This document shows positions 1 through 64,000 of a stretch of 64,000 bases of DNA, piece by piece. The stretch is taken from contig CAVSFP010000006.1 in the NCBI GenBank assembly GCA_963727185.1, positions 346,005 through 410,004 of the forward strand. Reading direction: 5' to 3'. The translations under genes were made by a program, and so were the position numbers. Under the pieces are notes generated by a model. It made no database searches and was not told the origin of the DNA. It saw only the letters and a program-made list of their open reading frames with translations. This stretch comes from an uncultured Actinomycetes bacterium. Lineage in GTDB: Bacteria > Actinomycetota > UBA4738 > HRBIN12. Numbering within the stretch: position 1 is the stretch's first letter; every line of letters begins with the position of its first letter.

Positions 1-515
1 CGAACTCGGCGGGCTGGAAGTGCAGCGGTCCGATCTCGACCCACAGGCGCGCGCCGTTGATCGTCTTTCCCGATGCCGGGCAGGATCGGAAGCAACAGCA
101 TCACGAGCCCGGCCAGTCCGATCGTGTACGTGTACGCGTCGAGCATCCGGTCGTCGCGGATGAGGACGAGCGTCAGCACGAACGCGACGAGCCCCACGCC
201 CACCCAGATGACCTGCTCGACGGCGAGGTCGGGCTGCAGCCGCCAGATCACCGCGAAGCCGAGCGAGGACAGGAGCGCCGCCGCAGGAAGCAGCACGGGA
301 TCCGCGCGACGTGCGAACGTCCGCACGGCGAGCCATGCGCCGAAGAACCCCGCTGCGATCAGCGAGCCGTAGAGCTCGATGCTCGGTGGCACCCGCCCGT
401 GCTTGCCGAGCCCGACCAGCGCGTACGCGCCGATGCCGGCGACGAGCGCCAGGAGCAGGAGCCAGATGCCGTTGGAGGCGCGCGGTGCCCGCTCGGCCGT
501 CGCAGTGCGGCTCAT
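1..515 (-). CDS. rodA: SEDS-family cell-cycle protein FtsW/RodA, N-terminal part (gene continues beyond window start)
   Basis: Minus-strand translation from ATG at 513-515 gives [41 protein letters not shown]...[29 protein letters not shown], typical SEDS N-terminus. ATGA overlap with upstream pstP stop. Conserved position in fhaA-fhaB-pstP-rodA cluster. Not in ORF track because truncated by window edge. Confidence 0.75.
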   Translation of the reverse strand, partial: [171 protein letters not shown]

Positions 516-1657
516 GGGCCCGCCGCCGCTGCCGCTGCAAGATCGCTCCGGATCTGCTCCACGACCGCCAACGCCTCCGTGCGATCGTTCGCCGTGATCC
601 CGTCGGCGAGCGCCGGGTATTGCGGCAGCTTCGCGACATCAGAGGCAGGGATATCCGTCTCGAGCGCCACGTGCGAGAACGTGAATCCGCCAACGGTCGC
701 AGGGATCCCCTGGAACACAGCGACCTTGCCATCGGCCTCGCCCACGTACCACTGCCGATCGATGTAGATACGAACAGCGAAGAAGACCGCCAGCGCCGCG
801 ACGACAACGACGCCGATCCGGATCCCCCATCGCTTGATGGACGCCGATGAGGGGCGGCGGCGTCGCTGCGGTCCGACTATTGCGGTGCTCGCCGCTTCGC
901 GGCTCCGCTCCTCAGGGTCGGCCCTCCGCGACGCCGCCGCCCCTCCGTCCGCTTCGTTGCCCTCGTGGATGTCGAGGATGACCACCGTGATGTTGTCGAT
1001 GCCGCCGGCGCGGTTGGCGGCTTTGATGAGCCGGTCGGCGGCGTCTTGGGGGTCCGGCGCGGCTTCGAGTATTGCTTGGATCTGAGGTTCGGTGACCATC
1101 CCTGTCAGACCGTCGCTGCACAGGAGCAGCCGGTCGCCGTCGATCAGCGGAACGTCCTCCACGTCGACGTCGACCTCGGGTTCGGTGCCGACGGAGCGGG
1201 TCAGGACGTTGCGGTGCGGGTGGGTGCCGGCTTCCAGCGGCGTGATCTCGCCTGCCTTCACCATGCGGTTCACCAGGGTGTGATCGTCCGTCAGTTGGCG
1301 GAGGGCGCCGGCTCGAAGCAGGTACGCGCGGCTGTCGCCGACGTGACCGAGGTGCGCGCCTTCGTCGTCGACCGTGGCGGCCGTGAGGGTCGTGCCCATC
1401 CCCGACACCTTCCGATCGGAGATCGAGCGTTCGAACACCGCGCGGTTCGCCGCGCGGATCAGCTCGGTGAGCGATCCCTTGCCGCTGCGGAACAGCTCCT
1501 CCATCTTGTCCAATGCCATGCTCGACGCGACGGCGCCGCCGCGGGCGCCGCCCATGCCGTCGGCCACGGCGTAGAGGGGCGGTTCCACCAGGTATGAATC
1601 CTCGTTGCGCTCGCGGACGCGCCCGATGTCCGTTGCCACCCCCACGACGACCCTCAT
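512..1657 (-). CDS. pstP: PP2C-family Ser/Thr protein phosphatase with C-terminal transmembrane anchor (PstP-like)
   Basis: ORF 512..2026; real start judged at internal ATG 1655-1657 (MRVVVGVATDIGRVRERNEDSY...AVADGMGGARGG...), PP2C signature motifs, C-terminal hydrophobic segment. Upstream 123 codons are Arg-rich and overlap fhaB. Confidence 0.85.
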   Translation of the reverse strand: MRVVVGVATDIGRVRERNEDSYLVEPPLYAVADGMGGARGGAVASSMALDKMEELFRSGKGSLTELIRAANRAVFERSISDRKVSGMGTTLTAATVDDEGAHLGHVGDSRAYLLRAGALRQLTDDHTLVNRMVKAGEITPLEAGTHPHRNVLTRSVGTEPEVDVDVEDVPLIDGDRLLLCSDGLTGMVTEPQIQAILEAAPDPQDAADRLIKAANRAGGIDNITVVILDIHEGNEADGGAAASRRADPEERSREAASTAIVGPQRRRRPSSASIKRWGIRIGVVVVAALAVFFAVRIYIDRQWYVGEADGKVAVFQGIPATVGGFTFSHVALETDIPASDVAKLPQYPALADGITANDRTEALAVVEQIRSDLAAAAAAGP

Positions 1658-2103
1658 CGACGGAGCTCCAGGACGGTCGTGCCCACGCGGATCTTGTCGC
1701 CGGGTTGCACCATGGCCGGGGCGGCGAGCTTCTGGTCGTTCACGAACGTGCCGTTCGTCGAACCCAGGTCTTCGACGTACCACGTGCCGTTCTTGCCGAA
1801 GATCCGCGCGTGTTGTGACGACGCGTACGTGTCCTCGATCATCAGCTCGCACTCGGGAGCGCGGCCGATCGTCAGGCTCGGCCCGATCTTGACCGTGCGC
1901 GCCTTGCCCTCCGGCGGATGCACGACGACCGACGACGGGCCTGTCGGCACAGGGACGGCGCCGCCTCCCTTGCGCGCCTTCCGTCCGGACGGCGCGGGTT
2001 CCACCGTGAGTCCGCGGACCGCCCAACGCATGGAACGCCAGACGAAAAGGAACAGCAACGCGAAGAGTCCGTACTTGAGCGCGGAGAGCGCGAACGGCGT
2101 CAC
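1654..2103 (-). CDS. fhaB: FHA-domain membrane protein (FhaB/FipA-like)
   Basis: N-terminal TM helix (ALKYGLFALLFLFVW) then FHA domain (GRAPECELMIEDTYASSQHARIF...EDLGSTNGTFVN). GTG start at 2101-2103 overlapping fhaA stop (GTGA). Stop overlaps pstP start. Confidence 0.75.
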   Translation of the reverse strand: MTPFALSALKYGLFALLFLFVWRSMRWAVRGLTVEPAPSGRKARKGGGAVPVPTGPSSVVVHPPEGKARTVKIGPSLTIGRAPECELMIEDTYASSQHARIFGKNGTWYVEDLGSTNGTFVNDQKLAAPAMVQPGDKIRVGTTVLELRR

Positions 2104-2789
2104 GCCGAGCCTGCCCGGAACTCCAACATCGTCGATCCGATCGTGATGCGGTCGCCGTCCGACAGCTGGCGGGTCTGGATCGTCTGTCCGTTCAGGCGCG
2201 TGCCGTTCGTGGAGCCCAGGTCGGTGAGGGTGTACGAGCCGTCCTTCTCTCGGATCTGGGCGTGCCGTCGGGAGGCGCCCTTGTCGGCGATCGTGACCTC
2301 GCACTCGGGCAGGCGTCCGATCGTGACGACGTCCGAGGCCAGCACGACGGAACGCGACTCACCGTCCTCATGGACGACCAGCGACGCTGCGGAGGCCGGG
2401 ACGGGCTCGACCTTCTCCTCGCCCTCGACGAGCGACGCCTTGCACCGGAACTCGCCTTTCTTCAGCCGAGCATCGGTCTCGAACGTGAACTCGGGAGGTC
2501 CGACCAACCCCCAGCCACGCTCGGAGGCGTTCTCACGGACGACCTCTTTCAGCTCCGCGACGAGAGCGGCCTCGGCCTGTTCGAAATGCTCCGCGTCGGA
2601 AGGTGACAACCGGAAGACGAACGCGTTCGGCGCCCAGACCTCGGAGACGCCGACGCTCCGCCCGGCATCCATCTCCTTGAGGACGCGCTTGGCCAGCTCG
2701 ACCGGCTGCAAGCCGCTGCGGAAGGTCTTGGCGAAGAGTCCCTCGACCAGACCACCGAGTCGTCGTTCGAATTCGCGGAGGATCGCCAC
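2100..2789 (-). CDS. fhaA: FhaA-like protein: N-terminal DUF3662-like domain plus C-terminal FHA domain
   Basis: MAILREFERRLGGLVEGLFAKTFRSG... N-terminus typical of FhaA/DUF3662. C-terminal FHA (TIGRLPECEVTIADKGASRRHAQI...DLGSTNGTRLNGQ). Confidence 0.8.
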   Translation of the reverse strand: MAILREFERRLGGLVEGLFAKTFRSGLQPVELAKRVLKEMDAGRSVGVSEVWAPNAFVFRLSPSDAEHFEQAEAALVAELKEVVRENASERGWGLVGPPEFTFETDARLKKGEFRCKASLVEGEEKVEPVPASAASLVVHEDGESRSVVLASDVVTIGRLPECEVTIADKGASRRHAQIREKDGSYTLTDLGSTNGTRLNGQTIQTRQLSDGDRITIGSTMLEFRAGSA

Positions 2790-2837
2790 GGGTCAACGTT
2801 TGCGCAGGTGGCAGGCCCTGCGCTTCCGCGAGCGATT

Positions 2838-3137
2838 CTACCCGTCGGTCTGTTGCGGCTCTGTTGCGACGTCCGGTCTCGTTCCGAAGAAGCCGTAACG
2901 CTCATCGGGCGTGAGTCGTTGCAGACGCCGCTCGCGCAAGCGGAACTCGAGATGGTGCGCGAGCACCAGCACCAGGACCGCGAGCAGGAAGCGGAGCGTG
3001 GCGGGACGGTTGACCTCCAGGTAGCCGCCGATCGTGCCGTACAGGCCGACGAGCGACCACGCGGCCAGGACTGCGAATGCGGCTCTCGTCAGGTCGTTGA
3101 GCAGTGTGTCGAGATCGGTGCGCCCCCTCGTTGTCAT
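2838..3137 (-). CDS. hypothetical small membrane protein (2 predicted TM helices)
   Basis: 99-aa ORF with two hydrophobic helices (AAFAVLAAWSLVGLYGTIGGY; LLAVLVLVLAHHL). No recognisable family. Confidence 0.4.
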   Translation of the reverse strand: MTTRGRTDLDTLLNDLTRAAFAVLAAWSLVGLYGTIGGYLEVNRPATLRFLLAVLVLVLAHHLEFRLRERRLQRLTPDERYGFFGTRPDVATEPQQTDG

Positions 3138-3296
3138 GCGACTTAGTCTTCCTGCGTCGCCCTTCGCGGTCTATCGGCTAGCTAGCCCCTTTCCCTCGGT
3201 CACCCCATCTGACTACGACGTGATGCCGTATGGGGTAGTTACCCCGATGCCTCAGCGGGTCCAGCGAACACGGCTTGTTACCATGAACGCCCCCAC

Positions 3297-3383
<87 letters not shown>

Positions 3384-3445
3384 CCTCTGACCTGCGAGGC
3401 GTCGGCCTCGCGGCATCCTGACGTGTTCGATCAGACCTCTGGAGG

Positions 3446-4270
3446 CTAGGGGATGAAGGCCATCACGCTCAGCGGCGATCCCGACCCATGCTTCAGCTGC
3501 AACGGCCCGAGCACGAGCGTCGCGCCCGTGGGCGGAAGCTGGTCCAGGTTCGCCATGCACTCGATCGCGATCTTGTGCGCCTGCGCGATCTGGGTGTTCG
3601 TCGCGTAGGACGTATCAAGTCCGGGATCAACGCCGTGGGTGTCGATCCCAACCCCGGAGATCTGCCGATCGGCAAGTAGCCAGCTCGTGGTCGCCCCGGC
3701 GAAGCCCGGGAAGTGAAGGTCGCCGCTCGCGTCCTGGTTGATGAACGCTTTGGGGTCGTTCCACTTGTCTTCCCACCCGGTGAACAGGATCACGAACGAG
3801 CCGGGCGCGATCTGACCATTCGCGGCCTCCCAGTTGAGGACGTCCTGCTTGGTGAGCCGAAAGTCGGGGTTCGTGGCGGCCTTGTCGCGCACGTCGATCA
3901 CAACGGCCGGGACGACGCGCTGCTCAGGCGAGTAGCTCGTGATGGCCTCAGTGTTTCCGATGATGAAGCTATCGGGCGCGTTCATATGCGTGGCGCTGTG
4001 TTCGCCGATCGTGAACTTGCGCAAGTAGTAGCCATCCTTGTTCATCGTGGCCACGACCTTGAACACGACGTGCGGATCGCCGGGCCACAGCGGGATCGAA
4101 GGATTGATGACGTGGCTGAGATCGACAACATGCGAGTAGGTGATGCTCTTCTCAGGAGAGGCCATCGCCGTTGACGGCGAGGTCGCGCTCGACGCGGGGG
4201 ATGCGGCGACAAGCGCGATGGTCACGAGACCGACGATGGTCACGGCAGCAAGCAACGCACGACGGAACAT
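3446..4270 (-). CDS. secreted putative cyclase-family hydrolase (kynurenine formamidase-like, PF04199-type)
   Basis: 274 aa, N-terminal signal peptide (MFRRALLAAVTIVGLVTIALVAASPASSA). Body resembles the cyclase/kynurenine formamidase family. Slightly lower GC than surroundings. Confidence 0.65.
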   Translation of the reverse strand: MFRRALLAAVTIVGLVTIALVAASPASSATSPSTAMASPEKSITYSHVVDLSHVINPSIPLWPGDPHVVFKVVATMNKDGYYLRKFTIGEHSATHMNAPDSFIIGNTEAITSYSPEQRVVPAVVIDVRDKAATNPDFRLTKQDVLNWEAANGQIAPGSFVILFTGWEDKWNDPKAFINQDASGDLHFPGFAGATTSWLLADRQISGVGIDTHGVDPGLDTSYATNTQIAQAHKIAIECMANLDQLPPTGATLVLGPLQLKHGSGSPLSVMAFIP

Positions 4271-4324
4271 GGGAGTCCCTCCTATCTCTTATGCGGTCGA
4301 TCCTACCCACCGTTCGTTCGATCC

Positions 4325-4372
4325 GGGCACCCGGGTTTGGGGGTTCAACCCCTCGCCCACCACCGCTGCCTG
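4325..4372 (+). repeat. direct repeat of the tRNA-Leu 3' end (candidate att site remnant)
   Basis: TTTGGGGGTTCAACCCCTCGCCCACCACCGCTG matches the tRNA 3' segment GGGGGTTCAACTCCCCCCTCGCCCACCACCTCTG at 3355-3388, brackets the cyclase gene. Confidence 0.5.
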
Positions 4373-4394
4373 TCCAGCTCCGTTCCAACGAGGT

Positions 4395-5612
4395 CTAGCA
4401 GTCGTTCGGAGCGGGTGTGCCGGCGAAACGGTCGGCGAGCCAGTTCTTCGTCTCCGCCCATCCCTTCCACACGATCGGGTCGTGCTCCAGCCCCGGATAC
4501 TCCGTGTACGCGACTACGTCGCCGACCGCACACATCCGGTGGACCTGTTTCCGGGACACCATGTGCAGGAGGTCGACCGTCCCCTGGAGGTAGAGGATCG
4601 GCGCGTCGGCGGGCCGCGTCCCGATCTGCGAGTCGGCGAAGTACTCCCGCACGTCGGGGTCGCTCGCCCATCCCGGCGCGAGGTTGCGGTGCACCCCGGG
4701 CCTCAGGTACTGGATGATCGCCGGGAACCACGTGTCGAAGCACCACTCTTCGGCGTACGACGAGAGCGGAAGCATCTGCGGCCCGAGGAAGTTGGCGTAG
4801 TCGAACCCCGGATGAGTGGCACCGATACCGGCGGCGATGTAGCCGATGTACGGGAAGTAGTCCGGATTGGCGGCCATCGGTTCGATCGTGCGCTTCAGCA
4901 TCGCCGCCGGGGCCAGCGCGACGGTTCCGACCATCTGAAGCTCGGGGGCGCGCGTGTCCGCGAGCTCGGCGGCACCCACCGCCGCCTGGCCACCCTGTGA
5001 ATGGCCGACCGCCGCCCACTCGGTGCTCACGGCTATGCCGACGTCTTGCACGATCTGGCGCGCCGCGCGCACAGCGTCGATCATCGCGAACGCCTCCGCA
5101 TCGGTGTTCAGGTAGGAGTGCAGACCCGGGGTGCCGAGCCCCTCGTAGTCGGGGGCGGTCACCACGTAGCCCTGGCGGACGAGGCGAGCGACCTCGTTCC
5201 CATACTGCGGCCAGGGGTCCGGATAGAGCGATGGGTACTTGGACGGCGCACAGGAATCGCCGATGCCCGACGTGCCGTGTCCCCACGCGACGACGGGCCA
5301 GCCGTCCGACGGGGGCGTGCCGTTCGGGATGAAGACCATGGTCACCTCGGCGACCGGATCTCCCGCGGACCCGTCGGATCGGTACATCACCCGATAGGCG
5401 CCCAGGTTCACGAACTTCGGCCCGAGATCAGTCTCGGACTCCCAGTGGATCACGTCGCCCGGCGCATACGGGGCGAGGTCGGCCGGTACGTTCGTGTAGA
5501 AGTCCGGCTCCGAGATCGGTCCGGCTTCAGCCGGCAGCTGCCCGGCTGCCGAAACGCCCGCCACGATGGACGCCGCGACGGCGGTGCGGAACCACGTCGA
5601 GAACCCACGCAT
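4395..5612 (-). CDS. secreted lipase/esterase, alpha/beta hydrolase (secretory lipase LIP family-like)
   Basis: Signal peptide from internal ATG (MRGFSTWFRTAVAASIVAGVSAAG). GHSQGG nucleophile elbow. ORF upstream extension (30 codons) judged spurious. Confidence 0.7.
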   Translation of the reverse strand: MRGFSTWFRTAVAASIVAGVSAAGQLPAEAGPISEPDFYTNVPADLAPYAPGDVIHWESETDLGPKFVNLGAYRVMYRSDGSAGDPVAEVTMVFIPNGTPPSDGWPVVAWGHGTSGIGDSCAPSKYPSLYPDPWPQYGNEVARLVRQGYVVTAPDYEGLGTPGLHSYLNTDAEAFAMIDAVRAARQIVQDVGIAVSTEWAAVGHSQGGQAAVGAAELADTRAPELQMVGTVALAPAAMLKRTIEPMAANPDYFPYIGYIAAGIGATHPGFDYANFLGPQMLPLSSYAEEWCFDTWFPAIIQYLRPGVHRNLAPGWASDPDVREYFADSQIGTRPADAPILYLQGTVDLLHMVSRKQVHRMCAVGDVVAYTEYPGLEHDPIVWKGWAETKNWLADRFAGTPAPNDC

Positions 5613-5670
5613 CACTCCGCTCCTTAGTTGATAGATTATCGGAGACGATAAAGAAAGAGTCCGGCGGTCG

Positions 5671-6243
5671 TCAACCGAGGGACGCGACAAGCTGGTGGGC
5701 ACACGCCTTGGCCGCCGACCCGCGGTCCGCCGGAAAGCCGACGTCGGCGAGCGAGCGGTGCATGCCGGCCAGGCAGAGGATGCCGTACGCCACGCGGCGG
5801 CGCTGCAGTGGATCGGCTCCCGGGTTGGAGGAGGCGAGCTCGGCGTCCAGGAGATGCTCGAGCTCCAAGTACATCTCCCGGAGTAGTCCCTGGAGGATGG
5901 GGTCTTCGGCGCTCGCTCCGAGCAAGGCGTCTACCGATCCGCTCGGCTCGTCCGTATCCTGCGAGAACAGGGCATCGAGGACGATCGGCAACCGCTGCGC
6001 CGAGTGGAGCCCCGTTCCGAGCCCCAGGAACCAGTCGACGTACATCGTGCGGATGTGCGCGACGAACGCACGGTCGACGTCCTCTCGGTTGCCGAGGTAG
6101 TGGCGCACGAGAGCACGCGTCACTCCAGCCTCCGCCGCGATCCGATCGAGTGTGCTGCCCTCGGGGCCGAACTTCACCAGACAGCGCGCGTAGGAGTCGA
6201 GGAGCTGAGGCTTACGGACATCTGCGAGTGAAGGTCGAGGCAC
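5671..6243 (-). CDS. TetR/AcrR family transcriptional regulator
   Basis: N-terminal HTH (STLDRIAAEAGVTRALVRHYLGNRE) typical of TetR. 190 aa. Confidence 0.8.
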   Translation of the reverse strand: MPRPSLADVRKPQLLDSYARCLVKFGPEGSTLDRIAAEAGVTRALVRHYLGNREDVDRAFVAHIRTMYVDWFLGLGTGLHSAQRLPIVLDALFSQDTDEPSGSVDALLGASAEDPILQGLLREMYLELEHLLDAELASSNPGADPLQRRRVAYGILCLAGMHRSLADVGFPADRGSAAKACAHQLVASLG

Positions 6244-6380
6244 CGTCGTTCCTTATCGTTTCCGACACACTATAACGCGTGACTTCGCGACGGCTTCCAT
6301 CCCGCTCTACCGTCCTCGAGCGGATCAACCCCGCTAGGGTTCTCTCAGAGACTCGCGTCGCTCGAGCAAGGAGGATCGAG

Positions 6381-6878
6381 ATGCGGAAGCAGGGTCGCAC
6401 ATGGGTCGGGATCATCCTCGCGGTCGTCGTCGTCCTTCCGATGGGCATCGCGTACGGGATCACGCGGTCGGCGTCCGTCCCGGGGACACGGGCCTCGTGC
6501 CTCGACTGGGCGAGCGTCACAGCGCCCGCGACCACGAGCTCCACGACGTGGACGAACGTGCCCGGGATGGTCGTGAAGGACACGTTGGCGCAGAACTTCG
6601 CCGTTCAGGTGAGCGGGACGTTCGAGGGCAGCCAGCCGCAGGTTCGCGTCACCGACGCGTCGATCGGAGGCACGAGCACCATGGACCCCGGTCAGACGAC
6701 GGTCGGTGTGGGCTCGTCCGCTACTGCGTTCTCCTTCACCTGGGTCGGGACGAGTCCGGCCGAGCACCAGCACACGTTCCGGCTGCAGTGGCGTTTGTCG
6801 TCGGCGGGAAGCAGCACGATGGATGCCGGAGACCTGACCGTCCTCTACCAAGGGGCCCCAACCCCGGCCACCTGCTGA
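6381..6878 (+). CDS. hypothetical exported protein (signal peptide/TM anchor, Thr/Ser-rich)
   Basis: ATG at 6381 preceded by AGGAGG RBS. MRKQGRTWVGIILAVVVVLPMGIAYG signal-like N-terminus. No family recognised. Confidence 0.5.
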   Translation: MRKQGRTWVGIILAVVVVLPMGIAYGITRSASVPGTRASCLDWASVTAPATTSSTTWTNVPGMVVKDTLAQNFAVQVSGTFEGSQPQVRVTDASIGGTSTMDPGQTTVGVGSSATAFSFTWVGTSPAEHQHTFRLQWRLSSAGSSTMDAGDLTVLYQGAPTPATC

Positions 6879-6969
6879 CCGGCGAGCCGGCGGTCTCGAT
6901 CGGATGCTCGCTCGTAGGGCTCCCGCCGCAGTCGACCTTTCAAGGGCTTGACCGCGTCCAGTAGCTTTC

Positions 6970-7791
6970 ATGACCATGGCGACGCGGATGACGAGCTCTC
7001 GAGCCATCGTCGCTTGCATCCTCTTGGGGCCGCTGTGCGTGATCGTGAGCCGCCCGGCTGCCATGTCGGGGCACGCCCGCACCGGCGCGCACGAAGATGC
7101 GCGCGCGATCACCCGAGCGCGTTCATCGCTGCGATCGTCGGGAGGAGGCCCACCGATCGTTCGACGGATGGTGCTCGGGCATTCCACGCAGGGGCGGCCC
7201 ATCATCGCGTTCCGTCTGGGGGATCCCGCGAGCGAGACGAAGATCCTAGTAGTGGGCTGCATCCACGGGAACGAATGCTCCGGAACCGCGATCGCTCGTG
7301 CGTTGATCGCCTCGCCGCCGGCCGGCATCGACCTGTGGGTGATCCGGAACCTGAACCCCGACGGGTTCCGCGCCGGCACTCGCCAGAACGGACGAGGCGT
7401 GGATCTGAACCGGAACTTCCCGTTCCGCTGGCGCCCGGTCGGTCGGCCGTGGGATAAGGAGTACTCCGGACCACACCCGCTCTCCGAACCCGAGGATCGG
7501 ATCGCGCGTCGCTTGATGGCGCGCGTGCACCCGAAGGTCAGCATCTGGTTCCATCAACCGCTCGGTCTCGTGGTTCGGTCGGCTGGTGACCTCACGATCC
7601 AGCGCCGGTTCGCACGGCGCGTCGGACTCCCCTTGGTCAGGCTGACGGGACGCTATCCGGGCAGCGTGACGAGCTGGCAGAACCATTGGCACCCCGAGGC
7701 GGCCGCCTTCGTCGTCGAACTCCCCAGCGGATCCCTTTCGTCGACTGCGGTCGACCGGTACGCCGATGCGATCGTGATGGCCGCGGCGTAG
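6970..7791 (+). CDS. M14-family zinc carboxypeptidase (murein peptide amidase MpaA / succinylglutamate desuccinylase-like)
   Basis: Motifs GCIHGNECSG (His/Glu Zn ligands), NLNPDGF, DLNRNFP, WFHQPLG typical of M14 peptidases. N-terminal hydrophobic signal. Confidence 0.7.
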   Translation: MTMATRMTSSRAIVACILLGPLCVIVSRPAAMSGHARTGAHEDARAITRARSSLRSSGGGPPIVRRMVLGHSTQGRPIIAFRLGDPASETKILVVGCIHGNECSGTAIARALIASPPAGIDLWVIRNLNPDGFRAGTRQNGRGVDLNRNFPFRWRPVGRPWDKEYSGPHPLSEPEDRIARRLMARVHPKVSIWFHQPLGLVVRSAGDLTIQRRFARRVGLPLVRLTGRYPGSVTSWQNHWHPEAAAFVVELPSGSLSSTAVDRYADAIVMAAA

Positions 7792-7816
7792 CCAGCAACG
7801 CGATGTGCCAGGTCGC

Positions 7817-8062
7817 TCAGGTGCTCGTTCCCTTCGTGCCTCGCCGCTGGTACGTCCCCTCGTAGGACTTCAGGCGTTCGTTCATAGCGTTGCGCGAGAT
7901 CCCCAGTCCGTGCGCAACCGCTGCCGGACCGACCTCTCGGACCCACGTCGCGAAGTTCGCTCGCAGGTCCTTGCGGCGCTGATCGGCCTCGGCGAGATCC
8001 GCGACCCACCGAGCGAGGGCTCGCTCCTCGTCCGCGGAGAGCTGGCTCTTAGGACGCGGCAT
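7817..8062 (-). CDS. small putative DNA-binding protein (81 aa)
   Basis: Internal ATG of ORF 7817..8260: MPRPKSQLSADEERALARWVADLAEADQRRKDLRANFATWVREVGPAAVAHGLGISRNAMNERLKSYEGT. HTH-like GLGISRNAMNERL. Divergent from the GGDEF gene. Confidence 0.4.
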   Translation of the reverse strand: MPRPKSQLSADEERALARWVADLAEADQRRKDLRANFATWVREVGPAAVAHGLGISRNAMNERLKSYEGTYQRRGTKGTST

Positions 8063-8267
8063 GACCTGATGGTATCTGGACCGCATCGTGCATCGGTTGA
8101 TGTTCGATTGAGCAACGTTCTTCTTGAAGCTCGGACATGGGTGCGGGTTCTGCCTGGGAGAAGGTCGTATCGCCGGCCGCGCTGGTGTATCCTCAGAGCA
8201 ACAGCTCGCTGAACGACGTGCAGCCCCAGCACTTGGCTGCGACGTGGGCGGCCCCAGCACTTGGCCG

Positions 8268-9986
8268 ATGGCGCGCGAAGCCAGGGATCTCGTGCAAGCT
8301 CACGAGGACAAGTTCGACGACGTCGAGGCGCTGGCGGCTGCCTCCGCCGACATGATCACCGTCGCCACCGCCGAGGGCGTCTATCGTTACGTCTCTCCCG
8401 CGGCCCGGCGATTGTTCCGTTGGGATCCGGACGAGCTCAGGGGGCGCCACCAGGAGCAGTTCGTACACCCCGACGACGTCCAGGCGATGCGGGCTGCCGG
8501 GGATCTGAGCCTCATCAGCGACGGCTTCTACACCATGACGTACCGGTTCCGGTGCGGCGACGGCGCCTACCGGTGGATCGAAGCGACGTACCACCGGGTC
8601 GAATCCGCCGGAGGGTCCTTCGTCGTCGGATCCGTGCGCGACATCGCGGAGCGCAAAGAGGCGGATGTTCTCCTGCAGCACCGGGCGTCAACCGACCCGC
8701 TCACAGGGGTCGCCAACCGCAACGTGCTGATGGACCGGCTGCAGCACGCGCTCTACCGGCTCGATCGCGCTCCCGGCATCCTGGCGGTGCTGTTCCTGGA
8801 CCTCGACCGGTTCAAGGTCATCAACGATTCCTTGGGGCATCTCGTCGGCGACGGGGTCCTCATGGCGATGGCGGAGCGCCTCCTGCAATTCATCCGTCCA
8901 TCGGACACCCTCGCTCGTCTCGGGGGAGACGAGTTCGTGATCGTCGCGGAGGACCTGACCGATGAGCGTGAGGCGGTCACGTTGGGGGAGCGGATCGCCG
9001 AGGCCGGCCGGCAGCCCTTCCGGATCGGCACGGAGGAATTCGTCTGCACCGTGAGCGTCGGGATAGCAACAACCTCCGACGCCCACCACGTCCCGGACAG
9101 CCTCCTGCAAGAGGCCGACCTCGCGCTGTACCGGGCGAAGGATCGGGGGAGGGACCGGGCGGAGGTCTTCGATGAGGACCTGCGGACGACGGCGGTCGGG
9201 CGGCTCGGCACGGAGCGGATGCTGCGACGCGCGATCGACGAGGAGCGCCTGGGTGTCCGCTACCAGCCGATCATCGACCTGCGCACCGGTCGCGTCGTGA
9301 GCGTCGAGGCGCTCGTGCGGATCCTCGATCCGGAGCTGGGCGTCATAGAGCCCGAGTCGTTCCTGACCGTGGCGGAGGAGACCGGGCTGCTGGCCACCAT
9401 GGACGAATGGGTCTTCGGCCGGGCGCTCGAGGAGGCGACCGGCTGGACCGACCGGTTGGGGGCGACCGATTCCCCCGGCTTGAACCTCAACGTCACGTCG
9501 CGCCGCGTGGCCGACGCGTCGTTCTACGACGCCATCACGGGCGCGCTCGACTCGAGGGGTCTGTCACGCAACAGCATGCAGGTGGAGGTCACCGAGCGCG
9601 TGCTCATGGAGGCGTCCAATTCGGCGTTGGGGGGATTGCGGGCACTGCGCGACGGAGGGATCCGAGTGGGACTGGACGACTTCGGAACGGGGTTCTCGTC
9701 GCTCGCCTACCTGCGGCAGTTCCCGCTGGACTTCGTCAAGATCGACCGGTCCTTCATCCACGGGCTCGATCGCGGGTCGGGAGAGGACGCGATCGTCAAC
9801 GCGATCATCGGTCTCGCCCACGCGTTCGGGCTGGAGGTCATCGCGGAGGGTGTCGAAATCCCCGCCCAGCTCGAGTTCCTCACCGAACTCGGCTGCGACC
9901 AGGCCCAGGGCTTCCTCCTCGCCAAGCCCGGCGCCCCGGACGCCGTGGACGAGCTGGTCCTGGCCGGCGGGTACCGCCAGAACTGA
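8268..9986 (+). CDS. PAS-GGDEF-EAL signalling protein (c-di-GMP turnover)
   Basis: PAS (ITVATAEGVYRYVSPAARRLFRWDPDELRGRHQEQFVHPDD). GGDEF with intact RLGGDEFVIV. EAL domain with EALVR and DDFGTGFSSLAYL. Start taken at ATG 8268; ORF upstream part unconvincing. Confidence 0.85.
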   Translation: MAREARDLVQAHEDKFDDVEALAAASADMITVATAEGVYRYVSPAARRLFRWDPDELRGRHQEQFVHPDDVQAMRAAGDLSLISDGFYTMTYRFRCGDGAYRWIEATYHRVESAGGSFVVGSVRDIAERKEADVLLQHRASTDPLTGVANRNVLMDRLQHALYRLDRAPGILAVLFLDLDRFKVINDSLGHLVGDGVLMAMAERLLQFIRPSDTLARLGGDEFVIVAEDLTDEREAVTLGERIAEAGRQPFRIGTEEFVCTVSVGIATTSDAHHVPDSLLQEADLALYRAKDRGRDRAEVFDEDLRTTAVGRLGTERMLRRAIDEERLGVRYQPIIDLRTGRVVSVEALVRILDPELGVIEPESFLTVAEETGLLATMDEWVFGRALEEATGWTDRLGATDSPGLNLNVTSRRVADASFYDAITGALDSRGLSRNSMQVEVTERVLMEASNSALGGLRALRDGGIRVGLDDFGTGFSSLAYLRQFPLDFVKIDRSFIHGLDRGSGEDAIVNAIIGLAHAFGLEVIAEGVEIPAQLEFLTELGCDQAQGFLLAKPGAPDAVDELVLAGGYRQN

Positions 9987-10065
9987 GGCCGACCGCTCAA
10001 TCCGGTTCCACACACCCAGCCATTCCGATACGGGGGAGTTGCGGAATCCGGCGCGCGCCGGTATC

Positions 10066-10095
10066 CTTTCCGAAACGTTGCCGTAGCGGAAAGGA
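10066..10095 (+). promoter_or_regulatory. palindromic candidate operator upstream of MFS-TetR operon
   Basis: CCTTTCCGaaacgttgccgtagCGGAAAGG: 8-bp perfect inverted repeat arms (CCTTTCCG/CGGAAAGG) flanking a 14-nt spacer, immediately 5' of the MFS start (10104). Confidence 0.35.
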
Positions 10096-10103
10096 CCTCC
10101 CCC

Positions 10104-11678
10104 ATGGAACATGCCGAAGGGTACGAGCGGAGATGGTGGATCCTTGGGGTCCTCTGTACCAGCTTGCTGGTGATCGGACTCGACAACACCATCTTGAACG
10201 TTGCATTGCCCACGCTCGTCCGTGACCTCCACGCGTCCACGAGCCAATTGCAGTGGCTGGTCGATGCCTACGTCCTGGTCTTCGCGGGGTTGCTCCTCAC
10301 GACCGGGAGCCTCTCCGACCGATACGGGCGCCGCTACGCGCTCGCGGCCGGGCTCGTCGTCTTCGGTATCGGCTCCGTCCTCTCCGCGTTCGCGGGATCG
10401 GCGAACACGCTGATCTCCACGAGGGCGCTCATGGGGATCGGCGGCGCACTGATCATGCCCTCGACGTTGTCGATCCTCACGAACGTCTTCCCCGCCGAAG
10501 AACGCGGTCGGGCGATCGGGATCTGGGCGGGCGTTTCCGGCCTGGGCATCGCGATCGGTCCGATCGTCGGTGGGTGGTTGCTCAGTCACTTCTGGTGGGG
10601 CTCCGTGTTCCTGGTGAACGTTCCCGTCGTGATCTTCGCGCTCATCGCGGGCCGGCTGATCGTGCCGAACTCGAAGGACCCGTCGCCGAACGCCCTTGAC
10701 CCCGTTGGCGCCGTCCTATCGATCGTCGGACTCGTGAGCCTGGTGTACGGGATCATCGAGGCGCCGTCGCACGGATGGACCTCAACTCAGACGCTCTGGA
10801 CGTTCGGAGCCGCGGTCGTCGTCCTGATCGCGTTCGTGGTGTGGGAACTGCGGAGCGACCATCCCATGTTGGACGTCACGTTCTTCGAGAACCGTCGTTT
10901 CACGGCCGCCAACATCTCGATCGTCCTCGTCTTCTTCGCGCTCTTCGGCTCGTTGTTCTTCCTGACCCAGTACCTGCAGTTCGTGCTCGGATACAGCGCG
11001 CTGCAGGCGGGGATCCGCGTGGCGCCGCTCGCACTTGTCCTGATGATCGGGGCTCCGATCGCCGGCAGGCTGACCGCCCGGTTCGGGAACAAGGTGCTGG
11101 TGGCGACGGGGATGGGGACCGTCGCGGTCGGGCTCTGGTACATGGGGACGCTGAGCGTGACGTCGGGCTACGGGCACGTCGTGATCGCGCTCTTGATCCT
11201 GGGTCTCGGGATGGGAACGGCGATGGTCCCCGCGACGGAGTCGATCATGGGCTCCCTGCCGCTCGCCAAGGCCGGGGTCGGTTCGGCGATGAACGACACG
11301 ACGCGGCAGATAGGAGGCGCGCTCGGTGTCGCGATCCTTGGCAGCATCTTCGCCTCCTCGTACGCCACACATATCGCGTCGTCGCTCGCCGGCCTGCCCG
11401 CGTCCTCCATCGCCGCAGCGACGAGCTCGGTCGGCGCCGCTCTCGCGATCGGCGCGAAGATCGGCGGTGTGCACGGAGCGGCGATCACCCTGGCTGCGAA
11501 GACATCGTTCATCGACGCGATGGATCGCGGCCTGGTGGTCGGCGCGACGATCGCACTGTTGGGCGCGATGGTCGCGTTGATCTGGTTGCCCAACCGCCCG
11601 GCGGACGTCGAGGCGATCGAGCTGCACGTCGCCCGTCGTGAGGGCGAGCTCGCCGCCGTCGCCGAGCGTGTCGAGTGA
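10104..11678 (+). CDS. MFS transporter, DHA2 (EmrB/QacA, 14-TMS) drug:H+ antiporter family
   Basis: 524 aa, 14 hydrophobic segments. Motifs GLDNTILNVALP, LTTGSLSDRYGRR (motif A/B region). Confidence 0.85.
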   Translation: MEHAEGYERRWWILGVLCTSLLVIGLDNTILNVALPTLVRDLHASTSQLQWLVDAYVLVFAGLLLTTGSLSDRYGRRYALAAGLVVFGIGSVLSAFAGSANTLISTRALMGIGGALIMPSTLSILTNVFPAEERGRAIGIWAGVSGLGIAIGPIVGGWLLSHFWWGSVFLVNVPVVIFALIAGRLIVPNSKDPSPNALDPVGAVLSIVGLVSLVYGIIEAPSHGWTSTQTLWTFGAAVVVLIAFVVWELRSDHPMLDVTFFENRRFTAANISIVLVFFALFGSLFFLTQYLQFVLGYSALQAGIRVAPLALVLMIGAPIAGRLTARFGNKVLVATGMGTVAVGLWYMGTLSVTSGYGHVVIALLILGLGMGTAMVPATESIMGSLPLAKAGVGSAMNDTTRQIGGALGVAILGSIFASSYATHIASSLAGLPASSIAAATSSVGAALAIGAKIGGVHGAAITLAAKTSFIDAMDRGLVVGATIALLGAMVALIWLPNRPADVEAIELHVARREGELAAVAERVE

Positions 11679-12298
11679 TCGGTCCGACTCCTGCCGCGCC
11701 CGTCGTGGCTCGCGCCGTCGGCCGGCCTCGCGACCCGGAGGCCGACCGTGCGATCCTCGAGGCGACGATCGAGCTCCTGGCCGAAGAGGGGTTCGGCGGC
11801 CTGTCGATCGAGGCCGTCGCGGCGCGCGCGGGCGTCGGCAAGACCACCGTCTATCGGCGTTGGCCGTCGAAGATCCCTCTCGTGGTCGATGCGCTCACGC
11901 ACCTGAAGATGCCGGCTTCCGTCGTCATCACCGGCGATATGTCGACCCGCGACGCGCTCGTGCGCGCGCTGTCGGAGGGGATCCGAGCCCATCTGAACGA
12001 GCCCACCGATCGGATCCTCGCAGGCATCATCGGCGCGATGTCCCAGGATCCCGAACTCGCCGATGCGGTTCGATCGGGGTTGTTGTCGAAGCGGCGAGAC
12101 GACGTGTTCGCGCTGATCGAGCGCGGGAAGGCGCGAGGCGAGGTCCGACCGGACGCGGACGTAGAGGTCATCGCGGATCTTCTCGGCGGCCCGATCGTGA
12201 TGCGGCGGATGATCACCGGCCGGCCGGTGAACGCGCGGTTCGTGCGGCAGATCGTGACGACCGTGCTCGACGGCGTCGCCCCTCCGCCGCGCGGGTGA
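11675..12298 (+). CDS. TetR family transcriptional regulator (likely regulator of upstream MFS pump)
   Basis: HTH LSIEAVAARAGVGKTTVYRRWPSK. ATGA overlap with MFS stop. Confidence 0.8.
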   Translation: MIGPTPAAPVVARAVGRPRDPEADRAILEATIELLAEEGFGGLSIEAVAARAGVGKTTVYRRWPSKIPLVVDALTHLKMPASVVITGDMSTRDALVRALSEGIRAHLNEPTDRILAGIIGAMSQDPELADAVRSGLLSKRRDDVFALIERGKARGEVRPDADVEVIADLLGGPIVMRRMITGRPVNARFVRQIVTTVLDGVAPPPRG

Positions 12299-12777
12299 CG
12301 GCTTCGGCGGGCCACGTCCGGCTTCGAGAGGTGTCCGAGGACGACCTGCCGATCTTCTTCGAGCAGCAGAACGATCCTGTCGCGAGCCGCATGGCGGCGG
12401 TCCCGCCGCGCGATCGCGACGCGTTCATGGAGCATTGGGCCACGAACGTGCTCGGCAACGACGCCGGGCGCGTGCAGGCGATCGTCGCCGACGATCGCGT
12501 CGTGGGAAACATCCTGAGCTTCGAGCGATCCGGCGAACTCCAGGTGGGCTACTGGATCGGGCAGGAACATCGGGGGAAGGGGATCGCCAGCCGCGCGCTG
12601 TCGCTCTTCCTGTCGGACGTGGAGACGCGTCGTCCGCTCCACGCACACGCGGTGCGCGACAACGCCGGCTCGCTCAGGGTGTTAGAGAAATGCGGGTTCC
12701 GGATCGTTGGCGGGGGGCTCGTGATGGAAGACGGCCGGGCGATCGACGAGGTCACCCTTCGGCTCGACCCTGCCTGA
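12295..12777 (+). CDS. GNAT family N-acetyltransferase
   Basis: GTG start overlapping TetR stop (GTGA). C-terminal GNAT motifs (QVGYWIGQEHRGKGIASRAL...VRDNAGSLRVLEKCGF). The annotated ORF 11638..12777 is an out-of-frame fusion artefact upstream. Confidence 0.7.
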   Translation: MTASAGHVRLREVSEDDLPIFFEQQNDPVASRMAAVPPRDRDAFMEHWATNVLGNDAGRVQAIVADDRVVGNILSFERSGELQVGYWIGQEHRGKGIASRALSLFLSDVETRRPLHAHAVRDNAGSLRVLEKCGFRIVGGGLVMEDGRAIDEVTLRLDPA

Positions 12778-12796
12778 CGAACGCCCCGACTTCGCG

Positions 12797-13261
12797 CTAC
12801 GACGTGAACGACCACGCCGGCAGGCCGCCGAGCACGAGCATCATCGCCTGTGTGAACACGACGACGATGGCCAACCCGATCCCGGCGAACAGGAACTTGC
12901 GGATCATCCAACGCTCCGGATGGATGCGGACCGCGAATGTCGAGAGCGCGACGATGGTCGCAGCCAGGACGATCAGCGTTGCGAGGAACGCGCGCGGCGC
13001 CCACTCCCCGGGCTGTCGCGCCGCGATCACGATGACGCGGATCGCCGGATAGGCCAACAAGAACGAGAGCCACACGAAGCCGAACGCCAAGACGCCGAGC
13101 GCGGGCTCGGACCCATCTCCCCCGTGGCGGCGGCGGATGGCCCGCATCCCCAGCAGCGTGGCCGCGGGAAGCGTGGCGCACATGGAGACGAACCCCAGCG
13201 CGGCCAGCGCGACCGCCCAGGTCGCCTCTCGCTCGACGAACGGCCGAAGTCGACGGGCCAT
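12797..13261 (-). CDS. hypothetical integral membrane protein (4 TM)
   Basis: Start at internal ATG (MARRLRPFVEREATWAVALAALGFVSMCATL...). Multiple hydrophobic helices; no family. Confidence 0.45.
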   Translation of the reverse strand: MARRLRPFVEREATWAVALAALGFVSMCATLPAATLLGMRAIRRRHGGDGSEPALGVLAFGFVWLSFLLAYPAIRVIVIAARQPGEWAPRAFLATLIVLAATIVALSTFAVRIHPERWMIRKFLFAGIGLAIVVVFTQAMMLVLGGLPAWSFTS

Positions 13262-13325
13262 GGCCCACAACGTAGCGGCTGGCGCCGACGCCGGGAACGG
13301 GAAGGCAAGGATGTGAAAGGTTCGA

Positions 13326-13965
13326 TCAGCGACGCCACATATCCACATCGCCCACCGGCGTCAGCTCGCCCGAGGGTTTGGCGGTCGAGCGGACCCGTTC
13401 GGCGGCAGCGGCGCGGCGGCTCTCCGTCATGTTCCGCACGAGGGCGAACACGATCAGGCTCACGGCGGCGAACCAGGTGATGATCCCGATCGTCCGGACG
13501 TGCGCCGAGAGTCGGTCGGCGAGGTAGAGCTTGTCGAAGTGCTCGGGCCCCAGGATCTTGGACCAGTCGCCGAGGCCGTCGGAGGCGCCCATCAACATCA
13601 GATCGCCGCGCGGCGCGTCGTAGATGTAGCGTGCGCCGTCGCACATGGCGTTCGCGGCCCATGCCCAGCAGATGCCCCACGCGATCAGGTCGCGCTTCCA
13701 GATCGCGAACACGATCCCCGACGATGAGGGGGAACAGGATCTGGGTGCCCGTCCCCATGATCAGCATGATGAGGTTGCCGAACGGGGAGAAGATCTTGTG
13801 CCCCACCTCGTGGACCGCGATGTCCAGGAAGACGAGCACGGGAACCTGGGTGTTCTTCACGATGGCGAACCACCCGTAGATCGCGCACACGCCGAGGGCG
13901 CCGACGGCCTTGAGGGCATCCAGTCGGCGTTGGACGTCGTCGGGGAGCTGGACGGACTCCGCCAT
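13326..13965 (-). pseudogene. membrane HExxH (M50-like) putative metalloprotease, frameshifted
   Basis: N-terminal part (ORF 13027..13965 frame: ...DIAVHEVGHKIFSPFGNLIMLIMGTGTQILFPLIVG) and C-terminal part (ORF 13326..13712 frame: FAIWKRDLIAWGICWAWAAN...) join into one hydrophobic protein if one base is removed within the CCCC/GGGGG runs at 13712-13730. Confidence 0.5.
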
Positions 13966-14024
13966 GGTTCAGATATCGGCGAGACGACGGGGAACGTGAG
14001 CGTCGGCCGGACAAGTCGGGGCCC

Positions 14025-14562
14025 CTAGCTGTGGACGGCGCTCCGTTCGCGAGGCTGGAGCGATGCCGCGAAGCACCAGGCCACGCCCAGGTAGACGCAC
14101 AGGTCGCCCACGCTGACCGCGACGCCGATCGGTTCAGGCACGACGATCGAGTCGCCCAATACCAGCAGCACCGTGGTGTCGTCGGCGAGGTGGTGTTTGC
14201 GATCCGCCGTGGTGCTGGAGATCGGAGAGCGTCGACTCCTGACCCGATCGGACGAGCGCCTGGCGGGCGACCGGCATGCCGTGATTCGCGACGATGACGA
14301 TCGCGTTCAGCAGCAGACCGGTGAATATCAGGATGAAGCCCGGCGCGCGGAAGTTCAGCAACGCGAACGCGATCAGCAACACGAACGATGCCGTCAAGGA
14401 CCAGGATCCCGCGCTCCCCGTGAGCGGCAGGAACTGCAGGACGACGCCCACGATCGCGAGCGACCACCAGCCGAGCGGGATCGACGGGAAGTTCCGGAAG
14501 CTGCCGCCTGCCAACAGACCCACGATCATGGCGCCGAGGATCGTGATGACGATCAGCGTCAC
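14025..14562 (-). pseudogene. DUF5317-family membrane protein, frameshifted (paralog of 62102..62650)
   Basis: GTG start 14560-14562 overlapping larC stop. N-terminal two thirds (VTLIVITILGAMIVGLLAGGSFRNFPS...NAIVIVANHGMPV) aligns with the 62102..62650 protein. After HHGG the homologous C-terminus (KHHLADDTTVLLVLGDSIVVPEPIGVAVSVGDLCVYLG...) continues in the -1 frame to a TAG at 14025-14027. Indel near 14195-14210. Confidence 0.55.
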
Positions 14563-15749
14563 TCGCCGATCGCCTCTCGTGCCAGGCGCGTCGCTTCCTC
14601 GTAGACCTCTCGCGCGGGGACGCCGGCCTCCCGAGCGACCTTGACGCAATCCTCGAACTCGGGCGCAACCGTGACGGCGTTGCCTTCGAGACGACCGATC
14701 TTCACGCGGACCAACCCGTTCCGCGTGGCGACCTCGACCCATTCGCGCTCGAGCGCCTGCTTGTCCACGGCGGACGAACGGATGCCGAGGGTTCCGGTCT
14801 CTCGGAAGAGCACCTGGCGGATCGCTTCCTCCCGCGATTGAGAGGCCAGCACGCTGATCGTGACGGCGGGTCGTCCCTTCTTCATCACGATCGGGGTGAG
14901 CCACGCGTCCTGGGCGCCGGCCGCGAACAGGCGCTCGAGGACGTAGGCGTAGAGCTCGGGGTTGAGGTCGTCGACGTTGGTCTCGAGCACGAGCTCGCTC
15001 CCCTGCACCGTCTCGGAAGCGGCGTTCGCCGAAGGGTCCGCCTCGCCGACCACGACCCGAACCACGTTGGGGAAGTCCAACCGCGCGCTGCCGGCGCCGT
15101 ATCCGACGTGCTCGATCCGCATGTGCGGGATCTCGCCGAACCCCTCCACGAGCGCGGCGAGGATCGCCGCGCCGGTCGGCGTGACGAGCTCGACCGAGAC
15201 GTTGCGCGAATAGATCGGTGCGCCGCGCAGGAGCTCCATCACCGCCGGTGCGGGGATCGGCAGGAGTCCGTGCTCCGTCTTGACCATCCCCATCCCGGTC
15301 GGCACCGCCGAGGCGAACACCCGGTCTACCTTCAACGACGCGAGCGCGAGCGACGTGCCGACGATGTCGACGATGGAGTCGACGGCGCCCACCTCGTGGA
15401 ACGTCACCTGGTCGAGATCGCGACGATGCACCATGGCCTCGGCCTCGGCGAGTCGCCGGAAGATACGCTGCGCCATCGCCTTGGCATCGAGCGGCATCTC
15501 CGCCATGTCGAGAAGCGACCGGACGCTCGCGTAGGTTCGGATCAAGCCGTCGGTCGACGTGCGCACGTTGACCTTGGTCGCGCGGATCCCTCCGCTCTCC
15601 ACCTGTTCGACGTCGAGCTCGAACGACTCGACCGGGAGTCCCTCGAGACCCTTACGGATCGGCTCCAGGTCGGCGCCCGCATCGATCAGGGCGCCGAGGG
15701 CCATGTCGCCGGAGATCCCGGCGATGCAATCGAAGTACAGCAGCCTCAT
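14559..15749 (-). CDS. larC: nickel-pincer cofactor biosynthesis protein LarC (DUF111 nickel insertion protein)
   Basis: MRLLYFDCIAGISGDMALGALIDAGADLEP N-terminus and overall DUF111/LarC architecture. Start at internal ATG; ATGA overlap with larB stop. Confidence 0.8.
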   Translation of the reverse strand: MRLLYFDCIAGISGDMALGALIDAGADLEPIRKGLEGLPVESFELDVEQVESGGIRATKVNVRTSTDGLIRTYASVRSLLDMAEMPLDAKAMAQRIFRRLAEAEAMVHRRDLDQVTFHEVGAVDSIVDIVGTSLALASLKVDRVFASAVPTGMGMVKTEHGLLPIPAPAVMELLRGAPIYSRNVSVELVTPTGAAILAALVEGFGEIPHMRIEHVGYGAGSARLDFPNVVRVVVGEADPSANAASETVQGSELVLETNVDDLNPELYAYVLERLFAAGAQDAWLTPIVMKKGRPAVTISVLASQSREEAIRQVLFRETGTLGIRSSAVDKQALEREWVEVATRNGLVRVKIGRLEGNAVTVAPEFEDCVKVAREAGVPAREVYEEATRLAREAIGE

Positions 15750-16543
15750 CCGTCGGCCCGCGTCGTCGCGCGAACGATCCGATGGGCGACCTGCGCCGCG
15801 CCGAACCCGTTGTCGATGTTCACGACGGCGACCCCTGGGGCGCACGACGCGAGCATCGTCAGCAGGGCAGACAGCCCTTCGAAGGATGCGCCGTACCCCA
15901 CGCTGGTCGGAACGGCGACGATCGGTGTGGAGATGAGCCCCGCCACGACTGACGGGAGCGCGCCTTCCATCCCGGCGACGACGATCACGCAGTCGACCGC
16001 CTCGAGCGCGGCTCGGTGCTCGAGGATCCGGTGGACGCCGGCGACGCCCACGTCGGTGATCCGCTCGACGGTGGCTCCGGTCGCCTCGACGGTGACCGAG
16101 GCTTCCTCAGCCACCGGCAGGTCGGATGTTCCGGCAGCCACGACGGCGACCGTCGCGTCCACCGGCCGGTCGGCGGCCTTCACGACGACCAGCCGAGCCG
16201 TTTCGTGGTACCGCGCACCGGGAACCGCGTCGATCGCGGCCGCCGCCTGCTCAGGCGTCGCCCGCGTGAGCAGAACGGCTCCGTTCGAGCGCGCCGCCAA
16301 TGCGGCCGTGATCTCGCGGATCTGGTCGACGGACTTCCCGGGGCCGTAGATCGCCTCTGGATGACCGGTGCGGAGCTCTCGGTGGTGATCGACGCGCGCA
16401 TCCGTCACCGTCTCGTACGGCAGGATCCGGAGCGCCTCCACGGCGTCTTCGACGGGGGTCGTGCCGGCGGCGACGTCGTCGAGCAGCCGAGCCAGGGTTC
16501 GTTCGTCCACGAGGGGCCCCATCGTATACTCAGGAAGCCCCAC
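15746..16543 (-). CDS. larB: nickel-pincer cofactor biosynthesis protein LarB (PurE-like AIR carboxylase family)
   Basis: PurE-fold motifs (VVAGMEGALPSVVAGL; VAVPTSVGYG) with the LarB-type N-terminal extension. Confidence 0.8.
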   Translation of the reverse strand: MGLPEYTMGPLVDERTLARLLDDVAAGTTPVEDAVEALRILPYETVTDARVDHHRELRTGHPEAIYGPGKSVDQIREITAALAARSNGAVLLTRATPEQAAAAIDAVPGARYHETARLVVVKAADRPVDATVAVVAAGTSDLPVAEEASVTVEATGATVERITDVGVAGVHRILEHRAALEAVDCVIVVAGMEGALPSVVAGLISTPIVAVPTSVGYGASFEGLSALLTMLASCAPGVAVVNIDNGFGAAQVAHRIVRATTRADG

Positions 16544-16558
16544 CGAACCCGCAGGTAG

Positions 16559-17089
16559 ATGCCCGTTTCAGCGACCCGGGAGTCCGGTTTGACCTTCTCG
16601 GACCACACGAACACGCTGTTGGTATTGGTCGCGCTCGGCCTGGGCGCGCTCGGCGTCGTCTTCGCGATATTCGCGACCGGTGGTCGATCTCGTCACCGCG
16701 AGCCCGGCGGACCCATCCGATTGGACGACGCCCTGCGAGGTGTGCTGGACGGTCAGGCCAAGAAGATAGAACGGTTGGAGCAGGCGGTGCGGACGCTCAA
16801 CAAGACGGACAAGCATCAGCAAGGGCAGATCGAGGGCAGCGTTCGCCACGTCGCCCTGTTGCGCTACGACGCGTTCGAGGATGTGGGCGGTCGCCTCTCG
16901 TTCTCATGCGCCATGCTCGACGACCACGGCACCGGCGTGGTACTCACCTCCATCAACGGTCGCCAGGAGACGCGTGTCTACGCGAAGCCGATCACGGACG
17001 GACGCAGCAGCTACAACCTCTCCTCGGAAGAGGACGAGGCCATCCGGCAGGCGCTCGCAGCGCCGGTCGAGGCGGTGGAGGCCCGATGA
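16559..17089 (+). CDS. DUF4446-family protein (N-terminal TM anchor)
   Basis: TM segment LLVLVALGLGALGVVFAIFA then conserved LLRYDAFEDVGGRLSFSCAMLDDHGTGVVLTSINGRQETRVYAKPI. Recalled as DUF4446; family assignment from memory. Confidence 0.55.
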   Translation: MPVSATRESGLTFSDHTNTLLVLVALGLGALGVVFAIFATGGRSRHREPGGPIRLDDALRGVLDGQAKKIERLEQAVRTLNKTDKHQQGQIEGSVRHVALLRYDAFEDVGGRLSFSCAMLDDHGTGVVLTSINGRQETRVYAKPITDGRSSYNLSSEEDEAIRQALAAPVEAVEAR

Positions 17090-17619
17090 TCTTCAAGAAG
17101 GACGAGGCCGACGAGATCCAGCAGGACGACGTGGAAGCGGCGATGCCACCCAGGCCGGAATCAGGAGAACGCCCACAGAAGGGAAAGGAGACGCAGATGG
17201 CGGAGAACGGTGAGGTCACGGTCGTCGGCGTCGGAGCGCGACTGGATGGGAACGTCGTTTCCGCAGGGAGCCTGCGGATCGACGGGCAGGTGAAGGGCCA
17301 GATCAATGCCGACGGCGACGTCACGCTCTCACCGCAGAGCCAGGTCGAAGCCGACATCCGCGCGCAGAACGTCACGGTGGCCGGTCGCTTCAAGGGCAAT
17401 ATCGCCGTGAAGGGAAAGGCGCACCTCGCCCGGGGTGGACGCGTCGACGGCAACATCACGTCGAAGTCGCTCGTCGTCGAAGAGGGCGGCATCTTCCACG
17501 GGCAGAGCATCATGGACGGGGCCGCCACGGGCGCCTCGTCCGGTCAGGCCGGCTCGCAGGCACAGCCCGCGAACGCCGCCGCGACGACCGAGAAGACGGA
17601 GCAAGTGAAGGTGCCGTAG
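17086..17619 (+). CDS. bactofilin family cytoskeletal protein
   Basis: Start ATG 17086 (ATGA overlap with preceding gene). Repeated beta-helical G-rich repeats (GNVVSAGSLRIDGQVKGQINADGDVTL...GRFKGNIAVKGKAHLARGGRVDGNITSKSLVVEEGGIFHGQS) typical of bactofilin/DUF583. Confidence 0.75.
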   Translation: MIFKKDEADEIQQDDVEAAMPPRPESGERPQKGKETQMAENGEVTVVGVGARLDGNVVSAGSLRIDGQVKGQINADGDVTLSPQSQVEADIRAQNVTVAGRFKGNIAVKGKAHLARGGRVDGNITSKSLVVEEGGIFHGQSIMDGAATGASSGQAGSQAQPANAAATTEKTEQVKVP

Positions 17620-18891
17620 ATGCTCGACATCAAAGCGATCCGAGAAGACCCAGACCCGTTCCGGAAAGGCCTTGCCCGCCGCAACCTCGCCGATGCGGTC
17701 GACGCGCTGCTCGCCGCGGACGAGCGCCGTCGCGCGTTGATCGGCCGCGTCGAGGCGCTGCGGACCGCACAGAACCAGGCGTCGAAAGCGATCGGTGGCG
17801 CGCATGGCGACGAGAAACAACGGCTGATCGACGAGGTCAGCAAGGTCTCCACCGAGCTCAAGGCGCTCGAGCCCGAGCTGGAGGTCGCGGAGGCGGAGCT
17901 CACCGATCTCCTGGCGAAGACCCCCAACATCCCGCACGACAGCGCGCCCGACGGCTTCACCGATGAGGATGCCGTGGAGGTTCGCCTACACGGTGAACCC
18001 AGGACGTTCGAGTTCGAGCCTCGGGACCACGTTGCGCTGGGCGAGCTGCTCGGCGTGATGGACGTCGAACGCGCGGTCCGCACGTCGGGCTCGCGGTTCG
18101 TGTACCTGATGGGCGACATCGTGCTGCTGCAGTTCGCGCTGGTGCGGCACGCGATCGACATCTTGGTGGCGAAGGGATTCACGCCGGTGATACCGCCGGT
18201 GCTGGTCCGCGAGGAGGCGATGTACGGCACGGGGTTCCTGCCTGCGGACGAGGCGCAGCTGTACGTGACGCGCGAGGACGACCTGTACCTCGTGGGCACG
18301 AGCGAGGTGCCGCTCGCTGCGCTGCACATGACCGAGATCGAAGATCAGGCCGACCTGCCGCTCCGCTACGCCGGCTACTCCACGTGCTTCCGTCGCGAGG
18401 CCGGTACCTACGGTAAGGACATGGGCGGCATGTTCCGCGTGCACCAGTTCGACAAGGTGGAGATGTTCTCGTTCACGACGCCCGAGACCTCATGGGACGA
18501 GCACGAGATGCTGGTCTCGATCGAAGAGGAGATCGTCGGCAACCTCGAGATCCCGTATCGGGTCGTGAACGTCGCTGCGGGAGACCTGGGCGGCTCGGCC
18601 GCGAAGAAGTACGACATCGAGGGCTGGCTGCCGGCGCAGCAGCGCTATCGCGAGCTGACCTCGTGCTCGAACTGCACCGACTACCAGGCGCGGCGCCTGC
18701 AGACCCGCGTCCGGCGGCCCGACGGCAAGGTCGAGCCGCTGCACACGCTGAACGGCACCGCGACCGCGGTCGGCCGCTCCCTGATCGCGATCATGGAGAA
18801 CCATCAGCAGGCCGACGGGTCGGTCGAGTTGCCGGCGAAGCTGCACCCGTACCTGCCGGAGTCCGTCCGGGTGTTGCGTCCCAAGGACTGA
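17620..18891 (+). CDS. serS: seryl-tRNA synthetase
   Basis: N-terminal coiled-coil tRNA-binding arm and class II core motifs (FRREAGTYGKDMGGMFRVHQFDKVEMF; GSAAKKYDIEGWLP). Confidence 0.9.
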   Translation: MLDIKAIREDPDPFRKGLARRNLADAVDALLAADERRRALIGRVEALRTAQNQASKAIGGAHGDEKQRLIDEVSKVSTELKALEPELEVAEAELTDLLAKTPNIPHDSAPDGFTDEDAVEVRLHGEPRTFEFEPRDHVALGELLGVMDVERAVRTSGSRFVYLMGDIVLLQFALVRHAIDILVAKGFTPVIPPVLVREEAMYGTGFLPADEAQLYVTREDDLYLVGTSEVPLAALHMTEIEDQADLPLRYAGYSTCFRREAGTYGKDMGGMFRVHQFDKVEMFSFTTPETSWDEHEMLVSIEEEIVGNLEIPYRVVNVAAGDLGGSAAKKYDIEGWLPAQQRYRELTSCSNCTDYQARRLQTRVRRPDGKVEPLHTLNGTATAVGRSLIAIMENHQQADGSVELPAKLHPYLPESVRVLRPKD

Positions 18892-18898
18892 TCCTGGG

Positions 18899-21800
18899 CT
18901 AGCGTTCGCGTCGCTCTGCTGTTCCCTCGCTCGCGGACTCGGTGCGTTCCCGCTCCGCGGTGATGTCGACCCACATCCCGTGCAGCAGCGGGCGGCCGTG
19001 GTCGTCGTGGCCGAGGTTCCCCCAGCTGCGGAGCCACAGGACCCTTCCATCACGTGCGACGATGCGGAACTCGGACCGCCAGGGCTCGCCGCGGCGGATG
19101 CAGCGCTCTGCCAACGCCAGCGTCGCCGCGAGGTCGCCCGGGTAGACGAGCCTGGAGAAGAACCGAGGTTCGGCGATGAGCTCCTCCGACGTGTACCCGA
19201 GTAGCTGCTCCACCTGTGGCGCGATGTAGATCGGACGCCAGTCGGTCGGATCCTCCACGCCGTATGTCCACGCGACCCCCGGCATCTGTTCGACGAGCGA
19301 TCGCAGGACGGCCGCCTCCTCACGCTCGCGCTCTTCCCGTTCCTTGCGGTCGGTGACGTCCATCATGATGCCCTGGAGCCGGCGGGGACGACCGTCGTCT
19401 TCACGCTCCACCGTTCGACCTTCGAGGTGCATCCATACGATCCGACCGTCGTCCGCGATCATCCGGTAGTCGATGTCCCAGGGGTGGCCCTCCATGATGC
19501 GTTGGCTGCGCTCCCGGGCCGATGCGAGGTCGTCGGGGTGCACCATGTCCAGCATGCTCCATGGGTCCGCGTAGAAGCGCGCGGCCGGATACCCGAGGAT
19601 GTCCTGGACCTGCGGGCTCATGTACCGGAGTCGGAACCGCTGCTCGAGCGCCAGGTCGAATTCGAGGACGAGGAAGACCACGGGCCCTTCCTCGGCGATC
19701 TCACGGTAGCGCTGCGCGGTCTGGGCGGCGTATTCCTCCGCCCGATGGCGTTCCGTCATGTCCATCAGAACGCCCTGGAACAACTGCGGGCGTCCCAGTT
19801 GATCGCGCGAGAGCAGCGTGGCGTGGTCGAACACGACGACGAGCCGGCCGTCCTTGGCGAACACCCGGTACTCCTCGCTGAACGGCTCACCGGTGGTCTC
19901 GCTGCGCGCGGATGCAGCCAGGACGCGGTCACGGTCGTGCGGATGGAGCCGTTCGATCCAGATGTCGCTGCTGTTCCATTCCTCGGCCGAATAGCCGAGC
20001 AGCTTCTCGATGCGAGGGCTGGTGTACATCCCGGAAGGGTTCTCGCGATCGTGGACCTGCCGCATGTACACGACCGCGGGCAGATCCTCGACGAGTCTGC
20101 GATAGCGTTCGCGCGTCTGCCGGAGCTCGGCTTCGATGCGTTTGCGCTCGCCGATCTCGAGCGCCATCATCTCGTTCGCGTCCTCGAGCTCGGCCGTCCG
20201 CTCCAGCACACGGAACTCGAGGTCGTCGTTCGACTGACGGAGTCGTTCCTCCAGATCCTTCTGTGCCGTGACATCCAGCATGACTCCCTGCCACGTGGAG
20301 ACGTTCCCGGCCTCGTCGCGGACGAGTCGAGCCTGGTCGCGCACCCATACGACCCTGCCGTCGCTCGCGATCAACCGATACTCCTGGCTCCACGGCTCGC
20401 CCGTCTCGTTGTGGAGGTCGTGCGCGGCCAGCTGGATCTCTCTGTCGTCGGGGTGGAGCAGTTCGATCCAGATGTCCGGCTGGTCCAACCATTCGGCTCG
20501 CGAATAGCCGAACAAGGCCTCCACCTGCGGGCTCACGAAGAGTGTGCGTCGTTCGTCGTCCGGGTCCATCTCATAGACGACGGCAGGGACCTGCTCGACG
20601 AGCATCCGATACCGGGCGTCGGACGCACGGAGGTCGTCCTCGGCGCGTTTGCGATCCGTCAGGTCCTGGATCAGTCCCTGCCAATGGATCGGGTTCCCGT
20701 CGACGTCGCGGACCAGCACGGCCGCCTCTCGCACGAACACGACCGCGCCGTCGCGGCGGAACAACCGGAAGTCGCAGAAGAAGGAATCGCGGTGCCGAAC
20801 CGCATCGACCCATGCGTTCCCGACGCGTTCGACATCGTCCGGATGCATGATCCGGAAGAACAACGTTGGGTCGTCCTGGAACTCCTCGGGTCGATACCCG
20901 AGCATCCCCGTCGATTGTGGGCTGACGTAGTAGCAGATCGGCGCTTCTTCATGGGAGTCGATGAACACCACGGCGGGCACCTGCTCGACGAGCGCGCGGT
21001 GTCGCAGCTCGGACTCACGCACCATCACGTCGGCCCGCTTGGCTTCAGTGATGTCTTGGATCAGTCCTTGCCAGAACAACGGCTTACCGTCCTCGGAGCG
21101 CACGAGGCGCGCGGTGTCGTGGAACCACGAGACCCGGCCGTCACGGTGGACCGAGCGATACTCGACCGAGAAGGGCGCACGCCTTCCCACCGCGGACAGC
21201 CACTCATCACGCACACGCTCGCGGTCCTCGGGATGGGTGGCCTTCAGCCAGAGCCCTCTGTCGGCCATCCAATCCTCGACGGTGTAGCCCGTGAGCTCGA
21301 GCACCTGAGGACTCACGTACACGGGGGCCGGGTCGGCCTCGTTCGTATCGATGTACACGATCCCCGGCACCTGCTCCACGAGGGCGCGATACCGGGCCTC
21401 CGACCGGAGTCGTTCGTCCTCGGCTCGATGTTGCTCCGTCACATCGAGCATCACGCCTTGCCAGAACAACGGGGTGCCGTCGGTTGCATGCACGAGCCGA
21501 GCGACATCTCTCACCCAGAGGACGTGTCCGTCGCGGTGCACGACGCGATACTCGAACGAGACCTCCTCGGCGCCGTCGAGATGGAGCGGCCAATCGAGGT
21601 GCATGATGGCCCGATCGTCGGGATGGATCACCCGGAGCCACAGCTCGGGGTCGGAGATCCAGTCCTCCGGTGGATAGCCCGTGATCGTCTCGATCTGCCG
21701 ACTGACATAGATCGTGACCGGGTTCTCCTCATGTGTGTCGATGTAGACGACGGCGGGAAGCTGCTCCACCAACGACTGATAGCGGGTCTCCGCATGGACG

Positions 21801-22258
21801 AGCGGCTCGATCTCGTCGTCGTCCTTATCGAGCGGAGTGACCACACCGAACCACATGGCCGGCCTGTCGCCGGTGGCCGGAACCAGACTGGTCTGATCGC
21901 GCACCCAGCGCGTCGACCCGTCCGGAAGGAGGATCCGGTACTCCTCGTCCCACGATCCGGTGTCCTTGGCCGCATCTATGAGCATCCGGCCTCTATCCTC
22001 GGGATGGATATGCCGGATCTGTGCGGCGACGTCGCCCATCATCTCGTCGGGCGTCAGGCCCAGGATGGCCTCGCTCTGCGGGCTCACGTAGAGGTAGCGC
22101 TGATCGGTATGCCCGAACGGCAGGACGTACGTGACCGCTGGCACCGCCTCGATCACCTGCCGGTACAGATCCTCGGGCATCCCCGAGGAAGCGTCAGGCA
22201 TCCCGGAAGCCCCCGCGCTCATCCCCTCAGGGTAGACCCGCGGGGCGTGCCCCACCAC
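18899..22258 (-). CDS. 1119-aa protein composed of about 8 tandem PAS/PAC domains with no recognisable output domain
   Basis: Repeating roughly 125-aa units (RYRxLVEQxPAVVYxD...YVSPQxExLxGY..EW...W...HPDDRExV...W......PxxxEYRxxxxDGRVVWVxDxAxLVRDExGxPxxxQGVMLDVTxxKxAEExLR). No kinase, GGDEF, HTH or other effector domain. Translationally adjacent (6 bp) to upstream fdxA. Start codon choice among several N-terminal ATGs uncertain. Confidence 0.8.
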   Translation of the reverse strand: MVGHAPRVYPEGMSAGASGMPDASSGMPEDLYRQVIEAVPAVTYVLPFGHTDQRYLYVSPQSEAILGLTPDEMMGDVAAQIRHIHPEDRGRMLIDAAKDTGSWDEEYRILLPDGSTRWVRDQTSLVPATGDRPAMWFGVVTPLDKDDDEIEPLVHAETRYQSLVEQLPAVVYIDTHEENPVTIYVSRQIETITGYPPEDWISDPELWLRVIHPDDRAIMHLDWPLHLDGAEEVSFEYRVVHRDGHVLWVRDVARLVHATDGTPLFWQGVMLDVTEQHRAEDERLRSEARYRALVEQVPGIVYIDTNEADPAPVYVSPQVLELTGYTVEDWMADRGLWLKATHPEDRERVRDEWLSAVGRRAPFSVEYRSVHRDGRVSWFHDTARLVRSEDGKPLFWQGLIQDITEAKRADVMVRESELRHRALVEQVPAVVFIDSHEEAPICYYVSPQSTGMLGYRPEEFQDDPTLFFRIMHPDDVERVGNAWVDAVRHRDSFFCDFRLFRRDGAVVFVREAAVLVRDVDGNPIHWQGLIQDLTDRKRAEDDLRASDARYRMLVEQVPAVVYEMDPDDERRTLFVSPQVEALFGYSRAEWLDQPDIWIELLHPDDREIQLAAHDLHNETGEPWSQEYRLIASDGRVVWVRDQARLVRDEAGNVSTWQGVMLDVTAQKDLEERLRQSNDDLEFRVLERTAELEDANEMMALEIGERKRIEAELRQTRERYRRLVEDLPAVVYMRQVHDRENPSGMYTSPRIEKLLGYSAEEWNSSDIWIERLHPHDRDRVLAASARSETTGEPFSEEYRVFAKDGRLVVVFDHATLLSRDQLGRPQLFQGVLMDMTERHRAEEYAAQTAQRYREIAEEGPVVFLVLEFDLALEQRFRLRYMSPQVQDILGYPAARFYADPWSMLDMVHPDDLASARERSQRIMEGHPWDIDYRMIADDGRIVWMHLEGRTVEREDDGRPRRLQGIMMDVTDRKEREEREREEAAVLRSLVEQMPGVAWTYGVEDPTDWRPIYIAPQVEQLLGYTSEELIAEPRFFSRLVYPGDLAATLALAERCIRRGEPWRSEFRIVARDGRVLWLRSWGNLGHDDHGRPLLHGMWVDITAERERTESASEGTAERRER

Positions 22259-22264
22259 CGTCGC

Positions 22265-22600
22265 TCAGGCTTCGATGACGACGGGGAGTGCGGCGACCAG
22301 CGGATGGTCGACGTGCGAATCCTCTGCCTGGGCAGCACCTCCGGGGTTCCCGAGGTTGGTGACGTTGGGCCCGAAGAACTCGCGCTCGATCTGCTCGTAC
22401 CCGCGCCACTCGTCCGGAAGATCGTCTCGACTGAAGATGGCTGTCACCGGACACACCGGCTCGCAGGCAGCGCAGTCCACGCACTCGTCAGGATTGATGT
22501 AGCCCTTGCGGAGCCCGTCGTAGATGCAATCGACGGGGCATTCGTCCACGCACCCTCGATCGTGGACGTCCACACACGGCTCAGCGATCACGTAGGCCAT
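22265..22600 (-). CDS. fdxA: 7Fe ferredoxin (3Fe-4S + 4Fe-4S), FdxA-type
   Basis: MAYVIAEPCVDVHDRGCVDECPVDCIY...CVDCAACEPVCPVTAIF, classic FdxA cysteine pattern. Confidence 0.85.
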   Translation of the reverse strand: MAYVIAEPCVDVHDRGCVDECPVDCIYDGLRKGYINPDECVDCAACEPVCPVTAIFSRDDLPDEWRGYEQIEREFFGPNVTNLGNPGGAAQAEDSHVDHPLVAALPVVIEA

Positions 22601-22748
22601 CTGGTGCGCTCCTTTCCGCGTTTGCCGCCTCCGGACCGAACGGTCCGATGACGATGCTCACGTTACGGAGCGCCCCTCCAAGCCTTGCCCAAGAGAAGGT
22701 GAGACCCAGGCAATGAAATCGATGGCTCGGACCCCGTAGGCTTCGGTC

Positions 22749-22838
22749 GGGAGGATGGCCGAGCGGACGAAGGCGACGGTCTTGAAAACCGTTGGTCCCG
22801 CAAGGGGCCCGTGGGTTCGAATCCCACTCCTCCCGCCG
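22749..22838 (+). tRNA. tRNA-Ser (anticodon TGA), class II
   Basis: Acceptor GGGAGGA/TCCTCCC-G. Anticodon arm ACGGT-CTTGAAA-ACCGT. Long variable arm GGTCCCGCAAGGGGCCC. T-arm GTGGGTTCGAATCCCAC. CCA not encoded. Confidence 0.8.
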
Positions 22839-22874
22839 CGGTCCGAACCGAGCGGCTCGTCTCGCGAGAAGGGT

Positions 22875-23435
22875 GTGACGGTCGTTCCTATCGTCGGGAT
22901 CCTCGCCCACATCGTCGGCCCCGGCTACGGGCCGCTGATCGCGATGGCGTTCTTCTTCGTGGGGATGGGAGCGGCGGTGGGGGTGTTTCTGCTCTCCGGC
23001 CACCCGCGGACCTCCGTGCAACGAGCCGCGAGGATCGGCCTGGTGGTGGTCGCAACGGGGTGCTTGGGGTTCGCGACCGCCGTTCCCTTCTTCTATCACC
23101 CGGGTCCGTCGTTCATCAGGCCAGCTTCCACGGCCCGCCTCGAGATCGTGTCGCCTCGTCCGGGCCAGACGTTCCGCGGCGAGCCCGCGACCGTTCAGGT
23201 GACCCTTCGACTCGACGGCGGCACGATCGTTCCGCTCACGTCGACGGCCGTCGTGCCGAACGAGGGGCACATCCACGTCTTCCTCGACGACCGTCTCCTG
23301 TCGATGGCCGGGCTCGATGCGGAGATCATCGCCTTGCCCGGCGAGCACACGTTGCGAGCGGAGTTCGTTGCGTCCGATCACGGGCCGTTCCGGCCACCCG
23401 TGACGGCATCGGTCACGTTCCTGGTCCGCTCCTGA
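22875..23435 (+). CDS. hypothetical membrane protein with periplasmic beta-rich domain (HIHVF motif)
   Basis: GTG start after GAGAAGGG RBS, downstream of the tRNA (the annotated ORF start at 22755 overlaps the tRNA and is rejected). 3 TM helices then soluble domain EGHIHVFLDDRL. Located directly upstream of the cytochrome oxidase locus. Confidence 0.45.
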   Translation: MTVVPIVGILAHIVGPGYGPLIAMAFFFVGMGAAVGVFLLSGHPRTSVQRAARIGLVVVATGCLGFATAVPFFYHPGPSFIRPASTARLEIVSPRPGQTFRGEPATVQVTLRLDGGTIVPLTSTAVVPNEGHIHVFLDDRLLSMAGLDAEIIALPGEHTLRAEFVASDHGPFRPPVTASVTFLVRS

Positions 23436-23625
23436 AAGGGATCGATCCGGCCGCGGCGCTCGAACCCTGGATGACAACCGTGAAATGTTGCGGCGATATC
23501 CGCACCGTCGCGGAGAGCCGACCGAGGTCGGGTCGTGACAGTCCTGTCATCAATCTTGTTTCCCGAGCCGGGTCGTTGGAGGGTGCGCCTGCACGGGTGG
23601 GGGTGGCATCGAGAGGGAGGGTGGC

Positions 23626-24123
23626 ATGGTCCGATCGCTTCGGTGGGGAAGGGTATCGGCGCTCCTCGCCGTCGTTGTCCTGGGTGCTCCGGCATGCTTG
23701 AAGTCGGCGAGCAGCTCGGATACCGGGTCCTCTTCCTCCACACCCACGAAGATCTTCGTGCAGCAGTTCAGGTACCACGGGGTGCCGACCACGATCACCT
23801 CAGGTGTTCACGAGTTCCTCTTCCAGAACCAGGAGTCGTTCCCGATCACGCACGAGATGATCCCGATCGCCTTACCGTCCGGGAAGACGGCCCAGGACGT
23901 GATCGATGGGGCGAAAACGAACGGCCCAAGTGACGAGGACAGCTGGCTGCACATCGGGGGCGATTTCGGCGCGGTCGACACCGGGGCCGGCATCATCGAG
24001 ATCCTCAATCTTCCACCAGGTACCTATGCGTTCGCCTGCTGGCAGACGGGGACGCAGAGCGGCGGCGATAACGGCCCGCCGCACGCTTCGATCGGGATGG
24101 TGGCCCAGTTCACGGTCACGTGA
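23626..24123 (+). CDS. secreted lipoprotein, possibly cupredoxin-like
   Basis: Signal peptide with lipobox-like LGAPAC. C-terminal C-x13-H-x4-M (FACWQTGTQSGGDNGPPHASIGM) plus upstream His (ITHEM) could form a copper site. Fold assignment tentative. Confidence 0.5.
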   Translation: MVRSLRWGRVSALLAVVVLGAPACLKSASSSDTGSSSSTPTKIFVQQFRYHGVPTTITSGVHEFLFQNQESFPITHEMIPIALPSGKTAQDVIDGAKTNGPSDEDSWLHIGGDFGAVDTGAGIIEILNLPPGTYAFACWQTGTQSGGDNGPPHASIGMVAQFTVT

Positions 24124-25166
24124 GCGGTTCGGGGCGTTCCGGCCTGCAACGCAGGCTTCGGCGCCATCTCCTTCGGATCGGGGTGGTGCTTGGGTCGCTC
24201 TTGCTTTCATCCTGCGCGCAGCAAGGGATCTCGTGGCAGTCGCAGAACGTCCACACGCTCTACCTGATCATCATGGGACTCGCCCTGCCCGTGTTCATCG
24301 GCGTGGAAGCGGCGCTCATCTGGTGCATCGTCCGTTACCGCAAGCGCGACGACACACCCGCTCCGCAAACGGTCGGTGGATCGCGCTCCCTCGGCGTGTT
24401 CTTCGTGATCCCCGCCGTGATCGTCGCGGTGCTCTTCCCGTTCGGCGAGGAAACGCTCTTGCTGCTCCAGCAGCACGAGACACCGGAGGTGCAGATCCAT
24501 GTGGAGGGGTTCCAGTGGGAATGGACCTTCCTGTACCTGAACGAGGGCATCTTCGAGAGCGGCAAGACGCTCGTCCGCCCCGCCGAGATGGTGCTGCCCG
24601 TCGACGAGACCGTGCAGATCACGCTGACCTCTCGCGACGTGATCCACTCATTCTTCATACCCGCTCTCCTCTTCAAGCGGGACGCGATCCCCGGCCGCAC
24701 CAGCACGTTCACGTTCACGCCGAGCGTGCTCGGGACGTTCCAGTCCCAATGCGCCGAGTTCTGCGGTCTCTGGCATTCGAAGATGACGTTCGTCGTGAAG
24801 GTCGTGTCGTCCGCGGACTACCAGGCGTGGATCGAGCAGCAGCGGGAGGCCGCGAGCGGCATCACCTGTGACCCAACCGGAACCGACCTCTCGCTCGTCG
24901 CACACAACATCTCGTGGAACGCCTTCTGCCTCGCGGTTCCCGGGAACACGCCGTTCACGCTGAACATCACGAACGAGGACGTCGGGATCGAGCACAACTT
25001 CTCCATCTACGACAGCTTCTTCGAGAAACAGCAGTTCTTCACGTCACCGAAGATCACCGGTCCCACCTCGGAGACCCTCAACGTCGACGGGTTGGCACCG
25101 GGTCGCTACTACTTCCAATGCGACGTCCACGGTCCCGCGATGTCCGGGGCGTTCATCGTCACATGA
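24120..25166 (+). CDS. ctaC: cytochrome c oxidase subunit II (CuA) fused to a C-terminal type-1 copper cupredoxin domain
   Basis: Signal/lipobox (LLLSSCAQQG), 2 TM. CuA motif H-x34-CAEFCGLWHSKM. Extra about 110-aa C-terminal domain with blue-copper ligand pattern (IEHNF...YYFQCDVHGPAM: H...C-x2-H-x3-M). Confidence 0.85.
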   Translation: MSGSGRSGLQRRLRRHLLRIGVVLGSLLLSSCAQQGISWQSQNVHTLYLIIMGLALPVFIGVEAALIWCIVRYRKRDDTPAPQTVGGSRSLGVFFVIPAVIVAVLFPFGEETLLLLQQHETPEVQIHVEGFQWEWTFLYLNEGIFESGKTLVRPAEMVLPVDETVQITLTSRDVIHSFFIPALLFKRDAIPGRTSTFTFTPSVLGTFQSQCAEFCGLWHSKMTFVVKVVSSADYQAWIEQQREAASGITCDPTGTDLSLVAHNISWNAFCLAVPGNTPFTLNITNEDVGIEHNFSIYDSFFEKQQFFTSPKITGPTSETLNVDGLAPGRYYFQCDVHGPAMSGAFIVT

Positions 25167-25188
25167 GTGCGCCGACGGAGGACCCGAC

Positions 25189-26820
25189 ATGGCCGTGACC
25201 GAAGCTCCTTCCAGAGAGCTTGCGCCCGAACCGGAACGAGGCCGGCTGCTCGACTGGCTGAAGACGACCGACCACAAGAAGATCGGCATCCTCTACCTGA
25301 TCAGCAGCTTCTCGTTCTTCGCGGTCGGTGGCGTGTTCGCGCTCCTCATGCGGACCGAGCTCGCGCGGCCCGGGACGCAGATCTTCCAACCCCACGCGTA
25401 CAACCAGCTCTTCACGATGCACGGCACGTTGATGATCTTCCTGGTGATCTTCCCGCTGCTCGCCGGGTTCGGGAACTACTTCGTCCCGCTGCAGATCGGC
25501 GCGCTGGACATGGCCTTCCCGCGGATCAACGCGCTGTCATTCTGGCTCTTGCCGGTCGGCGGGCTCACGATCCTGTCGGGGTTCTTCGCGAAGGGCGGAG
25601 CGGCGGCCGCCGGGTGGACCGGGTATCCGCCGCTGTCCGAACAGCTCGGGACCGGCCAGGATCTTTGGATCGCCGGGCTCATCATCGTGGGGACGGCGTC
25701 GATCCTGGGCGGCATCAACTTCATCGTGACGATCCTGCGGATGCGTGCGCCGGGTATGACCATGATGCGGATGCCCGTCTTCACGTGGAGCATCCTCGCG
25801 ACGTCGCTCCTCGTGGTCCTCGCGGCGCCGGTGCTCACGGCCGGGCTGATCATGCTCTTCGCCGACCGGCGACTGGGCACGGTGTTCTTCGATCCGACGC
25901 AAGCGGGCGTCGTGATCCTGTGGCAGCACGTGTTCTGGTTCTTCGGCCATCCCGAGGTCTACATGCTGATCCTGGGCGCCTGGGGCATCGTGACCGAGAT
26001 CATCTCGGTGTTCTCGGGCAAGCCGATCTTCAGCTACCGGGGCGTGGTGCTGTCGTTCCTGCTGATCACGGCGCTGTCGTTCAGCGTGTGGGCGCACCAC
26101 ATGTTCGCCACCGGGGCAGTGGAGCTTCCGTTCTTCAGCGTCACGACCGAGCTCATCTCGATCCCGACCGGCGTGCTCTTCTTCATCTGGCTGAGCACGC
26201 TGTGGAAAGGACGACTGCGGTTCGAGCCGCCCATGCTCTTCGCGCTCGGCTTCATCGCGATGTTCCTGATCGGGGGGATCAACGGCGTATGGGCCGCCTC
26301 TCCCGCGATGGACTTCGCGATCACGGACACCTACTGGGTCGTCGCTCACCTGCACTACGTGCTGTTCGGAGGGACCATCTTCGGCGTGTTCGCGGGCATG
26401 TTCTATTGGTTCCCGAAGATGACCGGCAGGTTCCTCTCGCGCAAGCTCGGTATCTGGCAGTTCTGGCTCCAGCTGATCGGGTTCAACCTCACCTTCTTCC
26501 CGATGCACATCCTCGGGCTCCGAGGGATGCCCCGGCGGATCGCCGACTACGCGCCGGACCGTGGCTGGAGCTTCCTGAATCTGGTCGCCACGATCGGCGC
26601 CTTCGTGATCGCGATCGCGATGATCGTGTTCTTCGTGAACATCTTCGTCACGCTGCGGAAGCCGCGGACGCCGATGCCGGACGATCCGTGGGACGCCAAC
26701 ACCCTCGAATGGGCGACGTCGTCACCTCCCCCCGCGCATAACTTCGATTCGCTGCCGCCGATCCGCTCCGACCGCCCCGTCTACGACCTGCGCATGGCGA
26801 ACAAGGAGGTGGGCGCATGA
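25189..26820 (+). CDS. ctaD: cytochrome c oxidase subunit I (heme-copper oxidase catalytic subunit)
   Basis: 543 aa, 12 TM, canonical motifs ([21 protein letters not shown] equivalent: [31 protein letters not shown]). Confidence 0.9.
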   Translation: [543 protein letters not shown]

Positions 26821-27404
26821 GCACCGTGGCGGTGCCGGATGGAGCCCCTCAACGCGAGATGAGCGGGCCCGTCCTCGGCATGGTGCTGTTCGTCGCCTCG
26901 GAGGCCATGTTCTTCGGGGCGTTCTTCGCGGGCTACTTCACGATCAAGGACAACGCGAAGGTGTGGCCGCCGCCGGGGATCCCGCACCTCAAGATCGACA
27001 TCGCGACCATCCTCACGATCATCCTCGTGGCCAGCAGCGTGGTCATCCAACTCTCGCTCCGGTCGATCCGAAGTGGCAACGAGCGGCGCGCGCGTCTCCT
27101 CTTGGGTATCACGATCGCCCTGGGCATCACGTTCCTCCTCCTGCAGCTGTACGACTACTCACAGCTCGGGTTCGGCGTGAAGGACGGGACGTTCGGCACG
27201 CTCTTCTACGTGATGACGGGCATCCACATGGCGCACGTGTTCGGCGGCGTCGTCTTCCTCGCACTCGTGTTCAGCCAGGCGATGGGCGGTGCGTTAACTC
27301 CCTCGAACCACGACTCCCTCGCAGCCGGCGCCATCTACTGGGATTTCGTCGACGTCGTATGGCTGCTCCTGTTCACGACCTTCTATCTGCTGACGCCGAG
27401 GTGA
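26817..27404 (+). CDS. ctaE: cytochrome c oxidase subunit III
   Basis: ATGA overlap with ctaD. 5 TM, motifs FGAFFAGYF, GIHMAHVFGGVVFL typical of subunit III. Confidence 0.85.
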   Translation: MSTVAVPDGAPQREMSGPVLGMVLFVASEAMFFGAFFAGYFTIKDNAKVWPPPGIPHLKIDIATILTIILVASSVVIQLSLRSIRSGNERRARLLLGITIALGITFLLLQLYDYSQLGFGVKDGTFGTLFYVMTGIHMAHVFGGVVFLALVFSQAMGGALTPSNHDSLAAGAIYWDFVDVVWLLLFTTFYLLTPR

Positions 27405-27408
27405 TCCC

Positions 27409-28212
27409 ATGAGTTCGTTTGCACGGATCTGCTTCTCGCTCACAGTGTTCTTGGCGGTCGCCGGCACCGTGTACGGGCTGACGAGCCATGAGCTCGCCGG
27501 AACGACGCTCCTCGCCGTCGCGGCGATCACGTTCTGCTTCCTCGGGGTTGTGTCACGGATGGTGGCACGCCGCGAGGCCGAGGCGGAGGCCGAGGAGATG
27601 GAGGTCCACGTGGGCCCGACGATCTGGCCCTTCGGGTTCGCGATCGCCGCGGTGATCATCGCCCTCGGGCTGATCGTCACGCCCTGGCTCTTGGTCCTCG
27701 GCGCGTTCGCGTTCGCGCTCGCTGCGGCCGGGTGGCTCCGCGACGCTGCCCACTCCCGGGCGCACGCCGGAAACACCCCGAGCGGTCGATCACGCGCGGA
27801 TCATCATCCAGCCGGTGACCGCGAGGAGCGTCACGATGACCACCAGGAACACCGTGGCGTGGTATTGCGTGGGGCTCGGGCTGGGGAGCCGCGCCGGGTT
27901 GCAGCGCCTGCACACCGACTCGCCCCACGGGACGCGCTCGTGGCATCGGATGCATCGGTCGTAGCGGTCACGCGTTCCCTTCACCGGTCCCTCCCTCGTG
28001 TCACGTTCACGCGGCGATCATCCGATCCACGACGAGCGCCGCGAACAGCGCCGCCAGGTAGACGAGCGAGTAGCGGAAGAGCCGGCGGGCGGTCGCGGTG
28101 TCCGCATCCCGCCGGAACGACTCGGCCCGCCACACGAAGACGCCGCCGAGCCCCGCGGCGCTCGCCGTGTACAGCGCGCCCGCCCCGTTCCACAGGGCCG
28201 GCCCAAGGCTGA
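27409..28212 (+). CDS. ctaF: cytochrome c oxidase subunit IV-like (CtaF-like) 4-TM protein; C-terminal 130 codons doubtful
   Basis: First 135 aa form 4 TM helices as expected for actinobacterial CtaF. The ORF then continues as low-complexity Arg/Pro-rich sequence across the convergent small ORF and 200 bp into ctaB. Likely a frameshift or missed stop near 27800 (a TGA is available in the +2 frame at about 27818). Confidence 0.45.
   Translation: MSSFARICFSLTVFLAVAGTVYGLTSHELAGTTLLAVAAITFCFLGVVSRMVARREAEAEAEEMEVHVGPTIWPFGFAIAAVIIALGLIVTPWLLVLGAFAFALAAAGWLRDAAHSRAHAGNTPSGRSRADHHPAGDREERHDDHQEHRGVVLRGARAGEPRRVAAPAHRLAPRDALVASDASVVAVTRSLHRSLPRVTFTRRSSDPRRAPRTAPPGRRASSGRAGGRSRCPHPAGTTRPATRRRRRAPRRSPCTARPPRSTGPAQG
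27790..27984 (-). CDS. small zinc-ribbon membrane protein (64 aa), hypothetical
   Basis: CIRCHERVPWGESVCRRC (CxxC-x11-CxxC) followed by a single TM helix (VFLVVIVTLLAVTGWMMI). Lies within the doubtful tail of the ctaF ORF on the opposite strand. Confidence 0.3.
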   Translation of the reverse strand: MKGTRDRYDRCIRCHERVPWGESVCRRCNPARLPSPSPTQYHATVFLVVIVTLLAVTGWMMIRA

Positions 28213-28912
28213 CGACGACGGTCGCCACCGCATAGACGAACGCCTGGTTCGCGGTGCGTTTCACCGAGATGACGGCCGGAAGCATGGGGATGTTGGCGCG
28301 CCGGTAGTCCCGGCGGAGCAACGTGGCGAGCGCCCAGAAGTGCGGCGGCGTCCACAGGAAGATCACGGCCGCGAGCGTGAGCGCGGTGGCATCGAGACCC
28401 CCCGTCGCGGCGGCCCACCCCACGAGCGGCGGGAAGCAGCCCGCCGCGCCACCGATCACGATGTTCTGGGTCGACCGGCGCTTGAGCCAGGCCGTGTAGA
28501 TCCCCAGGTACCACGCTGTTCCGGCGAGGGCCAGGGCGGCGGCGAGCAGGTTCGCGGACCGGGTCAGCCAGATCCCCGCGGCGACGTTCATCGCGATACC
28601 CAGCACCACCGCGTGCAGCATCGGGATGCGCCCGTCCGGGATCGGTCGGCTGCGCGTGCGCGCCATCACGGCATCGAGGTCCCGGTCGAAGGCGCAGTTG
28701 AGGGCGTTCGCGCCTCCGGCCGCGAGCGCGCCGCCACCGGCGACCGCGAGGAGGACCGCGATCTGCACGTGGCCGGCGGCTCCGGCGAGGTACCCGCAGA
28801 TACCGGTCACCACCAGGAGAGACACGACGCGTGGTTTCGTCAGCGCGATGTAGTCCGAGACCGTCGCGGCTGCATCGCCGATGCGCGAGGCACGGTCGAC
28901 GGAGACGCTCAT
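28007..28912 (-). CDS. ctaB: protoheme IX farnesyltransferase (heme O synthase)
   Basis: UbiA-family motifs (NCAFDRDLDAVMARTRSRPIP; multiple TM). Adjacent to cta genes. Confidence 0.85.
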   Translation of the reverse strand: MSVSVDRASRIGDAAATVSDYIALTKPRVVSLLVVTGICGYLAGAAGHVQIAVLLAVAGGGALAAGGANALNCAFDRDLDAVMARTRSRPIPDGRIPMLHAVVLGIAMNVAAGIWLTRSANLLAAALALAGTAWYLGIYTAWLKRRSTQNIVIGGAAGCFPPLVGWAAATGGLDATALTLAAVIFLWTPPHFWALATLLRRDYRRANIPMLPAVISVKRTANQAFVYAVATVVVSLGPALWNGAGALYTASAAGLGGVFVWRAESFRRDADTATARRLFRYSLVYLAALFAALVVDRMIAA

Positions 28913-29763
28913 CGAGCCGTCCCGCCCGCGGCCTCAGCCGTGATGCGTTCACGGAGCAGCTGGGCATCGATGCGGACCGCCGCTCGCTCATCCGCTCGCA
29001 TCCAATCGAGCATCACGAGCGCGAGCGCAGGCACGATTTGGATCATCCCCCCAACCCACATGAGCGTCCCGCCGATCCGCTGGTCCGCGATCGCGTTCCC
29101 TGCACCCTCCACGGCTCCGTAGGTTGGATACAGGACATGGTTGGCGCTGAAAAGCGCCAGTCCCAGGAACGCCATCGACGCCATCGCGAAGAAGAGATAC
29201 AGGATCCGAGCAGGGTGCGAGAGAGCCGCCGGAGAGGGGTCGCGACCGACGACCGGCATCCAGAACAGGACGGCGGTCACCAGGTAGGCGACATGTTCGA
29301 GCGCGTGGATGCCGTCGCTCTGCAGAGACGCTTCGAACAGTCCCGTGAAGTGGGATCCCCACAAAACGCCGAAGAACAGGGACCAGGCCACGATGGGCTC
29401 GGAGAGCGTCCGGAGCGGCGGACGCCTGAGCGCGGCGGCGAGCCGCCGTCGAGAGGCAGGCGACGACGAGAGAAGGGCAAGGGTCACGGGAGCACCCAGC
29501 ACCAAGAGCGGCGCGGCGACCATCGTGAGCAACAGATGCTGGACCATGTGAACGGTGAACGACGTCGCTGATCCGGTATCGATCGGCGACTCGAGCGCGA
29601 TGAAGATGATCCCCAAGCCCGCGAGGAACTCCCGCCGGCGGGCCCGTGGGAACCGTCGGTCGCCTCGCGCGCGGCGGACACGTCGGTCCGCGCGGACGTA
29701 CACGACCCCGGTCACGCCGAGGCCGAAGATGACCGCGGGGTCAAACGTCCAGTTCGCGAGCAT
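28909..29763 (-). CDS. ctaG: cytochrome c oxidase assembly factor CtaG (Caa3_CtaG family membrane protein)
   Basis: 7-TM protein with HMVQHLLLTMVAAPLLVLG and HALEHVAYLVTAVLFW motifs characteristic of Caa3-type CtaG. Overlaps ctaB stop. Confidence 0.7.
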   Translation of the reverse strand: MLANWTFDPAVIFGLGVTGVVYVRADRRVRRARGDRRFPRARRREFLAGLGIIFIALESPIDTGSATSFTVHMVQHLLLTMVAAPLLVLGAPVTLALLSSSPASRRRLAAALRRPPLRTLSEPIVAWSLFFGVLWGSHFTGLFEASLQSDGIHALEHVAYLVTAVLFWMPVVGRDPSPAALSHPARILYLFFAMASMAFLGLALFSANHVLYPTYGAVEGAGNAIADQRIGGTLMWVGGMIQIVPALALVMLDWMRADERAAVRIDAQLLRERITAEAAGGTAR

Positions 29764-30897
29764 CGCTCTCTAGCGCTCTGAACGTGCGCGTCGACACGGG
29801 AGCCAGCTCCGCCCGCGCTTGGGTCGACGAGCGCTCGGGTGGAGTGGGTACTACCGGGGAGAGCGGAAGGAGGATCTCGAACGTCGTGCCAACTCCGACC
29901 GCGCTGGAGACGCTCACCTCGCCGCCATGGGCGTCCACGATCGCCTTCACGATCGACAGGCCAAGGCCGGAGCCGCCGGTGTGTCTACTGCGTCCCGGGT
30001 CGGCTCTGGCGAACCGGTCGAAGATGTGATCGAGGTCGGCGGCCGGGATGCCCGCCCCCGTGTCGCGGACCGAGATCACCGCCCGTGAGCCGCCGCGGTG
30101 GATGCCCACTTCGATCGTGTCCTGTTCCTGCGTGTGGTTCACGGCGTTCTCGATCAGGGCGTCGAGCGCCACCTCGAGCCGGTCGGCGTCGGCGATGACG
30201 GTGGCTTCCTCGGCCGCTCCCAGGAGCCATCGACGTGGTGTCGCCGTCCATCGGCGAACGGCGTCCATCACGATCGTCTCCAGGTCCACGACCGCGGGAT
30301 GGAGGAACTCGGGATCCTCGCTCCCGGCCAGGACGAGCAACCGATCGGCCAGGCGCCGCAGCCGCATCAGCTCGTCGGCGATCACCGCGGCGTCGTCCGC
30401 GACCGTTGGATCGTCCGCGCTTCGCTGGATCAGCTCGGCGTGTCCGAGCGCGACCGTGATCGGCGTCCGCAGCTCGTGGGAGGCATCCTGCACGAAGCGC
30501 CGTTCCCGCTCGAGCAGGCGGAGGTTCTCCATGGAGACGCGCTCCGTCTCCTCCATCGCGGTGAGACGCCGCCGGCGTGCCACACCATCGCAAGGAACAT
30601 GGCCGCCATCAGGGGCACCTCGGTCAGCTCATCGAGCGGGGTGATGGCGTTCTTCACGTCCAGCCAGATCAACAGACCGGTCAATCCCATCACGAACGCC
30701 AGGATCACGAACGTGGGACGCGCCTTCCACACGCGGAACCCGTAGAGGATGGTGAGGCTCACCCAGATGAAGTGGAACGGCACCGTCTCCCATTCGGGGA
30801 ACATGAGCATGGCCCCGAGGTTCGCGAGCGAGAAGAGCACCCACGCGACGTCGAACCAGCGGACCCGGTTCGGCCACTCGACGCGGTCAGTCAGCAT
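29741..30897 (-). pseudogene. two-component sensor histidine kinase, frameshifted between TM sensor region and HisKA domain
   Basis: N-terminal 4-TM region (ORF 30430..30897) ends ...FLAMVWHA. HisKA/HATPase part (ORF 29741..30583: ...FVQDASHELRTPIT...; GAGIPAADLDHIFDRFARAD; GGSGLGLSIV) is in the -1 frame. Junction at about 30580-30600 (GC-rich cacgccggcggcg). Confidence 0.65.
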
Positions 30898-31591
30898 CGA
30901 TCCGGTATCCCACGCCCCGGACGGTGACGATCGTCTCCGCGCCCAGCTTCGCGCGCAACCTGCGGATGTAGACGTCGACCACGTTCGAACCCGGATCGAA
31001 GTGGTACCCCCAGACCGATGAGAGCAGACGCTCCTTCGACACCGTCTGGCCGGCGTTGCGCATCAGCTCGCCGAGCAGCAGGAACTCGCGCTCGGCGAGC
31101 GGGATCGGGCCGGCACCGGCGTCGGCTCGCCTGCGGATCAGGTCGAGGGAGAGCGAGCCCGTCTGCAGGCGGGTCGGGTTCGACCGGGCGGCGGTCCGCA
31201 GGCGCGCACGGACGCGGGCGAGGAGCTCCTCCAGCGAGAACGGCTTCGAGATGTAGTCCTCGGCGCCGAGCTCGAGGCAGCTGACCTTCGATGCCGTGTC
31301 GTTCAAGGCCGAGAGGATCAGGACCGGTTGTGAGGGTTTGCGGTCGAGGATCCTTCGAAGCACGGCTTGACCGTCCAGGCTCGGCATCACGAGGTCGAGG
31401 ACCACGAGGTCGTACATGTTGGTGAGCGCGAGCCGCAGACCCTCTTCGGCCTCGCGCGCCGAATCGACCGCCATCCCCTCGGCCTCGAGCCCGCGGTGGA
31501 CGAAGTTGAGGATCCGCTGCTCGTCGTCGATCACCAAGATGCGACCGACGGGAGCCGCCTCGGCCTCGGACCGCACCGCTAACGACGTCAT
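30887..31591 (-). CDS. OmpR-family two-component response regulator
   Basis: Receiver (RILVIDDEQRILNFV...DLVVLDLVMP) plus winged-helix output (VVDVYIRRLRAKLG...RGVGYRI). Start at internal ATG (MTSLAVR). Confidence 0.8.
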   Translation of the reverse strand: MTSLAVRSEAEAAPVGRILVIDDEQRILNFVHRGLEAEGMAVDSAREAEEGLRLALTNMYDLVVLDLVMPSLDGQAVLRRILDRKPSQPVLILSALNDTASKVSCLELGAEDYISKPFSLEELLARVRARLRTAARSNPTRLQTGSLSLDLIRRRADAGAGPIPLAEREFLLLGELMRNAGQTVSKERLLSSVWGYHFDPGSNVVDVYIRRLRAKLGAETIVTVRGVGYRIDAD

Positions 31592-31713
31592 GCCCCCACC
31601 TCGCCGCATACAGTAGCCACGACCGCGCGGGCTGGATAGTCGGACACGGTGCCTGCGGAGTGACAGTTCTGTCATGCGACCTGCCGAACATCGGCGTCGG
31701 TAAGGAGGGTGCG

Positions 31714-32142
31714 ATGATCCCCGCTCGCCTGGGCCTGGTGACGCTCGGCGTCGCCGATCTGGACCGCTCCATCGCGTTCTACCGAGCGCTGGGCTGGGAG
31801 GAGTGCTCCTCGTCCATCGAAGGGGTCATCCACTGGTTCAGGACGGCCGACACGAACATCGGCCTGTTCCCCTACGAGGAGTTGGCTGAGGACGCTGCGA
31901 TCGCGTCTCCGACGCGGGGCTCCTTCGGCGGCATCACGTTGGCGATCAACGTGGAACGGTCCGGGGACGTCGACGCCCTGATCGCGGAAGCTGTGGCGGC
32001 CGGCGGGTCGATCCTCAAGCCGGGGACCGACGCCGTGTTCGGACGCTCAGGCTATTTCGCAGATCCCGACGGGTACCCATGGGAGGTCGCGTACAACCCC
32101 GCGTTCCCCATCGGGGAGGACGGGCGTCTGACCATCCCGTAG
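31714..32142 (+). CDS. VOC/glyoxalase-bleomycin resistance family protein
   Basis: ATG at 31714 after [40 protein letters not shown] typical VOC N-terminus. Confidence 0.7.
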
Positions 32143-32198
32143 ATCTGGCCCGTAGGTCCGGCGTCGCTCGAACGTCCAGGCGTCCGTATCCTGAGGGT

Positions 32199-33251
32199 GT
32201 GAACGCCTCCCCGGCATCGGATCGCTTCCTGCGCGCGTGTCGCCGGGAGCCCGTCGACCGCACCCCTGTCTGGTTCATGCGTCAGGCGGGCCGCTACCTC
32301 CCCGAGTATCGGGAGGTTCGCGGACGGGGCGACATCCTCGACACGTGTCGGCACCCCGACCTGGTCACCGAGATCACGCTGCAGCCGGTCCGCCGCATGG
32401 CGGTCGATGCGGCCATCCTGTTCAGCGACATCATGGTGCCGCTCGCCGCGGTGGGGGTGCCCGTCCGCATCGAGACCGGCGTGGGGCCGGTCGTGGACGA
32501 TCCGATCCGCACCGCCGACGATGTGAGTCGCTTGCGACCGCTCGAGCCGGAGACGGACGTCCCGCACGTGCTCGAGGCCATCCGGCTGCTCCGCAAGGAG
32601 CTCGACGTGCCGTTGCTGGGGTTCGCGGGCGCGCCGTTCACCCTGGCGAGCTATCTGGTCGAGGGAGGTCCGTCGCGGACGCACGAGCGGACCAAGGCGC
32701 TGATGTTGGGGGAGCCGAGCGTCTGGGCCGCGTTGATGAGCGCGCTGGTCGCGATCGTGCTGCCCCACCTACGCGCGCAGGCCGGCGCCGGCGCACAGGC
32801 CCTGCAGGTCTTCGACTCGTGGGTGGGCGCGCTCAGCCCCGATGCCTACGAGCGGTCCGTGTTCCCGCACATGCTGCGCCTGTTCGAGGGCCTGTCGGAC
32901 CTGGGCATCCCCACGATCCATTTCGGCGTGGGGACGGGGGAGCTCCTCGCGTCGATGCGTCGAGCGGGCGGCGACGTGATCGGCGTGGACTGGCGCACCC
33001 CGCTCGATATCGCGTGGGACCGCGTGGGTCCCGGCGTGGCCGTGCAGGGCAACCTGGATCCGGCCGTGCTGTCGGCGCCGTGGGACGTGGTGGAGGCCGA
33101 GACCGATCGCGTGCTCGCGCGGGTGGGCGCACGCGACGGACACGTCTTCAACCTCGGTCACGGCGTGCCGCCGGACACCGATCCCGACACACTCCGATGG
33201 CTCGTGGATCTGGTCCATCAACGCACCGAACGCTCGGAGGTTCCGCGTTGA
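32199..33251 (+). CDS. hemE: uroporphyrinogen decarboxylase
   Basis: GTG start. Motifs [35 protein letters not shown] characteristic of HemE. Confidence 0.85.
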
Positions 33252-34231
33252 GCGAGCAGCCGATCGGCGTGATGGTGATGGCGTACGGGACCGCGAGCGG
33301 TCCGGACGACATCGAGCGCTACTACACCGACATCCGTGGAGGCAGGACGCCGTCGCCGGAACATCTGGCCGAGCTGAAGGAGCGATACGCCGCGATCGGC
33401 AACGTGTTCCCTCTCATGGAGACGACGCGTCGCCAAGCCGACGGGATCGTCGAGCGGCTGAACGCGGGGTCCGGCGGATCGAGCGCGTACCGCGCCTACC
33501 TCGGGATGAAGCACTCGGAGCCGTTCATCCCGGACGCGATCGCGTCGATGCGCGCCGACGGCGTGGAACGGGCGATCGGGATCGTGATGGCGCCGCACTG
33601 GTCCGGGATGTCGGTCGAGACCTACATCGAGCGCGTGATCCAGGCGAGGCAGGACGACGGCGGCGGCCCCGCGTTCACGTTCGTGCGGTCCTATCACGAC
33701 CATCCGTCGTTCATCGCGTTCCTCACGGCTCGCGTGGCCGATGCGCTCGGCCGGTTGACCGACGATGAGCGGACGAACGCCGCGGTGATCTTCTCCGCCC
33801 ACTCGCTCCCGGTGCGGACGCTCGACGACGGCACGCAACGCTGCAAGACGTGCGATTGCGACGAGTCCTGCCGGTACCGGGACGGGCTCCAGGAGACCGC
33901 CGACCTGGTCGCTCGGGAACTCGACCTGGACGACTACCTCATCGCGTGGCAGAGCGCCGGCCGAACCGCCGACCCGTGGTGGGGCCCGCCGATCGAAGCG
34001 GTGATCGAGGAATCGGCGACCGCCGGCCGAGATGCCGTGGTCGTGTGCTCGGCCGGGTTCGTGGCCGACCACCTGGAGATCCTGTACGACCTGGACATCG
34101 AGGCCCGAGGGATCGCCGAACGCGCCGGGACGCGGTTCGAGCGGACGCGGATGCCGAACGCGGATCCGGCGTACCTGGACGTGCTGGCGGCGGTCGTGCG
34201 CGAGCATCTGGCGGAGGTGCCGACGAGATGA
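33248..34231 (+). CDS. cpfC: coproporphyrin ferrochelatase (Fe-S containing actinobacterial type)
   Basis: Ferrochelatase fold ([26 protein letters not shown]...FSAHSLP) with C-terminal [10 protein letters not shown] cluster motif. TTG/overlap with hemE stop. Confidence 0.8.
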
Positions 34232-35595
34232 GCCTTCCGCGTCGCGTCGACGTCGTCGGGGGCGGGATCTCCGGCCTGACGACCGCGTACCGGCTGGCTG
34301 CGGCAGGGGTCGACGTCACCGTCCACGAGGCGGCCGATCGACCCGGCGGCAAGCTCGGGGCGACGCTGGTGGGCGACCTCGGGCTCGAGACGGGAGCGGA
34401 TTCGTTCGTCGCTCGCAAGCCGTGGGCGGTCGACCTCTGCCGGGAGCTCGGCATAGCCGGGGAGCTGGTGACGCCGGGTGCGAAGGGCGCGTACCTGTGG
34501 ACCGATCGCGGATTGGTCTCGTTCCCCAAGGACGCGCCGTTCGGGATCCCCGGCGACATCGGCGACGTGTTCCGCTGGCCCGGTGTGTCGCGTGCGGGCC
34601 GGCGACGTGCCGCCCTGGATCTGTTGCGTGGGAAGCGGAAGGACGGGGTCGAGGAGACGCTGGGCGGCCTGTTGCGCCGGCGACTGGGAGACGAGGCGAC
34701 CGATATGGCCGTCGCGCCGCTCCTCGCCGGGTTGTACGCGGGGGATGTCGATACCCTGTCGGCGCGCGCGACGTTCCCCGAGCTGCTCATGTGGGAGTCC
34801 TCGCAGGGCAGCCTCATCCGGGGTTCGCAAGCGGCGATGCGATCGGTCCGCCGGGGTGCGCCGACCCCGATGTTCGTGAAGCCGAAGGGCGGCGTCGGAC
34901 GCCTGACCGACGCGCTCGCCGCGTCGCTCGGCGACCGCGTGGTGACCGGAGCACCGGTCGGCTCGCTGTCCGACCTCGGCGAGCGGGGGGACGCGAGCGC
35001 CATCGTGCTGGCCGTCCCGTCCTTCGAGGCGGGGAGGCTCCTGGGCCCGACCGCCCCGGGGGCGTCCGTCGATCTGGGCGCCATCCCGTATGCCTCGACC
35101 GGTGTCGTGTTCCTGGTCTACGGCGACGGGACACAGGCCGCGCTTCCGGAGGGGACCGGGTTCGTGGTCCCGCGGGGCAAGGCACCGATGACGGCGTGCA
35201 CGTGGATCAGCAGCAAGTGGCCCGAGCCGGCGTTCGGATCGCGTGCCGTGGTCCGCTGCTACGTGGGTGGCGTGGGCGACGAGGACGTGCTCGGCGCGGC
35301 AGACCAGGACCTGGTCGACGCGTGCGAGCGGCATCTGTCCGCCGTGCTCGATCTCCCGACCCGGCCACAGGCATCGTCGGTCGTCCGGTGGATGCGCGCG
35401 ATGCCGCAATACGAAGTTGGGCACGTGGAGCGCGTCGAGCGGATCCGCTCGACCCTGCCCCCGGGTATCTTCGTCGTCGGCTCTGCCTACGACGGAGTGG
35501 GCGTCCCCGATTGCGTCAGGGCGGCGGGCGAGACGGCCGAGCAGGTCCTGGCGCACCTCGACCACACGACGATCGAAAAGGAGACGGCTCGATGA
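34228..35595 (+). CDS. cgoX: coproporphyrinogen III oxidase / protoporphyrinogen oxidase family (HemY/CgoX)
   Basis: FAD-binding VDVVGGGISGLTTAYRL and HemY-family body. ATGA overlap with cpfC. Confidence 0.8.
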   Translation: MSLPRRVDVVGGGISGLTTAYRLAAAGVDVTVHEAADRPGGKLGATLVGDLGLETGADSFVARKPWAVDLCRELGIAGELVTPGAKGAYLWTDRGLVSFPKDAPFGIPGDIGDVFRWPGVSRAGRRRAALDLLRGKRKDGVEETLGGLLRRRLGDEATDMAVAPLLAGLYAGDVDTLSARATFPELLMWESSQGSLIRGSQAAMRSVRRGAPTPMFVKPKGGVGRLTDALAASLGDRVVTGAPVGSLSDLGERGDASAIVLAVPSFEAGRLLGPTAPGASVDLGAIPYASTGVVFLVYGDGTQAALPEGTGFVVPRGKAPMTACTWISSKWPEPAFGSRAVVRCYVGGVGDEDVLGAADQDLVDACERHLSAVLDLPTRPQASSVVRWMRAMPQYEVGHVERVERIRSTLPPGIFVVGSAYDGVGVPDCVRAAGETAEQVLAHLDHTTIEKETAR

Positions 35596-36287
35596 CCGAC
35601 ACCACGACGAACGACACGACCGGTTCGATCTACGCGCTCTACCCAGCGTTCCGCGCCCGGGACGGGTTCCGCGATCTCTCCGCGGACGCGCTGGCCGACG
35701 TCGTGCAGGAGGTCGAGAACCTGTACAAGACGTTCGACGGGCGGGTCGACGTTCGCGGTACCTACTCCACCGTCGGATTCCGCCCCGACACCGACCTCAT
35801 GCTCTGGCTCGTCGGGAGCGAGGCCGAAGACGTGCAGGCGTTCCTCTCCGAGTTCCGCCGCACGCAAGCCGGCCGACTCACCGATCTCGCCTGGACGTTC
35901 ATGGGCATGGTCCAGCCGGCGGAGTTCTCACCGTCTCATCAGCCGGCGTTCGTCAAGGGCGTGCCGCCGAAGACGTTCCTCTGCGTCTACCCGTTCGTGC
36001 GGACGCCCGAGTGGTACCTGCTGCCGCGCGAGGAACGCGGCGCGTTGCTCGCCGAGCACGGCGGGGCCGGGCGTGAGTTCCCCGACATCCTCGCGAACAC
36101 CACCAGCGCGTTCGGGCTCGGCGACTGGGAATGGATCCTGGCGTTCGAGGCGGACCGCCTGACGTCGATCGTCGATTGCATCCGCAGGCTGCGCGAGACC
36201 AAGGCCCGCCTCTACACGAAGGTCGAGGTTCCGTTCGTGACCGGCATCCGCAAGAGCGTGGCCGACGCGTTCGCCGATCTCGTGTGA
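35592..36287 (+). CDS. chdC: coproheme decarboxylase (HemQ/ChdC, chlorite dismutase family)
   Basis: Cld-like family sequence (YALYPAFRARDGF...FLCVYPFVRTPEWYLLPREERGALLAEHG). ATGA overlap with cgoX. Confidence 0.8.
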   Translation: MTDTTTNDTTGSIYALYPAFRARDGFRDLSADALADVVQEVENLYKTFDGRVDVRGTYSTVGFRPDTDLMLWLVGSEAEDVQAFLSEFRRTQAGRLTDLAWTFMGMVQPAEFSPSHQPAFVKGVPPKTFLCVYPFVRTPEWYLLPREERGALLAEHGGAGREFPDILANTTSAFGLGDWEWILAFEADRLTSIVDCIRRLRETKARLYTKVEVPFVTGIRKSVADAFADLV

Positions 36288-36295
36288 CCTCGGAG

Positions 36296-36311
36296 GTTCC
36301 GCTCGTCTGAG
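36296..36311. terminator. short hairpin between convergent chdC and PPK2 (weak bidirectional terminator candidate)
   Basis: CCGCTC-GTCT-GAGCGG, 6-bp stem; no U-tract. Confidence 0.2.
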
Positions 36312-36316
36312 CGGGA

Positions 36317-37156
36317 CTAGCTGTGCTTCTTCTTGCGCGCTGCCAGGATCTCTGCCACATGATCGGGGACGTATGTGTAGAGATCGCGAGGCGGGCGCAC
36401 GTAGCCGTCGTCGCGCTGGCGGACCGGAAGCTCGATGTTGGGGTCCGGTAGGTCCTGGTAAGGGATCTTCGACAGCAGGTGCGCGATGCAGTTGATCCGT
36501 GCCCGCTTCTTGTTGTCCGCGTCCACGACGTACCACGGCGCTTCAGGGATGTCCGTGTGCACGAACATCTCGTCCTTCGCGCGCGAGTAGTCGACCCATT
36601 TCGTCCGCGAATACAGGTCGGTCTCCGAGAGCTTCCAACGGCGCATCGGGTCGTCGATCCGCGCCTCGAAACGGCGCTCCTGCTCCTCGTCGCTCACGGA
36701 GAACCAGTACTTGATCAGGATGATCCCGTCGTCGACGAGGAGCCGCTCGAAGATCGGGCACTGCTGCAGGAACCGGTAGTGCTCGGTGGGCGTGCAGAAC
36801 CCGAGCACGTGCTCGATGCCGGCTCGGTTGTACCAACTGCGGTCGAACAGCACGACCTCACCGGCCGCGGGGAGCTGTTCGATGTATCGCTGGAAGTACC
36901 ACTGCGTCGTCTGGCGTTCGGTCGGCTTCGGCAGCGCGACGTGCCGGGTGATCCGCGGGTTCATGTGCTCGGTCATCCGCTTGATCGCTCCGCCTTTGCC
37001 GGCAGCATCGCGTCCTTCGAAGATCACCACGAGGCGCATCCCGGTGGATGCGCCCCACTCCTCCATCTTCACGAGCTCGACCTGGAGCCGGGCGAGCTCC
37101 TTCTCGTAGAGCTTGCGAGGGAACTTCTCGGGACGGTCGTCGGTCTTGTCGCTCAC
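36317..37156 (-). CDS. ppk2: polyphosphate kinase 2 (PPK2 family)
   Basis: Walker A GRDAAGKGG, PPK2 lid and motifs (FDRSWYNR; LIKYWF). Confidence 0.85.
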   Translation of the reverse strand: MSDKTDDRPEKFPRKLYEKELARLQVELVKMEEWGASTGMRLVVIFEGRDAAGKGGAIKRMTEHMNPRITRHVALPKPTERQTTQWYFQRYIEQLPAAGEVVLFDRSWYNRAGIEHVLGFCTPTEHYRFLQQCPIFERLLVDDGIILIKYWFSVSDEEQERRFEARIDDPMRRWKLSETDLYSRTKWVDYSRAKDEMFVHTDIPEAPWYVVDADNKKRARINCIAHLLSKIPYQDLPDPNIELPVRQRDDGYVRPPRDLYTYVPDHVAEILAARKKKHS

Positions 37157-37166
37157 GACCCGGACG

Positions 37167-37826
37167 TTACAGGAGCCACGCCAGGTCGGTCACCACCTGG
37201 TGGCCGTTCCGGTCGGCGGGCGCGTCCTCGTTCTTCCGCAGGATGAGTCGTGCGTCGAGGCCGATCGCCGTCGCGCCATCGCAGTAGGTGGGCTGATCGT
37301 CGACGAACACGGCGCGTTCCGGCGCGACGCCGCCGAGCTGCTCGAGCGTCGCACGGTAGATCGCCGGATCCGGCTTCATCGCTCGTGCCTCGAATGAGAG
37401 CACGACCCGGTCGAACACCGCACCGAGTCCGAGCCGCTCCACGACGGGCCGGGTGGAGTGCGAGCAGTTGCTGACGAGCGCCGTCTTCACCCCGCGCTCT
37501 CGGAGCGAGACGAGAGCCGAGAATACGTCGTCGTAGAGATGCACGCCGTTGGCCAGATGCGCACGTTCGAGCTCGACCAGTTCGTCGACCAGCGTCGCAT
37601 CGTAGGGAACGCCAGCGGCCTCGAGCACCGCGGCCATGTCGCCCTCCACGCTGCCGAACGCGCCGACACCTCTCGCGGGGCGGGTCTGTTCGAATGCCTT
37701 CTGGAGCCGGTCCGCTTCCATGTCGTTGCCGATCCTGGTCGCGATGGCATCGCGCAGCCGGAACCACTCGCTCCAAACGATGGTGTCGTAGAGGTCGAGC
37801 AGGACGGCGTCGAAGGGCTCGGGCAC
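37167..37826 (-). CDS. HAD-superfamily hydrolase
   Basis: Motif I LLDLYDT, motif III/IV (KPDPAIY; FVDD). Confidence 0.7.
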   Translation of the reverse strand: MPEPFDAVLLDLYDTIVWSEWFRLRDAIATRIGNDMEADRLQKAFEQTRPARGVGAFGSVEGDMAAVLEAAGVPYDATLVDELVELERAHLANGVHLYDDVFSALVSLRERGVKTALVSNCSHSTRPVVERLGLGAVFDRVVLSFEARAMKPDPAIYRATLEQLGGVAPERAVFVDDQPTYCDGATAIGLDARLILRKNEDAPADRNGHQVVTDLAWLL

Positions 37827-37863
37827 GCGCCGAGTCTACGGACGGAGGGGCTCGACTGGTGAG

Positions 37864-39048
37864 CTAACTCACCGCGCCGGGGAGGAACGCTCGCATCTGC
37901 TCCTTCGCCGCTACATACCCGCCAGCCTCGCTCCGAACCAATCCGAGTCTCCGAAGCTCATTCAGGTCTCGAGTTACCGTCTTTGAGCCCTTTCCGAGGT
38001 AGGCCTGGGCCACCTCTGGTGCGAAGCTCGCAAGCTGTTGTCGCGTGACAGGCTCCTCGATTCTCGACATTGCCAACACGACAGCTCTGCGTCGTTCCTG
38101 CGTGGGGCTACTTCCGGGGAGGACTTGGTGTACTTGGTTCTCCCACATGACATCCATTTGCTCGGCTTGGACTTGGTGGATGGTCGCCCGAAGTCCATCT
38201 ACGAAACCTTCGACGGCATAGACCAGAAATGAGATGAGGTCCCCTCCCGATCGGCTGGTCAAGTTCAATTGCCGGTAGTACTCGCTGCGCGTTGCGTTGT
38301 AGTGGTTGCTCAACAGGTGAGCTGCGGGAAATGGAACCCCAGCCGCGAGGAGGATCTCGAACTCCATCAGACGTCCAGTGCGACCGTTGCCATCACCGAA
38401 GGGGTGGATCCACTCGAAGTAGACGTGAGCGACGATGGCCTTGACGATCTGTGTTGCGAGCGCCATGTCGGGATCATCAGGGGGCGGTTGGAATGCGGAC
38501 TCCAACCAGTCGAAGAGTCGATCCAAGAGGTACATCACGTCTTGAGCTGGCGCAGCCCTGTACGGACCCACTGCCACCGATCCCGTTCGGAACTCTCCAG
38601 GCTCGACGTCGGGTTCGAGTTCGAGGTTGTTAAGTACGAGGCGATTGAACCCCTGAACGCGAGCCAGGGTAAAGGGGCGGTGTCCCCCAACTACAAGGTC
38701 ATCCTTGATCAGATTGAAGGCGACAACGACGTTGTCGATCTCTCGCCCGAGGTATTCCTGGGAGGCGGGGAGTCGGAGGTCTCCCTCGATCCGAGCGCGG
38801 ACCTGCTCTTCGGACAGGGTGTTGCCCTCGATCGCTGTTGTTGCCCACGCACCTTTGGCCAAGTAGAGGCGCTGCATCCTGAACTGCGCCTCGGGCCGGA
38901 GCGGCACACCCCCTAGATGTTCGATCTTCGAGCGAGCTTCGCCGAGGAGCATCCACAGTCGAGCCGGGGCACGGTTCAGGTTGATCGGTGCGAAGCTCAG
39001 CCAAGGGTGGGTGGAGAGGTACTCACGACCTGAATCACCGCTACTCAT
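37864..39048 (-). CDS. Fic/DOC family protein (AMPylase-type motif) with C-terminal winged-helix domain
   Basis: HPFGDGNGRTGR (HPFx[DE]GNGRxxR Fic motif). C-terminal wHTH (TRDLNELRRLGLV). Gene and flanking 150 bp are visibly lower in GC (AT-rich codon third positions) than the rest of the window. Confidence 0.8.
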   Translation of the reverse strand: MSSGDSGREYLSTHPWLSFAPINLNRAPARLWMLLGEARSKIEHLGGVPLRPEAQFRMQRLYLAKGAWATTAIEGNTLSEEQVRARIEGDLRLPASQEYLGREIDNVVVAFNLIKDDLVVGGHRPFTLARVQGFNRLVLNNLELEPDVEPGEFRTGSVAVGPYRAAPAQDVMYLLDRLFDWLESAFQPPPDDPDMALATQIVKAIVAHVYFEWIHPFGDGNGRTGRLMEFEILLAAGVPFPAAHLLSNHYNATRSEYYRQLNLTSRSGGDLISFLVYAVEGFVDGLRATIHQVQAEQMDVMWENQVHQVLPGSSPTQERRRAVVLAMSRIEEPVTRQQLASFAPEVAQAYLGKGSKTVTRDLNELRRLGLVRSEAGGYVAAKEQMRAFLPGAVS

Positions 39049-39195
39049 ATCGTCTCCCCAGATGTCCTCGTTACCTTACATATCTTGAAGGCCACTACCA
39101 GCAGAAACAAGATTTCACGCCCAGAAGTGTCCTCCAGGTTGTCCTGGTCGAAGGCCAAGACTTGTGGAGGGGGCTTCGAGACTTCGTGCGTACCG

Positions 39196-41229
39196 TCAGT
39201 CCGCCCAGAGCCCGGCGAGGAACGCGTCGACGTCGGCGGTCCCGTCGATCGCGTCGGCGTCGGGGAGCGGGATCACGTCGGGGGCGACCTCGTCGAAGTG
39301 CATGCGGACCTGGTCCGGCAGGAACCGCGTGAGCTGCGCGTAGCTATGCGGATCCTCCAGCCCGCGCGGTCGTCGGTAGTACCGCTGCGGGTACGAGACG
39401 ATCAGCGCGTCGCGTGCCCGCGTCATGGCGACGTACAGCAGACGGCGCTCCTCCTCGATCTCGTCGTCGTCGCCGGTGGCCATGTCGGACGGGATCATGC
39501 CGTCGGCCGCGTGGATCACGTGGACGACGTCCCACTCCAGCCCTTTGGCTGAGTGGATCGTCGACAGGACGAGCCAGTCCTCGTCCAGGAGCGGCGGGCC
39601 GGCAAGGTCGCCCGTAGACGACGGGGGATCGAGCGTCAGCTCCGAGACGAACCGCCCGCGCGTCTCGTACCCGCTCGCGAGCAGTTCCAGCTGTTCCAGG
39701 TCGCGTGCCCGGGCGGTCGACGCGTCGTAGCGCCGGGCGAACACCGGCTCGAGGAACGTGCGGATGCGATCGAGCTGCGCGGCCGGGGGCATGGTGGTCT
39801 CGTCGGCCAGGCAGTCCCCCAGCGCCGCGCGCAGCTCCTTCACACCGCTCACGGCGGCCTTCGGTACGGCGACCGGCTCCTCGAGGAACCGGAGCATAGG
39901 CGACGGCTGATCGTCGTCCGTGCGCCGCACGCCCAGCTCGTCCATCAGCCGCCGCGCCGTCGCGGGCCCCACACCTTCCGGCAGCTGCAGCACCCGGAAC
40001 CAGCTGACCTCGTCGAACGGGTTCTCTAGCACGCGGAGCAGCGAGAGCGCGTCCTTCACGTGCGCGGTCTCCAGGAACTTCAACCCGCCGTACTTCACGA
40101 ACGGGATGTTGCGCCGGGCCAGCTCCACCTCGAGCAGGTCCGAATGGTGGGCCGCGCGGAACAGGACCGCCTGCTGCTTCAGGGGGACGCCTTCCTCGCG
40201 GTGCTGCAGCACGCTCCGGCACACGGAATCGCACTGCTCGGCCTCGTCCAGGCACGTGCGGAGGATCGGGCGTCGTGCTCCTTCCCGCGAGGACCACAGG
40301 GTCTTCTCGTGACGCTGCGGCGAGAGCTCGATGGCGGCGTTCGACGCCGCGAGGATCGGCGGGATCGATCGGTAGTTCTGCTCCAGCCGGATCACGGCGG
40401 CGCCGTCGAACCTGGTCGGGAACTCCAGGATGTTCTTCACGGTCGCGGCGCGGAACCCGTAGATCGACTGCGCGTCGTCGCCCACCACCGTGAGGTTGCG
40501 CGGCGTATCCGCAGGTCGCATCCCTTCCAGGATGTCGGCCTGCAGCGCGTTCGTGTCCTGGTACTCGTCGACGAGTACGTGATCGAACATCGACGCCAGC
40601 GCGTCGCGCGTCTGGGGCGCGGTCACCAGCGCCTTCCAGAACAGCAGCAGGTCGTCGTAGTCCAGGACGTTCTGATCGCGCTTACGGACCGTGTACGCCT
40701 GGAAGACCTGCCGGATGCCGTCGATCTCGTCCACGCACCACGGGTAGTGACGCTTCAACACGTCGGGGAGCTTCTCGCCGGCGTTCACGGTTCGCGAGTA
40801 GATCGACGCCAGCGTGTCCTTGCGCGGGAACCGTCGTTCCCGCGTGGCGAGCCCCCTCTCCTCGCGCAGCAGGTTCATCACGTCGGCACCGTCGGACTGG
40901 TCCAACACCGTGAAGTCGGGGCGCAGTCCGAGCGGGCGCCCGTGGAGACGGAGCAGCCGGTTGGCGACGGCGTGGAACGTCCCGCCCCACACGCGTTCCG
41001 TCTCGCGCTGGCCAGTCGATCGTTGCGCGCGAGAGAGCATCTCGCGAGCGGCGCGCCGGCTGAACGTCAGCAGCAGCATCCGCTCCGGGCGCACACCGCG
41101 TTCCACCAGGTGTCCCACGCGACAGGCGAGGGTGGTGGTCTTGCCGGTTCCGGCGCCGGCCACGATCAGCAGCGGGCCATCACCGAACAGCACCGCGGAG
41201 CGTTGCGCCAGGTTGAGGTCATCGAACAT
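39196..41229 (-). CDS. UvrD/PcrA/Rep-family ATP-dependent DNA helicase
   Basis: Start at internal ATG 41229 (MFDDLNLAQRSAV...). Walker A AGAGTGKTT. Helicase motifs (DEYQDTN; GDDAQSIYGFRAA; LEQNYRS; VLSTIHSAKGLEWDVV; VAMTRAR). The 252 upstream codons of the ORF are Arg/Pro-rich junk. Confidence 0.8.
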   Translation of the reverse strand: MFDDLNLAQRSAVLFGDGPLLIVAGAGTGKTTTLACRVGHLVERGVRPERMLLLTFSRRAAREMLSRAQRSTGQRETERVWGGTFHAVANRLLRLHGRPLGLRPDFTVLDQSDGADVMNLLREERGLATRERRFPRKDTLASIYSRTVNAGEKLPDVLKRHYPWCVDEIDGIRQVFQAYTVRKRDQNVLDYDDLLLFWKALVTAPQTRDALASMFDHVLVDEYQDTNALQADILEGMRPADTPRNLTVVGDDAQSIYGFRAATVKNILEFPTRFDGAAVIRLEQNYRSIPPILAASNAAIELSPQRHEKTLWSSREGARRPILRTCLDEAEQCDSVCRSVLQHREEGVPLKQQAVLFRAAHHSDLLEVELARRNIPFVKYGGLKFLETAHVKDALSLLRVLENPFDEVSWFRVLQLPEGVGPATARRLMDELGVRRTDDDQPSPMLRFLEEPVAVPKAAVSGVKELRAALGDCLADETTMPPAAQLDRIRTFLEPVFARRYDASTARARDLEQLELLASGYETRGRFVSELTLDPPSSTGDLAGPPLLDEDWLVLSTIHSAKGLEWDVVHVIHAADGMIPSDMATGDDDEIEEERRLLYVAMTRARDALIVSYPQRYYRRPRGLEDPHSYAQLTRFLPDQVRMHFDEVAPDVIPLPDADAIDGTADVDAFLAGLWAD

Positions 41230-41289
41230 GTGTTCGAAGCCTACATCCTCGGATGCGCGCGGTCTACGACGTGACGATAGGCTCGCACG

Positions 41290-41961
41290 ATGCCCGACGA
41301 GAGCTTCCGCGTCCGCATCTCCGAGGACGGTCCCTACGAGGTGAAGGGGTCGCCGTCGCTCGTGCGGACCGCGCAGGTCGAGACGGAGTTCGGCGAGCCG
41401 ATCGGGTGGGAGGATCCGACGCCGATCGACGCGCCGGCGGAGTTCGACCTGTGCCGCTGTGGGCGGTCGAGCCGCAAGCCCTTCTGTGACGCATCGCACG
41501 AGACCGCGAGGTTCGACGGGACGGAGGTCGCCGACCGGCGTCTCCGGGAGGAGCGCACGAGGGTCCTGGTCGGCGACGGGATCGTGCTGTCGGACGACAT
41601 CTCGCTCTGCGCGCACGCCGGGCATTGCGCCGACCGGTTCACCGACGTCTGGGAGATGATCCGGCGGACATCCGACCCGGAGGTCCGCGCCCGCCTGCAG
41701 CACATGGTCGACCTCTGCCCGTCGGGACGGATCGCCCACGCAGCAACCGCCGACGCGGAGCCCGACGAGCCGGAGTTCGAACCGTCGATCGCCGTGATCC
41801 GGGACGGACCGCTCTGGGTACGCGGCGGCATCCCCGTCGAGTCCGCCGACGGCACGACCTACGAGGTCAGGAACCGCGTCACGCTCTGCCGCTGCGGTCG
41901 TTCGAGCAACAAGCCGTTCTGCGACGGCACGCACAAGGTGGTCGGCTTCCGAGACGGTTGA
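41290..41961 (+). CDS. Fe-S protein with two CDGSH-type zinc-finger/iron-sulfur domains
   Basis: CRCGRSSRKPFCDASH and CRCGRSSNKPFCDGTH (CDGSH motifs) flanking a Cys/His-rich middle segment (CAHAGHCADRF...DLCPSGRI). Confidence 0.7.
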   Translation: MPDESFRVRISEDGPYEVKGSPSLVRTAQVETEFGEPIGWEDPTPIDAPAEFDLCRCGRSSRKPFCDASHETARFDGTEVADRRLREERTRVLVGDGIVLSDDISLCAHAGHCADRFTDVWEMIRRTSDPEVRARLQHMVDLCPSGRIAHAATADAEPDEPEFEPSIAVIRDGPLWVRGGIPVESADGTTYEVRNRVTLCRCGRSSNKPFCDGTHKVVGFRDG

Positions 41962-42062
41962 GCGCATGGTCCTCGCGGGCGTCATGTGCCCGATTGCCCG
42001 TTCGCACGAAAGCTCCTAGGGTTCCCGGGAGGAGACCCTTCCCGGAACGGACCTCGTTGATC

Positions 42063-43271
42063 ATGGTCGCCAGCGGAGATCGCGCATCGGACGGCACCGT
42101 CCGGCGCCGCGGGACGCCCGATCGACGGGAATCGGCCGAGGCGCTCAGTGCGGTGATCGAGGACCTGGCCGGCGAGCTGTCCCTCCGCCCGCTCCTCGAA
42201 CGGATCCTCAAGCGTTCGACGGAGCTCCTGGGCTGCGACGCGGGCTCGATCTGCCTGGTGGACGAGGCGGCCGGCGTCTACCGCAAGGAAGCCGACATAG
42301 GGATCGCGTGCCAGTCCGGCAAGGTGTTCCCGCTCACCGAGGGAACCACCGGCGCGCTCATGGCTCGGCGAGGCCCGGTGGTCTTCGCGGACTACGGCGA
42401 CGTTCCCGGCGGACACGTCCGTCCCGAGGACCGGGAAGCGCTCAAGGGTGTGATCGGCGTCCCCATCTGGTGGCGCGGGGACATCGTCGGCTCCTTGGTG
42501 GTGTTCACCCGCGATCCCGGCCGGGCATTCGTCGAAGAGGACGCCGAACTGCTCGAGCTGTTCGCCAAGCACGCCGCGATCGCGATCACGAACGCGCGTC
42601 TCCACGAGGCGGCGGAATCGAACGCCCGCGCCGAGGCCGCCGCGGCGGAGCGCAACCGGATGGCGCGCGAGGTGCATGACACGGTGGCGCAGGGGCTCGT
42701 GTCGGTGTTGCTACAACTCCGGTCGGCGCAAGGAGCTATCGCCGACGGTCTGCCCGACGACGCGAACGAGGCGCTCGCCGAGGCCCGGTCCGCGGCCGAG
42801 GCCGTCTTCGAGGAGACCAGGCGGAGCGTGCTCGGGCTGGCGCCGTCGCCGCTGGAGGGCCGCTCGCTCGAGGAGGCGCTCGAGCTCGAGATCGCGTGGG
42901 CGAACCGTACGGGGGTGATCGACGCGCGCCTGGTCACCGCCGGCAGCCGGATGGTGCCTCCGCCCGATGTCGCCCACACGCTGTTCCGGATCGCACAGGA
43001 AGCCCTCACGAATGCGATCCGACACGCTCGAGCGACGTCGGTGCGTGTTGGCCTGGTGTACTCGCCCACCGGTGTCACCCTCCTGGTGCAGGACGACGGA
43101 GCGGGGTTCGATCAGACCCAGGTCGACGACGAGCGGGGAGCAGCACGCACTCGGACTGGGCGGCATGGCCGAGCGAGCCCGATTGCTCGGCGGTGCGCTC
43201 GATCTCGAATCGACGCCGGGATGGGGAACGCGGATCCGTGCCTGGATCCCGTCCGAGCCCGACGTCGCTGA
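42063..43271 (+). pseudogene. GAF-domain sensor histidine kinase (HisKA_3/NarL-partner type), frameshifted in the HATPase domain
   Basis: GAF (LLGCDAGSICLVDEAAGVYRKEAD...), HisKA_3 H-box MAREVHDTVAQGL, N/G1 boxes (QEALTNAIRHARAT; VQDDGAGFD). After GFDQTQVDDER the G2 box (GLGGMAERARLLGGALDLESTPGWGTRIRAWIP) is in another frame (ORF 42967..43914). Extra G in the GGGG run at 43135-43138. Stop used here (43269-43271) is in the original frame, 14 bp before the RR ATG. Confidence 0.6.
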
Positions 43272-43284
43272 GACGCCGGCCGGG

Positions 43285-43914
43285 ATGACCGATCCCGTGC
43301 GGGTCCTCGTGGTCGACGACCACGCGGTGACGAGGGCGGGCATCGTGAGCCTGCTGTCGAGGTCCGATCCGGGGCTACACGTCGTCGGAGAAGCCGGGTC
43401 GGGAGAGCAGGCGATCGTCGAATGGCGCGCGCTACGTCCCGACGTGGTGCTCATGGATCTACAGATGCTGGGTGGCGACGGGATCGAAGCCATCGCACGC
43501 ATCCGCGCCGAAGATGCGAACGCGAGCGTCGTCGCGCTCACGGCGTTCGCCAGCGACGAGCTGGTCGCGGGCGCCTTCCGGGCCGGGGCCCGCGGCTACA
43601 TCGGCAAGGAGGCCTCCGGGATCGAGCTGGTCAGGGCCGTTCGCGCCGCCTCCCGTGGGGAGACGGTCGTGTCGGGCCGCGCGACCGAGCGGCTCCATTC
43701 CCACCTCAACACGGGCGACGTGATCGCGTTCACTGAGCGGGAGCGGCAGGTACTCGCGTTCCTGGAACAGGGGTGCACGGACCGCGAGATCGGGGTGGCG
43801 CTCACCATCTCCGTCAAGACGGTCGAGAAGCACGTGGGTTCGCTCCTGCGCAAGCTCGGCGCTCAGAACCGCACGCAGGCCGTGGCTCGTGCACGGGAGC
43901 GCGTCGCCGGGTAG
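43285..43914 (+). CDS. NarL/LuxR-family two-component response regulator
   Basis: Receiver VRVLVVDDHAVTRAGIVSLL...VVLMDLQMLGGDG. LuxR HTH (LTERERQVLAFLEQGCTDREIGVALTISVKTVEKHVGSLLRKLG). Confidence 0.8.
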   Translation: MTDPVRVLVVDDHAVTRAGIVSLLSRSDPGLHVVGEAGSGEQAIVEWRALRPDVVLMDLQMLGGDGIEAIARIRAEDANASVVALTAFASDELVAGAFRAGARGYIGKEASGIELVRAVRAASRGETVVSGRATERLHSHLNTGDVIAFTERERQVLAFLEQGCTDREIGVALTISVKTVEKHVGSLLRKLGAQNRTQAVARARERVAG

Positions 43915-44008
43915 GGACATCCCCGATACACGGACGGGGGATCTCCCCGATGCGTCACCGCGCGGACGCCCCCTACCCTGAGCGTCCGGCCGGCTTCGGA
44001 GGGTTGCC

Positions 44009-44869
44009 ATGCCTGTCGTTCCATTGAAGGACGTCCTCGACCGCGCGTTCAAGGAGCGCTACGGCGTGGCGGCGTTCAACATCGTCAACGACCTCACGCT
44101 CGAGGCCGTCCTCGCCGCCGCCGTCGACCTCCGCGCGCCGGTGATCGTGCAAACGTCGGTCAAGACCGTGAAGTCGATCGGCCGGGACGTGCTCTACGGC
44201 ATGTGGCGCACCATGACGGCCGGCATCGAGGTTCCGGTTACGCTGCACCTGGATCACTGCCCCGAGCGCGACGTGATCACGTCGTGCTTGGAGGGCGGCT
44301 GGAACTCCGTCCTGTTCGATGCCTCGTCGCTCCCAGTCGAAGAGAACCAACGGCAGACGAAGGAGGTCGTGGCGGAAGCGCGCCGGTACGGCGCGCACGT
44401 CGAGGGCGAGATCGAAGGCATCAAGGGCGTCGAGGACGGCGTCGGTTCGGACCAGGAATCCACGCGTCAGTCGCTCGACGTCGCGCTCGCGTTCATCCGT
44501 GAGACGGGGATCGACTGCTTCGCGCCCGCGATCGGCAACGCGCACGGCATGTACGCGAGCGCGCCGACGCTCGACGCCCAACGGGTGACCGATATCGTCG
44601 AGGCGGAGCCCATCCCGATCGCGTTGCACGGCGGCAGCGGCATGACCGACGAGCAGTTCGCCGACCTGATCGGGCGTGGCTGCGCGAAGGTGAACATCTC
44701 CACGGCGCTCAAGCGCCGCTACATGAAGTCCAACCTCGCCTATCTCCGCGAGGCGGAGGCCGCCGACAAGTGGGACCCACCGTCGTTGTTCATGCACGTC
44801 CGGACGAACATCGTCGACATGGCTCAGGACCACATCCGACGGTTCGGGAGCGAGGGCAAGGCTTGGTGA
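44009..44869 (+). CDS. class II ketose-bisphosphate aldolase (fructose/tagatose-bisphosphate aldolase family)
   Basis: [26 protein letters not shown] motifs of class II FBA/KbaY family. Confidence 0.8.
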
Positions 44870-45657
44870 CCGCGCTCATCTTCGATTGCGACGGGGTGCT
44901 GGCCGACACGGAGCGTGACGGGCACCTCCCTGCGTTCAACCGCATGTTCGAGGAGTTCGGCCTTCCCGTGCAGTGGTCCGAGCATGAGTACGGCGAGAAG
45001 CTCACGATCGCCGGCGGCAAGGAACGGATGGCGAGCCTCCTGACGGAGGACTTCGTCCGCGACAACGGGCTCGCCGCCGATCCCGAAGGGCAGCGGGCGA
45101 TGATCGCCGAGTGGCACCGGCGCAAGACCGAGATCTACACCGAGATGGTCGCCGCCGGCCGGCTGCCGGCGCGGCCGGGTGTCGCGCGCATCATCGCGGA
45201 GGCTCTCGATGCCGGGTGGTCACTTGCGGTCGCGTCGACGTCGTCGGAAGCGTCGGTCCGGGCCGTGCTCGATCACGTGGCGGGTGCCGACCAGGCCGCC
45301 CGCTTCGCGCTGGTCCTGGCGGGGGACGTGGTCCCCAAGAAGAAGCCGGCCCCCGACATCTATCAACTCGCTCTCAGGCGGCTCCACGCCGAGCCCGCCG
45401 ATGCACTCGTGATCGAGGATTCCCGCAACGGGATGCTCGCGGCCGTCGGCGCCGACCTGGTCTGCGTCGTCACCGTCAGCAGCTACACCGGCGACGAGGA
45501 CTTCTCGGAGGCGGTGCTGGTCGTGTCCTCGCTCGGCGACCCGGAGGGAGAACGGACCAAGGTGCTCGCCAACCATGGCGTCCGCGAGCCCGCGGACTTC
45601 GTCTCTCTCGAGGATCTGCAGTCGTGCTTGACCGCTCAACGCGTGCATCGGAGCTAG
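44866..45657 (+). CDS. HAD-superfamily phosphatase (CbbY/Gph-like)
   Basis: GTG start overlapping aldolase stop (GTGA). Motif [14 protein letters not shown]. Conserved K and DD motifs ([10 protein letters not shown]; IEDSRNG). Confidence 0.7.
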
Positions 45658-45667
45658 CGATCGGGAG

Positions 45668-46315
45668 GTGTGGATGGAGGAAGCGAGTCCGAACAAGGTC
45701 GAACTCGTCGTGCGGACGATGGCACAGACGGCGGTGGACAACGAGAAGTACTTCGGCGACCTGGACGCCGTCGTCGGCGACGGCGACTTCGGCTACTCGA
45801 TGGCGCGCGGCTTCGAGATCGTGCTGGCCGACTGGGATTCGTTCGACCGCACGGATATCGGGACGTTCCTCAAGAAGATCGCGGTCGTGATCACCAGCCG
45901 GGTCGGTGGCACGTCCGGTCCGCTCTGGGGCACCGCGTTCCTGCGAGCGGGTGCGGTGGCCGGGGACAAGACCGAGCTCACGTCGGACGACGCGCTCGCG
46001 ATGCTTCGCGCGGCCATCGAGGGCATCAAGAAGCGCGGCAACTCGGATCTGGGCGACAAGACCCTGCTCGACGCCCTGGAGCCGGCCGTCGACGAGCTGG
46101 AGAAGGCGATCGCGGAGGGAGACGACGCTGCCGTTGCGATCCGCCGGGCGGCGACGACCGCTCGAGAGCAGGCGGAGGCGACGAAGGCGATGCTCGCCAA
46201 GCGCGGCCGGGCCTCGTACACGGGAGAACGCAGCATCGGGACGCTGGACGCGGGGGCGATCGCCGTCGCGGTCATGTTCGAACAGGTCGCCGACGCATGG
46301 GCGGCCGACGAGTAA
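45668..46315 (+). CDS. dhaL: dihydroxyacetone kinase ADP-binding subunit DhaL
   Basis: GDGDFGYSMARGF, GGTSGPLWGTAFL, GDKTLLDAL characteristic of DhaL. Confidence 0.8.
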   Translation: MWMEEASPNKVELVVRTMAQTAVDNEKYFGDLDAVVGDGDFGYSMARGFEIVLADWDSFDRTDIGTFLKKIAVVITSRVGGTSGPLWGTAFLRAGAVAGDKTELTSDDALAMLRAAIEGIKKRGNSDLGDKTLLDALEPAVDELEKAIAEGDDAAVAIRRAATTAREQAEATKAMLAKRGRASYTGERSIGTLDAGAIAVAVMFEQVADAWAADE

Positions 46316-46328
46316 GGAGGGGACACGC

Positions 46329-47324
46329 ATGAAGAAGTTCGTGAACGATCCGAAGCAGTTCGTGCCGGAGATGCTCAAGGGCATCGCGCTGGCGAACCCG
46401 GACACGCTCAAGTACGTGCCCGAGTACAACCTGATCATGCGGACCGACGCGCCGAGCGATAACAAGGTCTCGATCGTTCAGGGGTCGGGGTCCGGGCATG
46501 AGCCCGCGCACGTGATGATCGTCGGCAAGGGGATGCTCGACGCCGCGTGTCCGGGCGACGTGTTCGCGGCGCCGCCGATGGACTACGTCCTGGAGACAAC
46601 CAAGCTGCTCAACTCCAAGAAGGGCGTGCTCCACCTGATCAACAACTACACCGGCGACCGGATGGCGTTCGAGATGGGCGCCGAGATGGCCGAGGCCGAG
46701 GGCATCACGATCGGGACCGTGATCGTCGACGACGACGTCGCCGTGAAGGACTCCACGTGGACCGTCGGACGCCGCGGCGTCGCCGGGAACTTCTTCGTCA
46801 TCAAGGCGATCGGCGCGGCCTCGGAGAAGGGAGCCGAGCTCAAGGACCTGATCGCGTTGGGCGAACGGGTCAACTCGGTCACGCGAACCATGGGTATGGC
46901 GCTCACGTCGTGCACGCCGCCGGCGAAAGGCTCACCGCTCTTCGAGCTCGGCGACGACGAGATGGAGATGGGCGTGGGCATCCACGGCGAGCCCGGACGG
47001 CGGCGCGAGAAGCTCGCCGACGCGAACGCGATCGTCGACGAACTGGTCGAGGCGACCGCGTCGGATCTCCCGTTCGGCAAGGGTGACAACGTCGCGCTCA
47101 TGATCAATGGGCTGGGCGGCACGCCGATCAGCGAGCTGTACCTGCTGTACGGACGGGCCCACGATCAACTCTCGTCGCGCGGGATCAACATCGGCCGCAG
47201 CTACGTCGGCGAGTACTGCACGTCGCTCGACATGGCCGGTTGCTCGGTGACACTCGTGAAGCTCGACGACGAGCTCATCTCGCTGCTCGAGGCACCGGCG
47301 GAGGTGGCCGTTCGTACCTTCTGA
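46329..47324 (+). CDS. dhaK: dihydroxyacetone kinase substrate-binding subunit DhaK
   Basis: ATG 46329 after TAAGGAGGGGA RBS. GSGSGHEPAH active-site His motif, DhaK fold. Confidence 0.85.
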   Translation: MKKFVNDPKQFVPEMLKGIALANPDTLKYVPEYNLIMRTDAPSDNKVSIVQGSGSGHEPAHVMIVGKGMLDAACPGDVFAAPPMDYVLETTKLLNSKKGVLHLINNYTGDRMAFEMGAEMAEAEGITIGTVIVDDDVAVKDSTWTVGRRGVAGNFFVIKAIGAASEKGAELKDLIALGERVNSVTRTMGMALTSCTPPAKGSPLFELGDDEMEMGVGIHGEPGRRREKLADANAIVDELVEATASDLPFGKGDNVALMINGLGGTPISELYLLYGRAHDQLSSRGINIGRSYVGEYCTSLDMAGCSVTLVKLDDELISLLEAPAEVAVRTF

Positions 47325-47369
47325 CAAACAGGGTTTGACCGACGTACGCGCCTCGGCGACCATCGAGCG

Positions 47370-47780
47370 ATGGTCGTCGGGGTTCCGTCCGTGCAGGACC
47401 TGCGCTGGCCGGTCCTGGTCGTGCTCGACGCCCTTGGCGACGACGAGCTCCTCGACCTGGAAGAGCGGGTCGCACAGCACCTCGAACTCACCGATGAGGC
47501 GAGGAATGCCGTCGACCCTGATTCCGACCGACGGTTCTTCTTGAAGCGGATCGAGCAGGCCCTGGAGGATCTCTATCAGGCCGACGCCATCGAACCGGAC
47601 GACGACGGGCTGTCGCTCCATATCACCGACGTCGGGAGGCGGTTCACCCAAGCACAGGCGCAGGACTTGCCCGAAGTCATCCCGTCCTCGCGGCCAACGG
47701 ATCAGGCGTCATCACCTACCGAGGACAAGCCCTCGGTAGGTAGTTGGATCGTCACGCTCATGGAGACGTTCTTGCCCTAA
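47370..47780 (+). CDS. hypothetical protein with Mrr_N-like winged-helix N-terminal domain, no attached nuclease domain
   Basis: VPSVQDLRWPVLVVLDALGDDELLDLEERVAQHLELTDEARNAVDPDSDRRFFLKRIEQALEDLYQADAIEPDDDGLSLHITDVGRRF resembles the restriction-system Mrr N-terminal wHTH. Acidic, Ser/Pro-rich tail. Confidence 0.4.
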   Translation: MVVGVPSVQDLRWPVLVVLDALGDDELLDLEERVAQHLELTDEARNAVDPDSDRRFFLKRIEQALEDLYQADAIEPDDDGLSLHITDVGRRFTQAQAQDLPEVIPSSRPTDQASSPTEDKPSVGSWIVTLMETFLP

Positions 47781-47786
47781 CCGCGT

Positions 47787-48308
47787 TCAGCTTCGCGCGG
47801 GCAACAGCCCCTGCTCTTCGAGGACCTTGACCGGGACCACGTGGCAGTACGGCGTGTGGCCGTTCTTCTCGTAGTAGGCCTGGTGATAGTCCTCGGCCGG
47901 GTAGAACTCCGGGGCCGGTCGGATCTCGGTCGCGATCGGACGGTCGAACCGCTCCTGCGCGCGCTCCTTCGAGGCCTTCGCGGCCGCCATCTGCTCGTCG
48001 GTGGTCGTGTAGATCGCACTGCGATATTGATCGCCCACGTCCGGGCCTTGTCGGTTCACCTGCGTCGGATCGTGCATCGCCCAGAACACCTCGAGCAACT
48101 GATCGAACGAGACCTGCTCGTCGTCGAACATCACGCGAAGTACCTCGGCGTGGCCCGTCGTATGTGAGCAGACCTCCTGGTACGTCGGATCCGGGGTGAT
48201 GCCGCCGGAGTAGCCGACCTCGACGCCAGTCACCCCCGGCACCCGCCGGAACACGTACTCGACGCCCCAGAAGCAGCCGGCTCCGAACGTCACGGTCTGT
48301 GTTGTCAT
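47787..48308 (-). CDS. msrA: peptide-methionine (S)-S-oxide reductase
   Basis: GAGCFWGVE active site, AIYTTTDEQ, PAEDYHQ. Confidence 0.9.
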   Translation of the reverse strand: MTTQTVTFGAGCFWGVEYVFRRVPGVTGVEVGYSGGITPDPTYQEVCSHTTGHAEVLRVMFDDEQVSFDQLLEVFWAMHDPTQVNRQGPDVGDQYRSAIYTTTDEQMAAAKASKERAQERFDRPIATEIRPAPEFYPAEDYHQAYYEKNGHTPYCHVVPVKVLEEQGLLPARS

Positions 48309-48491
48309 GATCCATGCTCCTTTCGCTCATCCACATGGTGTCAGGGAAGACCGCGAACGTTGCAGGAGCAAGGGATACCGGCGCCGGGCCTTGATCGCCT
48401 GAAGGGATCCCAGTTGTCTCTAGCGAGCGGAGGGGTCGCGGATCATGCTGCGTGTGGGCGCCAAGCTCGCCACGACGAAAGGGGGGCGCCG

Positions 48492-48833
48492 GTGGGTTTC
48501 AACCTCGTGGTGGACATCACCCTCGTGTTGTTCGGCCTCCTCTGTTCGGTCAAGTTCGCCCTCGGCGATGGGTACTTCGTCTTCCCTGCGAGCGCGCTCG
48601 TGTTCGCCATCGTCTGGGAAGCCCTCAAGTGGCACGGGCGGCGCTCCGTCCACGTGCTGATGACGGTCGCAGGGTTCCAGGCGCTGGCGGTCGGGATCCG
48701 CTACCTTTCGCACAAGCCTCTCGTGTCGAGGACCACTCCTGACGAAGGGAGGGCGGTTCTGGTCTGTACCGCCATGTTCGCGCTCGCCTTGGTGCCGACG
48801 TTGGTTATCGTCGCGACCGTATCGGCTTCCTGA
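48492..48833 (+). CDS. hypothetical small membrane protein (3-4 TM)
   Basis: GTG start after AAAGGGGGG. Hydrophobic helices (LVVDITLVLFGLLCSV; ALVFAIVWEAL; MTVAGFQALAVGI; LVCTAMFALALVPTLVIVA). Confidence 0.4.
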   Translation: MGFNLVVDITLVLFGLLCSVKFALGDGYFVFPASALVFAIVWEALKWHGRRSVHVLMTVAGFQALAVGIRYLSHKPLVSRTTPDEGRAVLVCTAMFALALVPTLVIVATVSAS

Positions 48834-48892
48834 GGTTCCTTCGAGCGGTAGCACTAGGGCGGTGGAAGGAAGTAGGCTTCGCCCATCCCGGT

Positions 48893-50530
48893 TTGAATGG
48901 AGATTCAATCTTGCCTGCGAACAGCTACGACGCGATCGTCATCGGCGGCGGCCACAACGGCTTGGTCGCCGCCGCCTACCTGGCGAAATACGGCGCCCGG
49001 ACCGTGATCCTGGAGGCCCGCCACAAGACCGGCGGGGCCGCCGATACCATGGCCCCGTGGCCTGAGGCGCCCGACATCAAGGTCACCACGCTCAGCTACG
49101 TGATGAGCCTGATGCCGCCCTCGATCCAGCGCGACCTCAACCTCGAGCGGTTCGGCTACAAGGTCCACCCGCAGGGCATGGGCTACCTGCCGCTGCCCGA
49201 CGGCTCGATCCTGCAATCGGGCGACGAGCGCAAGGACCACGAGTCGATCGCGAAGTTCTCCAAGCACGACGCCGATCAGTGGCCCAAGTTCGAGGCGTGG
49301 ATCGGCCGGATCGCCAACATCATGGGGCCGCTCCTGATGGAGACGCCGCCGCACCTGGGTTCCAAGAAGGCGAGCGACATCAAGGACATCGCCCAGCTCG
49401 GGTGGCAGCTCCGCAAGGAGGTCGATCAGCAGACCGTGGCCGACATCACCCGGCTGTTCACGATGAGCGCGACCGACCTGCTGCGCCGCTGGTTCGAGAA
49501 CGAGGTGTTCATCGGCCTGCAGTCGGTGAACGGGATCATCGGCACGTGGTCGGGTCCCGATGCGCCCGGCACGGCGTACGTGATGATGCATCACTCCGTC
49601 GGCGACATCGGCGACGGCGAGATCGCCAGTTGGGGCTACCCCGAAGGCGGCATGGGCGCGGTCGGCGATGCGTGTGCCGCTGCGGCGCAGTCGTTCGGCG
49701 CGGAGATCCGCACGAACGCGCGCGTCGAGCGCGTGCTGATCCGCGACGGACGCACCGTCGGCGTCGCGCTCGACGGCGGTGAGGAGCTGTCGGCGCCGCT
49801 CGTCGTCACGGCGATCCATCCGAAGATCACGTTCCTGGAGCAGATCGAACGATCGCAGCTCCCGACGACGTTCGTCGAGGATATCGAGAGCTGGCGCACG
49901 CGTTCCGGCACGGTGAAGATCAACCTCGCGCTCGCCGAGCTTCCGGAGTTCACGGCCGACCCCGGCTTCAACCCGGACATCCACGGTGGGGCGATCCAGG
50001 TCCTCGACGACCTGGACTACTTGGAGAAGGCGTTCCAGGAGGCGCGGTTCGGCCAGGCGGCGACGCTGCCGTTCAGCGACACGGCGATCCCGACCGTGTT
50101 CGACAAGACGCTCGCGCCGGAAGGCGTGCACGTGATGTCGATGTTCACGCAGTGGGTGCCGGCCGAGTGGGCGGACGAGGACGGTCACGAGGCCGACCTG
50201 GAGGCATACGCCGACCGGCTGATCGACCGGATGAACGCGGTCGCGCCGAACTTCAAGGGCTCGATCATGCACCGGCAGATCATCGGCCCGAGGCAGATGC
50301 AGCAGGACTGGGGCCTGATCGGCGGCAACATCTTCCACGGGGAGCTGACGGTGGACCAGCTGTTCCACATGCGGCCGGCCCCTGGGTACGCGGACTACCG
50401 GACACCGATCCGCGGGCTCTACCAGGCGTCGAGTGCCACCCACGCGGGCGGCGGCGTGACGGGGATGCCCGGCCACCACTGCGTTCGCGAGATCCTGAAA
50501 GACAAGGGCGTCAGGCAGCGGCGCACGTAA
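48893..50530 (+). CDS. phytoene desaturase-family FAD-dependent oxidoreductase (CrtI-like)
   Basis: N-terminal dinucleotide fold YDAIVIGGGHNGLVAAAYLAKYGARTVILEAR and CrtI/amine oxidase family body. Confidence 0.75.
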   Translation: MNGDSILPANSYDAIVIGGGHNGLVAAAYLAKYGARTVILEARHKTGGAADTMAPWPEAPDIKVTTLSYVMSLMPPSIQRDLNLERFGYKVHPQGMGYLPLPDGSILQSGDERKDHESIAKFSKHDADQWPKFEAWIGRIANIMGPLLMETPPHLGSKKASDIKDIAQLGWQLRKEVDQQTVADITRLFTMSATDLLRRWFENEVFIGLQSVNGIIGTWSGPDAPGTAYVMMHHSVGDIGDGEIASWGYPEGGMGAVGDACAAAAQSFGAEIRTNARVERVLIRDGRTVGVALDGGEELSAPLVVTAIHPKITFLEQIERSQLPTTFVEDIESWRTRSGTVKINLALAELPEFTADPGFNPDIHGGAIQVLDDLDYLEKAFQEARFGQAATLPFSDTAIPTVFDKTLAPEGVHVMSMFTQWVPAEWADEDGHEADLEAYADRLIDRMNAVAPNFKGSIMHRQIIGPRQMQQDWGLIGGNIFHGELTVDQLFHMRPAPGYADYRTPIRGLYQASSATHAGGGVTGMPGHHCVREILKDKGVRQRRT

Positions 50531-50572
50531 CGACGGCTGGCGGCGGCCTCGCCATCCTCTTAGGCTCCCGGT

Positions 50573-51652
50573 ATGTCAGACGACGTCGTGATCGAGCGTG
50601 ACGCGTTCGCGGAGCGTCTCCACGGGTCGGCGCTCGGTTTCTTCGACATCCTGTCGATCCGGCTGGGCGACCGGCTCGGTCTGTACGCGGCGCTCGCCGA
50701 AGGGGGTGGTGTCACGTCGACCGAGCTGGCCGACCGCGCCGGGATCGCCGAGCGGTACGCCCGCGAGTGGCTGGAACAGCAGACGGCGGCCGGGATCGTT
50801 CGCGCCGACGGGAAGGGTAACGGCGTCAGATTCACGCTCCCGGCGGGCCACTCGGAGGTGCTGCTCGACCGCGACAGCCTGTCGTACATGGCGCCCACCG
50901 TCCGCAGCCTGATGATGCTGACCCCCGTGATGGACGCGCTGGTCGAGGCGTATCGCACAGGTGGTGGTGTCCCCTGGGATGCCTACGGTTCGGACGGTCG
51001 GGAAGGGGTCGGCGACTCGAACCGTCCCACGTACCTGCAGGTCCTGCCGCGCGCTTGGCTCCCGAACATCGCCGAGGTCCACGACCGCCTTCGCGGGGCG
51101 CCGCCGGCTCGCGTTGCCGACATCGGCTGCGGGACGGGCTGGTCCTCGATCGCGATCGCCCACTCGTACCCAGGCGTTCGCGTGGACGGATTCGACCGGG
51201 ACGAGGAGTCGATCGCGCTCGCACGGCACAACGCCGATGTGAGCGGCATCGCCGACCGCGTGTCGTTCGAGGCTCGCGATGCGGGCGCATCTGCGGATGC
51301 CGGCGCGTACGACCTGGTCACGTTCTTCGAGTGCCTGCACGACATGTCCCGTCCGGTCGAAGCGCTGCGCGTGGCTCGCGACATGCTGGCCGTCGGGGGC
51401 GTGGTGCTCGTCGGCGACGAGCGCACCAACGACGAGTTCACAGGGGCACCGGACGACCTGGACCGCTATCACTACGGGTGGAGCGTCTTCGTGTGCCTTC
51501 CGGCGGCGATGACCGAGCCCGGTTCGGCGGGTACCGGCACGGTGATGCGTCCATCGACGCTCCGTTCGTACGCCCGCGAGGCGGGATTCGCCGGCTTCGA
51601 CGTCCTGCCGATCGAGGACGATTCGTTCCGGCTGTACCTGCTCCGGCCCTGA
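50573..51652 (+). CDS. class I SAM-dependent methyltransferase with N-terminal winged-helix/dimerisation domain
   Basis: Motif I VADIGCGTGWSSIAIA. Post-I acidic residue (DGFDRDEES). Motif (LVTFFECLHDM). Confidence 0.7.
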   Translation: MSDDVVIERDAFAERLHGSALGFFDILSIRLGDRLGLYAALAEGGGVTSTELADRAGIAERYAREWLEQQTAAGIVRADGKGNGVRFTLPAGHSEVLLDRDSLSYMAPTVRSLMMLTPVMDALVEAYRTGGGVPWDAYGSDGREGVGDSNRPTYLQVLPRAWLPNIAEVHDRLRGAPPARVADIGCGTGWSSIAIAHSYPGVRVDGFDRDEESIALARHNADVSGIADRVSFEARDAGASADAGAYDLVTFFECLHDMSRPVEALRVARDMLAVGGVVLVGDERTNDEFTGAPDDLDRYHYGWSVFVCLPAAMTEPGSAGTGTVMRPSTLRSYAREAGFAGFDVLPIEDDSFRLYLLRP

Positions 51653-51758
51653 GGGTCCGGCCGGCCACGCCGCGTCCCTCAGCCTTTCGCCGATCCTCCC
51701 TTCGTGGAACGGGGCGGTCGTTCGACCGTGCCGGTCATCCGATGTAGTCCGACCGGGT

Positions 51759-52322
51759 ATGGCCCCTCCCTCGATGGAGTGTCCCTCCGAGGGCAGGCGT
51801 GAATCGGCCGGTGCCCCGATGTTCGGCGCCCCCCTCGCCACCCACAATCGAACCGGACACCGATCGAGGGGGATGTGCATGCGGCAGTGGGAGCTGATCG
51901 GCATCACCGACCAGGTACCGATCACGACCCAGCCCGTTCCGCGCCCGGCGCCACGGGTCGTCGTTGATCCGACGATCGACGAGCCCGTGTTCTTCTGGAC
52001 GACGGACGGCGCGCTTCGATTGCAGAGCGTGAGCGATGCCGCCGCATCCGTGATCGGTCGGACCGCCGACGCGTGCAAGGGGCGCGACCTGCTGGAGATC
52101 TTCGGGCTGGAAGGGCCGAACGCGTCGCTCCTGGATGCGCACATCCTTGCGCTCGGGGGGGACGCCGCGACGTTCGCTCTGAAGGGGGATCGGGTCAGCG
52201 TCCGCTGCCGCGTGGGTCCCGTCACCGACGGGCTCGGGAAGACGTCGGGGACGTACTGCGTCGCGATGCACATCGACGGCGTAGATGTCCGCGAGGAAGC
52301 CGAGCGGCCCGCCGTCGCTTGA
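51759..52322 (+). CDS. hypothetical protein
   Basis: ORF with plausible globular C-terminal 130 aa (MRQWELIGITDQVPI...). True start uncertain; no family. Confidence 0.3.
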   Translation: MAPPSMECPSEGRRESAGAPMFGAPLATHNRTGHRSRGMCMRQWELIGITDQVPITTQPVPRPAPRVVVDPTIDEPVFFWTTDGALRLQSVSDAAASVIGRTADACKGRDLLEIFGLEGPNASLLDAHILALGGDAATFALKGDRVSVRCRVGPVTDGLGKTSGTYCVAMHIDGVDVREEAERPAVA

Positions 52323-52326
52323 CGGG

Positions 52327-53631
52327 TCAGCCCTCGAACGACGCCGCGGCTTCGAGCGTTCGCTCGGTCGTGGCGTCGTCGTGCGCGGTGCAGAGGCTCC
52401 ACAGCTCGTAGCCGGACGGCGGCAGGTAGACGGCGCGGTCCAGCATGTGATGGAAGAACCGCGCGTACCGCTCGTGGTCGGCACCCTTCGCGTCCTCGAA
52501 GTTCCGCACCGTGCGATCCGTGAAGAACACGCTGAACATCGACCGCGCCCGGTTCAGGGTGGCGGCGATGCCGGCGGCGGCGAACCGTTCGGCGAGACCG
52601 TCCGTGAGGTCGATGGCACCCCGCTCGAGCGCGTCGTACGGCCGCTCGCGATCGGCGAGATCCAGCGCCGCGATGCCGGCCGCGACCGCGACCGGGTTCC
52701 CGCTCAGTGTTCCGGCTTGGTAGACGGGACCCGTCGGCGCGAGCTGCTCCATCACGGCCCCGCGTCCGCCGAACGCCGCGCACGGGAACCCCCCGCCCAT
52801 GATCTTCCCCAACGCGGTCAGGTCGGGCGTCACCCCGTACACCGAGCCGGCGCCCTCGTACGCCACCCGGAAGCCGGTGATCACCTCGTCGAAGAAGAGC
52901 AGGGCTCCGTGCTCGTCGCAGAGCGCGCGGAGCCCTTCGAGGAACCCCGGCTCCGGCGGCACGACCCCCATGTTCGCGGCGACGGGCTCGACCACGACGA
53001 CCGCGATCTCGCGCCCGCGTTCGCCGAAGATCGCCGCGACGGCGTCCAGGTCGTTGAACGGGCTCGTTATCGTGTCCCTCGCCGACCCCTCGGTCACGCC
53101 GGGAGAGCCGGGTATGCCGAACGTGGCGACGCCCGAGCCGGCGCCCTTCGCCAGCAACGCGTCCGAGTGGCCGTGATAGCAACCATCGAACTTGACCAAC
53201 AGGTCGCGACCCGTGACGCCGCGCGCGAGCCTGATCGCGCTCATCGTCGCCTCGGTGCCTGACGAGACCAGACGCACCATGTCGATGCTTGGGACGGCCG
53301 AGACGATCCGCTCCGCGAGCTCGACCTCGCCGGCCGTCGGCGCGCCGAACGACGTACCGCGCGCGGCCGCCGCCGTCGCTGCCTCGACGATCTCGGGTCG
53401 CGCGTGCCCGAAGAGCAACGCCCCCCACGACTGGACGTAGTCCACGTAACGCACGCCGTCCACGTCGATCAGATGGGCGCCCTCGCCTCGTTCGACGAAT
53501 CGCGGCGTCCCGCCGACCGCTCCGAACGCGCGCACCGGGGAGTCGACGCCCCCGGGGATCACGTTGGAGGCACGTTTGAAGAGGTCGTCGGAGTTGCTCA
53601 CGCGAACGATGGTACGTGGCGGATCAATCAA
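52327..53631 (-). CDS. hemL: glutamate-1-semialdehyde 2,1-aminomutase
   Basis: PLP class III aminotransferase. IPGGVDSPVRAF, FDEVITGFRV, lysine motif region. Confidence 0.9.
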   Translation of the reverse strand: MIDPPRTIVRVSNSDDLFKRASNVIPGGVDSPVRAFGAVGGTPRFVERGEGAHLIDVDGVRYVDYVQSWGALLFGHARPEIVEAATAAAARGTSFGAPTAGEVELAERIVSAVPSIDMVRLVSSGTEATMSAIRLARGVTGRDLLVKFDGCYHGHSDALLAKGAGSGVATFGIPGSPGVTEGSARDTITSPFNDLDAVAAIFGERGREIAVVVVEPVAANMGVVPPEPGFLEGLRALCDEHGALLFFDEVITGFRVAYEGAGSVYGVTPDLTALGKIMGGGFPCAAFGGRGAVMEQLAPTGPVYQAGTLSGNPVAVAAGIAALDLADRERPYDALERGAIDLTDGLAERFAAAGIAATLNRARSMFSVFFTDRTVRNFEDAKGADHERYARFFHHMLDRAVYLPPSGYELWSLCTAHDDATTERTLEAAASFEG

Positions 53632-54048
53632 GGCAGAATTCGTTGCCTTCCGGATCCTGCATCGTGATCCAGAACGCGCCGCGCTCCTCGAACTCGTAGA
53701 GCTTCGTCGCGCCCAGCTCGATGAGCCGCGCCGACTCCTCCGTCAGTCGCGCGCGACGGGCGTCGGATCGACCTGGTGCGCGCGCGCACGTCGAGGTGCA
53801 CGCGATTCTTCGCGGTCTTGCCTTCGGGGACCCGTTGAAAGACACGCGCGCTCCGCTTCCATGGGGTCGACGATCGCGCTCTGATCGTTCCATCGCTCTT
53901 CGGGTATGCCCTTCTCGCGAGCCCAGTCCTCCCAGGATGACCACCCCTCGGGTGGCGGTTCCTCGATGTAGCCCAAGACCTGCTTCCAGAATCCGGCAAG
54001 CGCGGCGGGATCCGCCGCATCGAACGTCACCTGCATCGCAAGGGCCAT
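53624..54048 (-). pseudogene. VOC/glyoxalase-like domain protein disrupted by two frameshifts
   Basis: N-terminus MALAMQVTFDAADPAALAGFWKQVLGYIEEPPPEGWSSWEDW (ORF 53743..54048 frame). Middle RVFQRVPEGKTAKNRVHLDV (ORF 53628..54020 frame). C-terminus LIELGATKLYEFEERGAFWITMQDPEGNEFCLD (ORF 53624..54301 frame). All three frames needed to read one 135-aa protein. Confidence 0.5.
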
Positions 54049-54054
54049 CGATCG

Positions 54055-54301
54055 CTACTCCTCTCGCAGTCGCTTCCGCAACCCTATGGCGCACCGTTCG
54101 TAGCCGAGTGCGGCGTAGAACCGGTGGGCTTCCGGGCGGTGGTCGCCCGACATCAGCAACAGGTCGCCGCACCGGCATCGGCCGCCGGCGCTGCGCGTCC
54201 TCCATCAGTGCCCTGCCGACGCCGCTCCGTCGAGTGGACGCCAGCACGGCCACGTAGTTCACGAACGCTCTGGGGGCCGCCTGACGGACGCTGATCGTCA
54301 C
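54055..54301 (-). pseudogene. truncated/frameshifted GNAT acetyltransferase remnant
   Basis: Only the C-terminal GNAT portion is present (VNYVAVLASTRRSGVGRALMEDA... then in another frame RCGDLLLMSGDHRPEAHRFYAALGYERCAIGLRKRLREE). Too short for an intact GNAT. Confidence 0.35.
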
Positions 54302-54302
54302 G

Positions 54303-55282
<980 letters not shown>

Positions 55283-55286
<4 letters not shown>

Positions 55287-56938
55287 GAGCGGGATTCTAC
55301 CGAGGAGCGCCAGACCCGTTCCAGGGCCGAGACCAGGCCCTCGATCGTGTGCGGGCGGGCGACGGCCGAGACCCGCAGACCGTGCTCCCGAGCCTCGCGA
55401 GCCGTGACAGGACCGATGCTCACGACCTTCGGGTTCCCGCGGACGACCCCCATCGCTCCGACGAACCCGCGGACCGTCGATGCGCTGGTGAACGTGATGG
55501 CGTCGACGCCGCCGTCTCGGAGCGCGGTTCGCGCGTCGGTCGGGAGCGAGCGCGCCAGGCGCGTCCGGTACGCATCGACGCGGAGCGGGGACCAGCCCTT
55601 CGCCGCCAGCGCGTCCTCGAGTCCGCCGGGTGCGATGTCGGCTCGCGCGCAGAGGACGCCTCCGTCGCCGCGCGGGAACGCGCGGGCCAACCCTGCAGTC
55701 GTGAACGTCGCCGGCATGAGGTCGGGCGGCCGCCGGGCCCACGCGCGGAACGCCGCGCTCGTCCCATCGCCGATCGCCGCTACCTTCGCACGGACGGCCG
55801 CTGGGGAATCCAGCCTCGACGCCAGCATCTCCACCGTCGCGCGGCTGGTGAGCGTGATCCACGCGAACCGGCCCGCCGAGAGGTCGCGCAGCGCCGCGGT
55901 CAGTGCGGCGGATCGCGCCGGAACGATCTCGATCGTCGGCGCCACGATGGACGTGGCTCCCAGGCGGCGCAGCCGACGGACGAGCTCGACGGACTGGTCG
56001 GCCGGTCTCGTCACCAGGACGGTCCGGCCTGCGAGTGGCTTCACCGGTCGTCGTCCAGCGCCTCGAGGAATCTCTTCGGCTCCCTCGGCGATGAGATCCT
56101 TCGTCGCGAGCGCCGCGGCTCCCTCGGGGGAGTCGGAGACGACCTCCACGCGCGCCACCCGCGACCCATCGGGGGCGATGACGACGGCGAGCATCTCGAT
56201 GCGGCCTCCGTGAACGGTGGCCCGTGCGCCGAGCGGGAGCGCACAGCTGCCGCCGATCCGCCACATCAACGAGCGCTCCGCCTCGAGCGACATCCGGCTT
56301 TCGGCATGGTCGAGCGGCGCCAGGGCGGTGAGCGTCGCGAGATCGTCCTCGCGCGCCTGGAGCGCGAGCGCGCCCTGTCCGGGTGCGGGGACCATCACGT
56401 CCATCCCGAGGGGAGCGGAATGGGGCGCGGTGATGCCGAGACGCGTCAAGCCTGCGAGCGCGAGCACCGCGGCGTCGACGACGCCGTCGGTCACCTTCCG
56501 CAGTCGCGTGTCCACGTTCCCGCGAAGGTCTTCGACGGTCACCCCGGGGAACGCCCGGAGGAGTTGTGCTCGCCGGCGGATGCTCGACGTCCCGATCACG
56601 GCCCCGGTGCGGAGCGACGCCTCCCGCAGCACCAGGACATCGGCGGCGTCGAGTCGGGGAGGAACGGCCGCGATGATCAGGCCCTCGTCGTCCTCGGCCG
56701 GGAGGTCCTTGGCCGAATGGACGGCGACGTCGATCTCATCGCGTTCGAGCGCGTCGAGGATCGTGTCGACGAAGAGGCCCTTCAGGCCGGCCGGCGCCTC
56801 GCCGGATGGCGCCCCCTCGTCGCCCGATGTCGACATCGGAACGATCTCGGACTCCACGCCGTGCTCCGACAGGCGGCGGCGGACCTCGTCCGCCTGAGCG
56901 AGGGCGAGCGGAGAGCGGCGTGTCCCGGTCAGCGTCAC
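55283..56938 (-). CDS. hemCD: bifunctional hydroxymethylbilane synthase / uroporphyrinogen-III synthase (HemC-HemD fusion)
   Basis: GTG start overlapping hemA stop. HemC part (TRRSPLALAQADEV...AVHSAKDLP...GTSSIRRRAQL...GGSCALPLGA) continues without stop into HemD part (GRTVLVTRPADQSVELVRRLRRLGATSIVAPTIEIVP...ITFTSASTVRGF). Confidence 0.85.
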
Positions 56939-58210
56939 TCGGCGTCGGGGTCGAGCCGCAGGAGCTCCATCAGCAGCTTCGCGTGCAGGTCGTCGGCTCC
57001 GGGCTCGGATCGCTCCTTCAGCTCGACGATCGGGTCGTGCAAGAGCTTCGCGGCCACCCCACGTGCGACCGCTTCGACCGCCTCGCGCTCCCGAGGCGTC
57101 AGGTCGGAGAGACGACTTGCATAGCGGGCGAGCTCCGAGCGGACGGTCTCCTCGCCCCGTGCCTGCACGGCTCGGATCAACGGGGCGAGCGCGTCGGAGC
57201 GGCGCCGCACCACCCACCGCCGGACCTCCTCGGCCACGATCTCGTGCGCTCGAGCGATGTCGTCGGCGGTGGCGTCGCCCCCCGCCATGAGCCGTTCGCG
57301 GATGGCGCGGATGTCGATCGAGCCGCACGCCATCCAGCGCCACGACGCCGGGGTCGATGTCGCGAGGGACGGCCAGGTCCAACAGGACGAGCGGAGCGGT
57401 ACGGGTCCGTTCGAGTGCCGCACCGACGGTCTCGGCGTCGATCACCGCCCCGGCGGCGCCGGTCGCCGAGACCACCAGGTCCGCGTCCGCGATGGCCGAT
57501 CGGAGATGGTCGAGACCCGCGAAGTCGTCGCCAGCCCGCTCGGCCAACGCCCGCGCGTGCTCGAGCGAGCGGTTCAGCACCCGGACGCTGCCGACGCCAC
57601 GAGCATGCAGATGTTGCACCGCGAGTCCGGCCATCCGGCCGGCGCCGACCACGACCACGTGACGGTCGCGGAGATCGCCGAGCTCCTCCTCTGCCAGGTC
57701 GGCCCCGAGCGCAACGAACGCGTCGGGTGCAGCGCCGAGCGAGGTTTCGGCGCGCGCCCGTCGGCCCGCCCGCGCGGCCGCATGGAACAGGGAGCGCATC
57801 GCGGGGCCTGAGGCTCCTTCCGCCGCGGCCGTTCGCAGCGCCTCGCGCACCTGGGCGTGGATCTGCGTCTCGCCGATCACCATCGAATCCAGCCCCGCGG
57901 CCACCGCGAACAGGTGGTCGGCCGCGTCCTGCTCCCAATGGGAGTAGAGCGGCTCGGCCAGCTCCTCGGGAGCAACTCTGCGCGTCTCGGTCAGCACGCG
58001 TTTCAACGCCAGGAACCCGGCGTGGTACGAGGGGACGTTCGCGGTGATCTCGACTCGGTTGCAGGTGGACAGGATGACCGCCTCGTCGACGGCATCCATG
58101 TCGAGCGCGTGGCGGTAGGCCTTGACGAGCTCGTCGTCGGCGAACGAGAGCCGCTCCAGCAGCTCGATCGGTGCGCGTCGGAAGCTGATCCCGAGGGTGA
58201 GGATGGGCAT
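56935..58210 (-). pseudogene. hemA: glutamyl-tRNA reductase, apparent single frameshift
   Basis: N-terminal and NADPH domains in ORF 55283..58210 frame (MPILTLGISFRRAPIELLERL...STCNRVEI...VVVVGAGRMAG...LAVPRDIDPGVVALDGVRL) then dimerisation domain in ORF 56935..57423 frame (IDIRAIRERLMAGGDATADDIARAHEIV...KLLHDPIVELKERS). Junction about 57308-57330. Confidence 0.75.
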
Positions 58211-58239
58211 GGGACGATCCGCCGTATCCTAGCCGCCCG

Positions 58240-59337
58240 ATGGCGAGACCACGTGCGCGAGACCTGGGGATCGAGATCGGGCGACTGAAGCCCGGCGTGT
58301 TGAATGCGATCACCGATGTCAGCGGGGTCCGAGTGGGGCATCGGACGGTCGTCCGAGGCGCCGACGGGGATCCCCACGCGATCCGGACGGGCGTGACGGC
58401 CGTTTTCCCGCACGAAGGCGATCCCTGGCGTCAGCCGGTCTACGCCGCTCCCCACATCCTCAACGGATACGGCGAGTTGATCGGGATCAACCAGATCACC
58501 GAATGGGGTCTCTTGATGTCGCCGATCGTCCTGACGTCGAGCCTCGCGATCGGGAAGGCGTACGACGCCACGGTGAAGTGGCTCGCCGGGCGCGACCCGG
58601 CCGCCGGCGCTGAAGTGATGCCGGTGGTCTCCGAGTGTGACGACTCGGACCTGAACGACGTGCTGTCGTTCCCGCTCGGCGACGTGGACGTGGCGGCGGC
58701 GCTGGACGGCGCGGTCGAGGGCGACGTGGCCGAGGGCTGCGTCGGCGCGGGGACGGGCATGCAGTGCTTCGATTTCAAGGGCGGGATCGGCACGGCCTCG
58801 CGCGTGCTCCCTGCCGATGCAGGCGCGTACGCGGTGGGGGCGTTGGTGCTCACGAACTTCGGATCGTCGGATCTCCGCATCGACGGCGTGCGGGTGGGCG
58901 AGCAGATCACCGACCTGATGCCGGTGGATCACTCGGAAGGGTCGTGCGTCGTGATCGTCGCCACGGACGCGCCGCTCCTTCCGCACCAGCTGCGCCGCGT
59001 GGCGCAGCGCGCAGGTATGGGTCTCGCTCGGACCGGTTCGACGGCGTCCAACGGATCGGGTGAGCAGATGCTTGCGTTCTCGACCGCCAACCGCATCCCG
59101 GTGCGGACGGCCGATCCCGTCGTAGACGTCCGTGCGGTCGCCGATGCCCGTCGCGGCGATCCGTGGCTCCTCGGTGCGCTGTTCGCGGCGACGATCGAGG
59201 CGACCGAGGAAGCCGTCGTGAACGCGCTCGTCGCGGCAGAGACCGTCGTGGGTCGTGACGGGAACACACTGCACGCGATGCCGGTCGATCGCGTGCTGCC
59301 GATGATGGAGCGGGCCGGCCGCCTCGCGCCTCGCTGA
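58240..59337 (+). CDS. P1/S58-family aminopeptidase (DmpA / L-aminopeptidase D-Ala-esterase-amidase-like)
   Basis: DmpA-family motifs (ITDVSGVRVGH; GAGTGMQCFDFKGGIGTASR autocleavage/nucleophile region). Confidence 0.75.
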   Translation: MARPRARDLGIEIGRLKPGVLNAITDVSGVRVGHRTVVRGADGDPHAIRTGVTAVFPHEGDPWRQPVYAAPHILNGYGELIGINQITEWGLLMSPIVLTSSLAIGKAYDATVKWLAGRDPAAGAEVMPVVSECDDSDLNDVLSFPLGDVDVAAALDGAVEGDVAEGCVGAGTGMQCFDFKGGIGTASRVLPADAGAYAVGALVLTNFGSSDLRIDGVRVGEQITDLMPVDHSEGSCVVIVATDAPLLPHQLRRVAQRAGMGLARTGSTASNGSGEQMLAFSTANRIPVRTADPVVDVRAVADARRGDPWLLGALFAATIEATEEAVVNALVAAETVVGRDGNTLHAMPVDRVLPMMERAGRLAPR

Positions 59338-59346
59338 CCTGCAGCG

Positions 59347-60522
59347 TTACGGCCGGTCGAAACGGAACGGATCGAACGGCCCCGCGTCGAACGGCGGTGG
59401 ACCGCCGAGCGCGATCGACGCCACCAGCTTCGCCGTCCCCGCGCCCAGGATGACGCCCTCCGAGCCGTGGCCGCTCGCGACCACCAGGCCGTCGCGGACG
59501 ATGCCGACGATCGGTCGCTCGTCGGGCGTGATCGGTCGGATACCCCACCACGTCGAAAGCACCCGCGTCTCGGCGAGCGAGGGGACCAGCGCGATCGCTG
59601 CGGCGAGCTGTCGGCGGGGCACGGTCGCATCCTCGGGTTCGGGCGTGATCCACGCCTGACGCGACGAGCCCACCAAGACCGCGCCGTCTGGGTGCAGATG
59701 CAGGATCGCTCCGACCTCCGCCCGCGGAACGGCGTCCGTCGCGACACGCACGGCGGACGGCCTCGAGACGGCGGCGAGCCGTTCGGGCGCGTCCCGCCAC
59801 CCGGCGTGTTCGATCAGGTGGCGGAGAGGCTCGCTCGGTGCCGATGTGCGAACGATCCAGCCACGAGCGCCGCTCACCGGCAGCCGGATCCCGATCGGGT
59901 CCAGGAGCGACGTCGACCACGGCCCGGTCGCGACGACGACGGTATCCGCCGCGATCGGTCCGTCGTCCGTCACGACTCCGCGCACGGCATCGCCCTGCTC
60001 GACCAACGCGCGCGCGCGGAGGTGGTGGCGGATGTCGGCACCCGCCGTCTTCGCGGCGAGCGCCAGGGCGACGGTCAGCGCAGCGGGATCCAGCCTGTGA
60101 CCTTGGTCCAGGAGCCAGCCGGCGGCGGCGTCGGGAGCGATCGCCGGTTCGACTTCATGCAGCTCCCGGGCGTCGAGCGGCCGGATCGACACGCCGTGCG
60201 CCGCGGCCGACGACAACGCGGGCTGCGCACGCTCGACGTCTTCGGGCTCCAGCGCCACCAACACGTGGCCGATAGGCTCCCGATCGAGCCATACCGGGAA
60301 CGTTGCCGACGCGGCGACGTCCAGGTACGCGGGGAGGGTAGCGCGGGCCATCGGGACCAGGGCCGGATCCTCCGGCACGACGAACCATCCCTGGTTGCGG
60401 CCCGAGGCACCGGCCGCGAGCTCATCGCGCTCGATCAACGTGACGGTCGCTCCGGCCCGCGCCAGCTCGTACGCGCAGGCCGCGCCGATGATCCCGCCTC
60501 CGACGATCGCGACGTCAGGCAC
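59347..60522 (-). CDS. FAD-dependent oxidoreductase, DAO family (glycine/D-amino-acid oxidase-like)
   Basis: N-terminal VAIVGGGIIGAACAYELARAG dinucleotide fold. DAO-family C-terminal GHGSEGV. Confidence 0.75.
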   Translation of the reverse strand: MPDVAIVGGGIIGAACAYELARAGATVTLIERDELAAGASGRNQGWFVVPEDPALVPMARATLPAYLDVAASATFPVWLDREPIGHVLVALEPEDVERAQPALSSAAAHGVSIRPLDARELHEVEPAIAPDAAAGWLLDQGHRLDPAALTVALALAAKTAGADIRHHLRARALVEQGDAVRGVVTDDGPIAADTVVVATGPWSTSLLDPIGIRLPVSGARGWIVRTSAPSEPLRHLIEHAGWRDAPERLAAVSRPSAVRVATDAVPRAEVGAILHLHPDGAVLVGSSRQAWITPEPEDATVPRRQLAAAIALVPSLAETRVLSTWWGIRPITPDERPIVGIVRDGLVVASGHGSEGVILGAGTAKLVASIALGGPPPFDAGPFDPFRFDRP

Positions 60523-60539
60523 CGGCGCAGACTAGCGCG

Positions 60540-62102
60540 CTATCCCGTCGCCGCGGCCTCATCCGGCGCGTGGATCGGCAGCCGAACCGTGAACGTGCTG
60601 CCCTCGCCGTGCACGCTCTGCACCGAGACGGTCCCTCCGAGGTGATGGACGAGGTCGCGGACCATCGACAGTCCGAGTCCGGCACCGCTGAACCGGCGGG
60701 TGGACGACGAGTCCACCTGATAGAAGCGATCGAAGATCCGCTCTATCTGCTCCGGCTCGATCCCGATCCCGCAGTCGCGGACGGAGAACACCAGCTCGCC
60801 GCCATCGGCGCGGGCGTCCAGCTCGCATGCCGATCCTTCGGGCGAGTACTTCAAGGCATTGTCCAACAGGTTGGTGATGACGCGCGACAGGAGTTGCCGG
60901 TCGGTGTGGAGCACCGGGATGTCGTCGGGGACGTGGGCCACGATCCGTTCGGCGTCGTTGCCCAGGCCTTCGATCGTCTCGCGGCACAGGTCTTCGAACA
61001 GGACGCGGCCGACCGAGATGGACAACTGGTCGTTCTCCAGGCGCGAGGTGGTCAGTAGGTTCTCGACCAGTCCGATCAAGCGGTTCCCCTGGCGCTCCAT
61101 CCGTTCCAGGAACTCCTCTCGCAGGAGTGCGTCGTCGGCGAACTGGGGCAGCCGAAGGGTCTTCGCGTACCCGGTCATCGCCGTGATCGGGGTCCGCAGC
61201 TCGTGCGAGACGACCGCGACGAACTCGCCCTTCATGCGGTTCAGCTCTCGGAGCTGATCGACCGTCGCGCTCTCCTTGCGGAGGAGGTGCTCTAATCGTT
61301 CGGCCTGCGCCGTCAGGAGCTCGTTCTGCTCCGCGAGGCGGTCGGCCATCATGCGGCTCTGGAAGTACATCTGACGGGCGAACACGACCGGCGCGAGGAA
61401 GACGACGACCGACCAGGCGCCCTCCTCGATGAAGAACCGCGCGATGACTACGCCGAAGAGAGCCAGACCGATGTACGAGGCGAGGAACTCGACCGGCCGT
61501 GAACCGTGCATCTTCTTGAGGACCTGCCGGACCGTGAGCCCATGTTGGAGCGAGGCGTGCAGGGCCACGAGGATCGCGTTGATCGCGTAGGCCGTGATCG
61601 TGGCGGCCAGGGCGGCGGGGACGAGGATCCACCACGGGGAGGTCACGCTCGCGAGCTGATGGAACACCAGGCTCGCCGCGATGATCGCGAGTCCCATCTG
61701 GGACCTGTTCCACATCGCCCGCAGGAACGGGATCTCTCGGCGGAACTCGTGGATATCCGACGAGCCGACGATGGCGATCATCCCGGCGACCGGCGGGCTG
61801 TAGAGCATGGCGACCCCGATCATGATCGGGAAGGACAGCGACAGTTCGATGTCCTCCCATGCCGGGATCGGGATGAGGTCGACCGCCATGATGCACACGA
61901 CGAAGAAGAGCGCTCCCCATCCGACCGTCGTCCAGTCCACGAGGGTCGCTTGCCAACAGAGCCAGCAGGCCAACGGGATGATCAGGACCGCTTCGAGCGC
62001 GGTGACCGAGGCGCTCCCCGCGGCGACGTTCCCGACCGAGGGGGATCGCTTCTCGAGGGCCTCGGGGCCGCCGATGTCCTCGATGGGGTCACGCACGTCC
62101 AT
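60540..62102 (-). CDS. membrane sensor histidine kinase with about 7-TM N-terminal sensing module
   Basis: Start at internal ATG 62100-62102 (MDVRDPIEDIG...), ATGA overlap with upstream DUF5317 gene. 7 hydrophobic helices, then HisKA (VVSHELRTPITAM) and HATPase (NLLDNALKYS; RDCGIGIEPEQIERIFDRFYQ; GAGLGLSMV). No cognate regulator adjacent. Confidence 0.8.
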   Translation of the reverse strand: MDVRDPIEDIGGPEALEKRSPSVGNVAAGSASVTALEAVLIIPLACWLCWQATLVDWTTVGWGALFFVVCIMAVDLIPIPAWEDIELSLSFPIMIGVAMLYSPPVAGMIAIVGSSDIHEFRREIPFLRAMWNRSQMGLAIIAASLVFHQLASVTSPWWILVPAALAATITAYAINAILVALHASLQHGLTVRQVLKKMHGSRPVEFLASYIGLALFGVVIARFFIEEGAWSVVVFLAPVVFARQMYFQSRMMADRLAEQNELLTAQAERLEHLLRKESATVDQLRELNRMKGEFVAVVSHELRTPITAMTGYAKTLRLPQFADDALLREEFLERMERQGNRLIGLVENLLTTSRLENDQLSISVGRVLFEDLCRETIEGLGNDAERIVAHVPDDIPVLHTDRQLLSRVITNLLDNALKYSPEGSACELDARADGGELVFSVRDCGIGIEPEQIERIFDRFYQVDSSSTRRFSGAGLGLSMVRDLVHHLGGTVSVQSVHGEGSTFTVRLPIHAPDEAAATG

Positions 62103-62650
62103 CAGGCGGTGGCCTTGCTGCTGACGGTGCGAGGGCGGCGTCGCGGCATCGAGAACACGATGAAGCATGCGGCGCCCAACTGCACGCACACGTCCCCGAT
62201 CGAGATGGCCTGGTTCAACGGCTGGCCCAGCGGGATCACATCACCCAGCGGGAGGAGGTTCGTCGTGCCATCGGCCAGATGGTGCTTCGCGCCTCCGTTC
62301 GCGATCAACTCGTTCAGGGTCGCCGATTGATCGGAACCTTCCAGGGCGTTGCGGGTGACCGGCATCCCCTGGTTCGCGACGATGACGATCGCGTTCAAGG
62401 CGAGGCCGATCAGGATCAGGACGACCCCTGGGGCCCGGATGTTGACGATCGCGAACGCGATCAGGGCGGCGAACGACGCGTAGAGGAGGATGGTTCCGGG
62501 CGTCCCCCCGACGGGGATGAACTGCAGCACAACACCCGCCAGGGCCAGCCAGGCACTGCGGAGCGTCGTCGAGGGGAAGTCGCGGAACGTGCCGCCGGCC
62601 AACAGGCCGGCGACGGACGCCGCGACAACAGTGAGCATGATCAGCCGCAT
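62102..62650 (-). CDS. DUF5317-family membrane protein (intact paralog)
   Basis: MRLIMLTVVAASVAGLLAGGTFRDFPSTTLRSAWLALAGVVLQFIPVGG...LNAIVIVANQGMPV...AKHHLADGTTNLLPLGDVIPLG. Homologous to the frameshifted gene at 14025..14562. DUF5317 assignment from memory. Confidence 0.6.
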   Translation of the reverse strand: MRLIMLTVVAASVAGLLAGGTFRDFPSTTLRSAWLALAGVVLQFIPVGGTPGTILLYASFAALIAFAIVNIRAPGVVLILIGLALNAIVIVANQGMPVTRNALEGSDQSATLNELIANGGAKHHLADGTTNLLPLGDVIPLGQPLNQAISIGDVCVQLGAACFIVFSMPRRRPRTVSSKATA

Positions 62651-62803
62651 CTTCGCTCCCGCAGGGCCGTTCCCCCTACCGGTATCGGGGTGCGGGCGGG
62701 CTCGCTTGAGCTGTCGGCCGAACGGGTGACCAGATCGCCCCTAAAGAGCCGTCGGACAACTGCCGACATAGGGGGGGATAGAACCGATAAGGAAGGAGCA
62801 CGG

Positions 62804-62890
62804 ATGGAGCGCCTTCGGCGAACCTTGCTCTCCCTGGGTGCCATGGCCGTCTTCTTGATGGCCGCCGGCGCCGGGTGGCGCAACTACTAA
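62804..62890 (+). CDS. 28-aa hydrophobic micro-ORF (MERLRRTLLSLGAMAVFLMAAGAGWRNY)
   Basis: ATG preceded by strong RBS AAGGAAGGAG at -7. Single TM-like helix. Followed by strong hairpin. Divergent from DUF5317-HK operon. Confidence 0.3.
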   Translation: MERLRRTLLSLGAMAVFLMAAGAGWRNY

Positions 62891-62909
62891 GTACGGCTCC
62901 TTGCCGATA

Positions 62910-62939
62910 CCGGGCCCGCCGCTTCGCGGCGGGCCCGGA
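62910..62939 (+). terminator. 13-bp perfect GC-rich hairpin with UUCG tetraloop (intrinsic terminator or processing structure)
   Basis: CCGGGCCCGCCGC-TTCG-GCGGCGGGCCCGG. Lies between micro-ORF stop (62890) and tRNA-Ser (63013). No U-tract, as is common in high-GC actinobacteria. Confidence 0.4.
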
Positions 62940-63012
62940 ACACGGCTCCCCGTCGTGCCACTGCTCTCAACCGGCGGGCTCCCCGGTCCCCATCTTCTCT
63001 AGAATCCTTCGC

Positions 63013-63101
63013 GGAGACGTGCCTGAGTGGCCGAAAGGAGCCGCCTGCTAAGCGGTTAAGGGGGTAACACTCCTTCCCGGGTTCGAATCCCGGCGTCTCC
63101 G
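63013..63101 (+). tRNA. tRNA-Ser (anticodon GCT), class II
   Basis: Acceptor GGAGACG/CGTCTCC-G. Anticodon loop CTGCTAA. Long variable arm TAAGGGGGTAACACTCCTTCC. T-arm CCGGGTTCGAATCCCGG. Confidence 0.8.
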
Positions 63102-63112
63102 CCGGTCAGGGA

Positions 63113-64000
63113 TCAGACGCCGAGCTTCTCTTCGGCGAGCCGGGTGCCCTCGATACGCGCGCCGATCTTCTCGAACGCGACGTCCCTCGAGGTCGACGTG
63201 TCGTCGGCGAACGGGGAGAACCCGCAGTCGTCCGTCGTGCCCAGGTGCGACACGGGAACGTACGACGCGGCCTCGACGACCCGGTCTCGAACCTCCTCCG
63301 GCGACTCCACGCGCGGGTCGATGGGGTCGATCACGCCCACGAAGACGCGCTGCTCTGGACGCCGATGCTCGGCGATCAGCTCGAGCACGCCGCCCCGGTC
63401 CGCCTCGCCCGCCAGCTCGATGTAGAGGTTGCCGGCGTGGTGCGCGAACAGGTCGGGGAGGAACTGGGCGTAGTCGACGTCGGCGCTGTGCGTCGAGTCG
63501 CGATCGCCGCCGGGGCACGTGTGGACGCCGATCCGCTGCCCGTTCTTCGGCCGAGAAGCGATCGAGCACGCGGTTGTTCAGCGCCACGAAGTCGCGGAGC
63601 AGCTGGCCGGACGGGTCGAGCTTGAGCGACAGTCGCCCTTCGGTGAAGTCGATCTGGACGCTGTGCGCGCCCTGTTGGAGCGACCGGCGGATGTCGGTTT
63701 CGCACTCCGCGACGAGATCGTCCAGGAACGCCTCGCGCGGATACCCGTCGATCCCATCCTGCGGATACAACAGGCTCATGGCCGAGGCCGCGATGACTGC
63801 CTGCTTGACCGGCACGTGCGCGTAACGCTTCGCGGCGACCAAGTACTCGTCGGCGTACCGGCCGAACCGGAACGGCCCCGACGTGAGTGCCGGGAGCTGT
63901 CTCGTGTGCCCGTCGGCGAACGGGATAACGGCGCCCTCGGGCGCCAGGTTGTCCAGGCCTTCGAGCGGATAGGTCACGAAACTCGACTTGGTTTGCTCGC
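63113..64000 (-). pseudogene. cobalamin-independent methionine synthase (MetE C-terminal domain)-like protein, partial at window edge and frameshifted
   Basis: C-terminus (ORF 63113..63388 and upstream same frame: RIGVHTCPGGDRDSTHSADVDYAQFLPDLFAHHAGNLYIELAGEADRGGVLELIAEHRRP...SHLGTTDDCGFSPFADD) and upstream part (ORF 63048..63977 frame: ...VPVKQAVIAASAMSLLYP...VALNNRVLDRFSAEE) are in different frames. Junction about 63525-63545. N-terminus lies beyond position 64000. Confidence 0.6.

Follow-up and report, generated by a model that had tools for sequence, protein, structure and literature searches.

The reading-frame breaks that interrupt recognizable genes between 13.3 and 64 kb of the analyzed DNA of an uncultured actinobacterium (the window, 64,000 nucleotides in full) are best explained, with a probability of roughly 85% as judged from sequence comparison, as residual long-read consensus errors and not as pseudogenes. 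This reading, already put forward in a preliminary description of the same DNA, is favored because no other assembly compared, among up to three independent lineages at about 95% identity, shares the lesions, the corrected genes are full-length, conserved and under purifying selection, and the sister assemblies carry other private indels of their own. The isolated breaks would then be errors that survived polishing, mostly consisting of one spurious additional base, usually C or G.

Frame breaks in the assembled sequence

Frame switches were located by an unbiased, codon-usage based Viterbi segmentation of the entire window, and exact lesion positions were obtained from DNA alignments with close relatives sharing 93-96% nucleotide identity, plus one (L085) at 85%. 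In total, about 11 indels of a single base and one of two bases break the frame between 13.3 and 64 kb, affecting 10 genes (Table 1), and a 192-nt deletion in the GNAT acetyltransferase gene comes in addition. Roughly one gene in six of this stretch is broken as assembled. The segmentation placed same-strand frame switches without a stop codon at 13716/7, 14205/6, 30565/6, 43134/5, 57318/9, and 63547/8, next to a disordered zone at 53635-54311, and at 27768 the coding signal is lost. It returned no frame switch within 1-13 kb and, in any gene, no premature in-frame stop with coding signal continuing across it. The isolated sites outside the GNAT/VOC cluster (13720, 14200, 30575, 43134, 55313, 56070, 57320, and 63538) comprise six insertions, one deletion, and one loss of two bases, with a single lesion per broken gene everywhere except in VOC and GNAT. 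Their spread is uneven, with none in 1-13 kb, one in 31-53 kb, and five one-base indels within 420 bp of GNAT/VOC.

Table 1. Affected genes and their lesions in window coordinates. Inserted bases stand in square brackets; the last column names the relatives from which the window differs at the lesion.
Feature	Position	Strand	Corrected length	Lesion	Context of the insertion	Relatives
HExxH membrane protein gene	13326..13965	-	212 aa	+1 at 13720	GT[C]GGGGATC (coding strand)	L084, L085
DUF5317 gene	14025..14562	-	178 aa	+1 at 14200	GGATC[G]CAAAC (coding strand)	L084, L085
ctaF (Cyt_c_ox_IV)	27409..28212	+		stop codon missing; conserved part ends ~27771		L085
Sensor histidine kinase	29741..30897	-	385 aa	-1 at ~30575		L085
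GAF-HisKA_3-HATPase-REC-GerE hybrid kinase/regulator	42063..43914	+	616 aa	+1 C at 43134	GAG[C]GGGGAG	L083, L086
VOC / Glyoxalase_6 gene	53624..54048	-		+1 at 53780, -1 at 53843, -1 at 53864; in-frame -3 at 53770		L167, L081, L082
GNAT acetyltransferase remnant	54055..54301	-		192-nt deletion at 54271; -1 at 54186; -1 at 54172		L167, L081, L082
hemD (uroporphyrinogen-III synthase)	55283..56044	-		-2 at 55313		L167, L081, L082
hemC (porphobilinogen deaminase)	56041..56938	-		+1 T at 56070		L167, L081, L082
hemA (glutamyl-tRNA reductase)	56935..58210	-	424 aa	+1 C at 57320	GGCT[C]GATCGAC	L167, L081, L082
MetE-like (Meth_synt_2) gene	63113..64000, runs off window end	-		+1 C at 63538	CGGG[C]AGCGG	L167, L081

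The switches match the previously listed genes split between adjacent frames, and eight of the nine frameshift sites proposed at that time are borne out by the alignments with relatives. The ninth, a presumed frameshift in the tail of ctaF at about 27800, turned out to be a missing stop codon. The Cyt_c_ox_IV domain is present in full (residues 5-111, profile 5-124 of 132), and in comparison with L085, the one relative available there (85% identity), a 3-nt gap lies exactly on the stop codon following AGHP, and a second gap, of 2 nt, is found 8 nt away. Lacking this stop, the ORF continues for another 140 codons across the convergent genes. In turn, two sites had been missed, one at the 3' end of hemC and one at that of hemD.

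Removing or adding the respective base restores full-length conserved proteins in the case of HemA, the GAF kinase, DUF5317, the HExxH protein, the sensor kinase, and VOC. The corrected HExxH protein, matching no Pfam family, shares 86% identity across its entire length with the intact protein of L085, and the corrected DUF5317 protein shares 97% identity with that of L084 over 178 aa, its Pfam DUF5317 match crossing the junction unbroken (profile 17-149 of 151). For the sensor kinase, identity to the intact L085 kinase amounts to 88% over 386 aa, with the HisKA and HATPase_c domains located downstream of the break; L085 is the sole relative covering this site, so that it rests, like ctaF, on one comparison at 85% nucleotide identity. 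The GAF kinase has more than 100 orthologues of 600-620 aa, most of them of 609-617 aa, and one of these, P0121 (97% identity), reads DDEGEQHALGLGGM. Its shortened 402-aa product including the out-of-frame tail is exactly identical to P0123, encoded on a 564,285-bp contig (NCBI and ENA). In the MetE-like gene, the Pfam match likewise spans the junction unbroken (profile 141-304 of 324). A further difference at 63946 was considered as a lesion of the window and rejected, being an insertion private to L081.

The split of hemA, previously placed at about 57308-57330, was pinned to a single inserted C. Six more distant relatives align over frames -1 and -2 with residues adjacent at 57320/57318, and the corrected HemA matches many GlutR proteins of 424 aa at 100% coverage, with identities reaching 96%; some of these proteins come from JGI and NCBI. 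The T inserted at 56070 replaces the final 8 hemC codons and fuses hemC in frame with hemD, and the loss of two bases at 55313 replaces the last 5 hemD residues (LGAPR) by 9 others. Both native endings, LEALDDDR and GAPR, each followed by a stop, are still legible in the neighboring frame. In the assembly, a single ORF of 975 aa begins at the hemA start and continues through hemC into hemD.

Private indels in the window and in sister assemblies

The comparison with further assemblies, which the preliminary description had recommended, revealed that at every site covered by at least two relatives the window alone differs. The region 51.7-64 kb was covered by L167, L081, and L082, the region 13.7-14.2 kb by L084 and L085, and position 43134 by L083 and L086; L167, L081/L082, and the window represent three lineages with a mutual identity of ~95.5%. 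The dN/dS values of hemA (downstream part), the MetE-like gene (0.09), and VOC fall within 0.06-0.20, the range of neighbors intact in the window, and hemA gave 0.17 upstream vs 0.12 downstream of the break. Among the broken genes, the search for hallmarks of relaxed selection returned neither raised dN/dS (GNAT being ambiguous) nor nonsense mutations, and multiple lesions per gene occurred in VOC and GNAT only.

These data bear on the possibility that all lesions are real, i.e., that the organism carries a heavy and very recent pseudogene load including hemA and is a heme/ALA auxotroph or has another source of ALA. The lesions do stand in the deposited sequence, and the lineage is uncultured. 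Nevertheless, we consider this very improbable: it would mean a single lesion in each of about a sixth of the genes, accompanied neither by nonsense mutations nor by a higher dN/dS, in an organism whose remaining heme pathway is intact. The latter had been stated before and holds true, hemE, cpfC, cgoX, and chdC (32.2-36.3 kb) showing no frame-breaking difference from L083. Moreover, four other assemblies of the species-level group would need equally heavy but entirely different loads, with independent hits in hemA, hemC, hemL, and uvrD. Decay of the Mycobacterium leprae type is comparable in that many conserved genes are frameshifted and in that GNAT/VOC combines a deletion bias with one larger deletion. 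It differs from the present case, where lesions are single apart from GNAT/VOC, nonsense mutations are lacking, dN/dS is not raised, essential genes are affected although their pathway is otherwise intact, and the genes broken in close relatives are not the same ones.

Each sister assembly is an ENA metagenome assembly in its own right, its contigs being named in Flye style, and five of them (L081, L082, L084, L086, and L167) carry private indels of their own, mostly +1, mostly outside homopolymers, and in different genes. In L167, hemA likewise contains a private +1, though at another position, so that HemA is called at 387 aa, and the kinase gene has four private indels. Private +1 insertions are found in hemC (two), hemL, and GNAT of L082, and in four genes of L081, one of them yielding a spurious 703-aa fusion of DUF5317 and kinase. 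L084 has private insertions in a PAS protein and the HExxH gene, and in L086 UvrD is split into four pieces and PPK2 into two. L086 alone accounts for 54 private one-base insertions, 36 of which leave homopolymer length unchanged, vs 10 deletions. The density of private indels varies by contig, from ~5 per kb in L086 to about none in L083. This signature is common to the sister assemblies and the isolated sites of the window, with the GNAT/VOC cluster lacking the insertion bias.

Several junctions had been described as sitting in short G/C homopolymers. A C indeed stands directly ahead of a G run at 13720 and 43134, but the only homopolymer lengthened is that at 56070 (T to TT). Five of the six insertions outside the cluster do not extend a homopolymer, and the added base is mostly a C or G at a non-repetitive position. 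The insertion at 53780 can be read as extension of a short GC repeat, and in all remaining ones the inserted base differs from both neighbors. No common motif was found at the junctions; GATC lies near several of them, but this tetramer is found every 80 nt on average and shows no enrichment at the 54 insertions of L086.

The breaks might in principle be decoded in vivo by programmed ribosomal frameshifting, known for prfB, dnaX, and IS transposases, where one full-length product likewise needs two frames, or by transcriptional slippage, or they might be phase-variable switches at simple repeats. Beyond the frame breaks as such and the two sites adjoining a GGGG run, nothing speaks for this explanation, and it is effectively refuted by orthologues of 85-97% identity whose frame is uninterrupted at the corresponding positions, leaving no conserved recoding site. 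In addition, the inserted base lengthens no repeat at six of seven insertion sites, the sites share no motif, slippery or stimulatory elements are lacking, and the gene families are unrelated.

Isolated private one-base indels in otherwise conserved genes, at a comparable density in sister assemblies and varying by contig, resemble the errors of Nanopore-only assemblies generated with Flye and Medaka. The GTDB relatives bear Microflora Danica long-read names, and the respective workflow relied on Nanopore data alone, assembled with Flye (--meta --nano-hq) and polished once with Medaka (PMC12313526). Its MAG catalogue was inspected for possible Nanopore-associated errors, and coding density was reduced in some lower-coverage MAGs (PMC12313526). 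We infer that the window, which belongs to a deposited 564-kb contig, likewise stems from a long-read-only metagenome, probably Nanopore with Flye and Medaka like its closest relatives, and that the indels would lack read support. One difference is that the classic account of such errors stresses homopolymer length (PMC9262707), whereas the window, its technology being inferred, mostly shows an extra C or G outside homopolymers.

The GNAT/VOC cluster between hemB and hemL

The VOC gene had been described as hit twice between 53850 and 54000. Its frame breaks are real features of the assembled sequence; they amount, however, to three one-base lesions plus an in-frame loss of three bases. The disruption of the GNAT remnant, expected at about 54100-54200, was found as two one-base deletions. 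Altogether the cluster holds four one-base deletions and one insertion in addition to the losses of 3 and 192 nt, a bias that departs from the ~69 insertions to 12 deletions of the other assemblies (binomial p ~0.002). All lesions of both genes are private to the window with respect to L167, L081, and L082.

With 142 aa in relatives, VOC shows 94% identity to L081 after correction, an unbroken Pfam match (profile 1-105 of 106), and a dN/dS of 0.098. Its window-private changes are 16 synonymous vs 4 non-synonymous ones, compared with 147 vs 43 in other genes. In GNAT, encoding 146 aa in the three relatives, the 192-nt deletion is flanked by a short CCCG-type repeat and takes out codons ~11-74, so that what is left aligns with Acetyltransf_1 over profile positions 56-116 of 116 only. 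Its dN/dS is 0.33 on 80 codons. In L167, where the gene is intact, private changes are 4 synonymous vs 4 non-synonymous.

The disruptions between hemL and hemB had been suggested to be genuine decay, and a mixed origin can be envisaged on these grounds: the isolated indels would be errors, and the GNAT-VOC cassette would truly be in the process of being lost in this strain; true mutations would then be the 192-nt deletion together with some, if not all, of the neighboring one-base deletions. Against about eight lesions in the other 50 kb, the cluster has seven within 500 bp, and its bias toward deletions sets it apart from the error signature found elsewhere. Furthermore, a short direct repeat marks the ends of the 192-nt deletion, the GNAT remnant combines its dN/dS with loss of the N-terminal half of the domain, and the cassette is accessory, more distant relatives having no GNAT-VOC between hemB and hemL. 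The large deletion and the deletion bias fit decay, but the VOC data do not. Given the 16:4 ratio and a dN/dS of 0.10, VOC appears to have been selected along essentially the whole branch, and its three indels would therefore not be old mutations. Three to four recent VOC indels with no excess of substitutions would require an indel-to-substitution ratio near 1:1, and base substitutions usually outnumber indels about 10:1. GNAT, moreover, is equally unconstrained in L167. We thus regard a mixed origin as possible but doubtful.

In the consensus-error reading, the lesions at 53.77-54.27 kb most likely reflect a locally poor consensus, possibly because co-occurring strains truly differ in length by 192 nt; the large GNAT deletion itself may be genuine. 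The uneven lesion density and a deletion-biased cluster beside a repeat-flanked 192-nt deletion are points that speak against this reading.

Consequences for annotation and metabolic reconstruction

The finding is an ordinary one, a data-quality warning that concerns quality control rather than biology. About one gene in six would here be mis-annotated as truncated, fused, or pseudogene, and the truncated kinase product (P0123) has already entered public protein collections. Before use, such contigs need frameshift-aware annotation or short-read polishing; with the extra C or G lying outside homopolymers, homopolymer-aware filters would miss errors of this kind. Metabolic models built from this genome would mistakenly count the C5 heme pathway as broken. 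If all breaks were true, this uncultured actinobacterium would be a recent ALA/heme auxotroph with an unusual burst of frameshifts; as consensus errors, they would leave hemA and the other genes intact in the organism itself.

Localization of the frame breaks

Shadow ORFs are abundant at the 68% G+C of the window; therefore, coding segments were assigned with a codon-usage model trained on twelve long ORFs in combination with a seven-state Viterbi segmentation, and each segment was examined for whether its 3' end falls on a stop codon. At all ordinary gene boundaries a stop was found within a few bases of the Viterbi switch. Across the whole window, the switches lacking a stop codon comprised those listed in the table, accompanied by a disordered zone and by an ORF that stays open to 28212 although its coding signal is lost at 27768; the first 13 kb (1-13 kb) contained zero such exceptions. 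This independent scan reproduced the breaks of the preliminary description, which had listed at least nine single-base frameshifts.

The organism belongs to an uncultured lineage of Actinomycetota, sharing 73-80% HemB identity with the best species-representative genomes, several of which are Microflora Danica long-read MAGs. A scan of species-representative contigs provided relatives of at most 80% identity, allowing protein-level mapping of the hemA break, and a CtaB search of metagenome contigs yielded relatives of at most 55% identity among the matches listed. Matches to HemA, “corrected” (like other proteins below) by removing or adding the indel base, and further hits led to seven contigs of relatives, the best being 96-98% identical at protein level; HemB had no exact match. 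L081, L082 and L167 cover 45-64 kb of the window, L083 and L086 31-51 kb, L084 10-22 kb, and L085 (MAG GCA_936418855.1, 85% identity) 12-32 kb. Multiple alignments with these contigs placed the exact lesions, thereby confirming and extending the list of frame breaks.

Lesions in the window relative to aligned relatives (+, bases extra; -, bases missing) and corresponding exceptions in the Viterbi scan
Gene	Lesion	Viterbi exception
HExxH membrane protein	+1 at 13720	13716/7
DUF5317 gene	+1 at 14200	14205/6
Sensor kinase	-1 at 30575	30565/6
GAF hybrid kinase	+1 at 43134	43134/5
VOC	+1 at 53780, -1 at 53843, -1 at 53864	disordered zone 53635-54311
GNAT	-1 at 54172, -1 at 54186, -192 at 54271	disordered zone 53635-54311
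hemD 3' end	-2 at 55313	
hemC 3' end	+1 at 56070, joins hemC to hemD	
hemA	+1 at 57320	57318/9
MetE-like gene	+1 at 63538	63547/8

The lineages also differ by numerous intergenic indels and by in-frame changes (-3 at 53770, 56931, 58868 and 43712; -9 at 36342), all of which look like ordinary variation. In the MetE-like gene, a further frameshift suspected at 63946 turned out to be an insertion private to L081, the window being without lesion there. The suspected ctaF frameshift was not demonstrated. The domain is complete, and the stop with which L085, the sole relative covering this site, ends (AGHP*) is absent from the window. The ctaF frame (27409-28212) consequently reads on for 140 codons over a convergent 65-aa zinc-ribbon gene and ctaB, with a substitution, an indel or an error as candidate causes.

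Larger segments also vary. A stretch of 1.35 kb (37833-39187) missing from L083 and L086 is probably a strain-specific insertion; its 394-aa ORF of the Fic/DOC family (37864..39048, minus strand) contains the motif HPFGDGNGRTGR and is atypical in codon usage. At 48365-48872, a 508-nt segment including a short coding-like ORF (~48483-48814, plus strand) stands in place of ~42 nt in L083 and is also absent from L082 and L167. Another variable spot (50567-51675), between a 147-aa gene and an FAD oxidoreductase, carries a 359-aa ORF (50573..51652, plus strand) not found in L082; its place is taken by methyltransferase and winged-helix genes in L167, and the copy in L081 is much more divergent and indel-rich.

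Privacy of the lesions and conservation of the corrected genes

While L081 and L082 are 98% identical, L167, the L081/L082 pair and the window are ~95.5% identical in each pairwise comparison, thus representing three independent lineages. At all sites within 51.7-64 kb, L167 sides with L081/L082 against the window. L084 and L085 agree with each other and differ from the window at 13720 and 14200, and at 43134 L083, L086 and more than 100 orthologues (~600-620 aa) all differ from it. From this concordance it follows that the window states are private and derived. The 402-aa truncation product of the kinase, with its out-of-frame tail, is itself on record (P0123; NCBI and ENA, 564,285-bp contig), so the lesion at 43134 belongs to the deposited assembly and is not a later introduction. 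The affected gene (42063-43914) encodes a conserved hybrid of ~617 aa with GAF, HisKA_3, HATPase, REC and GerE DNA-binding domains, a layout common to more than 100 orthologues.

The corrected HemA matched numerous glutamyl-tRNA reductases of 424 aa that are intact, some of them from JGI and NCBI, with up to 96% identity over full coverage. End-to-end identities to intact relatives amounted to 97% for DUF5317, 94% for VOC, 88% for the sensor kinase and 86% for the HExxH protein, and Pfam domains run unbroken over the junctions. In comparison with L081, the hemA segments upstream and downstream of the break gave dN/dS values of 0.17 and 0.12, respectively, the MetE-like gene 0.09 and VOC 0.10, with genes intact in the window ranging from 0.06 to 0.20. 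A three-lineage comparison assigned 16 synonymous and 4 non-synonymous VOC changes to the window branch (147 and 43, respectively, in other genes). In no gene was coding signal seen past an in-frame stop. Given full alignment, no relaxation of selection and no in-frame stops, the lesions must be either extremely recent or not real.

Private indels of sister assemblies and candidate error mechanisms

The sister contigs are from separate ENA assemblies with Flye-style names, and every one of them shows private one-base indels that affect other genes. In L167, hemA contains a private +1 near window position 58127, differing from the window's site, so that HemA is called at 387 aa; the kinase gene of this contig has four more private indels. 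L082 shows private +1 events in hemC (two, near 56870 and 56681), hemL (near 53454) and GNAT, L081 in the MetE-like, DAO, S58 peptidase and DUF5317 genes. The L081 insertion in DUF5317 (L081 5555-7666, window 62332) creates a spurious 703-aa DUF5317-histidine kinase fusion; a frameshift suspected around 62150 is thereby dismissed as an error of L081, since the window has two complete genes here, one for DUF5317 (62102..62650) and a separate one for the kinase. Private insertions interrupt the PAS protein and HExxH genes of L084. In L086, UvrD is broken into four fragments and PPK2 into two; the private changes of this contig within 12 kb amount to 54 one-base insertions and 10 deletions. In L085, differences near window positions 17976, 27250, 27292, 28431 and 28736 comprise a private +1 that cuts serS in two and several long poly-G or poly-C runs where the window sequence is mixed; they resemble errors particular to this MAG and of another type. 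That hemA, hemC, hemL and uvrD were each inactivated independently in sibling populations is not biologically credible; the pattern has the appearance of residual consensus errors.

Insertions outnumber deletions among the relatives' private indels (~69 to 12), the bases being mostly C or G. The window's isolated lesions, with six insertions, one deletion and one -2 outside the GNAT/VOC cluster, match this signature. In the Microflora Danica long-read study, exclusively Nanopore reads were assembled with Flye --meta --nano-hq and polished in a single round of Medaka; when the authors checked the catalogue for possible Nanopore-associated errors, they found some lower-coverage MAGs with reduced coding density (PMC12313526). 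We infer that the window derives from a data set of this type.

Homopolymer-length errors were rejected as a mechanism: the inserted base lengthens a run at one of the seven window insertions (T to TT at 56070, the only case outside the GNAT/VOC cluster), and two thirds of the L086 insertions extend no homopolymer. An association with GATC, which would have suggested methylation-linked basecalling errors, was likewise rejected. This motif is found close to four to six of the junctions, at a distance of a few bases, a proximity only marginal at its expected frequency (799 in the window, once per 80 nt; this equals the trinucleotide-based Markov expectation and is four times that from mononucleotides), and the 54 private L086 insertions showed no GATC enrichment. 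CTAG is under-represented in the window (ratio 0.40). Programmed frameshifting and phase variation fail as explanations because the orthologues show no frame break and the junctions do not lie in repeats.

The GNAT/VOC cluster and consequences for annotation

Seven differences fall within 500 bp in GNAT/VOC, a cluster that had been proposed as possible genuine decay. Of its one-base events, four are deletions and one is an insertion, which departs from the insertion-biased signature elsewhere (binomial p about 0.002, taking a deletion fraction of 0.15). In addition, the GNAT domain has lost its N-terminal half to the 192-nt deletion, which a short CCCG-type repeat flanks; both features fit deletional decay. 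However, selection on VOC is not relaxed at all, three recent indels without substitution excess in a 430-bp gene would be unusual for true mutation, and GNAT is equally unconstrained where intact. In our reading, the one-base events reflect a locally faulty consensus, to which a real difference in length between strains occurring together may have given rise, and the 192-nt deletion may be real. We regard a version with some real decay as rather unlikely.

Taken together, the private lesions, the conserved corrected genes and the sister assemblies' own indels support the main reading of the preliminary description, namely consensus errors: the frame breaks most likely represent a known type of assembly artefact, and a true deletion may be present at a single small locus. 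As assembled, positions 55283-58210 (minus strand) form a single 975-aa ORF that opens at the hemA start, passes through out-of-frame sequence and continues into hemC and hemD, and that would be annotated as a false HemA-HemC-HemD fusion. The value of these findings lies in the caution they call for when this genome is annotated or pathways are inferred from it.

Follow-up and report, generated by a model that had tools for sequence, protein, structure and literature searches.

PAS domains without enzymatic or DNA-binding output are familiar from animal PERIOD, Neurospora VIVID and the bacterial short LOV proteins, which signal through changed contacts. These proteins carry one or two PAS domains and have known cofactors or partners, whereas the PAS-only protein considered here has eight; to our knowledge, it is related to them by the PAS fold alone, with no further sequence kinship. 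The tandem-PAS sensor modules of FixL, the Brucella LOV-PAS-HK and DosP are of similar build: their PAS_3/S-box units, one to three in number, sit on helical linkers of the DITERKRAEE type. A further element of signalling proteins, the signaling helix (S-helix), has been defined as a heptad coiled coil that joins two signalling domains, with 'ERT' in its middle occupying positions c, d and e. A location between a pair of PAS domains is among its known contexts, and the helix works as a dimeric switch (PMC1592074).

The window (the whole stretch of DNA that was analysed, 64,000 nucleotides) encodes a protein of eight PAS units on linkers of this same helical type. Unlike in the kinase and c-di-GMP sensors, the array is followed by neither DHp/HATPase nor GGDEF nor EAL. 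As an orphan sensor, the protein is of a familiar kind; it belongs to a conserved, output-less family of uncultured soil and sediment Actinomycetota, on which a search of the literature on PAS-only proteins found nothing. The gene, its units and its immediate neighbours are as follows.

17620..18891, plus strand: serS, convergent downstream neighbour (Pfam); its stop codon lies 7 nt from that of the PAS gene
18899..22222, minus strand: gene of the PAS-only protein, 1107 aa from the most likely start, ATG 22222 (Pfam and NCBIfam, junction alignment, homologue N-termini, AlphaFold2)
18899..18901, minus strand: stop codon of the PAS gene
18902..19711, minus strand: PAS7 and PAS8, residues 838-1107, the C-terminal array
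19712..20107, minus strand: PAS6, residues 706-837, second half of the invariant core
20108..20260, minus strand: signaling-helix-like coiled coil, residues 655-705, with R675 and T676 central
20261..20614, minus strand: PAS5, residues 537-654, the most conserved unit of the family
20615..21784, minus strand: PAS2, PAS3 and PAS4, residues 147-536, a variable N-terminal array
21785..22168, minus strand: PAS1, residues 19-146, the least conserved unit
22229..22234, minus strand: -10-like hexamer TACCCT, 6 nt 5' of ATG 22222, a leaderless-mRNA promoter signature
22265..22600, minus strand: fdxA, 7Fe-type ferredoxin (NF045480, Cys pattern), a lineage-specific upstream neighbour
22749..22837, plus strand: tRNA-Ser(UGA), divergent upstream (ARAGORN, Rfam)

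Reading frame and domain content

A preliminary description of this DNA had placed a 3.36-kb gene 6 bp from fdxA. The ORF concerned, 18899..22258 on the minus strand, is present in the window, but the 6-bp gap rests on GTG 22258, the start of the longest ORF. Single-base indels fall between this GTG and the conserved ATG 22222 in six related loci (junction alignment), which indicates that the intervening stretch is noncoding, and the homologues begin at a Met equivalent to ATG 22222. The latter is thus the most likely start, giving a product of 1107 aa and correcting the gap to 42 nt. The long plus-strand ORF 19427..22651 can most likely be put down to the G+C-rich DNA as a shadow ORF, judging from the strong PAS reading of the minus strand. 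Exact-sequence look-ups of the protein, in both its GTG-start and ATG-start versions, returned no recorded match.

That the product is made only of about eight PAS/PAC domains, as had been proposed, is borne out by Pfam, NCBIfam, AlphaFold2 and Foldseek alike. PAS_3 (PF08447) matches in eight stretches (E 2.9e-167; 543.9 bits against a cut-off of 25.6), every Pfam family found belongs to the PAS clan, and the NCBIfam model TIGR00229 (sensory_box) likewise matches in eight stretches, with 411.7 bits. The claimed absence of an output domain also holds, in that the kinase, GGDEF, EAL, HTH and STAS models of Pfam and NCBIfam all remain below cut-off. Neither HisKA/DHp nor HATPase_c was found with these libraries, the kinase equivalog models falling far under their cut-offs; GGDEF and EAL gave no match in either (NF053781 reaches 370 bits against a cut-off of 1600), and no STAS or anti-sigma kinase domain of the partner-switching type was matched by Pfam.

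In the AlphaFold2 model, eight PAS folds are separated by helices of about 22 residues, with tails of only about 18 residues at either end and no extra domain beyond PAS. The predicted secondary structure comprises eight five-stranded antiparallel sheets with flanking helices, with pLDDT mostly 75-94 in a monomer model of low pTM (0.31), whose one long helix is interrupted by a low-confidence break. Foldseek matched exclusively tandem-PAS structures; the best structural match is FixL PAS-A/PAS-B (8js5), whose dimer the tandem-PAS geometry resembles, with a target-normalised TM-score of 0.8 and an rmsd of 3.2-3.5 A. By sequence, structural-genomics PAS domains and FixL PAS-A match best. The charged, TERKRAEE-like linkers noticed earlier are present and take the form D[ILMV]T-x-x-[KH]RAE. 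The suggestion that the DNA itself carries the tandem repetition did not survive: Tandem Repeats Finder was negative, and there are just short matches of 60-80% at a spacing of about 390 nt, because the encoded PAS units are only 26-50% identical to one another.

Unit architecture and conservation of the family

Family members share an invariant core, consisting of PAS5, the signaling helix and PAS6, which is preceded by one to five PAS units and followed by one or two. PAS5 has 40 invariant columns among its 118 and retains 74% identity to the most distant members, against about 43% for the whole protein, a conservation equal to that of the neighbouring SerS. The family occurs in roughly 450 genomes. 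At least 80 species-level genomes have the ORF intact and full-length, always in the same place, which, together with a PAS5 conserved like SerS, argues for purifying selection.

The helix between PAS5 and PAS6, predicted by AlphaFold2 to span residues 652-713 with the low-confidence break within it, has an extra spacing that is kept in all family members. Of 33 family sequences, 31 have R675 and T676 and 27 have N665; hydrophobic residues occupy the a/d positions, namely L661, L668, V672, L679, A682 and M686 in the window protein. Like the S-helix (PMC1592074), this is a helix of some 40-50 residues with R675/T676 at d/e, N665 at a and hydrophobic residues at the other a/d positions; it differs in that the E of 'ERT' varies (present in 9 of 33 sequences) and in that a catalytic domain downstream is absent. 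The E aside, the sequence features that define an S-helix are found in the PAS5-PAS6 helix.

The lack of an output domain extends beyond the window protein. Among the matches listed, all full-length relatives at least 41% identical carry PAS families only; ten representatives with a contiguous core are all PAS-only, without an output domain; and the C-terminus stops cleanly past the last PAS in all members. An exhaustive search for output-domain fusions of the PAS5-helix-PAS6 core found it, at 44-58% identity, confined to PAS-only proteins 487-1111 aa long. Multi-PAS proteins of larger size match the core one PAS at a time, the exceptions being two giant multi-PAS proteins with weak contiguous core matches (28-32% identity), and a word-indexed search with the core alone returned mostly fragments of at most 500 aa. 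Outside the family, the closest matches, with 34-38% identity, are to multi-PAS kinases and to GGDEF proteins.

Promoter, ferredoxin gene and serS neighbourhood

The -10-like hexamer before the ATG is conserved in six aligned loci. With the leaderless promoter motif taken as defined in PMC3898074, an in-frame TANNNT-N6-8-ATG/GTG was detected in 55 of 77 related loci, compared with about 0.9 expected by chance, and the signature is kept both with and without fdxA upstream. The PAS gene is thus probably transcribed off its own promoter as a leaderless mRNA. Scans for consensus sigma-70 promoters and intrinsic terminators yielded nothing relevant; with the stretch from fdxA to the PAS gene free of terminator-like sites, co-transcription of the two is possible in the lineage of the window.

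The identification of 22265..22600 (minus strand) as fdxA is secure: the product passes the FdxA_Actino equivalog NF045480 (151.7 bits against a cut-off of 125) and shows the Cys pattern expected of FdxA, namely C9, C17, C21 and C40-x2-C43-x2-C46-x3-C50-P. The pairing of the two genes fared differently. An fdxA gene is directly upstream in five of 79 informative loci, none of them below 81% identity; at 75-81% identity and in every more distant relative this position is without it. One relative has two FdxA paralogues about 60 kb off on the same contig. Contrary to earlier expectation, fdxA stands outside the conserved context of the PAS family and fills a variable slot beside the tRNA in the closest relatives only. 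On the loci compared, it is a recent, lineage-specific neighbour and not a conserved partner.

Conserved context is instead provided by serS, which is convergent with the PAS gene in 81 of 82 loci; among the 82, about 57 have the two stop codons spaced by -17 to +21 nt. Directly next to the PAS gene and divergent from it in 31 of 81 loci, the tRNA-Ser(UGA) lies farther upstream in 23 more. The PAS gene sits between this tRNA and a DUF4446-bactofilin-serS operon, and in most relatives it stands alone between the divergent tRNA-Ser(UGA) and the convergent serS. No terminator-like site was found between the PAS gene and serS, and an Rfam search returned tRNAs only.

Candidate cofactor sites and mechanisms

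Residues that might hold a cofactor were compared across the family. Each of the three Cys in the window protein is kept in at most 42% of members, so no Cys of the LOV, PYP or NreB cofactor-binding type is conserved. The DosP heme ligands are also missing: in a profile alignment of PAS5 with E. coli DosP, His77 falls opposite the invariant D593 and Met95 opposite the invariant W611. A seeming correspondence of the DosP stretch 'RHNREGG' with 'LHNETGE' of PAS5 was ruled out by the same alignment. Two histidines on the predicted F-alpha helix of PAS5, H601 (94% conserved) and H604 (91%), lie near the place where FixL PAS-B has its proximal His, the C-terminal end of F-alpha; the FixL domain to which PAS5 itself aligns is the non-heme PAS-A, not the heme-binding PAS-B.

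These results bear directly on the idea that FdxA and the PAS concatemer form a co-transcribed, functionally coupled pair, in which the latter would serve as redox sensor or scaffold and pick up the redox state of the ferredoxin or else an Fe-S or heme signal. Such a role draws on fdxA, which in the window and five close relatives lies 42 nt upstream on the same strand, on the lack of a terminator-like site in between, on heme-copper oxidase or heme-biosynthesis genes close by in several loci and on the two conserved histidines. It is nevertheless decidedly unlikely, given that the adjacency is lost below 81% identity, that relatives have FdxA paralogues elsewhere, that the PAS gene retains its own promoter signature, that the family is without a conserved Cys and that PAS5 replaces both DosP ligands and is nearer to FixL PAS-A. 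The resemblance to multi-PAS kinases and GGDEF proteins could, in turn, suggest that the gene is decaying and functionless, left over from a multi-PAS histidine kinase or c-di-GMP enzyme after loss of the catalytic end. We regard this as very improbable in the face of intact full-length ORFs at a fixed position in so many genomes, a strongly uneven conservation that peaks in PAS5, a conserved promoter and start, and the clean C-terminal end of every member.

The fixed position might itself be the mark of a functional tie between the gene and either serine-tRNA metabolism or the adjacent operon, for example through convergent read-through that exerts mutual antisense control, or through regulation of SerS or bactofilin by the protein. 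The near-universal convergent serS, the abutting or overlapping stop codons, the junction lacking a terminator-like site and the recurrent tRNA-Ser(UGA) are all consistent with such a tie. Against it, convergent genes cannot be co-transcribed, compact G+C-rich genomes are often tightly packed and the synteny may be merely a stable ancestral gene order; moreover, we know of no link between PAS proteins and SerS. On these grounds a tie of this kind seems decidedly unlikely.

We find it moderately probable that the protein is a cytoplasmic, dimeric, PAS-only signal adaptor working via protein contacts. Because the whole family is without an output domain, action through protein-protein contact is a reasonable reading, and this part of the preliminary description stands along with the missing output domain; its ferredoxin link and its redox and heme ideas are not supported. 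The orphan kinase it offered as a possible partner, at 60540..62102, belongs to a gene at 60540..62189 for a membrane MASE9 kinase without PAS, 38 kb away and with no link to the PAS gene. In the proposed adaptor mechanism, leaderless transcription would start from the PAS gene's own promoter, read-through from fdxA being possible and not needed. The product would be a parallel homodimer joined along the signaling helix and the helices between PAS units, in the manner of tandem-PAS sensors. The strongly constrained PAS5 would bind a ligand or a partner, and PAS6-8 would receive the resulting change by way of the signaling helix. Altered protein contacts would be the output, for example PAS-PAS pairing with PAS kinases or c-di-GMP enzymes encoded elsewhere, and the variable N-terminal units may add or tune inputs. 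A bolder proposal, which we consider unlikely, is that the family forms a distinct class of PAS-only transducers, in which an expandable 'antenna' of one to five PAS units would feed a near-invariant PAS5-helix-PAS6 switch, devoid of enzymatic output and acting on a conserved housekeeping partner, possibly linked to serS, tRNA-Ser or bactofilin.

If the adaptor mechanism is true, the family would offer a clean natural case of PAS-only signalling, and its directional core, running from a sensor PAS over the signaling helix to a further PAS, and its evolving copy number would be useful to study the integration of inputs by PAS arrays. As matters stand, the comparison mainly corrects an attractive yet unsupported link of a sensor to a ferredoxin. 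The core motif, start site and genomic position together provide a usable definition for proteins that databases describe just as 'PAS domain S-box protein'.

Clustering of the upstream ORFs of related loci revealed no recurrent partner gene, the groups being merely patchy; they include ferrochelatase in nine loci and a kinase and response-regulator pair in five to seven, mostly on the strand opposite to the PAS gene. A PAS-GGDEF-EAL gene near the PAS gene in the window (8124..9986) is visible in only one of the relatives compared. Heme-copper oxidase genes are located nearby in the window and in loci L001 and L004, and heme-biosynthesis genes in L002, L005 and others.

Domain content and structure of the PAS protein

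Two minus-strand open reading frames (ORFs) of the window, whose G+C content is about 67%, are at issue:

18899..22258, minus strand: PAS ORF in its longest reading, from the ORF call
22265..22600, minus strand: fdxA ORF, scoring 151.7 bits with the FdxA_Actino equivalog model (cut-off 125)

Pfam resolved the PAS ORF into eight PAS_3 stretches (E = 2.9e-167) and matched PAS-clan families only, and NCBIfam returned eight sensory_box stretches; in these scans the kinase, c-di-GMP and NifL-type equivalog models all scored far under cut-off. An AlphaFold2 model computed from 33 orthologues (mean pLDDT 78.8) comprises eight PAS folds connected by helical segments some 22 residues long, with one long helical stretch at 652-713 and tails of some 18 residues; it contains no domain beyond the eight folds. 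Searched against the PDB with Foldseek, this model recovered tandem-PAS proteins only, the best superposition being on PAS-A/PAS-B of FixL (TM-score normalised to target, 0.8). The product of 22265..22600 also carries the 7Fe-ferredoxin cysteine pattern. Together, the Pfam, NCBIfam, FdxA, AlphaFold2 and Foldseek results therefore bear out the core of the preliminary description, namely a 7Fe ferredoxin gene upstream of a gene for a PAS-only protein with eight units and no output domain.

Two of its details require revision. The spacing of 6 bp between the genes depends on GTG 22258. A junction alignment of six fdxA-bearing loci contains single-base indels between this codon and the conserved ATG 22222, so that the intervening stretch is non-coding, and the N-termini of homologues correspond to the Met of ATG 22222. 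The PAS protein most likely comprises 1107 aa from ATG 22222, which places fdxA 42 nt away. Directly 5' of this ATG stands TACCCT, with a spacer of 6 nt. Of 77 related loci, 55 carry an in-frame TANNNT-N6-8-ATG/GTG at the N-terminus, where shuffling would predict about 0.9. The signature fits the -10 motif of mycobacteria, whose centre lies 7-12 bp upstream of transcription starts (PMC3898074), and implies, from sequence, a leaderless mRNA arising from the PAS gene's own promoter. Internal tandem repetition of the DNA was likewise not borne out: Tandem Repeats Finder reported none, and short 60-80% matches at about 390 nt spacing are the sole recurrence inside the gene. Since the eight protein units are just 26-50% identical to one another, the duplications behind them are evidently old.

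Cofactor chemistry was considered for the family. No conserved cysteine is present in the 33-sequence alignment, which excludes LOV-, PYP- and NreB-type chemistry. DosP-type heme ligation in PAS5 was rejected, as His77/Met95 of E. coli DosP face the invariant D593/W611 in a profile alignment. The best PAS5 alignments were to structural-genomics PAS domains and to the non-heme PAS-A of FixL. H601 and H604 are conserved at 94% and 91%, respectively, and FixL-type ligation is conceivable.

A PAS-only family with a constrained core

A large protein search recovered many PAS-only relatives, around 1100 or 980 aa long and 86% to about 41% identical, all from uncultured Actinomycetota. Scanning species-representative genomes located 450 loci encoding a relative; the best 80, all from metagenome-assembled genomes and nearly all labelled Actinomycetota, were combined with six from exact-protein look-ups to give 86 fetched loci (L001-L086). 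Split into units, the family proteins contain 4 to 9 PAS domains, and all complete members retain the PAS5-PAS6 pair and the roughly 40 additional residues that space it, with one to five units ahead of the pair and one or two behind. In the 33-sequence alignment, 40 of the 118 columns of PAS5 are invariant. Between members about 43% identical overall, PAS5 is 74% identical, the linker 61%, PAS6 52% and the remaining units 28-41%. The linker shows the features of a signaling helix (S-helix) as defined in PMC1592074: its a/d positions are hydrophobic, N665 occupies an a position, and R675 and T676 recur in 31 of 33 sequences, although the E of the S-helix 'ERT' varies. A search with the core alone (PAS5, helix, PAS6) found it contiguous, at family-level identity, exclusively in PAS-only proteins of 487-1111 aa, and ten representatives with a contiguous core contained no non-PAS domains. 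The architecture is conserved and devoid of outputs. Proteins made of PAS domains alone and S-helices placed between PAS domains both have precedents; the searchable literature yielded no description of this family, whose database labels are generic only.

The best reading is that the PAS protein is a dimeric PAS-only adaptor. Either a ligand or a partner would be sensed by the highly constrained PAS5, and the signaling helix would relay this change to PAS6-8. Altered protein contacts would form the output, with the variable N-terminal units adding inputs. We infer dimerisation, signal direction and contact output by analogy with known signaling helices and tandem-PAS sensors. That the gene is instead the decaying remnant of a kinase is highly improbable.

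Neighbours of the PAS gene

In 31 of 81 loci, a divergent tRNA-Ser(UGA) gene lies upstream at no more than 350 nt from the first PAS unit; in 23 more it is 0.35-7 kb upstream, with unrelated genes between. The gap (22601..22748 in the window) is a variable slot, about 0.1 kb in those 31 loci; L012 and L013 have partial tRNA copies beside the PAS gene, suggesting insertions at the tRNA gene. FdxA is encoded on the same strand within 400 nt upstream in only 5 of 79 loci (L004, L006, L007, L011, L012), whose PAS proteins are 81-93% identical to that of the window; it is absent there at 75-81% identity (L001, L005, L009, L010, L013) and in all more distant relatives. FdxA homologues are common in other contexts; on the L067 contig, two paralogues and the PAS gene are some 60 kb apart. 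The fdxA adjacency is therefore a recent arrival in the variable slot beside the tRNA gene rather than a pair conserved across relatives, and the ferredoxin-coupled redox model of the preliminary description is unlikely. Clustering of upstream ORFs gave no recurrent protein partner.

Downstream, serS is convergent and within 3 kb in 81 of the 82 loci with enough sequence, preceded by bactofilin and DUF4446 genes, as in the window, wherever loci reach far enough. The two stop codons are -17 to +21 nt apart in about 57 of the 82 loci (18891/18899 in the window), no terminator-like site separates the genes in the window, and the transcript 3' ends probably overlap. A functional tie of the PAS gene to serS/tRNA-Ser, which would draw on the conserved position and abutting 3' ends, is unlikely.

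Further observations on the window and related loci

The fdxA 5' leader contains a perfect hairpin, CGGACC-GTTC-GGTCCG (22632..22647, minus strand), found at this position in 5 of 6 fdxA-bearing loci with some base changes and without an Rfam match. Just past tRNA-Ser, divergent from the PAS gene, lies a heme-biosynthesis cluster in L002, L005, L010, L014, L017, L023-L025 and L061 (hemE, hemH, hemY and hemQ in L002 and L005, ferrochelatase in the rest); a heme-copper oxidase operon replaces it in the window, L001 and L004. An uninterrupted 975-aa ORF (55283..58210, minus strand) joins, in a single reading frame, domains of HemA (GlutR_N + Shikimate_DH), HemC (Porphobil_deam) and HemD (HEM4); it represents an apparent fusion of these three heme-pathway enzymes, or else a stop or frameshift has been missed.

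DUF4446, bactofilin and serS abut head to tail (16559..18891, plus strand; bactofilin ends at 17619, serS starts at 17620), an operon context unusual for a tRNA synthetase; the trio recurs in nearly all related loci. Adjoining DUF4446 are genes for LarC (Ni_insertion) and a LarB-like AIR carboxylase (14559..16543, minus strand), both for the nickel-pincer cofactor and conserved in position in many relatives. The sole other PAS-containing ORF of the window encodes a PAS-GGDEF-EAL protein (8124..9986, plus strand), of which L009 carries an 88% identical copy some 5 kb away from its PAS gene. The 'orphan kinase' of the preliminary description is a MASE9-HisKA-HATPase membrane kinase (from 60540, minus strand; region 60540..62650) preceded by a DUF5317 gene (62102..62650); relatives also have a DUF5317 gene after larC near the PAS locus.

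Follow-up and report, generated by a model that had tools for sequence, protein, structure and literature searches.

The window, meaning the whole 64-kb stretch of DNA analysed here, comes from an uncultured soil actinobacterium and contains a cytochrome oxidase operon on the positive strand. Its first gene (23626..24123) encodes a 165-aa lipoprotein with one 'CWQTG' cupredoxin domain and is followed by ctaC (24120..25166), which encodes a 348-aa protein joining oxidase subunit II to a type-1 copper domain. Directly 3′ of ctaC lie ctaD (25189..26820; Pfam COX1, E 6e-158), encoding an A1-type subunit I with a GHPEVY motif; ctaE (26817..27404; Pfam COX3, E 2e-37), encoding subunit III, with a start that overlaps the ctaD stop (ATGA); and ctaF (27409..27783; Pfam Cyt_c_ox_IV, E 5e-9), encoding an actinobacterial-type subunit IV. 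The stop codon of ctaF expected from its relatives is missing in the window, and the open reading frame continues to 28212. The next genes are on the negative strand, beginning with that of a conserved 64-aa protein (27790..27984) in which a CxxC...CxxC zinc ribbon is combined with a membrane helix at the C-terminus; the protein has no family match and is encoded in nearly all related loci, always between ctaF and ctaB/ctaG. It is followed by ctaB, encoding haem O synthase (28007..28912; Pfam UbiA, E 2e-56), and ctaG, encoding a Caa3_CtaG-type oxidase assembly factor (28909..29763; Pfam PF09678, E 1e-71). A sensor histidine kinase gene (29741..30897), broken in the window by a frameshift near 30500-30575, is conserved beside ctaG, and an OmpR-family response regulator gene (30887..31675) is conserved beside the kinase. 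An NO-reductase-type subunit II (eNOR/sNOR) was considered and set aside in view of the A1 motif of subunit I and the presence of subunits III and IV.

CtaC begins with a lipobox (Cys32), followed by two membrane helices, the CuA domain and, C-terminally, a cupredoxin. Residues 151-229 correspond to Pfam COX2 (E 3.3e-20), the COX2_TM model matches weakly, and the protein scores 178 bits against TIGR02866 CoxB (cut-off 148). The CuA domain (residues 121-239; 24480..24836, positive strand) has a complete set of ligands, H176, C211, E213, C215, H219 and M222, all six of which are invariant across 71 aligned homologues of 71-99% identity. The H...C-x-E-x-C-x3-H-x2-M arrangement in a cupredoxin domain after two membrane helices, together with the three subunit genes directly downstream, identifies CtaC as a COX2 protein, and the normal CuA site described in the earlier note is borne out. 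Among 1327 CtaC homologues, the best 120 all contain both PF00116 and PF13473. Foldseek searches of the PDB with the CtaC model matched COX2 chains alone, with 2YEV chain B among the top matches for the CuA part and mycobacterial CtaC chains also represented, and returned no solved structure covering the extra domain. The model itself has a pLDDT of 68.8 and a pTM of 0.53, with low interdomain confidence.

The C-terminal 104 residues of CtaC (245-348; 24852..25166, positive strand) form a type-1 (blue) copper cupredoxin domain, as had been proposed from the sequence. Pfam Cupredoxin_1 matches residues 271-347 with an E-value of 2e-11 (44.3 bits, cut-off 27). The ligand set fits the type-1 pattern His ... 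Cys-x(2-4)-His-x(2-5)-Met, with H292 (24993-24995) in an IEHNF motif followed by C-x2-H-x3-M, that is, C334 (25119-25121), H337 (25128-25130) and M341 (25140-25142). All four residues are invariant in 71/71 CtaC homologues, and the C..H...M motif is kept in 161 of 163 related type-1 domains. Also invariant across the CtaC clade are the Asn adjoining the ligand, which is the usual His-Asn signature, and Cys250 and Cys270, which probably form a disulfide. Modelled residues 271-348 adopt a beta-sandwich (block-mean pLDDT 66-83). Searched with a profile of the domain, solved structures yield auracyanin A as the best match (E 1.5e-12), a second auracyanin match at 1.5e-9, and further matches to the type-1 domain of NirK, amicyanin, plastocyanin and rusticyanin; the auracyanins are the nearest solved relatives of the domain. 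Neither a frameshift nor an assembly artefact explains the fusion, which is an uninterrupted open reading frame in 42 MAG loci, each a species representative, and the C-terminal domain is present in 50/50 metagenome loci long enough to show the C-terminus. The earlier note had allowed that the extension might be a common and already characterised feature of the clade. It is indeed universal in the clade's CtaC, however no published characterisation was found: a full-text literature search for a COX2-cupredoxin fusion returned nothing specific, the related concepts being auracyanin, AcoP and archaeal blue copper proteins beside coxAB.

In six fusion proteins the CuA Cys and the type-1 Cys are 122-123 residues apart; four of these proteins have type-1 domains only 35-51% identical to that of the window. 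This constant spacing across divergent fusions indicates that the two domains form a rigid unit and are not loosely tethered. The clade-wide invariance of the four ligands, the adjoining Asn and Cys250/Cys270 argues for a functional metal site and, together with the retention of the ligands in distant CtaC fusions, speaks against a vestigial or structural domain on an oxidase whose CuA is fed directly by a QcrC-type cytochrome in a conventional supercomplex. CtaC also fails to reach the actinobacterial aa3 CtaC model NF050117 (178.4 bits, cut-off 250). The conventional arrangement would suit the taxonomy, as the titles of the MAGs carrying the operon name Actinomycetes or Actinomycetota, and bcc-aa3 supercomplexes with a dihaem QcrC are used by cultured Actinomycetes, and it would also suit the retention in CtaC of Trp133, the electron-entry residue of the QWEW motif; nevertheless, we regard it as very improbable.

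The protein encoded upstream of CtaC has an invariant lipobox Cys24 (23695-23697, positive strand); residues 25-40 form a tether rich in Ser and Thr, and residues 41-165 make up the folded domain. At the sequence level it cannot be assigned to the cupredoxins: no Pfam or NCBIfam model reaches threshold, Cupredoxin_1 matches are sub-threshold and occur in 13 of 84 family members (best E 0.009), the family profile retrieves auracyanin 6KOL alone from the PDB (E 0.058), and hhalign aligns it to the type-1 domain profile with a probability of 55%. The AlphaFold2 core is predicted at block-mean pLDDT values of 88-98 as an eight-stranded cupredoxin fold with an azurin-type helical insertion (helix at residues 89-106), and its best Foldseek matches in the PDB are azurin and auracyanin (E 1e-6, TM 0.5-0.64). 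The candidate ligands H76 (23851-23853), C138 (24037-24039), H153 (24082-24084) and M158 (24097-24099) sit at the structurally expected cupredoxin positions. In 84 homologues H76, C138 and H153 are invariant and M158 nearly so, and the first three remain invariant in relatives at 41-45% identity. E77, H109 and Q140 are further invariant residues of the CWQTG domain. By its modelled fold, the lipoprotein can thus be confidently predicted to be an azurin/auracyanin-like cupredoxin, in line with the second cupredoxin with a C/H/M site suspected in the earlier note, and its homologues make up a cupredoxin family outside Pfam and NCBIfam coverage. From sequence, we infer copper binding and redox activity at both predicted sites, the type-1 site of CtaC and that of the lipoprotein.

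The metal-binding loop of the lipoprotein is far longer than in any characterised site. As copper-site geometry is thought to be dictated by loop length, the CWQTG loop should be of interest to bioinorganic chemists. The spacing from C138 to H153 is 14 residues (CWQTGTQSGGDNGPPH; CWQTG...GPPH) and is conserved across the family, falling outside the 2-4 residues usual for a type-1 site, and the residue after the first His is Glu, not Asn. Published Cys-His spacings are 2-4 residues in blue and red sites, 6 in AcoP and 7-8 in green NiR (PMC4059628). With both features unlike those of characterised electron-transfer cupredoxins, the lipoprotein site may not be a classical type-1 site.

The lipoprotein gene is strictly co-inherited with the fused ctaC and translationally coupled to it. 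It directly precedes ctaC in 42/42 related loci with upstream sequence (MAGs and two related contigs) and in 71/71 informative metagenome contigs, and its stop overlaps the ctaC GTG start by 4 bp (GTGA). In a distant lineage a lipoprotein with three tandem CWQTG domains occupies the same position before the fused ctaC, and two-domain CWQTG proteins are encoded elsewhere as stand-alone genes. Two other fusion lineages have no adjacent CWQTG gene, indicating that not every oxidase of this kind needs the lipoprotein.

PCuAC, CopC and CopI are cupredoxin-like proteins with copper chaperone or buffer roles, and the CWQTG lipoprotein, possibly along with the C-terminal domain of CtaC, could likewise serve to load CuA/CuB or to protect the oxidase. 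Several features of the locus are compatible with such copper handling. The metal loop of the lipoprotein is non-canonical, no Sco or PCuAC gene is present at the locus even though the assembly genes ctaB and ctaG are, and the response regulator of the adjoining two-component system has as its best model the heavy-metal CopR/CztR/SilR subfamily, at a score below the cut-off. Divergent fusion operons carry CopC/CopD, DUF1775 and TlpA-like redoxin genes, an arrangement that bears on the question in two ways: it places copper supply within the genomic theme, however it also indicates that assembly functions are supplied by other, separately encoded and dedicated proteins. The PCuAC H(M)x10Mx21HxM and Sco CxxxC motifs are absent from both the lipoprotein and the CtaC C-terminal domain. 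The latter has a textbook type-1 ligand set and is nearest to auracyanin, amicyanin and plastocyanin, and the fold matches of the former are electron-transfer cupredoxins. Triplication of the CWQTG domain and its stand-alone copies are likewise typical of electron carriers rather than dedicated chaperones, and a copper-handling role is considered unlikely overall.

A third gene had been included in the earlier proposal of a dedicated electron input and copper delivery module, namely that of a 186-aa membrane protein with a GHIH motif (22875..23435). The open reading frame exists, and a longer form of it starts inside tRNA-Ser (22749..22837). The gene is carried by a 625-bp insertion that directly follows this tRNA gene on its 3′ side and is missing from the closest relative. 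A search of 44 related loci for homologues of its product found none even at E 1, and the product's sole Pfam match is a sub-threshold one to DUF4399. It was therefore rejected as a copper-delivery component. The membrane protein belongs to no module, and the copper delivery role assigned in the earlier proposal is not supported.

CtaC has no CxxCH motif and thus lacks the c-haem domain that defines subunit II of caa3 oxidases. The 64-kb window has no credible CxxCH or Rieske open reading frame, the sole CxxCH being in the 64-aa zinc-ribbon protein, and no cytochrome c or Rieske gene was found within +/-10 kb of the operon in related loci (~1.2 Mb of flanks), so that the earlier statement that the locus has no cytochrome c gene holds for both. 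A CxxCH open reading frame in three related loci (L018, L023 and L065) was rejected as a linked cytochrome c, as it is antisense to an ABC-2 permease gene. No bc-type complex or qcrCAB is linked to the operon within the window or within +/-10 kb in relatives, and the hemL-ccdA-resBC arrangement typical of cultured actinomycetes is not reproduced in the window, where ccdA-resBC was not seen beside hemL. A bcc-aa3 complex with QcrC encoded elsewhere in the genome may well be the actual donor.

The lack of a linked bc-type complex would also be expected if the cupredoxins formed a high-potential wire from an extracytoplasmic oxidation, bypassing the quinone pool, as lithotrophic or other periplasmic input. 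Possible sources would be Fe(II), Mn(II) or a periplasmic dehydrogenase, on the model of the rusticyanin/AcoP/aa3 chain of Acidithiobacillus ferrooxidans. Iron oxidisers do have oxidase operons with dedicated cupredoxins (PMC4059628), and the type-1 domain has relatives in tandem arrays, where a single protein can contain as many as 20 matched stretches. However, genes for an outer-membrane cytochrome, a multicopper oxidase or a dehydrogenase are not conserved beside the operon, the carriers are MAGs of neutral-soil origin, and the type-1 domain is nearest to the auracyanins, which are of moderate potential, rather than to rusticyanin. Such input is judged improbable.

Comparison with known systems points to likenesses on several sides. 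The caa3 oxidases (Thermus thermophilus 2YEV; Bacillus) are likewise A-type oxidases with a carrier fused C-terminally after the CuA domain; there the carrier is a c-type cytochrome and here a type-1 copper cupredoxin, so the resemblance is functional only. Auracyanins (Chloroflexus and Roseiflexus, with alternative complex III) are membrane-tethered blue copper proteins, nearest to the CtaC type-1 domain and, together with azurin, the best structural and profile match of the CWQTG lipoprotein. They carry electrons in a chain based on menaquinone, and a role in respiration has been proposed for auracyanin B (PMC3150298). Unlike the cupredoxin fused to subunit II here, auracyanins are free-standing and encoded away from cox genes, and their Cys-His loop is 2-4 residues long, in contrast to the 14 of the lipoprotein. 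AcoP is a cupredoxin of the A. ferrooxidans oxidase cluster; it forms a physical association with the oxidase, and the length of its Cys-His loop is atypical (PMC4059628). It thus resembles the lipoprotein in being encoded with an oxidase and in its odd loop (6 residues in AcoP, 14 here), however it is a polypeptide of its own, the iron-oxidising chain of this acidophile still relies on c-type cytochromes, and no sequence relationship was detected. In archaea, blue copper donors take the place of cytochrome c in the SoxM/sulfocyanin system and in that of halocyanin with ba3. Blue copper proteins are also encoded beside coxAB in Ca. Angelarchaeales (PMC9038741). These archaeal chains share with the present locus the use of blue copper for cytochrome c and the adjacency to oxidase genes, but they consist of separate polypeptides, whereas the window encodes a true fusion, in a bacterial oxidase of A1 type whose subunit IV is actinobacterial. 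Finally, the bcc-aa3 supercomplexes of Mycobacterium and Corynebacterium belong to the same phylum and share a CtaF-type subunit IV and a lipoprotein CtaC. They differ in that the present operon is a single ctaC-D-E-F unit without adjacent qcrCAB, and the solved mycobacterial and corynebacterial CtaC chains lack the type-1 domain, aligning to the CuA part of the window's CtaC only.

The type-1 extension, the cupredoxin-fold lipoprotein and their strict co-inheritance make a copper-based electron input, analogous to that of caa3 and already suspected in the earlier note, the most economical reading, and suggest a copper-based rather than cytochrome-c-based electron route into an aa3 oxidase. 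On present sequence evidence it is somewhat probable that the operon encodes an A1-type aa3 oxygen reductase in which subunit II has gained a built-in type-1 electron-entry domain, as the copper counterpart of caa3. On the observed domain identities, ligand conservation, fixed architecture and strict gene linkage with translational coupling, an electron path can be drawn; which way and in what order electrons move along it, and where they ultimately come from, we infer. The membrane-tethered CWQTG lipoprotein would be reduced by an upstream donor, most likely a complex that oxidises menaquinol; the lipoprotein, or the donor complex directly, would then reduce the type-1 copper of the CtaC C-terminal domain, and electrons would pass onward to CuA, then to haem a and finally to the haem a3-CuB site. 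A more far-reaching version, in which the lipoprotein and the fused type-1 domain form an all-copper, cytochrome-c-free link from menaquinol to O2 that replaces the dihaem QcrC, is put forward tentatively and seems rather doubtful.

To our knowledge, the only respiratory oxidases whose donor is built in are the cytochrome c fusions of the caa3 type. If true, a blue-copper donor fused to the oxidase would be their copper equivalent: the CuA entry site could be fed by a permanently docked type-1 centre, and biophysics would gain a natural electron-transfer pair with fixed type-1-to-CuA geometry. By the textbook rule, Actinomycetota have an obligate bcc-aa3 supercomplex, a drug target in mycobacteria, that works without a mobile carrier; the operon would depart clearly from this rule. 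Annotation of the two families, comprising more than 1,300 CtaC homologues and 753 CWQTG proteins, goes no further than 'subunit II' or 'hypothetical'. Every carrier of the fused operon is an uncultured MAG or a metagenome contig, long-contig MAGs such as CAVTOC01 and CAVZMG01 among them, and the lineage is abundant in soil metagenomes.

The window is rich in GC (64-72%), and its ORFs match MAGs of uncultured soil bacteria of the Actinomycetes/Actinomycetota. The ORFs for the upstream lipoprotein (23626..24123, +, 165 aa) and for CtaC (24120..25166, +, 348 aa) share 4 bp (GTGA) and are followed on the same strand by ctaD (25189..26820), ctaE (26817..27404) and a ctaF of actinobacterial type (from 27409); on the opposite strand come the gene for a zinc-ribbon membrane protein of 64 aa, ctaB, and the genes for a Caa3_CtaG-type assembly factor and for a paired histidine kinase and response regulator (HK/RR).

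CtaC joins a COX2 domain (residues 151-229; Pfam, E 3e-20) with CuA ligands H176, C211, E213, C215, H219 and M222 to a C-terminal Cupredoxin_1 domain (residues 271-347; Pfam, E 2e-11, 44 bits; cut-off 27). It clears the NCBIfam CoxB equivalog threshold and does not reach the actinobacteria-specific CtaC model of NCBIfam (178 bits vs 250). The C-terminal domain holds a full type-1 (T1) copper ligand set, H292 and then C334-x2-H337-x3-M341, with an Asn after H292 as in classical T1 sites. The CuA and T1 ligands, the Cys250/Cys270 pair and the electron-entry Trp133 are all invariant in 71 CtaC homologues (71-99% identity). A profile made from 25 diverse copies of the domain matched auracyanin A (E 1.5e-12) and Roseiflexus auracyanin (1.5e-9), followed by NirK T1 domains, amicyanin, plastocyanin and rusticyanin. 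From the ligand set, its invariance and these profile matches, the extension is predicted to be a bona fide type-1 cupredoxin, bearing out the blue-copper domain proposed in the earlier note. The full-length AlphaFold2 model is of moderate confidence only (pLDDT 68.8, pTM 0.53). A Foldseek search of the PDB with CtaC retrieved COX2 chains, caa3 subunit IIc and mycobacterial CtaC among them, covering the N-terminal 200-280 columns only, and every solved oxidase matched lacks the extra T1 domain.

A collection of 5.8 billion proteins contains 1327 CtaC homologues, the best 120 of which all carry PF00116 and PF13473 and go by no name more precise than 'cytochrome c oxidase subunit II'. An exhaustive search of 1.84 billion cluster representatives with the 104-residue T1 domain gave 1835 matches (417 at E ≤ 1e-10) of three kinds: free-standing proteins 130-200 aa long, tandem arrays in which a single protein can have as many as 20 matched stretches, and a number of divergent COX2 fusions (P0261, P0269, P0291, P0305 and P0243, the last with two copies of the cupredoxin); all clusters inspected derive from metagenomes. 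The first CuA Cys and the T1 Cys lie 122-123 residues apart in the window CtaC and in the fusion proteins P0241, P0261, P0272, P0289 and P0305, although the T1 domains of the last four are just 35-51% identical to that of the window, and this constant spacing despite divergence argues for a rigid two-domain unit. In a rough neighbour-joining tree the window-type 'HG..M' domains group together, and P0289 and P0305 fall among the free-standing forms. Two giant proteins, P0242 with 1795 aa and P0274 with 4549 aa, contain 16-20 matched stretches of the T1 domain type found at the CtaC C-terminus and could be multi-copper 'wires', comparable to multihaem cytochromes.

The upstream lipoprotein consists of an invariant lipobox C24, a Ser/Thr-rich tether and a folded domain, here termed CWQTG, for which Pfam and NCBIfam have no matching model, with only sub-threshold Cupredoxin_1 matches in 13 of 84 family members. 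AlphaFold2 modelled residues 41-165 with block-mean pLDDT 88-98 (alignment of 84 sequences), and the best Foldseek matches in the PDB were azurins and auracyanins (E about 1e-6, TM 0.5-0.64). The lipoprotein profile had a single match among PDB sequences, Roseiflexus auracyanin (E 0.058), and its hhalign match to the T1-domain profile was weak (probability 55%), pairing H76 with H292 and C138 with C334. All members of the clade share H76, C138 and H153, and nearly all share M158; E77, W107, H109, W139, Q140, T141 and G142 are likewise invariant there. Relatives at 41-45% identity keep most of the invariant residues, including H76, C138 and H153. Fourteen residues (CWQTGTQSGGDNGPPH) separate C138 from H153. 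Cys-His spacing is 2-4 residues in blue and red cupredoxins and 7-8 in green nitrite reductases, and a study of AcoP deemed a 6-residue spacing unprecedented (PMC4059628). Given the structural match, the weak sequence matches and the 14-residue loop, the lipoprotein is, on its modelled fold, a putative cupredoxin outside all described sequence families, with a metal site that may depart from a classical T1 centre; the fold model, azurin/auracyanin matches and conserved ligands agree with the candidate C/H/M site first suggested for it. The CWQTG family numbers 753 members of 1-3 domains, every one 'hypothetical', and one two-domain member is a stand-alone gene with no relation to cta. In P0429, a two-domain member, domain 1 lacks the candidate ligands (TTDNM, TSWATGK) and domain 2 retains them, a natural ligand-loss variant that could be useful for function tests.

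Of 44 related loci (42 from species-representative MAGs and two related contigs), every one that includes sequence 5' of the fused ctaC has the lipoprotein gene directly there, in the conserved order lipoprotein-ctaC-ctaD-ctaE-ctaF / Zn-ribbon-(ctaB)-ctaG-HK-RR. A metagenome scan with the lipoprotein-domain profile returned 80 contigs; ctaC begins at most 200 bp after the lipoprotein gene in all 71 that extend 300 bp or more beyond it, and the T1 domain is present in 50/50 with space for the whole ctaC. The distant lineage of P0291, whose T1 domain shares 45% identity with that of the window, has in the same gene position a 457-aa lipoprotein that contains the CWQTG domain three times in tandem (hhalign probability 99.9), and the operon also includes genes for CopC/CopD, a TlpA-like redoxin and a two-component system. 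An adjacent CWQTG gene is absent from two other fusion lineages, one of which has CopC/CopD and DUF1775 as flanking genes. In two compared loci (L045, 14146..16200; L047, 1634..6881), the genes bordering divergent COX2-cupredoxin operons encode large CopC/CopD fusion proteins and a YcnI-like protein (DUF1775), which connects these oxidases with genes for copper import.

The most economical reading is that the fused oxidase would be a copper analogue of caa3, in which a T1 centre fixed beside CuA would serve as the electron entry point, with the tethered CWQTG cupredoxin, a quinol-oxidising complex acting directly, or the two together as its reductant. The auracyanin affinity of the T1 domain fits a menaquinone-based chain. 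The lipoprotein could instead be a copper chaperone, but its translational coupling to ctaC, the occurrence of CWQTG domains in tandem and as stand-alone copies, the absence of PCuAC and Sco motifs, and the separate copper-handling genes of related operons argue for a putative electron carrier. The non-canonical Cys-His loop, the low interdomain confidence of the CtaC model and a bcc complex that is likely encoded elsewhere in the genome all call for caution. No credible CxxCH or Rieske ORF was found in the window, in the 10 kb on each side of the locus in the 44 relatives, or in another 417 kb from additional loci, in agreement with the initial remark that the locus has no cytochrome c gene; a recurrent CxxCH ORF in related loci was rejected as a cytochrome c, being antisense to a permease gene. 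In mycobacteria and streptomycetes hemL is followed by ccdA/resB/resC, which do not follow the window hemL (52327..53631), only a hint on the cytochrome c question.

Copper donors to oxidases include plastocyanin, halocyanin, sulfocyanin, auracyanin and AcoP, and caa3 oxidases carry a fused donor. Blue copper proteins are also encoded beside archaeal coxAB (PMC9038741). A full-text literature search turned up no account of a subunit II fused to a T1 cupredoxin, nor of the CWQTG family, and database labels of both proteins are generic only. Against these known copper donors and fused donors, the T1-cupredoxin/subunit II fusion appears to be new, and its partner stands for an unannotated cupredoxin family.

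The 186-aa membrane protein with a GHIH motif (22875..23435), which the earlier note had counted in the copper module, is excluded from it: no related locus has a homologue, and the gene is strain-specific. Alignment to L003, the closest relative, runs up to 22844 of the window and picks up again at 23470, placing the gene on a 625-bp insertion relative to L003, directly 3' of tRNA-Ser(TGA) (22749..22837). Its sole family signal is DUF4399, below threshold, and the segment between the two aligned parts, within 22749..23469, may be a small tRNA-adjacent insertion.

Several further features were observed around the operon. A protein of 1119 aa (18899..22258, -) consists almost wholly of PAS domains (eight matched stretches), its significant family matches include no output domain, and it adjoins a 111-aa 4Fe-4S ferredoxin (22265..22600, -); the closest relatives keep both 5' of the cta operon. 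The window ctaF ORF (27409..28212, +) lacks the stop found in relatives at about 124 codons (TAG in L003) and continues for 143 codons, over the antisense zinc-ribbon gene, into ctaB. The HK gene adjoining ctaG (29741..30897, -) is broken across two frames near 30500-30575 and is whole (385 aa) in the related locus L001, reflecting either an assembly indel or a pseudogene; together with several frame breaks in ctaF of the relative L030, this suggests long-read assembly errors in these MAGs. Near hemL, a 975-aa ORF (55283..58210, -) encodes HemA (glutamyl-tRNA reductase), HemC (porphobilinogen deaminase) and HemD (uroporphyrinogen-III synthase) in one frame, apparently a fusion of three enzymes of haem synthesis; in L001, hemE, hemH and a hemY-like oxidase come after the two-component system. 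The 64-aa zinc-ribbon protein (27790..27984, -; CxxC...CxxC, C-terminal membrane helix), for which no family match was found, keeps its place between ctaF and ctaB/ctaG in almost every related locus and may be an uncharacterised oxidase-associated factor.
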